A DNA stretch of 64,000 nucleotides from Octopus bimaculoides (GCF_001194135.2 NC_068983.1:42766481-42830480); one strand, 5' to 3'; shown: positions 1-64,000, numbered from the stretch's first letter. The notes: a model not told the origin generated them from the letters alone. A program made the numbers and translations.

Positions 1-217
<217 letters not shown>

Positions 218-2196
218 CTGTAAACTGGTTGCTTTAGGAAAGGCATGCAGCCATAAAAATCAGGCCAAAGCAGACAATAAAACTTGGTACAGTTCTCTGG
301 CTTGCCAGCTATTGTCAAACCATCCAATGCATGCCAGCATGGAAAACGGATGAATGATGATGATGATAAGATGTGCATGAGTCTTTTGTTTTTGCTGCTG
401 CCCCACCACCACCAGTTTCCAATAGATGTACCAAACTGCATAATTCCCAGACAAAAAGTGCTGAGGGCAATTTATTCAACTAAAACTTTCCAAGGCAGTG
501 CTCCAGCATGGCCAAAGCAGCCATTGCTAAAACCAAATGAAACAAAGAACTATTGATTTCAGTCTAGAAACATTAATTGTGTTGACTAAATGTAGCACTG
601 ATGTTATTTGCCATGATGCTATTTATACATATGAAATTTCCGCAGTATATTAAAATACCCTTGTTGTCATTGAGTCTCAAGTTTGTTCTTATTCAGTAGA
701 CATATGATCAAAAATGTTCCAACCATGACCACCTCATCTGGTTTTTGCACATGAATGGCTATGTAGTTAGAAAGCTTGCATTCTAACCATAAAGTCTCAG
801 ATCCTGTCCTACGGTGTGACATCTTAGGCAAATGTCTTCTACTATAGCTGTCTGCCAACTGAAACCTTTCATTATCATTATCAACATCATTCAACATTCA
901 TTTTCCATGCTGGCATGGGTTGGACAGTTTGACAGGAGCTGCACCAAGCTCCTTTGTCTTTTTTGGCTTAGTTTCTACAGCTGGACGCCCTTCCTAATGC
1001 CAATCTCTTTTAGTGTGTATTGGGTGCTTTTTACAAGGCAGCAGCACAGGTGATTTTTTATGTGGCACTGGCACCAACATCAAATAGATGGAAACTGGAA
1101 GAAGCCAGCTGCACGTGCGTGTGTGTGTGTGTGTGTGTACTCATTTCAACGGTTGTAAACAAGCATGGCTGTCATATAAGCAATGTTATCTGTTCGCCAT
1201 ATTCCATGAAAAACATATCAAGCCATGGGTCAATGTTAACATGCCTAGAAACAGGTGAAGGTTGCTGACAGGGAAGGTATCTGGCCATAAAAAGTCTGCC
1301 TCAGCAAATTCCATCTGACCCATGCAAGCATGGAAAAGTAGATATTAAATAATGAAGAGGACAGTGAATATATCTACGACTAAATTATCAAAAGCGTCCT
1401 TTTGTGATCTGAGAGAGAATTCAACTTCTTTTGGGATTGAACTGCCGTTTCTACCAAGTCAAGCAACCACACAAAGGTTCCTTCTCTGGCTTTACCTTTC
1501 CCCATCCTGATCAAGGGGACCTATGATTAAACACACTACAGCTGTGACCATCCCATCAGGAAAGGGTAGCTACATTATCCAATACATCCAACTATATGGT
1601 TTTATTTGAGGAAGATTTGGTTGCTATTCTTGGCACATCACAAGACAAGCTATAGGCTCCCATGTTAGCTTGTTTCATCCTTGCCCATTATAAGTAAAGC
1701 TACAAGTATTTCTATAAGACACTCCCTTCTTGTTTACTAACTGGTTTTAACATTCAACTGTGAAATATTCAATAAAATCTAACCCAAAAATGTCTATTGT
1801 TCGTAATTCTTCACATTTCAAATATTACGAATGTTATGGAAAGGAAGAAAAGATAAAATTGAAAGCTTCAACAAGCTTAGGGGATTTACTACGTTGGAAC
1901 AGGATTAGTGCATGCAAGCAATTATAATCTCTAGCAAATATCGACATTTCAATAATCTATATACATATATGGATATCATCATTATCAATTTAACATCCAT
2001 GGATGGAGTTTATCGAGGCAGATTTTCTATGGCCAGATGCCCTTCTTGTTGCCAACCCTCACCCATTTCCAAGCAAGATGATATTTCTCCATGGCTAGAC
2101 ATGATTTTGCAGAAATGAATGACACTGCTTGTGTGATAGTGACACTCATTTACAACTATCATGTGACATCAAGACAAGGGTACACAAACATACGCG

Positions 2197-2227
<31 letters not shown>

Positions 2228-3009
2228 CTGACAGGCTTCTTCCAGTTTCCATCTATCAAGCCCATTAAATGGGCCTCGGTTGGCCCAGGGCCTAGAAGAC
2301 ACATGCCTAAGGTTCAGCAAGGTGGCACTGAACCCAAGTGACTAATATCAGTGACTAATATAATTGACCAGGAATTTCAACTTGTATGGATAGTCTTCTT
2401 AAAGATAAACCATCCACACATACAATTGATAACCAGGATTCACAGAGGTGATTCAGGAGGACCTGGCTCAGATTTTAACCCCTTTTATACAAATGCACAT
2501 TTGTTCTTCATAAATAAGCTGAGAATAACCTATGTCGTTTTGCAAAGTGGCAATTTAAAGGTTAAAATAGACAGATACGTAACTTTGTAGTTTAGCTTAG
2601 CACCAATCAACTCCCCCATTTCGCAGAAAAGCAAGATGACTTAAGTCCTACTAGTTATAACTCACTCATTTTTTTTATTCATATTACATTTCAGGCTATA
2701 AATTATGTATTTTGTCTTAAGAGATCTTGTGCCATGTGAAAACAGATACCATGTTAAATATTTCTACTTGACATACAAGTTTATTTCTTGATAAACTGAA
2801 CTTGTTTATTTATTTATTTTCAGTGACTGTAGAAGGAAGACACTAACTGCTAACATTTTACAGGGCCTCCAAGACTCGAGGTGGGGGAAAAGGAGTAAAC
2901 TATAGCTCTTGGGTGGTGGTGGTAGGAGGAAGCAGCACCTCATGCTGGCAAATTATCATTGGATGGGAGATCTGGCGCAAATGGCTAAACGATATTAAAT
3001 CTATGAACG

Positions 3010-3430
3010 ATCATCATCATCATCGGTTAACGTCCGTTGTCCATGCTGGCATGAGTAGGATGGTTTGATCAGAAGTTGGCAAGCTGGAAGTCTGCACCAG
3101 ACTCCAGTCGGATTTGGCATGGTTTCTATGGCTGGATGCCCTTCCTAATATCAACCACTCCAAGAGTGTAATGGGTGCTTTTACGTGCCATTCGTGCAAC
3201 ACCAATATCTGCCACCACTGCAATTTTACTAGGCTTGATGGGTCTTCTTCTCAAGCACAACAAAATGCCAAGGTCTCGGACATTTGTCACTGCCTCCATG
3301 AGCTTTTCACATGCCACTGGCATTGGCCACTTTGCCTCTGTGAGGCCCAATGCTCAAAAGATGCTTTTTACATGCCAGTTACATGACATCAGCATTGGCC
3401 ACGACTATGGTTTCACTTGGTTTGATGGGT
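3010..3430 (-). mobile_element. SINE-like family B copy with (TGA)n tail
   Basis: Reverse complement of the family tail ccaacccatgccagcatggaaa..gacgttaa(tga)n. The same family recurs near 230, 875, 7745, 10145, 12200, 14950, 20900, 30455, 32760, 34085, 35965, 42300, 42855 and 54005. Boundaries approximate. Confidence 0.75.
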
Positions 3431-3637
3431 CTTCTCAAAGATCCAGGAATCATGAATAATGATTGTCATCATCCATTTAACGCCAACTATCCCAAGCTTG
3501 CATGCCCTTTCTGTTATCAGCCCTTACTTGCTTCTAAGAAAGGTAATATTTCTCTATAATTGGACAAGTTTTCATGGAAGATTGGAAAGAAATAACACTG
3601 CATGTCTGATGTTAAGTCAATGTTAAGATGAAGTAGC

Positions 3638-3668
<31 letters not shown>

Positions 3669-5472
3669 CACATGCATTGGACTCCTTTCAGTTTCTAGCC
3701 GCCAAATTCACTGATTAACTCACAAAGCCTTGGTTAGCCTGAACTTATAGTAAAAGACACTTGCCCTGGATGCCTCAAGTGGGACTGAACGCAAAACCAC
3801 ATGGTCAGGAAGCAAACTTCTTAACCACAGAGCCACACTTGCAACATATTAAAATCTGCAATAGACATCAAGGCTAGTTTCTAGTTGTTTTAGCTTTATA
3901 AATAATGATGAAATGAAGCAGGAGGCAGTACTAATCTATCAGTTTGAATATCTGCTGCAGACTATCGCAACCTCTTCATGAAACAGTGGCTGGTTGATGC
4001 TATAAAGGAATTCAAGAGGATACGTGTCGAGAGAGAGAGAGAGAGAAACGAAGAGTGATAGAGTGAAAATAATCAATTATGCATCAAGCAATAACTTAAT
4101 GCAATTCACAGTGATGGTGCCCTCAACAACCAAAAGTTGTTTTAACAACTTCCTCTTGTTAACTCATATTGATTTATCAGGAACTGGGATGGTGAGACAC
4201 ACTTGTTCAACAAGCACTCTTTGACCCCCATATCTGAATCTCCTTTTCCTAACACCAGCTTCTTGTTTGTTTGTTTGTGTTTTCTTTTGTTGTTCTTGCC
4301 TCATCACACTTTCTAGATTGTCATCTCTTAACCCCTTGTATTTTTATTCAGCTAAGTAACTCATCCATTGTACTTGTGAATTTGTTTGTCTCCGACTCTA
4401 CATTGATAACAATTGCTCCCATAATTGGAAATACGTATAAATCAAGTGGCCTGCTTTTTACAACAAACTCTTAAGCCATAATGTTATTTATGACTGGTTA
4501 TTTAAATATGGGCATCACCTGATGCAACGTGCAGTCTACAACACAATGGTACTCTCTATTATCCAACACTATACCTTAATAATGCATGTTCACATCAAAA
4601 GTTTTATGGTAAATTCAACAACAAAAAATCTGCACAGGTAATATTATTATTACTATTAATGTAAACAGTTTTTTTTATAAAACAACAATACAAAAGGCTA
4701 TGATGAATTATTTCATGATTTCATAATGAGAGAATATACCTGACAAAGGAAAGCTATTAAGATTTTGTTGCTATTGTTGTTGTTAATCCCACAGACATCA
4801 TCATCATGTTTTGATATCCATTTGGGTTAAATAGAGTTTGTCAAAGCAGATTTTCTACAACCAGATGCTCTGCCTGTCACCAACCCTCACTTGTTTCTAA
4901 ACATGGCAATATTCCCCCATGGCATGACACGTTTTTCTCAGATTAGAAACAAATTGATTTGCAACTGTGCATGTCAAGAAAAGGAGACACAAACATGCAC
5001 ACACCCTCCCTACCCTGTGATATTATATATCACTTTTCTCAATCACTGGAGGCCCTAGATGGCAGCCCCCAAAGTCCATGCCTAAATCCTGCACTATTCC
5101 CTCCTACTCTCTGACCTACAAATAACCCTTGAGCATTCACATCATTCTCTCAAATGTAATACCTATTTGTCTACATAGTTTTCAATTAATCATGCATTAC
5201 CCACAAGCTTCCAGATTCTGAGGATATTCTTTGACTTGTTTCAGTCATTTGACTGTGACCATGCTGGAGCACCACCTTAAAGGGTTTTAGTAGAAGAACT
5301 CACCCCCAAGACTTATTTTTTGTATGCCTAGTACTTATTCTATCGGTCTTCTTTTGCTAAACCACTAAGTTACAGGTACATAAATGCACCAACATTAGTT
5401 GTCAAGCAATTGGTTATGGTGGGGGATGGTAACAAACAGACAAATACACACACACACACATACATACATATA

Positions 5473-5650
5473 TCTTAATATATAAATCTGAAATTGTGTG
5501 TTTGTGTGAAGCCTTTTTGAATGTTTATAGAAATCCACATTTTCCACTTTTTCGTAAAAATTTTTACATCAATGGAATTTTCTCGATCTGAACTTTCCAG
5601 TGCAGTAATTAGATTTTTAATATTCCGTTTACTTTGTGTGATTTAAGGGA
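5473..5650 (+). mobile_element. Possible non-autonomous Helitron 5' end inserted in a SINE microsatellite
   Basis: Starts tcttaatatataaatctgaaattgtgtgtttgtgtg, resembling TC-start Helitron termini. No 3' hairpin/CTRR end was found. Confidence 0.3.
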
Positions 5651-6908
5651 GATTTGGCTGTTGTTTCTAGCAACTTTTATATTTCATCCCTGCTACCTGG
5701 AACGTCATTCTTACACACGCGCTCAACATAAAAATATAGAGAGTAAGAGTAAAAGAGGGAGAGGGAGAGAGAGAGAAAGTGATACATGTGGTTGGGAAGC
5801 AAGCTTCTTACCAAGCCTAATTGTTATTTTTAGAATGACATTGAAGGGTAGGTGTGAGAGACCAGATCTGGCTGATTTGAAGATTAAACAAGTGGAATAT
5901 TTGGCTGAATAAGGCTGGTTTAAATGCTAAAGGGTTAATAAACCACTAATTAATATAGTTTCAATTAGGCAGACTTGGGGTATTTGAAGCAACAGGTCTA
6001 TAGATGGGCATTTGGTTGTTCATCCAATTAGCTGTGATAGAGACAGAACAGAGCTAACACATAATTACCACACTGGCAATATGACCACCACTTCAGAAAA
6101 CATTATTTATTAAAGCAATCCATTTTTTTTTCTTTTATGTCCATTTTTCCCTGCTTGAATGGGTCAAACAGAAATTAAGGCAGATTATCTATGGCTGGAT
6201 CGGTCTTCTTGCCACCACCCCTCACTTGTTTCCAAGCAAGGTAATATTTCCCCTTGGCCTGACATGTTTTTGCAGAATATTGGAAAAGAACAACACTTGT
6301 TTGCAACCACCACGGCATGACAAGAACATGCACACACACCTATCTCCACATGGTATGAAATTCAACAAGTAGTAACGCACTCAGTTAAAGATATTGATCT
6401 TCCAACTGAATTTCACAAGGTTTATGCACGGTTTTTATCATCATCATTTGAACATGTATGTATCTCTCTCTCATAAATATCATTTCTATTTTTACTATTA
6501 TTTAAAACTGCTTGATTTGGCTCCACATAAGTTAAAATTTCACAGGCTTTAGTAACTTTTACTTTTGTTTGCATACACGTGTGTGCATACATATATACAC
6601 ATATAGTTTACAGTGGTTTTCTACTACAAATATATATACATACATATATATAAATATATACACGTGCACGTGCACACAGAGGGTTCTCTCACTTTGGTAC
6701 CAAATCACCTGAGACCACCCTTAGTCTCACATAGTTTGGTATCAAAGGGCTTAGAAGAGAATTATTATAAATAAATAAACCACCAGTTACTTCCTGTTCA
6801 AGAGATAATTGTGGCTTAGAAACATTTTTATGCTACGAAATGAGAGTGGTATATTACATGTGTATGTGTATATATGTGTGTGCGTGTGTGTATGTGTGTG
6901 TATATGTA

Positions 6909-6945
<37 letters not shown>

Positions 6946-7129
6946 TATTAGAGATAAACTGTAAGACAGAAATAGTTGCTTTTGTTGTTTGTTTCGATGT
7001 TTTATTTTTATCTTGCAGCTGGTAACCATTATTGTCTGGTCAAATAGGTCCATATCTCTTATAATCCTATGTATCACTAGAGATTATGGCATTGGTGGTT
7101 GGAGAGAATGAAGATGGTGACAAATGATA

Positions 7130-7297
7130 ACAAGGATGGTGGTGGCAGTGGTGATGGGGGTGGTGGTAGTAGTGATGATAGTAGTGGTCGTGGTTGTGGT
7201 TGCAATGGTGGTGGTGGTTGTGGTAGTGGTGGTGGTTGTGGTAGTGGTGGTGGTGGTTGTGGTAGTGATGGTGGTGGTTGTGGTGGTAGTGATGGTG
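7130..7297. repeat. GGT/GGTAGT-rich low-complexity repeat
   Basis: Runs of ggtggtggttgtggtagt. It produces the poly-Gly, poly-Pro and poly-Val pseudo-ORFs at 7077-7323. Confidence 0.9.
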
Positions 7298-8647
7298 TCA
7301 ATTATACTCCAATAATCAACTAAAATATCACAATTTAATCAATTTACCTGCAACAAAACATTTTTATAACAGAGTTTATCAAAAATAGTTTATGGTCATA
7401 GGTATCGTTGGTTCCCAACTAAGAGTTTTGTGGTTCAATACCACAACAAAGCACTGAGTAATGATTTGAGTTGACCAAAGCTTGAGAGTAAATTATGGTA
7501 AACGGAAACTTTGTGGAAGCCCTCCTGTAGTGGTGGTAATGGAAGATCTGTTCCCATTCCCAGGGAGGTGGGGGTAGACTTAATCCCTCATCTGGATAAA
7601 CACCACCAGTTAATCCTTGGATGATGTCAGCTGTCCTTTGATTTTGTCAGTGGCCATACTTATTTTATTAAAAGCATTGAGAAAATGTGGAACAAGATTA
7701 ATCCTTTTTTTGCCATCTTTCAGTAGAGATACACTGCCTTTCATTATCATCATTTAATGTCCACCTTCCATGCTAGCATGGGTTGGACGATTTGACTGAG
7801 GACTGGTGAACCAGGCGGCTACACCAGGCTCCAATCTGATTTAGCAGAGTTTCTACAGCTGGATGCCCTTCCTAATGCCAACCACTCCGAGAGAGTATAG
7901 TGGGTGCTTTTACGTGCCACCGGCACGAAGGCCAGCCAGGCGGTACTGGCAACAGCCACGCTCGAAATGGTGTATTTTACATGCCAACTGCACAGGAGCC
8001 AGTCTAGCGGCAATTAATTTTTTAAATAATGAAGAATTTAGTACAAATAACTGTGATTATTAAGCTTGTATTTAGAACATAAATTAAAATTAAATTTTAA
8101 CGGAAGTTCTAAATTAGATCACTTTAACATAGGAAGTTTGAATCACAAAACCAGGGAGTGGTGACAGGCAGGCTGGTGTAGAAAGAGTAAAGCCATGAAG
8201 ACTATTAAAAAATATATTTAAAGCATTTAGAGGGGAGTTCTAATCTGAAGGTAAACCATTGTCTTCCACCTCACCCCCAATCTCGGAGACCCTGCAGGAA
8301 ATGTCATGCCCTTTCTCCTCTCACTGGGCTAATTAAAATAACTAAACATGTCAGCTTATTCTATTATTGCTATTATATGAAAAATTCCCCGCCCTGTCTG
8401 GCAATCTGCTTTCACCCAATTTTTTGGTAATGAGCTTCACTCAGCCAAGCTAGAGAAATTTCTCCCATATTTTATTCCTTCTTCTGGCACACATGCATGC
8501 ATACATACATGCGTGCGTGCATGCATAGACACACATATAAACGTGTATATACACCCAAACATATATACATACACACATGGATATAAATACATTTATATAC
8601 ACATGCATATAAACAGATCTATACACACATGCATATAAATACATCTA

Positions 8648-8684
<37 letters not shown>

Positions 8685-9518
8685 NNNNNNNNNNNNNNNN
8701 NNNNNNNNNNNNNNNNNNNNNNNNNNNNNNNNNNNNNNNNNNNNNNNNNNNNNNNNNNNNNNNNNNNNNNNNNNNNNNNNNNNNNNNNNNNNNNNNNNNN
8801 NNNNNNNNNNNNNNNNNNNNNNNNNNNNNNNNNNNNNNNNNNNNNNNNNNNNNNNNNNNNNNNNNNNNNNNNNNNNNNNNNNNNNNNNNNNNNNNNNNNN
8901 NNNNNNNNNNNNNNNNNNNNNNNNNNNNNNNNNNNNNNNNNNNNNNNNNNNNNNNNNNNNNNNNNNNNNNNNNNNNNNNNNNNNNNNNNNNNNNNNNNNN
9001 NNNNNNNNNNNNNNNNNNNNNNNNNNNNNNNNNNNNNNNNNNNNNNNNNNNNNNNNNNNNNNNNNNNNNNNNNNNNNNNNNNNNNNNNNNNNNNNNNNNN
9101 NNNNNNNNNNNNNNNNNNNNNNNNNNNNNNNNNNNNNNNNNNNNNNNNNNNNNNNNNNNNNNNNNNNNNNNNNNNNNNNNNNNNNNNNNNNNNNNNNNNN
9201 NNNNNNNNNNNNNNNNNNNNNNNNNNNNNNNNNNNNNNNNNNNNNNNNNNNNNNNNNNNNNNNNNNNNNNNNNNNNNNNNNNNNNNNNNNNNNNNNNNNN
9301 NNNNNNNNNNNNNNNNNNNNNNNNNNNNNNNNNNNNNNNNNNNNNNNNNNNNNNNNNNNNNNNNNNNNNNNNNNNNNNNNNNNNNNNNNNNNNNNNNNNN
9401 NNNNNNNNNNNNNNNNNNNNNNNNNNNNNNNNNNNNNNNNNNNNNNNNNNNNNNNNNNNNNNNNNNNNNNNNNNNNNNNNNNNNNNNNNNNNNNNNNNNN
9501 NNNNNNNNNNNNNNNNNN
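8685..9518. other. Assembly gap (others at 16605-17331, 18933-19199, 22172-22483, 26483-26528, 29898-29907, 37896-37905, 48259-48268, 57262-57271)
   Basis: Runs of N, mostly flanked by (TA)n or (GA)n microsatellites. Confidence 1.
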
Positions 9519-9557
<39 letters not shown>

Positions 9558-12500
9558 AAGAGAGAGGGAGAGAGAGAGAGAGAGAGGGAGAGAGAGAGAT
9601 AGAGAGAGAAAGAGATTATATATACATACACATATATACATCTAGCTATACTTATATATACAGACACATATACATACATGTATACACATACACAGATATT
9701 TATACATACAGAAACATGCATGCATGTACACACACACACACACACCTATATAGCTACCAAAACGAAGTCTTACATGTTTAAGGTCAAATTATCTTCTATT
9801 GTGACCTGCTCAGCTTTCCTTCCCCAATGTTTCAAATCAAACAATCCACTTCATCACTGCTTCATTCAGGTCTTTCGTCTAAACTATGAACAGAACACAC
9901 AGCACAGGAATTTCCTCAACCAATTCCATACAAGAAAATTTCTTATAAGCAAGCTAATGAGGGTTCCTCGTGCCATTAGAAATAACAGCCAAATCACCCT
10001 CAAATCAGACCTATCTTATGAGAATTAAAGGTCATACTGGATAATGTGGTACTAGATAAAATGTCTGAACAGGAAAAAAAAATGGAGAAAGACTGAAAGA
10101 GAGGATGGTCACATTTGGAATGTCCTTAGTCTGACATAACACGTCATCATCATTTAACATCCGTTGTCCATGCTGGCATGGGTTGGATGGTTTGACCAGG
10201 GCTGGTGAGCTGGAAGGCTGCACCAGACTCCAGTCTGATTTGGCATGGTTTTCAATGTCTGGATGCCCTTCCTGATGCCAACCACTCCGAGAGTGTTATG
10301 GGGGCTTCTACACGCCACCGACATGGGTGCCATTTGCATGACACCAGTATCTGCGATGACTGATTTCATTTGGCTTGATGGGTCTTCTTCTCAAGCACGA
10401 CAATGCCACAAAGGTCTAGGCCATTTGTCATTGCGTCTCTGAAGCCCAATGCTCTAAAGGTGTTTTTTCTTAAATAAAGTTGCCCGTGCCTAGGTTAGAC
10501 AAATATGTTTTGTTTTACAGATGGATGCCCTACCTGAAATGAACCCTTACCCATAAGAGATTTGTTTTTCCACAGCTTTGAAAATATGAAGCAAGGAGGG
10601 GCCAAATTTCCTACAATAGCCTTGGGCTGACCAAAGCCTTGTGAGTGGATTTGGTAGACGGAAACTGAAAGAAGTTGGTAAAACATATACGTGTATATTT
10701 GTGTGTGTGTGTGTGTGTTTGTCCCCCCACCATTACTTGACAACGAATGTTAGTGCAAAAGAGGCCAATAGAATAAGTACTAGGCTTACAAAGAATAAGT
10801 TCTGGAGTTGATTTGTTTGACTAAAGGTGGTGCTCCAGCATGGCTGCAGTTAAATGACTGAAACAAATAAAAGAATAAAAGAGCAGACATAAACCCACAA
10901 ACAGGCACAGGCACCAAAAAGCAGCATTTTATAGCTTGGTGTTTTTATTGCAAAACCAGCAGAATGTAAACATTCACACGTATATCATGGTTTCACTTTT
11001 CCATGTAAGAATGGGTCAGACAGAATTTGTTGAGAGATTTTTTTTCTATGGCCAAATGCCCTGTCACTTACCCTTACTTATTTCCCAGATAAAATATTTT
11101 TCCATAGCCAGAAATGTTTGCAGAGCATACTAGAAATAAAGAACGCTCCTTGAATGATATTGACAATCATTTACAACCATCATGAACAAAAAAACACAAA
11201 CACGTGTGTGTGCATATCGTTTGCTATTATGTTAAATTTGCTATTACATACAAATTTGGCCAAATGCATTTTTTCCGATATTTATTCTTGCTTGCAATAG
11301 CCGGTTCTTTTGGTCAAACTATTATATCTCCAGCTGCTTCAGATGCTAAGAAATCAAAAATCGTCAAAGTGTAGTAAAACGGTTTTGCTATGGAATGGTG
11401 AAATTATTTTATCGTTTTCTGAAAAAGCAACATTTCGAATTCGAACTTATGACACTTTTGCATAATAGCAACGATGTATATATAGTCAATTCAATGAACA
11501 GACAATTCAAAAAACGAGTAAAAGAGAAAGAGAGAAAAAAAAATGATTGTGAGAACGTGTACAAGAATTATATTAGTTTGACGCTTGGTGAAAGGAGAGG
11601 AGTTTTAAAGTTTTGAGCAAGGCTCTTCATTGGAAAGGAGAAAGAGAAAGTCCAAAGAAGGAAAATTGCCAACGGCACAGATGCGACAAACACACACAGA
11701 ATTATAACTGGCTTTTCTCTGTTTCTGCCAACTAAATCTACTCACAAGGCTTTGATCAGCCCAAGGCTATTGCAGAAAACACTTGCCCAAGGTGCAAAAC
11801 AGCAGGACTGAACCTGAAAACATTTTGCTGGGAAATTCTGCCAATGATCTTAAGATTGTGAATCTCATTTACATTGGTGTGTTGTGTTCTTGAGCAAGAC
11901 ACTTTATTCCACGTTGCTCCAGTCCACTCAGCTGGAAAATATGTGTAGTAGCTGTATTTCAAAGGGGCCAACTATGTTACATTTTGTGTCATGCTGAATC
12001 TCCCACAAGGACTAACTGTTAAGGGTACACATGTCTGTGGAGTACTCAGTCACTTGCACATGAATTTTACAAGCAAAGTTGTTCTATTAATTGAAACAAC
12101 TAGAACTCTTATCATTTTAACCAACAGAGTTCCAATTTCTTTTTTGTTATTTAACCATACAGCCATACCTGCATCTCACAAAATGCATCAGGCGATATAT
12201 GCTTGAGAAGACCTGTTGAGTCAAGTAAAACCAAAATCATAGCTGTGGCCAATGCCAGTGCCCCTTGACTGGCTCCAGTGTCAGTGGCACAGAAAAAGCA
12301 CTATCCAAACGTCGTCAATGCCAGGCCTACCTGACTGGCTCCTGTGCTGGTGGCAAGTAAAAAGCACCCACTACACTCAGAGTGGTTGGCATTAGGAAGG
12401 GCATCCAGCTGTAGAAACATTGCCAGATCAGATTAGAGTGTGGTCCAGCCACTGGCTTTCCAGATCTCAGTCAAACCGTCCAACCCATGCCAGCATGGAA

Positions 12501-13159
12501 AACGGATGTTAAATGATGATGATGATGTATATAACTGTGTCGAATGTGTACATATACATGCATGTATATATGTGTTTAATTTCTACAGTGACTCTACCAA
12601 AATAAATCTACAATGCCATAAAACACATGGGCTAAACAAGCAACATTCCAAAATTACATCCCTAACCTGAGAAAGAGAAAAGGGACAGACCCAGCATGGT
12701 TAATGTCATTAACATAGTTGCCTGGCAACTAATAAGTATTTAGTTGTCATTAAGCAGTTGAAATAACCATAAAAAACAACAAAACCCAAAGCTATTAACG
12801 TGTGTGTGTGTGTGTGTTTTTTTTTTTTTTTTCCAGACATTGTATTTTTATATTAGTCATAAAACCCATCACATAACAAGTCAAAAACGTTTGGAATTCT
12901 TTAAATTGGAAAGTGGCAGAACCAAGAGACCATTGGAGAAAATACTTTTGTTGTATTTCTTCCAGTTCTTTGCCAGTCATTTTCGTTCCAGGATTGATCA
13001 AATAAAGTGTGCCAGCAGCACGGGTGCCATTTGTGTGACACCAGAGTGCATTTTACATGCCACTAGCATGGATGCCAATTTGCAGACACAGGTATCTGTC
13101 AAATACTGGAGTTCATTGTACTGGCAATGCCCCACTCTTCAAAAATTGTTGATCTGCAC

Positions 13160-13560
13160 CAACATTAAAAAGCATTAATTAAAAGAATTCAATGAAGAAG
13201 GCAGCAAGTTAAGAATATGGTTTGTTCATTAACTGTGACAAAACAGAATCGCTAATTATCTCTGGATCAGATAATCCTCTGATAGTTGACTAACTGTCAA
13301 AGAGTTGAAGGAATCTTGCAATGCTGGGATGCTGAGAGTATTATTAGAAATCAATGCAATGACAGCCAAGAGATAAAATGCATTAGCAAAATATGCTGCT
13401 CTTTGTTCAAACTACATTTGGGAACAAACATCCATGAATAAGGAACAAAGGCCAACTTGGAACTGTTGGCCACTTTGAGATTTGGTGTTTCCAATGGGAA
13501 CCAACATATGGATATGAATGCTGTACTCGTAAAACAGCTGAGAGAAAGAAAAAAATGACA
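13160..13560 (+). pseudogene. Degraded RTE-type LINE reverse transcriptase fragment
   Basis: Manual translation across stops and frameshifts gives GLFINCDKTESLII (about 13219), SIIRNQCNDSQEIKCI and FEIWCF. These match, in order, the RTE RT/thumb motifs GLxINxxKTKxM, LGSxIxxxGxxxxEIxxRI and FEMWCxR. Confidence 0.6.
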
Positions 13561-13630
13561 GAGGATTTTCAAGTTTGGTGTTAAAATAAAAATGCTAAGA
13601 AGTACTTGGAGAGAAACAGGAAAAAGCAAT

Positions 13631-13665
13631 ATTATTATTATTATTATTATTAGTAGTAGTAGTAA

Positions 13666-13706
<41 letters not shown>

Positions 13707-13707
13707 A
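13631..13707. repeat. (TTA)n/(TAG)n trinucleotide microsatellite
   Basis: Directly visible; gives the poly-Leu/Ile in ORF 13351-13725. Confidence 0.95.
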
Positions 13708-13886
13708 TACTGAATTAGTGGGCAAAATGCCCTGCAGTACTTAATTCTGTCGTTAGTCAATTTACACCAACTTAGCCTTATATTTTCCCCAAGATCAATA
13801 AAATAAACACCAGTCAAGTATCATATCCCGATTAAATCTACCAACATCATTTCAAATATATGACCTTGTCCCTAAAGTTATAATTA

Positions 13887-14238
13887 TTATTACCTCCACC
13901 TTAGCAAAGGTGGAGGTACTGTTTTCAGTCACATTTGTTTGCTTGACAATAGACAAGATACCTCAAGAACAGCTGGATGGATTTGGATGAATCTTTCAGG
14001 GATGTTTGGCCATGTGACTGGCACAAGCTGATTAGATTTTGGGATCAATCCGGTAACAGACAAGGATTCTGGATTATTTTTCCTGTTTTTTTTTACTTAA
14101 TTTTTGAGAGCATTTGGGTTCATTTCTAGTATTCTCATTTGTGAGAGGAGTCAAGTTTATTTCAGATATTCTCATTTTTAAAATCATCCCTGGCTAATCA
14201 TTGAGAGGACGCTGGTGTTGACTTGGCAGAGGTTTCAG
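13887..14238 (+). mobile_element. Helentron-associated (HINE/DINE-1-like) non-autonomous element
   Basis: Perfect 5' hairpin tacctccacc-ttagcaaa-ggtggaggta (13891-13918) and a 3' sub-terminal inverted copy ggcagaggt (14225-14233). This is the subTIR plus IR layout of HINEs. The class assignment is inference. Confidence 0.55.
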
Positions 14239-14626
14239 TACCAAGTATCAGGGTCAATAAATTAAGTACCGGTGGGGTCGATATAATTGACTAGTCCCTT
14301 CCCCCAAAAGTTCAGGCCTTGTGCCTTTAGTAGAAAGGATTATTATTATTATTATTATAAAAAAATTGAGTTCAAACCCTGCAAAAGTCAACTTTGCTTT
14401 TCATCCTTATAAGGATGATAGAAATAATACAAGCCAAGCGCTGAGTGTGGTGATAAACATAACATTGGTGAAGAAGAGATTAAAGAGAATTGGTCTAAGC
14501 ACACAGCCCTGCTTAATGACATGGATGTAATAAACTGCACATTTCTGCAAAACCTCTGTACCCGCGACCATATGGCTGGGAAGCATGCTTCTTACTATAC
14601 AGTCACTCCTACACCTATATATATAT

Positions 14627-14659
<33 letters not shown>

Positions 14660-15521
14660 AATATATATATATAAATATATATATACATATACACACATGG
14701 ATATTATTTAGGTAGGGTGAAAATCCAAGGTGAGTCTTCTTGTATCTCATCTGTTTATTCCAGTATTACAATCCAGTATGTAGTTCTTATATTTATGTGT
14801 TGAAAATTCTGCAGAGTTATATCAAAACAAGAAGTGTCAAAATTTTCCGGTACTTTTTATTAACCATTACACACGTTTCAATTGTTAAAAAGAATTATGT
14901 GATTTTTCCAATTTCTTGTACTGAGATTATATATATATATATTTATATATATCATCATCGTTTAACGTCCGCTTTCCATGCTAGCATGGGTTGGACGATT
15001 TGACTGCACCAGGCTCCAATCTGATCTGGCAGAGTTTCTACAGCTGGATGTTCTTCCTAATGCCAACCATTCCAAGAATGTAGTGGATGCTTTTACGTGC
15101 TACCAGCACGAGGGCCAATCACACGGTACTGGCAACAAGCCATGCTCAAAATAGTGTATTTTATGTGCCACCTGCACGGGAGCTACACACACACACATGT
15201 ATGTGCAAACACACATACACAGAGTGGAACCTTAGTTTAGGAATTTAATTTAATCCTGAAGATTGTTTGCCACCCGAAATGTTAGTGTACCTTCTTGCTC
15301 AAATTTGCTGTGCCTTCTCATGAATTTCTTACAGGAAAAATAGTTTCAGCACACAACGTCAAAGACAGACAATAACTGATGCTCTCTCACCAATACTCCC
15401 AACTTGTCATCAATCATTGTTGCCAGCTTGCATGCTTGTCACCCAAGAGATTTAATGTTTGAAAAATTCTCCATAAATCAATTTGTTAATGACAAAAGGC
15501 ATTTATAAATCAAGGTTCCAC

Positions 15522-15590
<69 letters not shown>

Positions 15591-16090
15591 CTTTGCATAT
15601 ATGCATTGTGGCACTGCCTTGTTTTGTATTTAGCAACAGGTAAGCTCTGATCAAACAGAACCCTAATCCAAAGCATTCTAGCCAGGAACGTACTTTTTCT
15701 CGCTCTCAGACATTGTGTATCAAAGACCATATCATCTGCCGTTTTTCATTTTTCAGGATAGTAAGATGTGATTTGAAAGAGATTTGGCTTCAATTTCTAG
15801 CAAATTGAACAGCCACTTGATGGTTCCCTTGTTCACCTTAAATCTACAATTTTTCTGCATAGATTTACGTAAAACATTAATTTTTGAAATAATTTCCTCA
15901 GAAACTTGTCTTGCAAGAAACATTTAAATTTTATCTCATTCACAACTAAAGTGGAGATAACTGTGTATTATAAATAGGGACAAGGGAAACAACTCGGCCT
16001 TCTATTTATTACTATTAATATTTAGCAAATAAAATAGTGGCTAAGTTACATGTCGTAAAGCCCCTTGAAGCTAACCTAGTTACTTTGGTT

Positions 16091-16150
16091 GCGTCAGTTA
16101 CTTGATATTCTGGGTTTCGCCTGTGGATGCCCAGGGTCGTCAGGTAAATT
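16091..16150 (-). ncRNA. Degenerate hammerhead-ribozyme-like motif
   Basis: Minus strand reads CUGACGA-c-CCUG-ggcaucca-CAGG-c-GAAAC. Stems I and III are not clean. Confidence 0.45.
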
Positions 16151-16337
16151 AGTTACTATGTATATGCAGGCGAAACTAAGAGTAGGAGGAGACTGACTCA
16201 AACAAAATAGAAATACCAAATCTCTACTATGGTAACAAACGTTCTTCTGACGGTCAACACTCAAAGGATATATACACATACACACAGACACACACTAATT
16301 GTATATACAAGAGTAAATTATATATATATATATATAT

Positions 16338-17951
16338 AAAGTTAATTGCAGAATAAAACCGTTAGTTCATGAACTCAAAAAAAGCCGTAGCCCACCAATA
16401 ACCACATATAAGAAGTACAGCATAGACCACAAAACCAAATTAGCAAAGGGAAGTCAAAATTTTTATACATAAGAATAAAAATCGATTAAAAATACAATAG
16501 AATAATATAAATAAATAAACTGCGATTAAAAAGTTGATTAAAATATTAGAGACCGGTACAAATATAGTAGAATAAAAATATATATATATAGAAAAAATAT
16601 AGGGNNNNNNNNNNNNNNNNNNNNNNNNNNNNNNNNNNNNNNNNNNNNNNNNNNNNNNNNNNNNNNNNNNNNNNNNNNNNNNNNNNNNNNNNNNNNNNNN
16701 NNNNNNNNNNNNNNNNNNNNNNNNNNNNNNNNNNNNNNNNNNNNNNNNNNNNNNNNNNNNNNNNNNNNNNNNNNNNNNNNNNNNNNNNNNNNNNNNNNNN
16801 NNNNNNNNNNNNNNNNNNNNNNNNNNNNNNNNNNNNNNNNNNNNNNNNNNNNNNNNNNNNNNNNNNNNNNNNNNNNNNNNNNNNNNNNNNNNNNNNNNNN
16901 NNNNNNNNNNNNNNNNNNNNNNNNNNNNNNNNNNNNNNNNNNNNNNNNNNNNNNNNNNNNNNNNNNNNNNNNNNNNNNNNNNNNNNNNNNNNNNNNNNNN
17001 NNNNNNNNNNNNNNNNNNNNNNNNNNNNNNNNNNNNNNNNNNNNNNNNNNNNNNNNNNNNNNNNNNNNNNNNNNNNNNNNNNNNNNNNNNNNNNNNNNNN
17101 NNNNNNNNNNNNNNNNNNNNNNNNNNNNNNNNNNNNNNNNNNNNNNNNNNNNNNNNNNNNNNNNNNNNNNNNNNNNNNNNNNNNNNNNNNNNNNNNNNNN
17201 NNNNNNNNNNNNNNNNNNNNNNNNNNNNNNNNNNNNNNNNNNNNNNNNNNNNNNNNNNNNNNNNNNNNNNNNNNNNNNNNNNNNNNNNNNNNNNNNNNNN
17301 NNNNNNNNNNNNNNNNNNNNNNNNNNNNNNNTAATGCATAATAAGCACTTGCTAATATTAGCCTTAAATTGGGGGGTTCTAGATAAGATTGACCATTCAA
17401 GAGAGTACTTCTTATTCTTCCTCTTGAGGTCATGCAGGTAAGAGGCGAGTGTTGTGGAATTATAATATTTCTCATTAGAAAAGGAACTCTTGTGCAGCCT
17501 ATACCTGGCTTTAAAATTCACTGAACTTCCAATATAAAACTTATTTTGTTTGTCCTCGTCTCTAACTACACATTTATACACTACGTTTGTGGACAAACAA
17601 AGTCCGCCGAGAGGACATAAAGAAGGGTCCCTACAATTACATAATTTTTTACGGCCACTCTTAAAGTCATTTCCAATATCATTAACCGCCCTCAGAAATT
17701 TATTCTTATCAACCATTCCACTTATCTCATTCCCAGATTTAGGCATAATCCGAGGGAATGAAGAGCCCGTTCCACTATCATCGTGTGGTTTACAGTTGGT
17801 TTTATTAGAAAAAGGGTTTCCCTGAGACAGACATTCGCATAGCTTTAACTTATTTATTTTATTCCTATTTAAAGAGGCAATATATGTGGTTATTGGTGGG
17901 CTACGGCTTTTTCAGTCGATGACCTAACGGTTTTATTCTGCAATTAACTTT
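16338..17951 (-). mobile_element. Penelope-like element fragment: GIY-YIG ORF between 71-73 bp inverted repeats
   Basis: IR arms at 16338-16410 and 17881-17951. The first 28 nt and last 27 nt are identical. The left arm abuts a (TA)n run. No TSD seen. Confidence 0.75.
17332..17746 (-). CDS. GIY-YIG endonuclease of PLE type with CxC-x5-C-x5-C motif (3'-partial, enters gap)
   Basis: MPKSG...CNCRDPSLCPLGGLCLSTNVVYKC...KFYIGSSVNFKARYRLHKSSF...STTLASYLHDLK...EWSIL...KCLLC shows the VVY and YIG half-motifs, the conserved Arg and His, and a C-terminal CxxC. The frame has no stops from 17911 to the gap. Confidence 0.9.
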
Positions 17952-18038
17952 GTACCTATGTCTCAACTAGTTTGAGCACTTCTTTTACAGCCTTGTATAA
18001 ATTCTTGGTTTTCTAATACAAAACTGTTAATATTGAAT

Positions 18039-18076
<38 letters not shown>

Positions 18077-18900
18077 TGATTTTATATACCTGAGCAGGTG
18101 TCTTCCCAACAAGATACTATCAGCTGCTCGTATGTGCATTAAATGATTTATCTCTCACTAGTTGAAGTACTCTTTTTGTTGAGCTTATCTTAATGGAACA
18201 GTAAATTATATCATCATCATCACACACAGAGTATTTAGGATTCATAATATAGATCACGATAAAATCAAAAAGTGATCTGAGTTTCATGTGACTGAGATAG
18301 GAAAAGTCTTGTATTTGTTGAGCTCTAGATCATTGCTTATCAAGGCAGCCTATGATTAAAGACATCCATGCAATGACAACCCAGACTTTTGGCAGGCATC
18401 GTTTATATAGGATTACATTAGACTATGTCCTTTTTTAACATGGTAGGATGTCATATAAGTTACAGGTGCTATTTGTTGTAGGCTGAGCGATCACTTAGAA
18501 CAGGAAAGGTACAAGGTCAAAGAACATGTCTTGGCAAATTTCATCTGACCAATGCCAAAATGGAAAAGTGGTAATTATAACGTGTGTGTGTGCAAATATA
18601 CACACACACACATACACATCATCCACCCATGTCTCCGTAAGTGCTGGATGGCAATGTGGATACAGGTTTCTCTTTGTAACTCCAAAAGCACAGTCTCAAG
18701 TTCTATCTCACAGTATGGAACAAACTAATACTTTGTGAGTGGAATTGTTAGATGGAAACAATAACAGGAATCCATCATGGACAGATATGCTTTTCTCAGA
18801 GGAAAGAAAACAAACAGCATCACTTGCAGGAGCCATGATTCTTTACAGCCATCATCTGACGTCAAGGCAAGGGTACACACTAACACACACACACATGTAA

Positions 18901-18932
<32 letters not shown>

Positions 18933-19199
18933 NNNNNNNNNNNNNNNNNNNNNNNNNNNNNNNNNNNNNNNNNNNNNNNNNNNNNNNNNNNNNNNNNNNN
19001 NNNNNNNNNNNNNNNNNNNNNNNNNNNNNNNNNNNNNNNNNNNNNNNNNNNNNNNNNNNNNNNNNNNNNNNNNNNNNNNNNNNNNNNNNNNNNNNNNNNN
19101 NNNNNNNNNNNNNNNNNNNNNNNNNNNNNNNNNNNNNNNNNNNNNNNNNNNNNNNNNNNNNNNNNNNNNNNNNNNNNNNNNNNNNNNNNNNNNNNNNNN

Positions 19200-19232
<33 letters not shown>

Positions 19233-19234
<2 letters not shown>

Positions 19235-19454
19235 TATTGAACCTTGGAAAGGTTATTACGACAGTAATAATAAACACACACACTGGTTCAGTCCTTTATT
19301 GTTTTTATTCAGTATTTTTCGTGCTAATTCTTTTCCTTTTTTTTATTTTGTCAAATACAAAAAAAAAAACACGAACAATACTAATTCATAAAGGACCAAA
19401 CCAGTGCGTGTGTTTATTATTACCGGTATAATGCCCCTCCCAAGATTCAATAGT
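19233..19454. mobile_element. Foldback (palindromic) element with asymmetric tail
   Basis: actattgaaccttgg...ctggttcagtcctttat pairs with ataaaggaccaaaccag...ccaagattcaatagt. It is followed by ttcaacacacaaattcaca, which also follows the 36657-36883 palindrome. Confidence 0.75.
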
Positions 19455-21373
19455 ATTTCTTTCAACACACAAATTCACATCAAGAACCTTGCAAACCAAA
19501 TACAAATACGAATTATATATACAAAATTCGTCTGCCACACGACTGAATTTACTTCTTTTACACAATGAAAGCGACAGAGATTGTGTGGTTTTCAATCATT
19601 TCCACCAAAGAGGAATAATGATATCAGTAAAATAAAATGTGAGTGCCAATAATATCTGGTTCTGGTCTTGAGTTGGTTGTGACCGAAGTTTTCGACCATG
19701 GTTGTTTCAGCAGTTAAAGGGAAGTAACTCAAACAGTCTAACCAATTCAGAGCCTTGTGATTAGGTTTGGTGGGTGCAAACTGAAAGAAGCGTGTCATAT
19801 ATGCGCATGCGCTTGTTTTGCTTCTTTGTTTTGACATCTGAAGTAATTTTTGTAAATGTATGTCATCCATTTCCGATATTCTGCAAAAACACGTCCAACT
19901 CTGGGGAAAATATTACTTTTCTTGGAAACAGATGAAGTTTGTCGACAGGAAGAGCTTCCAGTCATAGAAAAATATGCAAAATTGCAGTCTTGGCAGATAC
20001 CAGTGTCACGCAAATAGCACCGGTGCTGGTTTCACGTAAAAGCACCCTTTACACTCTTGGAGTGGTTGGCATTAAGAAGGGCATTTCAGCCACAGAAAAC
20101 CATGTCAAATCAGACAGCAGTTGGGTGTGGCCTCCCAGCTTGCCAGCCTTGATCAAACTGTCCAACCCATGCCAGCATGGACAATGGAAGTCAAATGATG
20201 ATGAATAAAGATGGAAGGAATTTTACTTTTTATAATTTGATATTTTCCTAAATTCTATGTAAGCACGTCACTTAGTGGTTAGGGTATTTGGCAAAAAATT
20301 GCAAGGTCACGAGTTCGATTCCTGGTGTCTCGTGTAAGACACTTTATTTCATGTTGCTCCAGTTCACTCAGCTGGCAAAAATGTGTTGTACCAGTATTTC
20401 AAAGGGGCTCCTCTTGTCACATTCTCTTGTCATGCTGAATCTCCCTGAGAACTACGTCAAGAGTACATGTGTCTGTGGAGTGCTTGCACTTTAATTTCAT
20501 GAGCGGGCTGTTCCACTGAGCATATCAACTAGAACCCTCATCTTTGTAACCAAGAGTCATCATCATCATCAAAGTGACAGTTATAAATTATAGGAAGGAT
20601 TCTGCAGAGTGAGTTTATTGAAACTTAAGATCAACATGAACGCTATTAGAATAATGTAGACACACATCTCCCTGATCTAGATGACTAAATGATACATTTG
20701 AACCAAGAAATTCAAAGATGCTATGCTTGAATTAAAAGAAATTCAGTCCTTGAATTTGTGGCGGAAATGTTAATCCTTGTAGGAACTCAGAACAGACATG
20801 CTAACCTTTCATTTGACACGGGACCACCTCCTCCAATTCTCCCTCCCCTCACAAAGGATCTTTGTCTTGCAAGTTACCTGGTGACCCTGCCAGTGCAGGT
20901 GCCACTTAAAAAGCATCCAGTCCATACTGTAAAGTGGTAGGCATTTAGAAGGGCCTCCAGCTGTAAAAACCTTCCTAAAACTGACCTCACCTGTGCTTGT
21001 GCCATGTAAAAAGCACTGTCCACTCTACTGGGTCGCTGGTGTTAGGAAGGGCATCTAGCTATAAAAAACCCTGCCAAAACAAAGTCTGATGCAGGATCGT
21101 GCCTGACCAGCTTCTGTTAAACCATCCAACCCATGCCAACATGGAAGGACGTTAAACAATGATGATAATGAATAACAGTTTTAAATTTTAGCACAAGGCC
21201 AGCAAGGTCGAGGGATGGAGTAAGTCAATTACATCAACCCTGAAACCGATTTTATCGACCCTGAAAGGATGAAAGGCAAAGTCAATCTTGGCAGAATTTG
21301 AACTCGAAATGTGAAGAAATACGCATTGCTGCTAAGCATTTTACTTGGTGATTTTTGTCAGCTTGTTACCTTC

Positions 21374-21406
<33 letters not shown>

Positions 21407-21749
21407 CCACCATTGAAGTATGAAACTGCTATTTGTGACATACATTCTTCATCTAACTAAAACAAATGATAAGGATGATGTCATAATAATTAACAAAAAA
21501 AAAACATTGACACAGAAAGAAAGACATTAGTGAAATCTGAAAATAGCCAGAATAAAGTCTGTAACAGAAACCAGATGGCCTGAGTTGATGGTGCCAATTG
21601 TGGTAATAATGGTAAATCCAGGAGAGTCGGCCGAGTATCTCATCTGATTAAATTTCTGTATATATATCAAGTATCTTCTACTATCTAGCCTTGGACAGAT
21701 CAAAGTATTGTGAGTGGATTTGGTAGACAGAAACTGAAAGAAACCTGTC

Positions 21750-21796
<47 letters not shown>

Positions 21797-21798
<2 letters not shown>

Positions 21799-21978
21799 CG
21801 TGTGTGTGTATATTGAGGCTGTGTGACAAGAAGCTTGCAACCCAATTACATGGACCTGGGTTCAGTCCCACTGCGTCGCATCTTGGGCAAGTGTCTTCTA
21901 CTATAGCCTTGGGCCCAGTCTGGCCCAGTCTTGTGAATGGATGTAGACAGAAACTGAAAGAAACCTGTTGTGTGTGTG

Positions 21979-22013
<35 letters not shown>

Positions 22014-22171
22014 TGAGGCTGTGTGGTAAGAGGTTTGCAACCCATCCACATAGATCTGGGTTCATTCCCACTGTTGCACCTTGGGCAAGTTTTCTTCTGC
22101 TATAGCCTTGGGTTTAGCAAAGCCTTGTGAGTGGATATGGTAGAAGGAAACTGAAAGAAACCCATCACATA
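21797..22171 (+). repeat. Tandemly duplicated SINE family A heads
   Basis: Two consecutive units of about 210 bp, both starting tatattgaggctgtgtg and separated by a (TG)(TA) microsatellite. Confidence 0.75.
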
Positions 22172-23477
22172 NNNNNNNNNNNNNNNNNNNNNNNNNNNNN
22201 NNNNNNNNNNNNNNNNNNNNNNNNNNNNNNNNNNNNNNNNNNNNNNNNNNNNNNNNNNNNNNNNNNNNNNNNNNNNNNNNNNNNNNNNNNNNNNNNNNNN
22301 NNNNNNNNNNNNNNNNNNNNNNNNNNNNNNNNNNNNNNNNNNNNNNNNNNNNNNNNNNNNNNNNNNNNNNNNNNNNNNNNNNNNNNNNNNNNNNNNNNNN
22401 NNNNNNNNNNNNNNNNNNNNNNNNNNNNNNNNNNNNNNNNNNNNNNNNNNNNNNNNNNNNNNNNNNNNNNNNNNNNNNNNNNNATATATATATATATATA
22501 AATGCCAAAACGAATTTGTGTCAGCGTGTCAGACTTTGCCCCCACTCCTGCTGGGGTGAGAGTAATAATACGCATATAGACTGCGAGGGTGATAGTAATA
22601 GTATGAGCTGTAGTTATGATAGAGGGGGAGGCAATGGTGATGATGGCAGTGACAGTGTTAGCAAAGGCGTGGGGTCAACTCGTTCAACGGAAAATTCTAC
22701 AAGACAGTGCCCCAGCATGGTCACAGTTTAAAGACTGAAACAAATAAGAGAGCAGATGATGATCACCTTTCAACATCCATCTTCCATGCTGATACGGATT
22801 GGATGGCTGAAGGGGATTTGATGGGTCCAAAGACTGCATCCTATTCCAATATCTTGCTTTAGCATGGTCTCTATGGCTGCAGGTCATTCCTAACAGCACC
22901 TGCATTACATCATGTACTGGATACTCTTTCATGGCACCAACACTAGTGAGGTGACCATGTCACTTGCAAGACTAAGATCTCCTACATTTGAGTGGAGATA
23001 TAGCAGAGGAAGGCAGTTTTTATGCTAGGAGATCATCCTCATGTTTTAAATCCAAGTTTTGTCCCTGTTAATGGAGGTGGTCAGATCTACCTCAATGCCA
23101 TAGCAACTGCCCTCACACTATCTCGCCCGGCTTTAGGTTTTCAAACCAACCCTCCCAATCCCCTCCTCCACCTGTCCCCCTCCACCTTTTCCTCAGTCTA
23201 CCTCGACATTAAATTATGAAAGAAGGGGCCAGAGCAGAATAGGTTTCTTATTGTAGAGGAGATACAATGGCTACTCCTAGAAGACTGGGTGGCAGTAACC
23301 TGGATGAACTTCGAAAGGGAGATAAAATAATGGTGATGGAAATCTCAGGGTGGACTCTCATACATAATACCATTGTATTAACCTCCTCATCACCCTTCAA
23401 TGTATAAAAGACAATGCCAAATAGAGATTGGAAGGAAACTCAGTTATAGTTTGACAATTTCTTAACTTATGATTTAA

Positions 23478-23681
23478 CCCTTCAGCATTTAAACAGGTCA
23501 TATCCAACCCATATATTCAAACTAGACACATCTGGCCTCTCACACCTATCCTACAGTGTCATTATAAAAATATACAATAACATCGTTAAAATCTGAAGGT
23601 TACAAGTTAATGCAGGATAAATTCAAAACAATGGGAATAAATAAGTATTACAATTGACAAAGAAATCTGAATGCTAAAGAG
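23478..23681. mobile_element. piggyBac-like MITE
   Basis: TTAA at 23474-23477 and 23682-23685. TIR cccttcagcatt / aatgctaaagag. Partial relatives near 5830-5940 and 26816-26960. Confidence 0.75.
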
Positions 23682-24909
23682 TTAAAGAAGTTGTAAGCAT
23701 GATGGTATGGGTAAGAAGTTTTCTTTGCAACTACGAGGCTCTGAGTTCAGTCCCATTGCATAGTACCTTGGGTAATTGTCATTTAATCTATCTCTGGGTT
23801 CACCAATGCATTGTCAGTGAATATGGTAAAGAAACTGTATGGAAGCAGGTCGTGTAAGTATTTCCTCCAATCAACTCTTTTTTTTTTTTCTTTGATTGGG
23901 TTCCGGGAGGCAATCATAATGCAGTGTAAATGTGTAGATATTTATTATGGCAAAAAAGAGAGAGAGAGAAAGAAAGATTAGGATTTCTTCTTTCTATAAC
24001 TGGCATTTGGTTGGTCCTTCCATTTTAATAATGAGCAAGGCAGAGAAAAACTGTTTCATAATTAGCTACTTCATCGCAATAATAATGACAACTGTAAACA
24101 GAAACATTCCTAGTGTTTGTTCAACATCATTAGTTGTAAGATGACAGAATTGTGTGACACTGGTCATCACATGTTCTGTATTGAAAATGGTGAACCAGAA
24201 GAATACAATAAACTAAGCATACATTTCTTTTGCTTTAGTAAATAAACATGCATGCCATTGGATAACGGATGTAACGAGCAACCAAGAGAAAAGAGAAAGA
24301 ATGGAGAAAAAAAACGAAATTTCCATAAAGATGTGGATTTGGAAAGGAACTGACATCAAAATCTACAGTGTGGAAAACAAACAGATTGATTCAACATTCT
24401 CGCTCTCTCTCGTTATATTTCTATGTGAGAGAAAAAGTCTGAGAACATTCTTTGTTGCTTCAAAGGAAAAATTATATCTTGACTAGCAGGATTCAGTGAA
24501 TATTTCACAGAATTAATGGTAAACCTATTGAGTTATTTCTGAAAACTTTATCCAAAAAACCTGAAAGCATAGCTTGTGTTCTGTCTATGGAAAGACAGTC
24601 GCTCATCTGCTATTCATTGAAAAGTGAAAGAAACTGGAATATGATGATTACTTAATGCACTTTATATATACACTTTATATACTTTACACACAATTTCATA
24701 GACTTAATACACGGCACTCATAAATATTCACTCTTATTTTTCCATTTTTCCCATAAAGAAAAAAAAAACTCATACATGATACAACCTTTAGTTAAATTGT
24801 ATATATCTGCCATGTAAATAAGCATGAATATTTCACGGAATTGCACTTATGCACATGCATTAAGTGATAGGTGATATGAAAAACTTAGTTCAATTAAAAA
24901 AAATATACA

Positions 24910-25293
24910 CAGGAATGGCTGTGTGGTAAGTAGCTTGCTTACCAACCACATGGTTCTGGGTTCAGTCCCACTGCATGGCACCTTGGGCAAGTGTCTTCTA
25001 CTATAGCCTCGGGCCGACCAAAGCCTTGTGAGTGGATTTGGTAGATGGAAACTGAAAGAAGCCCGTCGTATATATGTATATATATATATATGTATGTGTG
25101 TCTGTGTTTGTTCCCCCACCATCGCTTGACAACCGATGCTGGTGTGTTTACGTCCCCGTAACTTAGCGGTTCAGCAAAAAAGACCGATAGAATAAGTACT
25201 AGGCTAACAAAGAATAAGTCCTGGGGTCGATTTGTTCAACTAAATGCGGTGCTCCAGCATGGCCACAGTCAAATGACTGAAACAAGTAAAAGA
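24910..25293 (+). mobile_element. tRNA-derived SINE family A, full length
   Basis: Head gagtggctgtgtggtaag..ggttcagtccc (A/B-box-like), internal (TA/TG)n, tail gactgaaacaagtaaaag. Near-identical copies at 28811-29210 and 48061-48455, plus many older copies on both strands. Confidence 0.85.
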
Positions 25294-26282
25294 GTTTTCA
25301 CTATCCAGTCACCACCACCACCATCATCATCTTTCCCCCTCCCCCTCACTCTGCCTTTCTTTAACCTCACCCCCTCTGCTAAAAGTATTAAGTTCCCCCT
25401 ACCTTACATCATGGATGCTTCTCTCCCTCTTTCTTTCTCACGCTTTTCTCTCTTTCCCTTTCTTTTTTCTGTATCACTCTTCACTTTATCTTTCTTTTTT
25501 TCCTTTTTCCTTTCAACTAATCATGTGAAAGCATTACAATTACATTCCCTCTACTTCACGTCATGGACGCTTCTCTCTCCCTCTTTTCCACTCTCCCTCT
25601 GTTTCTCTAATCACATGAAAGCATTACCGACAGGCTAAGTAGTGCAATGACAAGCAGGATTATTATAAGATTCTCGTAATCAATCTTTCTCCCACCATAA
25701 GATGGTGAGCAGGAAAAAGGCCAAGTAGCATTTCTTCCAACTTTATGTTTTGTATTCAATTCCCACTGGGGTCAACCCGCCTTTCATCCCTTTCAGGGTT
25801 CAATGAAATAAGTACCAGTGGAACACTATGGGTCAGTGTACTTGATTTATCCCCTTCCTCGAAAATGCTGGCTTTGTGCCAAAATTTGAAACCACTATCT
25901 CTCTCCCACCTGTGTTTTCTGATTTAAAATCTGCTGTTTCTTGTAAATCATCTTAAATTCAGGCTTACAGTGAAGAAATCCAGATAAGATCGAAATACAT
26001 CCATGCAATTGGAATTATATTGTTCTTTCTTCATTATTATTAGATAATTAGATTAAATGCAATTCAACAGCTGAATATTAATTACTACCTCAGGCGTTGC
26101 TGTGTGGTAAGCAGTTAGCTTTCCAACCACATGGTTCTCGGTTCAGCCCCACTGTTTGGCCCCTTAGGCAAATGTCCCTAGGCCAATCAGAGCATTGGAA
26201 GAGGATTTAGTAGATGGAAACTGAAAGACACCCTTTGTGTGGGGGTTTGTCTCCTTGGCTTATCATCGCATAAGTTTTAAAT

Positions 26283-26588
26283 CAGTGGTTCCCAAACTTT
26301 TTCAAGCTGCCGCATCTTTAGCACCCAGGCCACATTCCTAGCGCCCCCTTACCCTCCCCACCACAATATAGACCACCTCCTGCAGCAAATTCAAAACAAC
26401 CGTATCTTACAAATAAAACAAACCTAATTAACCTATCAATACTTTTTTTTTACATCTATCACCCCATTATCATCCCCCCCCCNNNNNNNNNNNNNNNNNN
26501 NNNNNNNNNNNNNNNNNNNNNNNNNNNNCCCCCCCCCCACCCCCACACACACACAAGGTAGCAGTACTGCTCACTTTGGGAATCACAG
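26283..26588. mobile_element. hAT MITE
   Basis: TIR cagtggttcccaaa / tttgggaatcacag with a perfect 8-bp TSD ttttaaat (26275-26282 and 26589-26596). Confidence 0.85.
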
Positions 26589-26969
26589 TTTTAAATAAAT
26601 GCCGCTGCCATCTAAGCAATGTCATTTCATTTCCAATAGTCGACCTAAAAATCCAGCCATGGATAAATACTACCTTCCTTGAAAATAGGAAGGCCATCCA
26701 GCCCTCAAACTTCATCTGACTCGTGTAAGCATGGAAAAGTAGACATTTAAATGATGAGGGTTTCTTTCAAGTAAATATGAAATGATTTCACTTCCACCTC
26801 ATCATCAGTATTTAACCCATTAGCATTTGAACTGGCCATATCTAGTCAAAATGTCTGTTTTGTTTCATGCCTATCACACCTAACCTACAATGTCGTTCTA
26901 AAAATAAACAATCACATCATTGAAATATTAAAGCTGCAAGATAATTCATCATGATTAATTCAATGCAAT

Positions 26970-27146
26970 TCTTTTATTCTTTTGTTTCAGTCATTTGACC
27001 GTGTCCATGCTGGAGCACGGCCTTTAAGACATTCTTTATAAGCCTAATAATTATTCTATCGGTCTTTTTTGCCGAACCGCTAAGTTACTGGGATGTAAAC
27101 ACACCAGCATTGGTTGTCAAGCAATGGTGGGGAGGGTGGGACAGAC

Positions 27147-27190
<44 letters not shown>

Positions 27191-27330
27191 GATGGGCTTC
27201 TTTCAGTTTCCATCTACCAAATCCACTCACAAGGCTTTGATCAGCCCGAGGCTATAGTAGAAGACACTTGCCCAAGGCGCCACGCAGTGGGACTGAACCT
27301 GGAACTATGTGGTTGGTAAGCAGGCTACTT
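26970..27330 (-). mobile_element. SINE family A copy
   Basis: Reverse complement of the family A tail, microsatellite and head. Boundaries approximate. Confidence 0.8.
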
Positions 27331-27462
27331 TATTTCATTATATTGGCTTGGACAAAGAGAGGAGATGAATGATGAACACGATGATATTGATGGGAGAAGG
27401 CAGAAGTTGCCTTCTGTGTGGTAAGCAAGCTACTTACCACACAGCCACTCCTATATACTTTA

Positions 27463-27608
27463 TTATTAAAGCTGCAAAAAAAAAAAAAAAAAAAAACTGT
27501 TACTCAGAGTTTCATGCTCCCATTTATCAGACTGTCCGACAAATGGGAACGTGAAACTGAGAAACAGTTTTGTTTTTTTTTCTCATGATGTTTTAGCAGC
27601 TTTAATAA
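27463..27608. mobile_element. Palindromic element with twin hammerhead-like motifs
   Basis: Arms ttattaaagctgc...catttatcag and ccgacaaatggg...gcagctttaataa meet at the 5-nt centre actgt (27531-27535). Confidence 0.75.
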
Positions 27609-28810
27609 AGCATATTACTTTACCTCCGGTATTTGAGTACTATTTTTTTTTCCCACCTTGTTTCACATTTATGTGCTTACTCTGGTGCGTGCGTGTATGA
27701 CAAAGACAGGTGTAGGAACAACAAGCAGGTATATTAGTTTAACGCTTGTGAACACATACACAAACTTATAACAAAATTGGTCAAATTAGACGGAGACAGT
27801 CACAATTTATTGTGACTGTCACAAATAGCAGAGATAAATCACAGAAGAGAGGAATTTACAACAGATAATGGTTTAGTCACAACACATACAAGATTAACAA
27901 TCTATTGTTTTTTCATACTCACGCTCTCTTTCTCTCCATGTTTTGATATAAATAAATACAAAAGCCTATTTTTTTTAGCTATTTAATTAAACCATAGCAA
28001 TGCTTTATTTCTGAAAGTTTAAAGGTATTACATTTTTATGTGAAACTGCACACCTGAATATAATAAAAATTGCAATTAATGGCTTATTATTTTCAACATT
28101 TAAACAAGCATTATTTCATCTAGATTTTCCTCGAATTGTTCTACAGCCCCGTGGGTGGAATATATTCATAAATTTATACATTTTTATTGGAACAGCTTTT
28201 CACAGCTATTTATGTATTTATATATATATATCTTCTTCACACTCTTAATCACTCAGTAAACAAAGCAGAAGAGCAAGATTTCTCTTGATTTATTAGATTC
28301 TGGTGACAAATCCAACCCATGCTAGCATGGAGAGAATAAGTACCTTGGGTCTGGCTCTTTACTATAGAACTGGAGCTACCAATTCCTTGCAAGTGAATTT
28401 GGTAGATAGAAGAAAACAAAAGGAAGAAAGAATCATAATTTTAACAACCATCTTTTTACGTTTGCATGAATCAAATGGAATTCAATGAGACGGGGGTTTT
28501 CTGCAGCCAGACACCGTTTCCTGTCATCAACCCTCACCTGTTTCCAAGTAACAATTCCCATGGCAAGCTAGGTTTCCACTTAAGAATGGAAATGAATGCC
28601 AGTCATACTCACAACTCTCACATGGTGTCAAGACAAGCACACACGCACAAACTGTGTGTGTGTGTGTATTATATAGGAAATTACTTAACAAGGAGAAATT
28701 ATGACAAACTTTATTAACTTACAGCTGTTTCTGCTACAAGATGCAATGCACTCATAGCTGAATGCTTGTATATCAACCTATAGCTTCAGAGCTTCAGAAA
28801 AAATATATAT

Positions 28811-28970
28811 GAGTGGCTGTGTGTTAAGTAACTTGCTTACCAACCACATGGTTCCGGGTTCAGTCCCATTGCGTGGCACCTTGGGCAAGTGTCTTCTACT
28901 ATAGCTTCGGGCCGACCAAAGCCTTGTGAGTGGATTTGGTAGACGGAAACTGAAAGAAGCCTGTCGTGTG

Positions 28971-29025
<55 letters not shown>

Positions 29026-29210
29026 CTGTGTTTGTCCCCCCACCATCGCTTGACAATCGATGCTGGTATGTTTATGTCCCCGTAACTTAGCGGCTCGGCG
29101 AAGAGACCGATAGAATAAGTTCTAGGCTTACAAAGAATAAGTCCTGGGGTCAATTTGCTTGACTAAAGGTGGTGCTCCAGCATGGCCGCAGTCAAATGAC
29201 TGAAACAAGA
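28811..29210 (+). mobile_element. SINE family A, full length
   Basis: Same head, internal (TG)n and tail as 24910-25293. Confidence 0.85.
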
Positions 29211-29907
29211 TATATATATATATATTGTTATATGAGCTTCTCTCAGTTTCTATCAATCAAATCTACTCACAAGATTGTTTGGCCTAGGGCTATAGTAGAG
29301 AACATTTGCTCAGGGTTCCATGTGGTGAAACTGAAGCCAAAATTATGTGGTTGGGAAGCAAACTTTAACTATATACCTAGACCGATAAATAATTTTTATT
29401 ACCACTAATTTGCCATTAATTATACTTTGCAGCTGTAGGTTTATTTCTGTTAATTCTTGGAGCTAAGGTCATATGTATCATATTGTATCCACCTTCATTA
29501 AGTAGAATAGAGATTTAGTAAAACAGATACCAGAGTGTCCTCAACTGTTTTATAAGCTGTTGTAATAAATAAGGTTAATTACTTCAATGAAATATGGTTT
29601 ACGACATATAACTTCTCCCATACTGTCTTGTATTCTTTCCATCTGCATTTATTTCTTTATCTTTTAGTCCAGAGAAAAGATTGTACCTATAGAGTGTTCA
29701 GGCTAAATTTGATTCCAGCATGGCCCCAGTCAAATGACTGAAACAATTAAAAGAATATATCAAAAAATAAAAGTATTTAAAAAAAAAAAAAGAAATATAA
29801 ACTATAGGCACTGGCATGGTTGTGCGATAAGAAGCTTGCCTCCCAACCACATGGTTCCAGGTTCAGTCCCACTGTGTGGCATCTTGGGCAGGTGTTTNNN
29901 NNNNNNN

Positions 29908-29939
<32 letters not shown>

Positions 29940-30450
29940 TTGTGTGTCTGTGTTTGGCCCCCTACCATTGTTTGACAACCAATGTTGGTGTGTTTATGTC
30001 CCTGTAACCTAGCAGTTTGGCAAAAGAGACTGATAGAATAAGTACTAGGCTTGCCAGGAATAAGTCCGGGGGTCAATTTGTTTGACTAAAGCTGGTGCTC
30101 CAGCATGGCTGCAGTCAAATGATTGAAACAACTAAAAGAATAGATTATGACTGGGAGATAACCATTTACTCAAAGAAGCTGTTCTCAGCTTTCACCACAG
30201 CCTCAAGACAGCTTCAGAACCTGGTACATGCATTTCTCACTACATCCCTAGGAAGATCTTGACACACCTTGATCTTGGCCACTAGCTTGGCTTTGATGTT
30301 ACAGGCAGAGTAATCCAGGAGATTAATTCTACTGTCTAAATAGGCCATAGCATGATTTGAACTCTGAATGCAAAGATCCAGAACAATTACTGCAAGGAAT
30401 CCAGTCCAACATTCTTAGTTCTACCCTAGATGGATGACTGGCCTTTTTCA

Positions 30451-30828
30451 TCCCCATGCTGATAGCACATAAAAAGCATCATCCAAACATAGCCGATGCC
30501 AGTGCCACCTAACTGGCTCTCGTGCCAGCGGCACGTAAAAAGCACCCACTACACTTTCGGAGTGGTTGGCATTAGGAAGGAACATTGCCAGATCAGAATG
30601 GAGCCTGGTGCAGCCTCCTGGCTTGCCAGTCTTCAGTCAAATTGTCCAACCCATGCCAGCATGGAAAGCGGAGGTCAAGCAATGATGATGATGATGATGA
30701 GTAAAATTTATAAAAGAAACGTTGTAGAAAGCAAAACAACTGAGTAAGTAATTGGTATGGATTTTTTTGTTCTTTTTCTTCCTAGAAAGGATGTTAATTT
30801 TTAAATATTTTAAAGTCTGTTTTATGCC
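30451..30828 (+). repeat. Direct duplication, copy 1 (SINE B 3' part plus non-SINE flank)
   Basis: Aligns by eye with 32876-33262, including about 130 nt beyond the (TGA)n tail. Confidence 0.85.
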
Positions 30829-32875
30829 AATCTTTGGTTGAGAGTATTGCAGAGATACTAACTTAACCACCCACACTTGCTGTGCTTAGACTGTCTCCAG
30901 AATTAAGTGCCTAACTCCAAATACACTTACCCCTCTCCACTCATGGATGAACCATGAAGGAAAGACAAGTCAATATGTTTGTAGCATCCATGGCACCAGC
31001 AGAGGATGCCAGGTATTGGTAAGTGTGATTATATATATCCATCTTAGGGACCCTCTTTTCAGGTTTTCTGAAGTGGTTTACTTTCTTACCCTATTCTAAA
31101 TGCTCAGTGAATTATTCCACAAAACAGCAGGGGTTTATTATAGAGGGTGTAGTTTGTGCACAGCCAGTTCCACTTTTTCTGTCCTTCAAACTCATATTGG
31201 TCTGGTGCAACGAACCCAATGGTTATCAAGTTATAGGATTTGTACGGAGTTAGCTTGTCTTAGATGAGTTACCTTCTCTTAGATGGGTCTTAGATGAGAG
31301 GCTAAAGAGCTGCAGGACTTCATGGGACCTGGATCAATTGGAGTGTCTGTGAGCAACCTTCTTTAATGACAAGCGAATTAACTTATTGTTGAGACTCTAA
31401 CCAGTACAATTACTGAGCCAGGTTAGATTTGGGAACAATAGCGAGTAAGAAGTGGTTACACATTCCTCAAAACCCTGAGACTTCTTAAACAGCCCACCCC
31501 CACTGCCACTACCAGATGCACTTTAAAACCAGACCCAGGACAAATTGATACTGAATCGTCAATCCTGTTTTTTTTTTTTTTTTGCTAATAACCCTGAAAG
31601 GATGAAATGCAGCATTGACCTCAGAGGGCTTTGAACTCAAGCATATTTACATGACAGACAGTTGCACATTCTAATTTACCTTGAAATATGATACTGAGCA
31701 CACCTGCGGTTTTCTTTAATAGCTTACACTAATAATCAATTCCATGAATCTGAACACCATTTAACAGAGATAATAAAGAGATGAAAAGCTTGTTAGATTT
31801 TCTAAATGTATTTAAAGTTTATTTTACAATTAATGAAACAGTAATAAAAGATAAATTGGTAGACTTCAATGAATTAATTAATATTGTATGTACTTTTTAT
31901 CTTATTTTTACATGGCATTTTCATCCACTATCCATTAAGTATCCCAAAATATGCTTACAAATTTCTCATTAGTTAAACAGACAGTCTTGCGCATTCTCTC
32001 ATTCTTGCAGGCAAAATTTGAAGTTGGTTAATTTCTTCCGGCATTATTTATAGGAGATTTTAAGATAGTGATCTCACAGAATTGCTAATGTGTTAGACAA
32101 AATACTGAGTGGCATATTTTTTGGCTCTTTACATTCCGAGTTCAAATCTCACCATGGACAAATTTGTCTTTCATCCTTTTGGATCCTATGAAATAAAGTA
32201 CTGACTTACTCTTCTCTGAAAATGTCAGGCCTTAGAAGCTTGCTTCCCAACCACACGATACCAGGTTCAATCTCACTGTATGGCACCTTGGATGATTGTC
32301 TTCTACTATAGTGCTGGGCCGACTAAAACCTTTTGAGTAAATGTGATCGACAAAAATTGAAAGTGTGTGTGTATGTGTTATGTTTGTCCAAGGCCTTTTA
32401 CTAAGTTGGTAGCATGTAATTTGAGCAAGATTTAGCTGTTATTTTTAACAGGCCCAGAAGCTTGTTAGCTCAGTCAGCACAACCGTTTGTAGTCAGTATC
32501 ATTAGAACATGTGTGAGAGTTGTCTGGTTTTAATAAAAAAAGTTAAAATACCAAAAACATATCCTTCCTCTTCCTTTGGGATGGGGGGAGGTGGTTAATC
32601 TGAAAACAATATTGATCTTTCCTAATCTTCTTAATGTCATTATTCTATTAAGCAATTAATTAGTCATTAGTAGTTGAAACTGTGTTGTAATCTACTTAGA
32701 ATCCAAAATGTTTAATTACTTATACAAATTCAAAATCACAATCAGAATCTCAATCAAATCAAAAATGGAAATTGTAGTTGTGACCAATGCCAGTGCCACT
32801 TGACTGGCTCCCGTGCTGGTGGCACACAGTAAGCACCATTCATGCATGGATCATTGTCAGTACTGCCTGACTGGC

Positions 32876-33262
32876 TCCCCATGCTGATAGCACATAAAAA
32901 GCATCATTCAAGCATGGTCGATGTCAGTGCCACCTGACTGGCTCTCATGCCAGTGGCACGTAAAAAGCACCCACTACACTCTCGGAGTAGTTGGAATTAG
33001 GAAGGGCATTCAGCTGTAGAAACATTGCCAGATCAGACTGGAGCCTGGTGCAGCCTCCTGGCTTGCCAGTCTTCAGTCAAATTGTCCAACCCATGCCAGC
33101 ATGGAAAGCGAACGTTAAGCAATGATGATGAAGAGTAAAATTTATAAAAGAAACATTGTAGAAAGCGAAACAACTGAGCAAGTAATTGGTATGGATTTCT
33201 TTGTTCTTTTTCTTCCTGGAAAGGATGTTAATTTTTAAATATTTTAAAGTCTGTTTTATGCC
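32876..33262 (+). repeat. Direct duplication, copy 2
   Basis: Shares gagtaaaatttataaaagaaac...tttaaagtctgttttatgcc with 30451-30828. Confidence 0.85.
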
Positions 33263-33423
33263 TATTCATCTCTCATGCTATTTTTGGCTGGTGTTTCACA
33301 AACTTAATTTGCATTCCATCAGTTGTAAAGATGAGGGTTCCAGTTGATCCAATCAACAGAACAGCCTGCTCTTGAAATTAACGTGGAAGTGGCTGAGCAC
33401 TCCACTGACACACATATCCTTAA

Positions 33424-33644
33424 CCCTTTTGATACCAACCCGGCTGAAATCGCCTCTGGCTTTGTACTACAAATGTCTTTTTTTTCAGAAGTTCTGAATT
33501 AAAATCTTTCACCAAACCATAGTCGCAACTTATATTCCTAACACTAGCTTAAAGATAATTAAGTTATTTTACTAAATTCTTTGTTATATTTAAAATTAAT
33601 TGAAAGAAACAAGGTATCTCAACAGAAATATGGTAACAAAAGGG
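33424..33644. mobile_element. piggyBac-like MITE inserted at a TTAA within a SINE D copy
   Basis: TIR cccttttgatacca / tggtaacaaaaggg, flanked by TTAA (33420-33423) and TTGA (33645-33648). The host SINE resumes at gtagttctcaggg, matching the intact ccttaacgtagttctcgggg of the 56 kb copy. Confidence 0.8.
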
Positions 33645-36579
33645 TTGAAGTAGTTCTCAGGGAGATTCAACAAGACAGTGAATGTGACAAGGCTGACTCT
33701 TTAAAATACAGCTACAACTCATTTTTGCCAGATGAGTAGACTGGAGCAATGTGAAATAAAATGTCATGTTGAAGGACACAATATGCTGCCAGGAATTGGA
33801 CTCAACTTTACAATCATGACCCAGATACCTTATTGCTTGATTGGCATTTTATGGTGTCCTTTTTACAGACAGTTATACTTCAGCTCCAAGATAGAATTGT
33901 TTAAAACAGTCCCACTTGCACAAATTGTAAGACAGATATAATCCTGGCAGCTGGAACAATAAAGGAGATTAGCAGCAGTACAAGGTCTCTGGCTATAGCT
34001 TTTGTCACACTAGTCCTTTTACGGTTGCTGTATAGAGTTAAAAGTTGGTAAACAAGTGGGGTTGATAGACAGACAAGGAAGCACATCATCATTTAACGAC
34101 TGTTTACCATGCTGGCATGGGTTGGATGGTTTGACATGAGCTGGCAAGGCCAAGAGCTGCACCAGGTTCTATTGTCTGTTTTGCACTGGTTTCCACAGCT
34201 AGATGCTCCTCCTAATGCCAACCACTTTAGAGAGTGTAATGAATCTTATTACATGACACCATTACCAGTGATTTTTACGTAGCACCAGAGAGAGAGAGAG
34301 AGAGAGAAAACTATTAGAATGTTAGACAAAAAACTTAGTAGTATTTCTATTGGCTCTTTATGTTCTGAGTTCAAATCTGGCCAATGTTAGCTTTGCCTTT
34401 CATCTCTTCAAAATTGATAAAATAAAATACCAGTCATGTACTGGTAGCATATGTGTATCTGTATGCATGTGAAAGTGTTTATGTATTCATGTGTGTCAGT
34501 GTGTGTATGTTTGTTCATGTATGTGTATATGCATTGATGCATACACACAAATGTATGGTGGTTCATCAGTTACAATGTTACACTATTTCTTCCAGCTCTT
34601 TATGTTTTGGGTTCAAGTCCAGCCAAGGCCAATTTGGTCTTTCATTTTTTCAAAGTCAATCAAATACTAGGAGTATGTAATTGTATGCGTATGAATGTGC
34701 TTATGTCTTCATATTTGTATTTATGGTTCTGTATTTATGTGTGTGTGTGTGTGTGTCGCTCATGCAGGCAGACAAAAATAAGGTCGTACAACAGTTGGAA
34801 TAATATTTTCCTTGCATTGAGATCTTTCAAAAATCACTTTTTAGTCACAAGCATTTTGCTTTGGCATCCTAACAGAGGAATATTTCAATTAATTTTCCAT
34901 TGGTTCTGAAAACCAGTGACCATGTTCATTAACCATTCCAAGACATTATTCGGTTCATGTGGAATTTAGATTACTAAAACTAATTTAATACCTCCAGACT
35001 GATTTCCATGTATCCCATGTATTGTTCAGATAAACTTGCTCCATAGTCATTAAGTCAGTTTGAATCTCATTACACTTTGTAACCGAGGTTAATTACATCT
35101 TGCTGTCAATGCCTACAGACCAAAGTAGATATCTACTTCAATCTCTACCACCACCATTCTTTAATTTGCTTTGTTTCTCTTCTGCATCTTTCAGTTCATT
35201 TAACATTGGTAATGTCTGAGAAATTCATGAGTATTATTCAACCTTAGTTTGCTGTCCTTTGGTTAGAAACATGGTATTTTACAGCATACAAGTCGAATTC
35301 TTCAAACCAAAATTTGCAGTCAAAAAACAAAAAGGGAGATTGCATTAAAAAGAGTATCCAACTGAAAAACCTGCTTTAATATTCCTGTAACTCATTCTAG
35401 CATAGAAAAACAGGCATAAAACAAACAAATGAACTCCTTACATGTATATCATACTTGTATATGACCTACATGTTTACATGTATAAAAATAGACTGGCACT
35501 CACTTGGTCACAGCAAGGAGTGTTTCCAGTTGGCCTGATCAACGGGACAGCCTGCATGTGAAATTAACATGTAAGTGGTTTGAGCACTCCACAGACATGT
35601 AAACCCTTAATTAGTTCTCAAGGAGAGCCAGTGTGACACAGAATGTAATGAGCCTGGGTTGGCCCTTTGAAACACTAGTAAACTAAGTAAAATCGCTGTC
35701 ATCCATACATACAGACTTGTCCTTTACAGGTGCCAGTGTCACATAAAATGCACTTGTGCTAGTGCTGCATAAACACACTTGTGCTGTTGGCATGCAAGAA
35801 GTCCTCTGTTACTTATTCTATCAGTCTCTTTTTGTTATACTGCTAAGTTATACGGATATAAACAGAGTAACACTAATTGTCAAGTGGTGGTGGTGGTGGT
35901 GGTGGTGGTGACGACATGGACAAACACACACACATGCATCTCTCTCTCTCTCTCATATAAAAATATATCATTTAACATCCGTGTTCCATGTTAGCAGGAG
36001 TTGGACAGTTTGACAGCAGCTGGCATGCCAGAGAGCTGCACCAGGCTCCAATTGTCTCTTTTTGCAGGGCTTTTATAGCTGGATGCCCTTCCTAATGCCA
36101 GCCACTTTACGGAGTGTACCAGATACTCTTTACATGCCACTAGCAAGGGTGCTTTTTGCATACCGCTAGCACAGGTGCTTTTTTATGTGGTGCTGGTACA
36201 GGTACTTTTGATGTAGTGCCAGCACAGATAGCGCCAGCATGGACAGTGCCAAAAACATAAAATCAATTTCAGTAACTGATTGGTGTATTAGTTTACTGAT
36301 CTTAGAAGTATGAATAGTAAAGCTGACCTCAGTAGGAATTGAGCTGAGAATGTAAAGTGGTGCAAGTAAACACTACAGACATTTTGTCCAATGTGTTTAC
36401 CAAATGTAGCAATTTACCATTGTTGCGATGGTGATGGAGTCAGCATCAAGTCTGAGTAAGTTTAGGTCATTGTCTGTTGGAAAAACAAAGGAGTCAGTCC
36501 AAATGCATTATGTCCAGTTTCCATCCATTCTATCTATTGTGACTATTTCTTATCACACACACACACACACACACATATA

Positions 36580-36619
<40 letters not shown>

Positions 36620-36656
36620 CATACATACACATATGTATATGTATTTATTTATTTAT

Positions 36657-36883
36657 TATTGTGTCTGGGGAAAGTCTCTTTTAATGCCTTATTAACACTC
36701 ACGAGTTCGATTTCCACTCATTTATTCATTTTTTTATAAACTTTTCAACTAAAAACAACTATTGAAAAGGTTGCAAGATGCAACGAAAATTTTTAAAAAC
36801 AATTTAGTAAATGAGTGGAAATCGAACCAGTGAGTGTGTTAAGTAATAAGGCACTAAAAGAGAATGACTCTTCCCAGACAATA
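36657..36883. mobile_element. Foldback element with a hammerhead-like remnant in the right arm
   Basis: tattgtgtctggg...ttccactcattta pairs with taaatgagtggaaa...cccagacaata. The right arm has ttgaaaa-g-GTTGC-aagat-GCAAC-GAAA (36762-36788). Confidence 0.7.
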
Positions 36884-37978
36884 AAACATGCTTCAACACA
36901 CAAATTCACATAAAGAAACTTGTAAACAAATTACAAAAAACTATGAAATATATATATGTATTCATTCAATTATTTGATTGCTTGGTTCCGTTAGACTGTG
37001 GCCATGCTGGGGTACCATCCTGAATTTTAGTTAAATGAATCAACCCCATTACTGATTATATTTTAAAGCCTGGTACTTATTCTATCAGTCTCTTCTGCTG
37101 AACCACTACATTATGGGGATGTAAACACACCAACATGGGTTTTCAAGTGGTTGTGTGAGACAAACACACACACATTCAAAGGGCTTCTTTCAGTTTCCGT
37201 CAACTAAATCCACTCACAAGGCTTTGGTCGACCCGAGGCTATAGTAGAAGACACTTGCCCAAGGTGCCACGCAGTGGGACTGAACCTAGAACCATGTGGT
37301 TGGGAAGCAAGCTTCTTACCACATAGCCACTCTTGCACCTTATATATTTGTAATTATTGTACAGAAACATATTGTTGGAACAGTCTCAGCATCATTATAA
37401 ATTATTCAAAACATTTCTATTTTGGAATTCTAAATTTATTTTTTCTTGCTTTATTCTCATTGCAGATATTCAAAGTAATAAAGAATGGAAGTATGTACAG
37501 AATTCTTGGAGACATAAAATATATGTAAGTATATATCTGCAATAATTGGCATCAAATGAATAAAACCATAGGTATTTCTGAATAAAAAGAAAGCAATATA
37601 TTTAACCACTGAAACTAGAATTAGTAATTGATGATAATGATAATTAATAACTTGTAGGCACATGAAATTTCGTTAAGCAACTATAATATACTATAAAGTA
37701 TATTAAATATTTTTATAAGTCAACACCATGTCCTACTGTGTTAGCAGTGCTCTTTACATTATTTTGTGAAAGTTATTTCTACAGAAATTATAACCAACAC
37801 TCATTGCTACAAAGTTTCATATCGAGACGTCAGATGTAAACAAACGAGATGTTAGACAAAAATTAGGTAATGAATGTATATGCCATATTTCGGGGNNNNN
37901 NNNNNGTGTCCTGTCATCAATGAAACACTTTAGCAAAAAAGTTAGTGTTGGCTATAATTTCTTTACAAATAACCCTAT

Positions 37979-37979
37979 G

Positions 37980-38029
<50 letters not shown>
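37979..38029. repeat. (TAA)n microsatellite
   Basis: Directly visible. Confidence 0.95.
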
Positions 38030-38507
38030 TGTGGTTCAAACTTTGGTACAGGGCCAGCAGTTTTTTAAGGGAGGGAGAAGCTGATAGCATCAACCCCAGT
38101 GTTTAACTGGTACCTACTGATCCCAAAAGGATGAAAGGCAAAGTCAACCCCAGCAGAATAATAAGTCTTGGTGTAAAAGATGGGTCACAGCAAATATTCT
38201 GCTCAATGCTACAGGTTTGCTAGTCAGTTGCTTGACCTTAATCACTAGAGCATGTCCCTTAGTGGCTGACAATATGTGCATCTCTGATCATGAGCAGAAA
38301 TAGTGGAGGAACATCATAGCCATGTGTTGAGAGGGGTTCTTTGGGATTTGAACAATTCATCTGTGGAAACAAGGGTGTTTCATTCATCATCATTAAACAA
38401 CCTTTATTCAGAGACCTCTTAAAGTAGGACATGCTACTCAATCTGAAGAAAATTCTAACTGGGCCCCACCTGCAAGGTCATTTGCTGTTTATCTTGATAT
38501 ATTATAT

Positions 38508-38781
38508 CAGTGGTTCTCAAACTTTTGCGGGCTGCCACTCTCTTGACACCCGGGCCACATTCCTAGCACCCTACTACCCCAACTAACCATCACAAACATA
38601 GACCTCTTTCTGAAGCAAATTCAAAGCAACTGTATTTCACCAATAAAACAACCTAATGAACCTATTATTTTGTTGTTTTTACATGAATCACTATTGTATT
38701 ATCGCCCCACTTTTCTTCAACGCCCCTTGGTACTTTCCACCACCCCCAGGGGCGCAATACCGCCCACTTTGGGAACCAATG
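38508..38781. mobile_element. hAT MITE, same family as 26283-26588
   Basis: TIR cagtggttctcaaa / tttgggaaccaatg. TSD tattatat / tattagat (7/8). Shared internal ggccacattcctagc. Confidence 0.8.
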
Positions 38782-40434
38782 TATTAGATCACCATGTCGC
38801 ACACATAGGGTTGAGATACAGATGCTTAGAATACCTTTATCAGACAGGTAGTCATAATGGGTATACTGGGCTTTGTAATTTTGTACCCTAGCATTCCTTT
38901 AATGGCATGGGCTGCTCTCTCAATCAATACTAACAGTAATCCTTTATACTATAGGCACAAGGCCTGCAATTTTGGGAGCGGGTGGGGCTAGTGGGTTATA
39001 TCAACTCCAGTACTCAATTGATGCCTATTTTCATCAACTCCAAAGAATTTGTAAGGCTAAGTCAACCCTGGCAGAATTGGGACTCGGAACATAGGGCTGG
39101 AAGAAATGCCACTAAGTGTTTGGCCAACAATTTTCCTAGCTCACTACCTTCAGTTGTTATAACATTAATGCACTTCTTGTAACCATTCCCAGACTCTACA
39201 AGGAATAAACCCATAAAATTATACTTTATTCTTTCTCCGTTTTTGTTTAAACATCATCATCAACATTGTGTGCATTTCCATGTCATCAAATACCAAGTCA
39301 GTCCACATCATTAGTCATTGATCAACTTCTTAGAGTGGTCAGAGGCCAGGTCTTATTTGGTATGTTTTCTACAGCTGGATGTCCTTCCTATCACTAACAA
39401 CTTTATAGGGTGTATTTTATGATGGTACCAGCATTAAGCAGATTGTCTTACTTGCGACAAGATGAAAGAGTTCTCTCTGCCATGTGCTGTTTCTGTTCAT
39501 TCAGCAACTACAGAATGTGCCGAGTGCATTTTCTCATGGCACCAGCACAAGAGAGGTTATCTTGTCCCTAGCAAGACTAAAAAGTCTTTACCTTTTGTCT
39601 CTATCTATTCCCCAACACCAGAGGGTTGTCTTCAACAAAAAGAAGACAGTAATGAAAGAATAGTCAGCATTAGAGCACAGGGTGTGTGTGTGTGAGAGAG
39701 AGAGAGAGAAAGAAAGAGAGAGAGAGAGAGAGAGAAAGAGAGATAGAGAAAGAAAGAGAGAGAGAGAGAGAGATGGATAGCAACAATGAGTCAATGTGAA
39801 AAAGAATGACGGTAAAGGAGTGATGAGTGTCAATAGCAAGCAACAGGGGAGGAAGTAAAAGAGGGGAAGGAAGAAAGGTAGAGAGAGAAAGAGAGAAAGA
39901 CAGCTAACAATAAATATGGGGTAATGGTAAAATGAGTAAAGAGAGGAACTGAATATAGACAGATTCAATGGAATGGCAGCCCTCTTTATACAAGCAGTAA
40001 GATGGGAGAGAGATTGGATGATAGTAAGGAAGTACATAGAGAAGAGAGAGCAATTCATATGAACATGATGGTCAGGAGACACACAAGTGAAGATGATACG
40101 CATTCCAATCTCCATCGCCATCAATAATTTATATTTGTTCCACCCCCCACCCCCCGTGCTTGCAGTAGCTTCTCTTCAATGCAGTGCTTATATAAACAAA
40201 GCAGAAATAATTAAATTTTACAATGATTAATAATTGTTTTATTTTAGTGAGAAGGCTGTTTGAATTTTTCAACAGTCGCTTGAGCTTTGTATCAGTTAAA
40301 ATGTCTAAAAATCCCCCAAGAACAGGTGCAGGTGTGGTAAGAAGCTTGCTTCCCAATTGCATGGTTCTGGGTTCAGTCCCACAGCATGGAACTTTGGGCA
40401 AGTGTGAGTGGATTTGGTAGACAGAAACTGAAAG

Positions 40435-40664
40435 GCGGCGAGCTGGCAGAAATGCTAACACACCAGGCGAAATGCTTAGCGGTATTTCGTCTGCCGTTAC
40501 ATTCTGAGCTCAAATTCCGCTAAGGTCGACTTTACCTTTCATTCTTTCGGGGTCGATAAATTAAGTACCAGTTACGCACTGGTGTTGATGTAATCGACTT
40601 GATCCCTTTGTCTGTGCTTGTTTGTCCCTTCTATGTTTAGCCCCTTGTGAGTAATAAAGAAATA
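40435..40664 (+). mobile_element. tRNA-derived SINE family C nested in a family A copy
   Basis: Starts gcggcgagctggcagaa and contains gtcgactttacctttcattctttcggggtcgataaa. Perfect 12-bp TSD agaaactgaaag (40423-40434 and 40665-40676). Confidence 0.85.
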
Positions 40665-42739
40665 AGAAACTGAAAGAGTGTGTATGTGCGTGTGTGTGTG
40701 AGACCACAGCTTGACAAGTGTGGATTTGTTTACATCCCCTGTAACTTAGTGGTTCAGCAGAATGAGTATGACAAATATCAGCCTTAAAAAGAAAAATATG
40801 GAGCACGGGTCAATTTGCTCGACTAAAAATTGTTCAAGGCGGTACCCCAGCATGGCCACAGTCTAATGACTGAAACAAGTAAAAGGTAAAAGAAAAATAT
40901 ACCCTGTACTTGGAAGTCATTGGAAACATACCAAAATAGTCTTATGTCCTTCTAAGGAATCTCAACATGGTTCTTTAAGGGTAAACTTACTGCAAGTAAC
41001 AGCAGGTTTCCAAATCGTATAAATGGAGGTTTTGAATATTTCTGTTTTCTATAAAGAATCATACAAGAAAAAAAAAAAAAGGAAAAGGAAAAAACCATGA
41101 ATTTACAATTCTATTTAGAATTATGAATACAATGGAGCATTCTTTCACTTCTCTCTGTCATTTCTGACAGCTATCCTGGAGACTCTTACTGAAAAGATAT
41201 ATCACTTCCAGATTCCTCATATATTCCATACAGCCTGCATATAATGATATTCCTGCTACAGGCCGTTTCTACAGTATTATAGCTCTCATTATATTGCTCA
41301 GGATTCCATTTTACATAGACACATTCTCACATAATGAACAAGAAACAAAGAACTACTGTTACATGGCATTGCTAGAAATAGAAGTCATATCTCCCTAAAA
41401 TCACATTTTACAGTCTTAGAAGAAAAAAGAAATGAGAATTAAGTAGCTCTTCTGCAGCAAGAAACCTGTTCTGCTTTGTTCCCTTATATGTTAACCCCCT
41501 CATCTGAGTATAAAGGGCCCCAACTCTGAGTATGCTGCTGCTGCGAAAAGGAAACAATTAATGCAGTAATGTAATCGGCATTAGGAAGGGCATCCATCTA
41601 TTGACACCACGTCAAAACAATGGAGCACAATGTAATCTTTGGAACTGTCAGATCCTGTGAAACCATTGAATCCATGCTAGCATAGGATATGGATTGTTTA
41701 AATAATGATGATGATGGCTACCAATATAGACAAGACCACGAACAATTGATGTTGTCTTGAGATCACGAACATAATGTTTACCACCCTCCACAAAACCAAT
41801 AATACATGTATATACAAGTATGTGCAGGAATGCAAGCATTTGTCAGTATGATAGATAATGAGAAAATATGGGATTACCATTTTGCTGGCATCATTGTGCA
41901 CAGTCCGTTGAACTGATTTAACATCATCACCAGGCCCTGGGATGTCATTACCAGAGACCACTCGATTGCAGATACTTAAAAGGTTATTATAATTTTAATA
42001 TTGCTTCAGTTGCATACACTGGATTTTTGTTCAGCCTGGCAGCTTTTTGCAACATCAGCGAATGGGTTACTCACTGTTTTCTATGTATTAGAGAAGACAA
42101 ATCTCATCTGAGCATGAGGTTTGCTGTGGGCACATCACTGACAAGGCTCAAAAAAGCCAAAATGCATGTAGCATATTCACAAGCTGTTGCCATGAAGACT
42201 TTTCATCTTCCACTGATATATACTACTGTCTTTTCTTGTTTTATTTTTATATTTTTAACACAGTATATCAGTAAGAAATTTTATCTCGGATGAAAACCAC
42301 AGTATCTTGCCTACTCCCCACTACACTACTGGCTGAGGGGACTGTTTTTTTGTCTTGCAAGTTACTTGGTATCAGTAATGGTACCATGCAAAAAGTACCA
42401 GTGCTGGTGCCACATAAAAAGCACCCAATACACTCTGTAAAGTGGTTGGTATTTGGAAGGGCATCTAACTGTAGAAACTATGCTAAAACAGACAGCTGGA
42501 GCCTGGTGAAGCCCTTGACCTTACCAGCTCCTGTCAAACCGTCCAACCCATGCCAGCATGGAAATCCAACATTAAATGATGATTATATATGAATGAAATG
42601 CCTGTATGACAAAGTTTTAGATTCGTGCACATATATACTGCCTGGTGCAGCCTCCTGGCTTCCGAGACCCCAGGCAAACCGTCCAACCCATGCCAGCATA
42701 GAAAACGGACGTTAAACAATGACAATGAGTTTTGGTGTA

Positions 42740-44466
42740 TGAGTGCATGTGTGTATAAAATTGACGGTATGTTAAAGCTAGTTTTAAATGTGTGTAGCTG
42801 TATATACACACATTATATATAAAATAAATTATATATAAATGAAACATATATAACAAGTAAAAAGCACCATTCAAGCATGGGTCATTGCCCATGCCACCTG
42901 ACTGGCTCCCATGCCAGTGGAACACAAGAAGCACCATTCAAGTGTGGTTGATGCCAGTGCCGCCTGACTGGCTCCTGTGCCAGTGGCACATAAAAAGCAC
43001 CCACTACACTCTCGGAGTGGTTGGCATTAGGAAGGGCATCCAGCTGTAGAAACATTGCCAGATCAGATCAGATTGGTACAGTCTTCTGGCTTGCCAGTTC
43101 CCAGTCAAACTGTCCTACCCATGCGAGCATGGAAGGCAGACATTAAACGATGATGATGAACAAATATATACATAACTTAATACATATATACATGCATATA
43201 GTTAAATTCAGGATATTTTAAAGGTAGATTGGTGTGTGTGTGTATATATATATAAAGTTGACATTATGTCATAGCTAGTTTTAAATGTGTGCATACACAA
43301 ACATGTCAATATACAAAACAATTTATATGTAAATGAAACATGAGCGGTTGTGTGGTAAGAAGCTTGCTTCCAAACCACACAGTTCCAGGTTCAGTCCCAC
43401 TGCATGGCACCTTGTGAAAATACTTCTACTAGAGCCTGAGGCTGACCAAAGACTTGTGAGTAGATTTGGCAGACAGTAACTGAAAGAAGCCTGTCATGTA
43501 TGTATGTCCTCCAACCATTGCTTGGTGTGTTTACATCACCATAATTCAGCAGTTCAGCAAAAGAGACCGATACAATAAGTACTTGGCTTACAAAGAATAA
43601 GTCCTGAGGTTGATTTGTCCAACTAAAGGCAGTGCTCCATCATGGCAGCAGTCAAATTACCAAAACTAATAAAAGAATAACATACATACATACACACATA
43701 CATACATAGTTAAATTGAGGATATTTTAAAGGTAGTTTGTGTGTATGTGTATATAAAACTGACGTTATGTGAAAGCTAGTTTTAAATGTGTGCCTTAACA
43801 TACAAAACAAATATGTAAATGAAACATCTATATATAATTAAACACATATATATACATACATAATTTAACACATATGTATATACAGTTAGATTGAGAATAT
43901 TTTAAAGGTAATGTTTGTGTGTGTGTATGTATGTATAAAATTGGGATTATATTATAAAGCTAGTTTTAAATGTATGTATGTATATACACACACGCGAACA
44001 CGTGTAAAATTATAAATGAAACATGGTGCCCCAGCATGACCGCAGCTTTAAAGCTGAAACAATTTAAAGAATATATAATTTTACACATTTTCTTTTATTT
44101 GTTTCAGTCATTTGGCTGCGGCCATGCTGGAACACCGATTTAGTCGAGTAAATCGACCACAGGACTTAATCTTTCGGTCACTTGTTGCCGAACCGCTAAG
44201 TTACGGGGACGTAAACACACTAGCATCAGTTGTCAAGCGATGATAGGGGGAGGGCTACAGACAGAAACACACACACACACACATATATATATATAAATAT
44301 ATATATACTACAAGACTAGAAAAACAGCCAATCGATGAAGGGTCGTTCTTTTTATCGTTTGTTTTGTTTTCCATTTGTGTCTTTCGTTCGAAAGAATAGT
44401 TCATGTTCCATGTACTCGTGCTTCGTACTTTGTTGTACACGTTTCATGACGTCCTGTGCCCACATA

Positions 44467-44527
<61 letters not shown>

Positions 44528-44880
44528 GTATAGATAGATGTAAGTATCTACATATACGTATGTATATGCATATATATACAAATTATTTATATTTTATATA
44601 TATATATACATATTATTTATATTTCTGTCTACCAAATCCACTCATAAGGCTTTGGTCAGCCCGAGGCTATAGCAGAAGATACTTGACACTTGCCCAAGGT
44701 GTCACGCAGTGGGACTGAACCCGGAACCATGTGGTTGGTAGGTAAGCTACTTACCACACACCCACTCCCGCGCGTACATAACATACACACAGTTAATTGA
44801 GGATATTTTAAAGGTAGTTTTGGTGTTTGTGTGTGTAAAATTGAGGTTATGTAAAGCTAGTTTTAAATGCGTATACACAC
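42740..44880 (+). repeat. Five diverged copies of a 130-150 bp unit interleaved with SINEs
   Basis: The anchor agctagttttaaatg occurs near 42776, 43273, 43774, 43958 and 44855. ggatattttaaaggta precedes most copies and aaatgaaacat follows four of them. Confidence 0.8.
44095..44772 (-). mobile_element. SINE family A interrupted in its internal microsatellite
   Basis: Tail half at about 44095-44290 and head half at about 44625-44772, with foreign sequence at about 44308-44470. Confidence 0.75.
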
Positions 44881-45937
44881 ACACAAACAAACACGTGTCT
44901 GTGTGTGGGAGTTTGTAACCCATTACTCCAGTAGCAGTCGTTCACTCCACTGACAGCATCGACTGGGCGTCGTCATGTAAACGAATTTGTTACAACCCAG
45001 ATTCATCTTGAAACACCTTCCAATTTGGTTTTGTACTTTACACTGTTTTAGTACAACTACTATTGCTGCTGCCGTCGCTACTACTACCACAACCACCACC
45101 ACCACCACCAACACCTCTGGTTGTACTTTTGATACTTTGATGCAACCATTGTTGCTAAGTTCACCGCCATCACTACTTTTATTATAGCTTCTACCAACAC
45201 CTTTTCATTGTTACAGCTTGTTACATCTCAGTACCTTTTATCTACTGTTACTACTATCACAACAAATACTACTCTATCACAGCTGTGAATACTACTGTTG
45301 CTGCTGCTAATAATGATAATGCCTTTTATTAATAGCCACAACTTTGATTATTACTTCCTTCACCATATCAACTTTATTCCACTCCTACTACAACGAGGCA
45401 ACAAGGGAGCCTCTATGTGGTTCTTCAATTCCTAGAAATAGCAGCCAAATATCATTTGAATCACACTTAAACCTTAAAAAAGAAAAAAAAAATGTTATTG
45501 TTTAAGCAGAGTTTTCCTGAAAATATAGGAACAGGCGCCATTGCAGCACACCACTGCATACACCATTTATCAATATCTGCTCAAGTCGTCCCAGGCAGCC
45601 CCACAAGAAGTTCCAGTCAGTTCCAGTCTCCGTAAAATATTTCCTCATCTGCTATGACCACTAGGCACGTGGCCGACCAACACGAGCCATCACCCCAGCC
45701 AGATCCTCAGATATGAGAACATAGTATGCAGGACACAGCGCGGAACATCAAGCAACATCACCAAACAGCCTAAGCTGATACCCCCGAATCGTACAGGACG
45801 CATCCCAGGTTCTTAGTACAGTCATGGGATGGATACAAAATCTGACCAATGATAGTCCATAATCTTGCAAAGTATCCAAGTACCGAAGGAGTTCAGGTGA
45901 CTCCAAGCAAAATAATAAACCCCGGGAATATTAAACA

Positions 45938-46093
45938 GGAGTGGCTGTGTGGTAGGAAGCTTGCTTCCCAACCACATGGCTCCAGGTTCAGTCCTACTGC
46001 ATGGTACTTTGGGCAAGTGTCTGCTACTATAGCCTCGGGCCAACCAAAGCCTTGTGAGTGGATGTGGTAGACGGAAACTGAAAGAAGCCCGTC

Positions 46094-46135
<42 letters not shown>

Positions 46136-46590
46136 TTATATAAGTCAGTAAATAGTGGGGTTATGCATATATATTTATATATATGCATATATGGGTACAG
46201 GACGTCACTAACGGTGCAAATAACATGAAATATGTAAATAACGAGAAGAAAATGGAAAACAGGACAAGTAAACATCACTTGTCGGTTGTCTGTCTACTCA
46301 TTTCGAGTATTCAACATATATATATATATAAGTACATATCTTATATTGTATGTATATATTTTATTAATTTGTCTGTACGGCTGATATTAGCTTGCTACTT
46401 GTGTTGGTATTTTAATAATACCATGTCCACATATACATATATATATATATAGACAGTAGTACCTCGGTTTTCGAACACTTTTCATCATGAATAAATCGTG
46501 CTTTATCTCTTGTCTTTCTCATATTCATTTAATACAGTAGTACCTTGCTTTATGAACGCCTCTGATCACGAATAAATCGTGCATTTTATA

Positions 46591-46622
<32 letters not shown>

Positions 46623-47002
46623 CACACATATAAGTACATACATATATACACACATATACATACATATATATATATACACATACACACACACATATATATA
46701 TATATACATACACACACACATAAAGCACAATTTACTCATGAGCAGAGGTGTTCGAAAACTGAGGTACAACAGTATATGTATTTGTGTGTGTGTGTGTGTG
46801 TATTTCCCCCCACACACACGCACACACAATCACTTAACACTGATGTTGATGTATTTTATGTCCCCGTAGCTTAGCAGTTCGTCAAAAGAGAACAATAGAA
46901 CGAGTATTAGGCTTACAAAGAATAAGTCCTGGGGGGGCAATTACTTTGACAAAAGGTGGTGCTCCGGCATGGCCACAGTCAAATAACAAACAAGTAAAAG
47001 AA
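45938..47002 (+). mobile_element. SINE family A interrupted by two nested insertions
   Basis: Head at about 45938-46095 and tail at about 46795-47002, with inserts at about 46150-46430 and 46454-46772. Confidence 0.75.
46454..46772. mobile_element. Tc1/mariner (Tigger-like) MITE
   Basis: TIR cagtagtacctcggttttcgaacac / gtgttcgaaaactgaggtacaacag followed by TA. It sits in a TA-rich microsatellite. Confidence 0.65.
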
Positions 47003-47150
47003 TGACATAGCCCAGACATGGTTACATGGAGAACTAAAAGCAAAACCATTTTAATGCCACTTTTGCATACAAAGGACATGTAGCATGTCAAGGAGGCTGG
47101 ATACACTTTTGCAATGGACCGAGAGGTGTCCTCATCTTGTTTGTTGTTAT

Positions 47151-47195
47151 CCCAATATTTCGGCTGGTGTATTCTCCAGCCTTCATCAGGTGTTC
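47151..47195 (-). ncRNA. Type I hammerhead-like motif (minus-strand copy)
   Basis: Minus strand reads aacac-CUGAUGA-a-GGCUGG-agaauaca-CCAGCC-GAAA-uauugggau. Core and stem II are intact; stems III and I are degenerate. Confidence 0.65.
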
Positions 47196-47450
47196 TGGTG
47201 GAATTTTGAACCCAACCCCTTTATTTGACTACACTGTTCTCATTCCTCAGGTACGTTGCTGATGTTATTTTTCTGTTGATATTCTTTCAGTGGATAAGAG
47301 CACAGGCTACTAACCCTCAGATTCTAAGTTTAATCCCAGGCAGGGACCTGAAAAAATAATAACAGAAAAATAACACCAGCAACATACCTTAGGAATGAGA
47401 ACAATGTACTCCATTAGTCAAATAAAGGGTTGGGTTCGAAATTCCACCAG

Positions 47451-47500
47451 AACACCTGATGAAGGCTGGAGAATACATCAGCCGAAACATTATGATAACA
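47451..47500 (+). ncRNA. Type I hammerhead-like motif (plus-strand copy)
   Basis: aacac-CUGAUGA(47456-47462)-a-GGCUG-gagaauacau-CAGCC-GAAAC-auuaugau. Core and stem II are intact; stems III and I are degenerate. Confidence 0.7.
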
Positions 47501-48060
47501 GCAAACAAGATGAGAACACCTATCCATCTATTGTAAATAATGAATTTGAAAGGATGAAAGGCAAAGTTAACCCTGGCAGAATTTGAACTCCAAATGTAAA
47601 GGCAGGTAGAATGCTGCTAAGCATTTTGCTCAGTGTGCTAACGATTCTGCCAGCTCATCATTTTACAGATTGTTAATATATAGATATCAATACATGAACG
47701 ACAAAAGAGATACATGGTCACATTTAATATGCTAAAGCCGTTTGTGCTATAAATAGTTGTGCAACCAGAGTTGAGATACAGTGCAAAAACTACAAAAGCT
47801 TCTTCAGAGCCATTCTGCATATACATTTGCATAAACAGAAAGATTTAAAGAACCTCACAATATGACCTAATTAACATCACTAATTTAAGTGACCTAGTTA
47901 ACAGTGTAGGTGGATGCTCTGAAAGAATAGTAGCTAAATAAGTAGAGATGGAAAAATTTTAGGGAGGGAGTTATTACCTCTAGTGGTAACAATGGGATTT
48001 TTTTCCAAACAAAGAGTAGATTGTATGGCACTTGTGTATAAACTGTTGAATAGGTTGATA

Positions 48061-48455
48061 GGCGCATGAGTGGCTGTGTGGTAAGTAGCTTGCTTACCAA
48101 CCACATGGTTCTGGGTTCAGTCCCACTACGTGGCACCTTGGGCAAGTGTCTTCTACTATAGCTTCGGGCCGACCAAAGCCTTGTGAGTGCATTTGGTAGA
48201 CAGAAACTGAAAGAAGCTCATCGTATATATATATATATATATATATATAGTTAAAAAANNNNNNNNNNGTTTGTCCCCCAACATCGCTTGACAACCGATG
48301 CTGGTGTATTTACGTCCCCCGTAACTTAGTGGTTCGGCAAAAGAGACCGATAGAATAAGTACTAGGCTTCCAAAGAATAAGTCCTGGGGTCGATTTGCTC
48401 GACTAAAGGCGGTGCTCCAGCATGGCCGCAGTCAAATGACTGAAACAAGTAAAAG
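48061..48455 (+). mobile_element. SINE family A, full length, CpG-rich
   Basis: Head ggcgcatgagtggctgtgtggtaag; tail gactgaaacaagtaaaaga. Confidence 0.85.
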
Positions 48456-49479
48456 AGAAAGAGTAAAGAGGTGTAAAATGTGGAGACTGAATATAGAGAA
48501 TGAGAAGAGGTTGGAAAACAAAAACATAGAGGGGCGTAGTCGATGGTGGATATATAAAGTTAGTGTGCTAGAAGAAATAAAGAGAAATCTGGAAAGAAGA
48601 GAAATGAGAGGAGACTGCACTGGTACAAATGTGAAAATGATGACATGTATGTTATATGGAGATGTGGCTGTGCTGTTAGGAAGCTTGCTTCCCTACCAAG
48701 TGGCCTCAGGTACTTCCCCATTGTGCAGTACCTTGGGTAATGCCTTCTACTGGAGCCTTGTGAGTGGATTCGGTAAAGGGAAACTGAATGAAGCCCATTG
48801 TGTGAGTGCGAGCATGGTATATCATCGCCATGACATCATGTGATGGTTGTAAATGAGTTTCACTGTCGAACAAGCAATGATGTTTGTTTCCAGTGTTCCG
48901 TGAAAAACAGGTCTGACTACATGGAAATATTACTTTTCTTGGAAACAAATGAGAGTTGGTGACAGGGAGGGCACTGGCTGCAGAAAATCTACCTCAACAA
49001 ATTTTCTCTGACCCATGCCAGTATAGAAAAGTGCACATTAAATAAGTACAGAAGCGAAAAATTATGCGACATGGAATTCAATTATAAGTGGCCTATACTC
49101 CGCATTGGAGTGTTAAAGGCAAGAAAGAAGAAAGAATATAATATGGAGGTAAACCATGATAGTCAGTGCACCGGTGTTTTCATGCGTGCTCAATACAATG
49201 ACAGGGTGTGGTGCATTGCTTTGTGTAATGTTTATCTCGGTCAAATGGCCAGCAATACAGGAAATATTCCATTTAGGCAAGTCTAGTTCATTTTTATCGC
49301 ATTATGCGCTGTGCTTGCAAAGATTTAAATTTTAACTATTTATATCATATCAAATACACATTTAGTGTGGGTATGTATAGACATATACACACAAAGTTTT
49401 TAGGAAGTTAATATATACATATGATGATGATGTTGATTATATATACATAAAGGTTGTCTCAGGACAATCTGCAGTTATT

Positions 49480-49930
49480 CACTAAAAGACAGTCTAATGT
49501 CGACCTTGAAAAACAAGTGTAAGATTGGTGGAATTGAGAGCTTCATTATGCAGTTACAATTGCAATGGGGTGACCATGTCATCAGAATGAGTAACAAAAG
49601 AATACCCAAAGTCCTCGTGTACAGCCAGCTTGATAGTGGGCACAGGAATGTTGGCCAACCATGCCTCAGATATAAAGGCCTCTCAGTAGTCAACATAGTT
49701 CGCAACACCTTTGAGCAAACAGCATGTGGCGAACAAAATGGAGATTGTTGTGCCAAAATGGCATAAGAGACTGTTTCGACCTGCATTAACAGGGTAAAGG
49801 GTGCAAAGCAAAGGAGAAAAGTGATTGCAAATATATTACCTATGCTGACCTTAATCCTAACACTTACAATATGCACGAGTTTTGCAAATCACTGGCAGGA
49901 CTCAAATATCACATTCAACAGATACATTAT
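49480..49930 (+). pseudogene. RTE-clade LINE 3' fragment
   Basis: ORF 49497-49766 contains IESFIMQLQLQWGDHVIRMSNKRIPKVLVYSQLDSGHRNVGQPCLRYK, matching RTE QLRWxGHVxRMxxxRxPKxxxYxxLxxGxRxxGxPxxRYKD. It is followed by a degraded zinc-finger-like FCKSLAGLKYHI near 49880. Confidence 0.85.
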
Positions 49931-50383
49931 GCCTGACAAAGAAAGTATAGGTTGTCAGATCTTCATACTTTGAAACTGATGGGAGAGTCCATTATATAGG
50001 TGCAGGAGTGGTCGTGTGGTAAGAAGCTTGCTTCCCAACCACATGGTTCTGGGTTCAGCCCCACTGCGTGGCATCTTAGGTAAGTGTCTTCTACTATAGC
50101 CTCAGGCCAGCCAAAGCCTTGTGAGTGGATTTGGTAGACAGAAATTGAAACAAGCTCATTGTATATAATGAGCCCATTTATGAATACCCCTCATTCATTG
50201 AACAATAAACCTTGCTTGTTAAGACCTATTGAGGCAAGTGAAATGAAAATCAAAATTGCTGACATGGCCGACAACAGTAGTACCTGATTGGCACTCATGC
50301 CAGTGGAACGTTAAAAGCACATCCGAACGTAGGGTGTAACCGGCCCACTTATGAGTACCTCTCATCCATTGGACAATGGAAAG

Positions 50384-50563
50384 GAACTCGGCCACTTTAC
50401 CTCAGTGAGGCCCAACGCTCAAAAACGAACTCGGCCACTTTACCTCAGTGAGGCCCAACGCTCAAAACGAACTCAGCCACTTTGCCTCCATGAGGCCCAA
50501 CGCTCAAAAGGAACTAAGCCACTTTGCCTCAGTGAGGCCTAATGCTCAAAAGGAACTCAGCCA
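50384..50563 (+). repeat. 42-43 bp minisatellite, about 4.3 units
   Basis: gaactcggccactttacctcagtgaggcccaacgctcaaaac repeats from 50384, 50427, 50469, 50511 and 50553. A single-copy version lies inside SINE B near 3325-3360. Confidence 0.9.
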
Positions 50564-52971
50564 CACACACACATATATATAGGTTTGGTGATGAAAACAG
50601 GAAATAGAGTTCAAAACATGAGTATTCATATATTTTTTATTAAAAATCAGCAAAAGCTAAGAGTTACATGCATTGGTGCTTAAAGTGTCAACACATGAAA
50701 CTTGCAGCCCTCGAGTCATTCTAATTTTAGCCAGCTATTAACACACACACACAAACACACAAGACATATACACATGCAGAGAGAGACAGACATGCAGGTA
50801 GGCAGGCAGTAATAATACAGGCAGGCACAGACGCAAATACATAAACTGACCCACACACACATATTCACAAACATACATGCAAACAGTCCTAAAGAAACTA
50901 AACAGGCATTAGTAAAAAAAAAAAAAACTAATCATGTTAGCAAGATAGACACTAAAATTAACAGCCTTCCCTCCATTAGTGTCTGGTCAATGACATTCCA
51001 TTTTAAAACTACTGCTGGGTCATCGAGACAAATATCTCTACCTTAAATCACTACAGATTTATTAACGAAGGACTGCAGATAGTTTTCAACTGGGCAGTTG
51101 CATGAAAGCAGATTGAAAGACTGGGTGGCTGGGGAGGATCACGCATTTAATAATATAATAGCAGAAAAACTTGAAGGGGAGCTTTCGTATTCGTTAGTTT
51201 GTTGGGGTTTTTTTTTTGTTTTCAATTTTGAACACTCTACTAGAGGGAGTTTTTTCTACTAATTACTATGATAACCAGTTGGTTAAAAAAAATTCTTATT
51301 TCATTATATTATACATGAGACGAGGCGTGGCTGTGTGGTTAAGAAGTTTGCTTCCCAACCATACGGCTCCTGGTTCAGTCCCACTGTGTAGAACCCTGGG
51401 CAGGTGTCTTCTCTAACAGCCCCAAGTCAATCAAAGCCTTGTGAGTAAATCTGATAAAGAGTAATTGAAGGAAACCTAACGTAGGCACAGGTGTGGCTGT
51501 GTGGTAAGAAGTTTGCTTTCCAACCAAATAGGTTCCAGGTTCAGTCCCACTGTGTGGTACCTTGGACAAGTGTCTTCTACTATAGACTCAGGCCAACCCA
51601 AGCCTTGTCAGGGGATTTGATAGATAGAAACTGAAAGAAGCCCATCGTATGTATGTATATCTGTGTTTGTTCCCCACCACTGCTTGACAACTGGTTCTGG
51701 TGTGTTTATGTCCCCCGTAACTTAACGGTTCAGCAAAAGGGATCAATAAATTAAGTACCAGGCTTAAAAAAAGATATATAAGTACTGGCATTGATTTGAC
51801 TAAAAATTCTTCAAGGTAGTGCAACAGCATGGCCACACAATCATAAAATGAGCAAATCCATCATAGAAGCAGTGATCTTCATTTCTCATCTTCTATAAAA
51901 ACATGTCTGGCTATGGGGAAATATTACCTTCGTTGGGAACAGGTGAGGACTGATGACAAGAAGGACATCCAGCCATAGAAAATCTGCCTCAATGAATTCC
52001 ATCTAACCCATGCAGGCATGGTAAAGGGGATGTTAAAACAATTCTAATTTTGAAAGGGATGGGGTAAGTTAATTACACTTGGCTGGTACTTTATTTCATT
52101 TACCCTGAAAGACTGGAAAGCAAAGTTGACCTCAGCACAATTTGAACTCGGATCAAACTGGTAAAAAATACAGCTAAGCATTTTGTTTCACACTTAGATG
52201 GTAACATTCTCTATAAAAAAAGGAATACTTCTGTCCATTTAATTGGATATCATACAAGCTGTGACCTTTCCCTTGTATTGATATAAATCAAATAGTCCCC
52301 CTATCAGATTTTTATTCCTCAGTGGAGGGGGTCTTCTCTTGTGGGTACTTGGCAACCTCACTAGTACTGGTACCAATGTAAAAAAAAACACAGTACATTG
52401 GGCATCCAGCTGGAGAAATCATGCCAAAACTGGAATAGACCCTGGCAAAAAAACCTCTGGCTTGTTTCTTGTTATCAAGCAAACCAACCCATGCCAACAT
52501 AGGAAAACAGGATGTTAAACTATGATGATGATGTGAGGAGACATCCTCTTGCTTTTTGACACACAAATGATGATGATGATGATCAATAACTTAGAATGTG
52601 TTCACATTCTAATTCAACTCACAGTGAGATTTTGTAATATGAAAATTTCAGTTCTTCTGATTTATGCTGTTGTGAATAAAATATATACTGTTTAATTAAG
52701 TAATGAGCCATCAAAAGCACAAATATGCAAATCAGGCCACCCACTACTATTGTAGCTAAATTTATGATTACTTTATATAGCAGCTGATCTATGCTATAGA
52801 TTGGGGAAGGAAGACGGGTTTGTCTTCTCTGAGGATTGGTCAACAAACAATAAAACAGCCTGCCAGGGGCCTCTGAAGAAACACGAGTCAACATATCAAT
52901 AGCATATTTTATTTAACCCACAGTGAGGATTCTATTTTGCGCATGTGTGTGTATATAAATAGATAGAGAGA

Positions 52972-53290
52972 GATTCCCCATATGCGCCACAGTTAAAGAT
53001 GAGCATATTCTCCCTCCTGAACCATCTTTAAGCATGGATACACCTGTCTTTCCTCCCTCTAAATCCCCCCCCCCCAATAGAACAACATTACTATATGGCT
53101 ACTTACCCCTCGACCACTTATATTTTTTTCCCTCTCATCCACTCTTCCTCTTTCTCATCCCACTATGCTTTTCCCATTTTTCTGATGAAGGGCTAATGTC
53201 CAAAACATGAAGACTTTTTCCCCACTACTTTTAAGCATTAAGGTAAAACTTGTCCTGCCTGTTCTGTCTTTTTGCTTTTTATTGTTCATT
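52972..53290 (+). mobile_element. Probable PLE 3' remnant with a degenerate hammerhead motif
   Basis: CUGAUGA(53182-53188)-a-GGG-cuaaug-UCC-aAAAC follows a pyrimidine-rich tract. Upstream tctccctcctgaaccatctttaag resembles a frameshifted GIY-YIG C-terminus (ISLLKPSLN-like; inference). Confidence 0.45.
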
Positions 53291-54167
53291 GTGTTTAAAT
53301 AGTTAGACAGATAGATACACAGTTTGTGTACAATAGACAGTTTTTATGCATTGATAAATGTTAATACAATTCTTACACATTGCTAATGTTAATATATAAA
53401 CAGTTGTATGTCATGGAAAATCCATTGTTGATCAGTTCATTGTAGGAAATACTATTTTGTAGAGTGAACTCTTTGAAGATGCATGGCTTGGTGGTTAGGG
53501 TAGTTGGTTTACGAACATGAGGTCAGGAGATCAATTCCTGGCAGCACATTGTGCCCTTGAGCAAGGCATTTTATTTCACATTGCTTCAGTCCACTCAGCC
53601 AGCAGAAATGTGATGTACTTGTAATACAAAAAGAACCAGCCCTGTCGTATTCTGTGTCATGCAGAATCTCCCTGAGAACTACGTTAAAGTTATGCATGTC
53701 TGTGGAGTGCTCAGCCACTTGCATGCGGTTTTGTTGATCAGATCAACTGGAACACTCGTTGTCATATCAAGCAGAATGCCAGAAGTAAAATTTATTAATA
53801 TTGATTTAACTGGGACTAATCACTCTTTCATGTTGGCATGGACTGAACAGTTCAACAGAAGCCAACAAGCCAGACGACTGCATCAAGCTCCGAGACATCT
53901 GGCTGAAGGAGCCATGCCAAAACATGGCTCCTACAGCTAGATGCCCTTCCTAATGCCAACCACTTTGCAAAGTGCACTAGCTGCTTTTTACATGGCACTA
54001 AAAGTCATCATCATCGTCGTTTAACGTCTGTTTTCCATGCTGGCATGGGATGGACGGTCTGACTGAAGTCTAGAAAGCCAGCAGCTGCACCAGGCTCCAA
54101 TATGATCTGGCAATGTTTCTACAGCTGGATGCCCTTTTTAATGCCAACCACTCCAAGAGTGTAGTAG

Positions 54168-54496
54168 GTGCTTTTTATGTGTCACCAGCACAGGAGCTAG
54201 TCAGGTGGGCCAGGCATCAACCACGGTTGGATAGTGCTTTTTATGTGTCACTGGCATGGGAGCTAGTCAGGCAACCCTGGTATCAATCAAGTTCGGATAG
54301 TGCTTTTTACATGCAACCGACATGGGAGCCATTCAGGTGGCCTGGCATCAATCACATTTGGATAGTGCTTTTAACGTGCCATTTGCATGGGAGCCAGTCA
54401 GAAAGCATTGGCCACAACCACATTTGGATGGTGCTTTTTATGTATCACTGGCACAGGAGCCAGTCAGGTGGCACTGGCATCAACCACATTCGAATG
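54168..54496 (+). repeat. 65-66 bp minisatellite, five units, inside a SINE B copy
   Basis: Units start at 54168, 54234, 54300, 54365 and 54431 with gtgcttttt...ggagc(c/t)agtcag...accacatttggat. Confidence 0.9.
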
Positions 54497-54699
54497 GTCA
54501 ATTTCAAATTATGACACAAGGTCAGCATTTTGGAGGAAAAGAGTGACTATGTCACACAAAAGATGAAAGGCAAAGTCAACCTTAGTGGAATTTGAAGTCT
54601 GAATGTGGAAAATATGACAAAGTGTCACTAAGCATTTCGTCCAACAAGTTAAGGATTTTGACAGCTCCCACCGTAGTAATGCTTCACATTTTTATTTTC

Positions 54700-55075
54700 T
54701 TTTATTCTTTTACTAGTTTCAGTCATTTGACTGTGGCCATGCTGGAGCACCGCCTTTAGTCGAACAAATCAACCCCAACACTTATTCTCTGTAAGCCTAG
54801 TACTTATTCTATTGGTCTCTTTTTGCCAAACTGCTAAGTTACGGGGACGTAAACACACCAACATCAGTTGTCAAGTAATGGTAGGGGGAAGGACAAACAG
54901 ACACACAAGCATATCCACACACACACACATATATGATAGGCTTCTTTAAAAGCACTCACAAGGCTTTGGTCAGCCCGAGGCTATAGTAGAAGACACTTGC
55001 CCAAGGTGCCACGCAGTGGGACTGAACCCGGACCATGTGGTTGGGAAGCAAACTTCTTACCAGACAGCCACGTCT
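54700..55075 (-). mobile_element. SINE family A copy
   Basis: Reverse complement of the family A consensus. Boundaries approximate. Confidence 0.8.
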
Positions 55076-55829
55076 GGTACAAATTTTGGGGAAACAGGTT
55101 AGTTAATTACATAAACTTTGATGTTCAACTGGTCTCATATTACTGACCCTGAAATTGGCAAAGGCAAAGTTGGTTTCAGCAGGATTGGAATTTAGAATGT
55201 AAAACAAAAATTGTTTATCCAATTTAGGCAGAAAACCAGAAATTTTGAGGGGAGGGTTTACTTGATGCCATTGACTTCAGTACTTGACTGGGACTGAATT
55301 TTATTGAACTGCAGAGATGAAAGGCAAAGTTGACCTTGAGATATAATAAAAATTCTAATTTTGGTACATGAACAGTAATTATGAGGGGAGGGGGTAAGTC
55401 GCTTACATGTCCCCACCTCCAGTACTTGAGTGGTACTTTATTTTATCAATCACATAAAGATGAAAGGGAAAGTTGGTCTCAGAGGGCAAAGAGCAGGAAG
55501 AAATGCTGCTTATTATTCTACCAGCTCACTACCTTAATAATAATGATTTCATTTATTTGCCACAAGGGCAAAGGACGAGGGGACATAAAGTGTGGGGGGT
55601 TTACATATAATAATGAAATGAATAAATGACAAAAAGTATACGTGGTATACACTGAAAAAGAAAGGACATGTGCATAGCATACAAAGGTAAAATAAAAAAG
55701 GCAGGGAGGACAATAGAGATGTGGCTCACTTGATACAGGAAGGTCTCTCCAGATAATCAAAGAACCCCAGACAGATTTCCCTGAAATCCTAGGAGCAAGT
55801 GCCCTCTCCAATTCCTTCTCTCCGACTCA

Positions 55830-56070
55830 CAGGTCTATACTTAGAGAGGTACCATCCACTCTTGCCATTTGCGCAACTTTCACCCACCTTCCAGTAAGCA
55901 GACTCGAGGACAGCCCTTCCTTCTCCCATCTCAGTTTCCTTTTCAGGTGAAACTTGGAAAGTCAATGAGAGCTCTACCAAAGAGGGATGTATCTGTCCTC
56001 TTGCCTTTCAGCCTTGTCCACCAAACAACCTATTTTGCCACAGCCACAAAGCAAAGGAAAATTCTACCAT
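55830..56070 (-). pseudogene. L1/Tx1-like LINE ORF2 C-terminal remnant
   Basis: Manual minus-strand translation gives AVAK*VVWWTRLKG...GRALIDF/KFHLKRKLRWEKEGLSS...RWVKVAQMARV...DL*. This resembles the AKxxIWxxRN and F...W terminal motifs of L1/Tx1 ORF2. Confidence 0.45.
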
Positions 56071-56071
56071 A

Positions 56072-56454
56072 GGTTGTCAATACTACGTCGCTTACGACGT
56101 CGAGGGTTCCAGTTGATCCGATCAACGGAACAGCCTGCTCGTGAAATTAACGTGCAAGTGGCTGAGCACTCCACAGACACGTGTACCCTTAACGTAGTTC
56201 TCGGGGATATTCAGCGTGACACAGTGTGATAAGGCTGGCCCTTTGAAATACAGGTACAACAGAAACAGGAAGACAGAGTGAGAGAAAGTTGTGGTGAAAG
56301 AGTACAGCAGGGTTCGCCTCCATCCCCTGCCGGAGCCTCATGGAGCTTTAGGTGTTTTCGCTCAATAAACACACACAACGCCCGGTCTGGGAATCGAAAC
56401 CGCGATCCTATGACCGCGAGTCCGCTGCCCTAACCACTGGGCCATTGCGCCTCC
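56072..56454 (-). mobile_element. Young tRNA-derived SINE family D, full length
   Basis: Head ggaggcgcaatggcccagtggttagggcagcggactcgcggtcataggatcgcggtttcgattccc with A and B boxes, and CpGs retained. TSD attctaccata / actctaccata (56061-56071 and 56455-56465). Older partial copies near 11900, 20300, 33330, 35520 and 53500. Confidence 0.85.
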
Positions 56455-58329
56455 ACTCTACCATAAGAAAAAAGACTGAAACTTTAAGGGAAGGAGTTAG
56501 TTCATTACACTGACCCCTCCACCTCCAACCAGTGCTCAACTGGTACTTTATTTCGTTGACCCTGAAAGGATGAAAGGCAAAGTCAACCTCAGTGGAATTT
56601 GAGCTCAAAACACAAAAACCAGTGAAATGCTGCCAAGCATTTCATCCACTATGCTAACGACTACCAGTTTCACAACTTTTAAACACCAGCAACATAATCA
56701 TAATAACAATACTTTCAAATTTTGGCACAAGGCCAGTAATTTGGCGGGAGCAGGGTAAGACAGAAAGCAAAGTTAACCTCAGTGGAATGGACTAAACACC
56801 ACTAAGCATTTTGGTTGATGTGCTAATCATACCAACTCATTCAAACAAAAGCAACAATAATCTTTTACTTGTTTCAGGCATTAGACTGTGGCCATGCTCG
56901 GGCACCGCCTTGAAGAATTTTTAGTTGAATGTATCAACCCCAGTACTTATTTTCTTGAAGCCTGGTACTTGTTCTATCAGTGTCTTTTGCCAAATAGCAA
57001 AGTTACGGGGATGTAAACACACCAACACTAGTTGCCAAGCAGTGGTGGGGGACAAAGGCACATATATACGACAGGCTTCTCAAGGTTTTGGTCGACCCAA
57101 GGCTATAGTAGCAGATACTTGCCCAAGGTGTCATGCAGTGAGATTGAACCTTAGATCATGTGGTTGGGAAATAAGCTTTGTACCACAAAACCACGCCTGC
57201 GCCTATAATAATAATGATAATAATCCTTTCAACTCTAGGTACAAGGCCTGAAATTTGGGGGNNNNNNNNNNTCAGTCGCTTAGATCGACCTCAGTATGCA
57301 ACTGGTACTTAATTTATCGACCCAGAAAGGATGAAAGGCAAAATCGACCTCGGCGGAATTTGACCTCAGAACATAAAGACAGACGAAATATCGCTAAGCA
57401 TTTCACTCAGCGTGCTAAAGATTCTGCCAGCTTTATTTAATAATAACAAATTTTTACTATAAAAGTGACTAATAATCGTGTATTACTCCAGTTACGACGC
57501 ATGCAACGTAACATAAATCACAATATGGTATATTTATAAAATTATTGTTTGTTTACTATTACAGATGTAAGGTTTCGGATTTAAACTGGAGTAAAAAAAA
57601 ATGAGATTGTGTCCCATTCATGTTTTCTCTATGATATACGTTCATGAAATTAGTGAGACTGGAAACTGGATCTCAGAATCCATTCACAATTACGTTGTAT
57701 TTATGTTTTGTATGTAGGTGTGTATGAATGTGTGGAGGGTATATACGTGTTAGGTACATATGTGCCCGTGTATTGATGCGTATGTTTGTGTGTACATATG
57801 TAGTTATACAGATTCGTACACATCTACAGTATGTGGTGCGCGCGTGTGTCGTGACCGCAAGTGTCAAACATTAACACAGATGTCACACACGCACCACTTT
57901 CTTTTTCCCTCTCTCTCGCTCCCCCCCACACACACACACGCTTTCTCTCTCTCTCTCCCACACACACTTTCTCTCTTAAAACTAGTAATGCGTTGTCACA
58001 AAACAAACGCAAATGAAACGGCCTATACGTGGTCACTTCATCTGCTAGAAACGATAGTCACATCCCCTTAAGTCTTAAATTAAGGACACGCTGGGTAATA
58101 TAGTCTTTGATGTACAAGAAGGGGTGGTCACGATCGGAGAAGAACGAGGGGGGGGGGCTAAAGAACATCAATGTAAAAAACTTCCTTAACATTTAAAATT
58201 CCTACGATGTCCACACAGACAAAAGACAAAACAGACCAGGAGGAAAACTATACAGGGACTACTATATACCCCAACTTAAGACAAAATGACATAAATAATA
58301 TGAACATTATAACGAAGGATCTTCTAGAA

Positions 58330-58609
58330 CAGGGGTTTTCAAACTGTGGTCCGCAAGGACAAGACAGGGGGTCCGTAGACAGCAAATACTTTTTATGGGC
58401 AATTTGATTTTATGTATGTTTTTTAACCGAAATCTTTTAATTGACAATAAACCTATTTGTTAAATAGTGTTAAATAAATAAATGTAAAAATATATGTTAT
58501 TTTAAGCAAATATTTATGTATAAATTTCATAAGCGTTTATAAGGGGGGTCCCTAAGGTAAAGCCTGAAATATAAAGGGGTCCGCAAGTCAAAAAGTTTGA
58601 AAACCCCTG
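58330..58609. mobile_element. hAT (Charlie-like) MITE
   Basis: Perfect 16-bp TIR caggggttttcaaact / agtttgaaaacccctg. TSD ttctagaa / ttctagag (7/8) with central TA. Confidence 0.9.
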
Positions 58610-59149
58610 TTCTAGAGGGTCACTCGATATGCTAGAAATAGCGAAATAGCAGTCGAACCGCACCCTCTCGCGAAAAGTTGTGGGCCTTGCGCCAACAACA
58701 TTCGAAACCATTATTAATATTAGTAAGTTCTTCTCTACACGTCTTAGTGTAACCTCATATCATATCGTATTTAGCGTCCTCGATCTATTTGTACACCCTG
58801 AAAGAAACCACCCTCCTTTCCCCTTTCTTTAGCCTCATTTTTTTTTATGTAAACCCGAAGCTGTCCTCGTAACGCGGCCCCTCTCCTGATATCCAAGTGG
58901 CAAATAAAAGCAATCATCATTATTATCATTTGCTGGTTTGGAAGTCCTATATAGTTGTGTGATGTAAACACAAAGACAGAAGAGATAAAAGTATTATTAT
59001 AAATAGTAGCGCGAGCAGAGATGTTATATTTTTTTTTTAAATCACCACAACGTGTTTTATCACACTGCAACACGGCTGTGTGTGTGTGTGTGTATCCTGC
59101 AATCTCAACACTTGTGGGTTCGACACATCTTTGACACCGATTCTTTCTT

Positions 59150-59186
<37 letters not shown>

Positions 59187-59620
59187 TTTATATACATAGC
59201 TAAACAGACATATATGGATATGAACAGATAACACGCATACTAATCCCACGAATACATGCGTGTGTGTGTGTAATATGCATAGAAGATCGAAGTTCAACTG
59301 AGTACTCAATACACGTGTTGGATAGAGTGGATGTTTAATCGTGAGTAAAAAGGACTCAAGGAGACCTCGTTTCATATCAACAGGTCCAGGAATAACGATA
59401 GGGCTTGTATATATAAGAGAGCATTTATTACGTTGGACCTACAGATGTGCGAGTGTGCTTAAATAAGGTTTTTTTACTTTAAAAGCGAGTTAAAAAACAG
59501 AATATTATTACACTGATGGAGTGATTACACACTGAATGAGTAAAGTTGTGAAGATCAGAGTTGACTGGGACTTCGCTGCGTGTGTGTGTACGTGTACATA
59601 CACATTAACTCCCATTCTCG

Positions 59621-59652
<32 letters not shown>

Positions 59653-62369
59653 TGATTACGTAAGTACACATATACACGCATAACTAGACATATAAGGAGA
59701 TGGACACAACACATACACATGATGATTAATGAACACACACTACACCATATACAAAGTACTACCGTCTTCCATATTTCGTTTATAAACTAATACTTGGAAA
59801 TATAAAGTGTGTGTAATATATACATTTATATATACATAATGTTCTGTCCCAATGTGCGTGCACACACATTTTCATGTCGAGTTATTAAACTATCAGTTCA
59901 ACATTAAACTCTATAGTTTTGGGGGGTTTTGGTAGAGTATAGCTTTAGATGAAGAGGCGAGGGAGGAGGTGTTGACAGTGGCTTCGAAGTTTCGGCCTGT
60001 TAGCCTTGAGAAAAAGAAATATTTTCCCGAAGTACTGAGGTCTTCCATTAATTTGTGAATGCCCTTGTCCCAGCCAACAAACATATCTCATACATATATA
60101 AAAAGAGATCACTCAAATCCTCTAGTACACACAACATATCTAACACGACGTGTGGGTATGTGTGTGTGAATGTATACACGCATTTATACACACACAGATG
60201 TATTACAGTAGCTTATAACTTCTTTATAGAATACCATACAATAAATAAACTACGAGTAAATAGTATGTATCTGGATTATATAAGACCACCAACATTTATT
60301 ATAGGATACATACGTGTGCGCACACAAATAGATTGATAGAGAGAGAGGAGAGAGAGAGAGATAAGAAAGAGAGAGATGAGAAAGAGAGATGATAGAGAGA
60401 GAGATGATACGCACACACACATATATATATATATATAAACACCATTAGCTGTTATTTGTTCGACCTTTCCTGTATAAATTAACTGTATTTAAAAGTACCA
60501 ACATACATACACATGTTTGTATTAACACGTAACACGCACACACAACGTCGATAGATGTTTATCTGTTACAAGGGCAACCCAAATACCAACTAAAATATTT
60601 CGGCAAAAAACAGACACGAGGTCCCGGACGTACTTCTGAATGTTTCAGCCACATATGTACATACACAGACACACAATGAATGGATTCGGTACAATAACTA
60701 CGATATATAATATGATGAACAATCAGTACATAATTTTTCTTATTAAGGCATAAGTTTGAAAGGAATTAGTCGCCAATAGTATCAATCTCAGTACTTGACA
60801 GATCCTTTATTTAATCGATGTTGAAAAGATGAAAGGCAAAAGTTGACCTCGGCGGAATTTGAACCCAACGCGAAGAGCAGGAAGAAATACCGGAAAAATA
60901 ATGAGAATTTCTTTTACTTGCCACAGAGGTACCAGATAAGAGGGACATTCAAGGACAACTTACAATTATTTTGTGTGGGCAATTTATATAAAAATATGAG
61001 AGAAAAAAAGGAAGCAGAGAATAACTTCAAAATTTCGCACACGGCTAACAGTTTTGAATGGAGGTTGGGGAAAGCCGATTATATCAACCCTGGCACTTAT
61101 ATTTATTGACCCTGAACAGATGAAAGTCGACCTCAGCAGAATTTGAGCTCAGAACACGAAGAGAACGAAATGTTGCTAATCATATTGTCAGGTGTGCACA
61201 CGATTCTGACAGCACGCCGCCCTTAACGAGAAGGGAATAATAATTATTCATAATAATATCTTTTATTTGCCACAGGGGTATCTGATAAAGAGGGTACGAG
61301 ACCTTAAATTTGGAGTCTACAGAATTGACTATGTAGAGTCAATACTTAACAGCATTTTTTTTTATCGATTTTCAACAAATCCCTCCCCCTCACCAGCCAC
61401 CCAGTGTTTTGACCCGGTTGGATGATGGTGCTAAGTCGTCCACGGCGGGGTTAGCAATAACATGTAAACGTAAACATTGCACATCTGGAATTTGTCCGAC
61501 GCTCTACCGCTTTTTCAAATCGACACCTGTCCCCGCCTTCCTCAACCTGGCCCGTCATCATAAGCTATCAGTTAATTTTGGCTTCTGTTCTTTATCAATC
61601 GCATTTTATCTATTTTCTAACTTTTCTATTTTTTTCAAATCTTAACTCTTTACCTGTGCAACATGTAATATAAAGGAAATATTTCCCATGCATCATATAT
61701 GATACACTTTCTCAATTTTTTTTTTCAACCACCAGATTAACTTGGGACTTAATGAAAGGAAAGGTTTATGTCACTTAGAACGCATAACACAGGTGCTAAA
61801 AGTCTGAAAACAAAGATGAACATTTTAGAGAAACTTATGAAAATGCTTTGTAAAAAGCAAGGTGTTTAATGGCTTGGAGTGATAGAAAACGCTAAAATAT
61901 AGAACGAAAATGCCTTCCCGTATGCTGTATGTTCAAATCCCTCCAAGGTTAACTTTATCTTTCGTCCTTTCGGGGGTACTGGGGTCAACGGCATCGACGT
62001 ATGCCTCATCTCAAAATTATTGGTTCTGTGCCTATAAATACCACGAAACATAACTACAGGGTAGCGAATCGTGAGAGCATGGGACCGAAAACCGTGGAGG
62101 GGTATTTCTTCTAGTGTTTACGTTCGGATTTCAAATACTGCCGAGGACAACTATGCTTTTTTATACTTTTTGGGTCGATGAAATAAAGCAGGAGTTAAAT
62201 ATTGAGGTCGGTGGTAACCACTAACCGATTCTTGAAACAAAATCTGGCCTTCGTTAGAAAAACAACTGTTACAATCACCAACTACAAGAAAGATGATTTG
62301 CCCTACAAACAATCGAAATGCAAACCATGTAAATACACAAGCGGGAAAAAAGAATTTGGAATATATATA

Positions 62370-62410
<41 letters not shown>

Positions 62411-63528
62411 TACATACAGTCAAAATTGGCCCGTGAACGGTACCCGCTAAACAACCTGTTCAACTTAAATGCATAACCTTACAAGTAACCCTCTAACATA
62501 AGAGAACAAGGTTCTGAGTGTGAAGTACAAAGATGAGAAAGAGAGAAGGTTGTAGTTATGCTCATTATATAATGAATATATATATATATATATATATATA
62601 TACACGTGTGTGCATACATGTGTATACATAAATATATCTCCATATACACCTATATAACTTTACATACATATACACGTTTATTGTCCCCTCACCTGTCTTT
62701 TTTTTTTTGTTCAATTTTGAACCATAAATGTATGTTAAAGAATTTTCTGTCATGTATATATATAAATATATATATATACACACATACACGTATAAATACA
62801 TTGATATATAAATACACGTACCTGTATAAATAAATTATACATATACACGCATATATATATACACACACACACCCATATATACATACACATACACACACAT
62901 GCTATACACGCAGGCAGTCATACATATGAATGTAGAAAATAAAAAAAATTTCTCCGTGTACTTTTATGTTCAACTCTATTAATTACCCCACATTTGTTGT
63001 TCAGTAAAGTTAGGAACATTTTTACGCATATTTCGACATAAATATTTCATAATTCACACAAGCAAAAGTTACCATGTGTTTTCATGTTTCAATAATGATT
63101 TCCGTTTGAAATTTAGTTTAGCAAGATTTATGTATTAAATAACATTAAAAAACATCATAACGTATAAATTAATGATAAATGTCCCAGCTGAGGCATTTAA
63201 AATATGCGAATGAATTAAAAAGTTTCCTTCGTGAAACGAGGTTTTGTTTTGTTAGGATTTTAATTAGTAAGTATAGTTAATCAAAACTACATGCCTTGTT
63301 TTTCAGGCTTCTTTGTTTTTTGGGGGTTTTTTCTTATGTCCCACTTTTTTTTTACAATTATATGCATGTACAGAAATATATATACACGTGTATAATTAAT
63401 ACATACATATATGCATATATAAAATCCAAATATGATTATATTAGACTTTTACCAATATATAAATACATTTATATACACGTTTTGTTACATACATAATACA
63501 TATACAGACTTTATTATATACACGGTAG

Positions 63529-63900
63529 AGATGGACTATATGTAATCTGAACCTTTCCCCCCTTTATTTATTAATTTTTTTTACGGAATCCCACGTTTTA
63601 GGCTAATGGAGATTCCGATTCTGAAAAAAATTTATTTGAAAAATTTCAATTCCCCACCCCCACCAAGCAGGCTATTTACATGCTAGAAATAACAGCCAAA
63701 TCTCACAAAACTAGTGTTAGGGTTAGGGTTTGAGTTAGGGTTAGGTTTACCCTGTGGATCTATATAAAAACCGGAGGGGGGGGATCGAAATTTTGAAAAA
63801 AATTTTTCAGAATCGGAATCTCCATAGCCTAAAACGTGGGATTCCGTAAAAAAAATAATAAAACAAGGGGGGAAAGGTTCAGATTACATATACTCCATCT
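63529..63900. mobile_element. Long-TIR (foldback/MITE) element with internal TTAGGG repeats
   Basis: Arms of about 130 bp (63529-63660 and 63775-63900) such as ttacggaatcccacgttttaggct / agcctaaaacgtgggattccgtaa. Internal ttagggttagggtttgagttagggttagg at about 63717-63746. No TSD found. Confidence 0.85.
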
Positions 63901-63912
63901 GGACCCACATTT

Positions 63913-63974
<62 letters not shown>

Positions 63975-64000
63975 TCCATACATACTTGTTCGTGTGTGTG

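Follow-up and report, generated by a model that had tools for sequence, protein, structure and literature searches.

Inverted ends of a truncated Penelope-like element

The window analysed here, that is the whole 64,000-nucleotide stretch of Octopus bimaculoides DNA (NC_068983.1:42766481-42830480), contains many SINEs, microsatellites and small palindromes and is interrupted by nine assembly gaps; runs of (TA)5 or longer make up 1.5% of it. On its minus strand, positions 16335-17954 hold a 5'-truncated copy of a canonical EN+ Penelope-like element (PLE), recognised by ORF homology and by inverted arms of 76 nt. The ORF remnant (17332..17880, minus strand) runs from the end of the RT-EN linker through a Cys motif (CNCRDPSLCPLGGLC) into a GIY-YIG endonuclease, the endonuclease and its upstream Cys/Zn motif forming the ORF C-terminus. 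It has 3215 homologues at E <= 0.001, 762 of them at E <= 1e-10, and is 56% identical to residues 659-762 of P0004, a protein of 806 aa with both RT and EN; one of the two matches of a word search was a UniRef protein of O. bimaculoides. The Pfam GIY-YIG model matched the remnant with E = 9e-4, below the curated cut-off, and the I-TevI catalytic domain gave a fold match with TMt 0.60 and a weak E-value.

No PLE-type RT is present upstream of the endonuclease in this copy, which the original prediction had described as an RT-less PLE. We read it as an ordinary truncated copy: the 5' truncation removed the RT and, in all, about three quarters of the ORF, and the PLE-homologous peptide IASLNRNK, a linker motif, begins precisely where the right arm has its inner edge (17880-17881). 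YRDDGL is found upstream of the endonuclease in P0004 and P0191, and homologues show GLYRDDGL; Pfam RVT_1 matched neither of these two proteins, and the fold match to the HIV-1 RT palm was weak. The assembly gap at 16605..17331, the only one within the elements described here, lies on the 3' side of the final endonuclease codon that can be seen and therefore cannot hide an RT.

Judging from the homologues, which extend ~45 residues beyond CLLCI, this gap should contain the last ~45 endonuclease codons and the proximal 3' UTR; it would also cover the expected position of the hammerhead, located 30-350 nt past the stop codon in control PLEs. The corresponding spacing in a relative (678 nt vs 735 nt) is weakly consistent with colinearity across the gap. 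The distal 3' UTR (16411..16604, minus strand) is AT-rich, and its positions 16560-16599 weakly match the 3' UTR of the cephalopod relative L001 (977-1015); neither motif scans nor a model search found a hammerhead core in 16335-16604.

The 3'-terminal 76 nt of the element form the left arm (16335..16410, minus strand) and directly adjoin a (TA)10 microsatellite (16319..16338), which was likely the insertion target. An inverted copy of this terminus, the right arm (17881..17954, plus strand), sits at the 5' truncation point, and reverse-complement comparison of the arms gave 91% identity; the terminal repeat has the outward-facing arrangement attributed to it beforehand and the pLTR-type anatomy of an inverted 5'-truncated copy. 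The same design was seen in an external control, PLE L009, where an inverted copy of the hammerhead-bearing 3' end (134 nt, 98.5% identical) lies at the 5' side, with a hammerhead thus present on both sides of the element and (TA)n next to both outer ends. For PLEs in general, insertions that are 5'-truncated and have a second, inverted and likewise 5'-truncated copy beside them have been described, as have hammerheads within the pLTRs, and an insertion bias for (TA)n has been reported for Naiad PLEs and hypothesised for Neptune PLEs (PMC8557442). The octopus copy resembles canonical EN+ PLEs (Penelope/Poseidon, Neptune, Nematis) in its C-terminal GIY-YIG endonuclease after a Cys motif, its heavy 5' truncation, the inverted copy that creates inverted terminal repeats, and its (TA)n adjacency.

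Hammerhead remnants in short palindromes

Canonical EN+ PLEs also carry, close to their 3' end, a type I minimal hammerhead, and a descriptor search recovered one from every PLE relative with a 3' flank long enough to include it, other than the three closest cephalopod relatives. A covariance model was built from 7 hammerheads of related, foreign PLEs (~5 lineages); its background maxima were 11.2 bits in the window and 14.2 bits in 55 kb of loci. This model fails to recognise the motif of the closest cephalopod relative, L001, and may thus overlook further kinds of PLE hammerhead, perhaps that of L4 among them (see below). The hammerheads of the control PLEs went undetected by the Rfam hammerhead models, which makes the negative results of these models in the window uninformative. 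Descriptor scans and the PLE model revealed no canonical hammerhead anywhere in the window.

Four loci, here L1 to L4, had been proposed as inverted duplications with hammerhead-like motifs. Against shuffle maxima of 19-32, the palindrome scores of L2 (71), L3 (89) and L4 (243) lie far beyond chance, and that of L1 (30) is at its upper edge, one of 30 shuffles having reached 32. At least five further compact, non-microsatellite inverted repeats exist (19233-19454, 44025-44136, 63524-63905, 37758-37987 and 58309-58630), and hence the four loci are a selection. As to the motifs, L2 carries one that is significant, L1 a weak one and L3 no core at all.

L2 (27463..27608) is a palindrome of two hammerhead-plus-tail units joined head to head, with the 3' ends outward; its arms are 77% identical and 1 nt apart. 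The left arm (27492..27539, minus strand) is a decayed type I minimal hammerhead of the PLE kind and the sole significant match of the PLE model in the window, with 26.8 bits and E = 4.5e-5 for the whole window, the next best match having 11.2 bits. It reads ACAGU CUGAUAA AUG-GGAG-CAU GAAAC UCUGAGUA/ACAG and, under the full model, has the type I helix order I/II/III with NUH before helix I, a helix III of ACU/AGU, the cleavage triplet GUA and 4 of 5 pairs in helix I. GAAA is intact; the conserved CUGANGA is replaced by CUGAUAA (G8 to A), and the motif is therefore predicted to be inactive from established hammerhead biochemistry. The mirror copy in the right arm (27527..27572, plus strand) is more decayed, with the core CCGACAA and 7.4 bits. 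The tail consists of a T-run and then GCAGCTTTAATAA. A 15-mer of the left arm is identical in the hammerhead of the control PLE L007 (0.10 matches expected), and TACTTTA, a candidate direct repeat of 7 bp on either side of L2, has a chance rate of 8%. We regard L2 as a certain PLE-derived palindrome.

L1 (16081..16209) is a marginal palindrome. Its minus-strand copy (16153-16097) shows CUGACGA, stem II, GAAAC and GUA/ACUGAC, and the plus-strand copy, which begins inside stem II at 16167, reads CAGGC GAAAC UAAGAGUA. Stem II has 4 bp with a C.C at its base, and the descriptor scan found no helix I in L1. With scores of 6.4 and 6.9 bits the two copies do not reach the ~11 bits of the window background; they are the two best matches of their own region and are placed as mirror images. 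Within the window the pattern GAAACTNNNAGTA is confined to L1 and L2 (2 matches vs 0.18 expected). L1 probably consists of two very short PLE 3' ends in inverted orientation, and is not individually significant.

Palindromes L3 and L4

L3 (36646..36952) is a copy of a hairpin repeat of ~300 nt, with inverted-repeat arms that are 70% identical and an extension of 75 nt on the right. A second copy, absent from the original prediction, lies at 19229..19521 and adjoins (TA)14. Its arms end at the same points and are followed by the same extension; the homology takes in all of these parts (71% over 134 nt, E = 1e-15). The copies are flanked by TA-rich direct repeats of 10 bp (L3) and 8 bp. L3 had been counted within a ribozyme-bearing system; it has no hammerhead core and no match to the PLE model, and its inverted-repeat ends are the same in both copies, the kind of fixed ends that had been named as speaking against that assignment. 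The inverted repeat is an integral part of the family's sequence and, since the common 75-nt extension follows the right arm, it is internal and does not bound the element as the TIRs of a classical MITE would. Given the (TA)n association and the TSD-like repeats, this family may have been mobilised by PLEs.

L4 (47101..47545) is a near-complete palindrome of 445 nt with arms at 47101-47290 and 47348-47545 that are 80% identical. A core-like motif occurs in the left arm on the minus strand (47158..47189; CUGAUGA-A-GGCUGG...CCAGCC-GAAAU, then AUUGGGAUA/ACAAC) and again in the right arm on the plus strand (47456..47487); both arms have CUGAUGA, a 6-bp stem II and GAAA, with an extra A beside stem II. 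A 6-bp stem II of this kind is expected 0.065 times per window, and core-plus-stem motifs were observed 4 times (3 independent events) vs 0.475 expected in shuffles, using a descriptor relaxed after L4 was seen. Neither arm has a helix I partner, which indicates that none was present when the arms were duplicated; the motif scores 2.0 bits, and a type III fold drawn on paper gave -6.7/-7.4 kcal/mol vs -16.4/-22.0 kcal/mol for a plain hairpin (10-15 kcal/mol worse). L4 thus has the core boxes and stem II, and lacks helix I and the model score of a type I minimal hammerhead; the hammerhead proposed for it is not supported.

A tRNA head had also been proposed for L4. Its centre (47287..47344, plus strand) resembles a tRNA from D-loop to T-arm in primary sequence only (z ~5, with approximate tRNA query sequences); neither ARAGORN nor the Rfam tRNA model recognised it, and it showed no similarity to SINE heads within the window. 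No further copy of L4 was found in the window, by protein-based search or in metagenomes, and no TSD was seen flanking it. We see in L4 one old palindrome with hammerhead-like boxes that are probably not a ribozyme.

The motif at 53182..53206 (plus strand; CUGAUGA-A-GGGC..GUCC-AAAAC), pointed out as a solo motif, was rejected as a hammerhead: G12 is an A, neither helix I nor helix III was found, z was 0.15, and it was absent from both the scans and the model search.

Origin of the inverted structures

L1 and L2 contain a hammerhead and a tail and nothing more, which is most simply explained if they are dead-on-arrival, doubly 5'-truncated PLE copies and not members of non-autonomous families. 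In the mechanism that we propose, the GIY-YIG endonuclease would nick the target, often within (TA)n, and reverse transcription would start from the 3' end of the RNA and in most cases halt early; a second, inverted and 5'-truncated cDNA would then be joined at the 5' side, leaving the 3' ends and hammerheads outward. L1 and L2 would each represent two extremely 5'-truncated PLE 3' ends placed head to head. What we observed comprises anatomy, homology and target, along with the external control; the joining of two cDNAs is the step that we infer. Compared with canonical EN+ PLEs, in which the hammerhead is found near the 3' end and of which L2 keeps a relic, L1 and L2 are extreme, both copies being reduced to 45-75 nt.

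Overall, we consider it probable that the window holds PLE debris (16335-17954, L2 and L1) together with unrelated hairpin repeats (L3 and L4). The original prediction went further, taking the loci for distinct non-autonomous ribozyme families, L4 among them as a tRNA-headed SINE, which PLE machinery would mobilise in trans, leaving an inverted 3'-end copy at the 5' junction. Pol III-type heads followed by a hammerhead are characteristic of the Sm-alpha-type SINE-like elements of Schistosoma, the layout proposed for L4, although the head of L4 is unrecognised by tRNA structure models and its motif is without helix I. Trans-mobilised families would be favoured by the L4 layout of inverted body, tRNA-like centre and body with 3' ends outward, by core boxes that lie where the two arms match without a mismatch for longest (39 matched bases), by a left arm with a 2-bp helix III and AUA/A as in the hammerhead of the cephalopod PLE L001, and by the enrichment of core-plus-stem motifs over shuffles. 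Non-LTR retrozymes have moreover been proposed as non-autonomous PLE derivatives (PMC7229834; bioRxiv 10.64898/2026.07.22.740005), those of metazoans being short non-coding repeats with a hammerhead and a presumed dependence on PLEs (Cervera and de la Pena 2020, PMC7229834). However, such retrozymes consist of units of ~170-400 nt in direct tandem array, every one with an intact canonical type I hammerhead (PMC7229834), whereas the units in the window are inverted and shorter, with mutated or incomplete cores, and no canonical hammerhead was found. What L1 and L2 retain is what an autonomous PLE leaves behind when its 5' truncation is extreme, L3 has no ribozyme, and L4 lacks helix I in either arm and has a head missed by structure-based tools. 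No termini or tails were common to any two loci or to the loci and the PLE, with one copy each of L1, L2 and L4 available for comparison, and the searches for further L4 copies were negative. We thus judge trans-mobilised families unlikely.

It is quite improbable, in our estimate, that all four loci are MITE or foldback DNA-transposon relics resembling hammerheads by chance, even though compact palindromes are common in the window, most of them without a motif, and the canonical hammerhead is absent from it. L3 with 19229-19521, L4 and 63524-63905 are, like such elements, small non-coding palindromes, and the L3 family shares with them its fixed inverted-repeat ends and TA-rich flanking repeats; the candidate 7-bp repeat of L2 would fit as well. 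But the left arm of L2 reaches 26.8 bits on a model made from foreign PLEs, against a background of 11-14 bits, and shares its 15-mer with a control hammerhead; the inverted repeat of the L3 family, unlike that of MITEs, does not lie at the true right end of the element, the 75-nt extension being outside it, and L4 shows no TSD. That the palindromes are chimeric or fold-back joins of a short-read draft assembly is extremely improbable: the window is rich in gaps and microsatellites, and PLE tandem and inverted structures trouble shotgun assemblies (PMC8557442), but the arms differ by 9-30% through substitutions and indels, where artefactual fold-backs would be near-identical, and none of L1 to L4 adjoins a gap.

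The PLE link and the outward geometry, then, apply to the GIY-YIG element and to L2, with L1 a probable further case. Separate non-autonomous ribozyme families are required by no evidence that we found, and no system spans the window other than PLE activity in a genome rich in repeats. The hammerheads of the window are mutated relics, predicted to have no present function, and the outward-facing geometry in which they were left is real and already known.

The GIY-YIG element is a 5'-truncated Penelope-like element

The GIY-YIG element occupies positions 16335-17954 on the minus strand, and its open frame, running from 17911 down to an assembly gap at 17332, encodes a Cys motif and a GIY-YIG domain (Pfam E = 9e-4, under the curated cut-off). 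A word search with this ORF returned two relatives, one of them a UniRef protein of Octopus bimaculoides, and an exhaustive HMMER search 3215 at E <= 0.001. One homologous protein, P0004 (806 aa), matches the window ORF with 56% identity over its residues 659-762, downstream of a YRDDGL polymerase motif; in other relatives the same endonuclease is preceded by GLYRDDGL...FLDVxLDL. A PDB sequence search for a reverse transcriptase (RT) in the homologues came back empty; a structure predicted for one relative was of poor quality (pLDDT 60.6), and its closest PDB entries were the palm of HIV-1 RT and the GIY-YIG domain of I-TevI, with weak E-values throughout. In canonical Penelope-like elements (PLEs) the RT is followed by a C-terminal GIY-YIG domain (PMC8557442).

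Homology to the PLE ORF starts in the window with IASLNRNK, which is part of a linker motif conserved in P0004, in a second homologue, the octopus protein P0002, and in the alignment consensus. This start, at 17880-17881, coincides exactly with the point where the right inverted-repeat arm (17881-17954) has its inner edge, and that arm matches the 3' end of the element (16335-16410) in reverse complement at 91% identity. Since the homology begins at the arm edge and the arm copies the 3' end, the element is a PLE truncated on its 5' side that bears, at the truncation point, a short stretch of its own 3' end in inverted orientation; the term RT-less in the original prediction reduces to 5' truncation and does not denote a new class. 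A (TA)10 tract adjoins its 3' end; a search for target site duplications (TSDs) around this PLE found none.

The gap at 16605-17331, the only one listed by the scan program inside a listed element, follows the last visible endonuclease codon and should contain about 45 codons plus the proximal 3' UTR. The corresponding spacing in L001, the closest cephalopod PLE relative, is 678 nt versus 735 nt in the window, which is weakly consistent with colinearity across the gap. The cephalopod Logan contigs (L001-L006) have only the coding part in common with the window.

The anatomy of this element is already known for PLEs, whose insertions show strong 5' truncation and may have a 30-40-bp tail, whose pLTRs contain hammerheads, and among which Naiads display a (TA)n bias, a like bias being hypothesised for Neptune (PMC8557442). 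A clean textbook case of the outward-facing geometry was found in L009, an ENA contig from another animal, where a PLE is flanked on its 5' side by an inverted copy of its own 3' end (3958-4091 and 6065-6198; 134 nt, 98.5% identity), each arm having an outward-reading hammerhead and both outer ends adjoining or lying in (TA)n.

Hammerhead detection in control elements

Neither the hammerhead nor the tRNA models of Rfam gave a match in the whole window or in small regions of it, at the gathering score or at E <= 10. The hammerhead blanks do not count as evidence against hammerheads, since Rfam release 15 at E <= 1 was equally silent on control loci L008, L009, L012 and L016, which contain six copies of type I minimal PLE hammerheads representing five different sequences; Rfam negatives are thus uninformative for this ribozyme type. 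A descriptor composed of CUGANGA, stem II, GAAA, helix III (A15.1-U16.1), NUH and helix I detected a type I minimal hammerhead 30-350 nt past the endonuclease stop in every PLE relative with flank reaching the motif (L007, L008, L009 with three copies, L010-L014 and L016), except for the three closest cephalopod relatives, L001, L003 and L004. In L015 the 3' flank stops within the motif, and the truncated copy was detected by our covariance model, R1. L001 has a motif resembling a hammerhead at positions 637-720, in which helix II is 11 bp long and helix I is interrupted; it is recognised by neither Rfam nor R1.

R1 was built from an alignment of seven control hammerheads with a hand-checked structure of 12 pairs, in which helix III covaries from A-U to U-A and the base of helix II from U.U to G-C; the six copies missed by Rfam score 50-60 bits with this seven-sequence custom model. 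When R1 was run on the window with filters off a single significant match was obtained, on the minus strand at 27539-27492 (26.8 bits, E = 4.5e-5); the runner-up in the window had 11.2 bits, and 55 kb of control loci, excluding the training hammerheads, gave at most 14.2 bits.

An inverted hammerhead pair at L2 and a probable one at L1

The R1 match is the left arm of the inverted-repeat locus L2 (27463-27608), which reads ACAGU CUGAUAA AUG-GGAG-CAU GAAAC UCUGAGUA|ACAG and has the 15-mer GAAACUCUGAGUAAC in common with the hammerhead of L007. G8 is mutated to A in this arm, and on established hammerhead biochemistry the left-arm ribozyme is predicted to be inactive. The right arm holds a more decayed mirror copy (7.4 bits with R1); the arms are 77% identical, are separated by 1 nt and meet just upstream of the core, and each ends with a T-run followed by GCAGCTTTAATAA. 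Because both arms carry a core copy and this same end, L2 consists of two hammerhead-plus-tail units placed head to head with their 3' ends outward, so that the outward-facing hammerhead duplication originally proposed for this locus was correct. At the junction (27525-27545) the copies join at ACTGT/ACAGT, the 5' strand of helix I. In the control hammerheads CAGUCUG is a 7-nt palindrome, and we speculate that it could give microhomology for joining two cDNAs.

L1 (16081-16209) shares a microsatellite-rich patch with the PLE, 125 nt away, and its palindrome is marginal (score 30 vs shuffle maxima of 19-32). The minus strand reads CUGACGA-C-CCUG..CAGG-C-GAAAC...GUA|ACUGAC, while the plus-strand arm begins within stem II (CAGGC GAAAC UAAGAGUA); helix I is absent. 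Scores with R1 were 6.4 and 6.9 bits, under the window background, these being the top two in a 221-nt region and mirror-placed. The pattern GAAACTNNNAGTA, derived from control hammerheads, matches twice in the window, in the L1 right arm and the L2 left arm, vs 0.18 expected. A TSD search at L1 found none. We rate L1 as probably, though not provably, two PLE 3' ends in inverted arrangement.

The inverted repeats at L3 and L4

At L3 (36646-36952), for which a hammerhead-like motif or its remnant had been claimed, there is neither a CUGANGA core nor an R1 match. This locus is homologous over both arms to a palindrome at 19233-19454, absent from the original prediction, and the homology extends over a 75-nt right-hand extension (TTCAACACACAAATTCACAT...). 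The second copy spans 19229-19521, immediately preceded by a gap and (TA)14, and agrees with L3 in its inverted-repeat ends and extension; both copies lie in or adjoin (TA)n, and TA-rich direct repeats (10 and 8 bp in the two copies) flank the whole unit. Since the copies share ends, extension and flanking repeats, the inverted repeat, internal and not terminal on the right side, is built into a repeat family of ~300 nt and is not made anew at each insertion.

L4 (47101-47545) is the strongest palindrome, 445 nt long with arms 80-89% identical, and both arms contain CUGAUGA-A-GGCUGG..CCAGCC-GAAA; such a 6-bp stem is expected 0.065 times per window, under a descriptor relaxed after the L4 motif had been seen. 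The strand 5' of the core has no helix I partner in either arm, so presumably there was no helix I when the arms duplicated. L4 scores 2.0 bits with R1, and in its minimum-energy folds (-16.4 and -22.0 kcal/mol) CUGAUG pairs with bases past GAAA; a type III reading of the motif, possible on paper, is energetically disfavoured (-6.7 and -7.4 kcal/mol). Two abundant SINE-type families, each with at least 15 other sites, directly flank the locus (47547-47656 and 46825-47003); this setting precludes a TSD call, and the search found none. Further copies of L4 were found neither within the window nor by a chimeric peptide query (protein route) nor by an exact-pattern scan of JGI metagenomes. L4 may be a foldback element of some age, or else an inverted pair of the PLE type from a lineage outside the reach of R1.

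A further reading, which we regard as improbable, is that L4 is a full-length copy of a cephalopod SINE that combines a head derived from tRNA with a 3' module derived from a PLE-type hammerhead, PLE machinery having inserted it along with a 5'-truncated copy in inverted orientation, and that the L3/19229 family likewise uses the (TA)n-targeting endonuclease of PLEs. The 57-nt centre of L4 is similar in primary sequence to the part of a tRNA between D-loop and T-arm (z about 5 vs tRNA sequences entered by hand); no tRNA was detected there by ARAGORN or the Rfam tRNA model, including in a 111-nt search, and the centre has no similarity to the SINE heads of the window. If true, this reading would imply a SINE family that depends on PLEs and in which the ribozyme no longer has helix I.

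Inverted repeats across the window

The window is eukaryotic DNA (35-40% G+C) in which SINEs and microsatellites of the (TA)n and (CA)n types abound; it contains nine assembly gaps, none of which touches L1-L4. An assembly artefact is rejected as the source of the palindromes, as their arms have diverged. Two more inverted-repeat pairs lie at 37758-37987 and 58309-58630, one spanning a 10-nt gap (37896-37905). A foldback element of ~380 nt with arms of ~110 nt (63524-63905) has TTAGGG-like telomeric repeats (GTTAGGGTTAGGGTTTGAGTTAGGGTTAGG) in its centre and is flanked by the 9-bp repeat TATTATATA, with (TA)28 located 13 nt rightward. The hairpin at 44025-44136 is an inverted duplication of the GGCCATGCTGG region, conserved in the abundant octopus SINE; the extreme 5' part of the right-hand SINE copy is all that the left arm duplicates, a geometry which thus differs from the PLE type.

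The solo motif at 53182 does not hold as a hammerhead, A replacing G12 and no helices supporting it. Pairwise comparison of arms between different loci revealed no shared sequence, and the compact inverted repeats beyond the four original loci, at least five in number, are devoid of any motif. A multi-family, PLE-mobilised ribozyme system is unsupported. The outward-facing geometry itself is genuine at the PLE and L2, where its cause is known, and the same probably applies to L1.

These findings leave the knowledge of PLEs and ribozymes unchanged. With the Rfam models blank on control copies, lineage-specific models are needed for PLE hammerheads. For those annotating repeats, the practical lesson is that a short palindrome whose half-decayed hammerheads face outward can be a dead-on-arrival PLE insertion, and is not necessarily a MITE or miRNA-like hairpin; a genome-wide catalogue of inverted-dimer junctions could show how PLEs resolve their integration intermediate.
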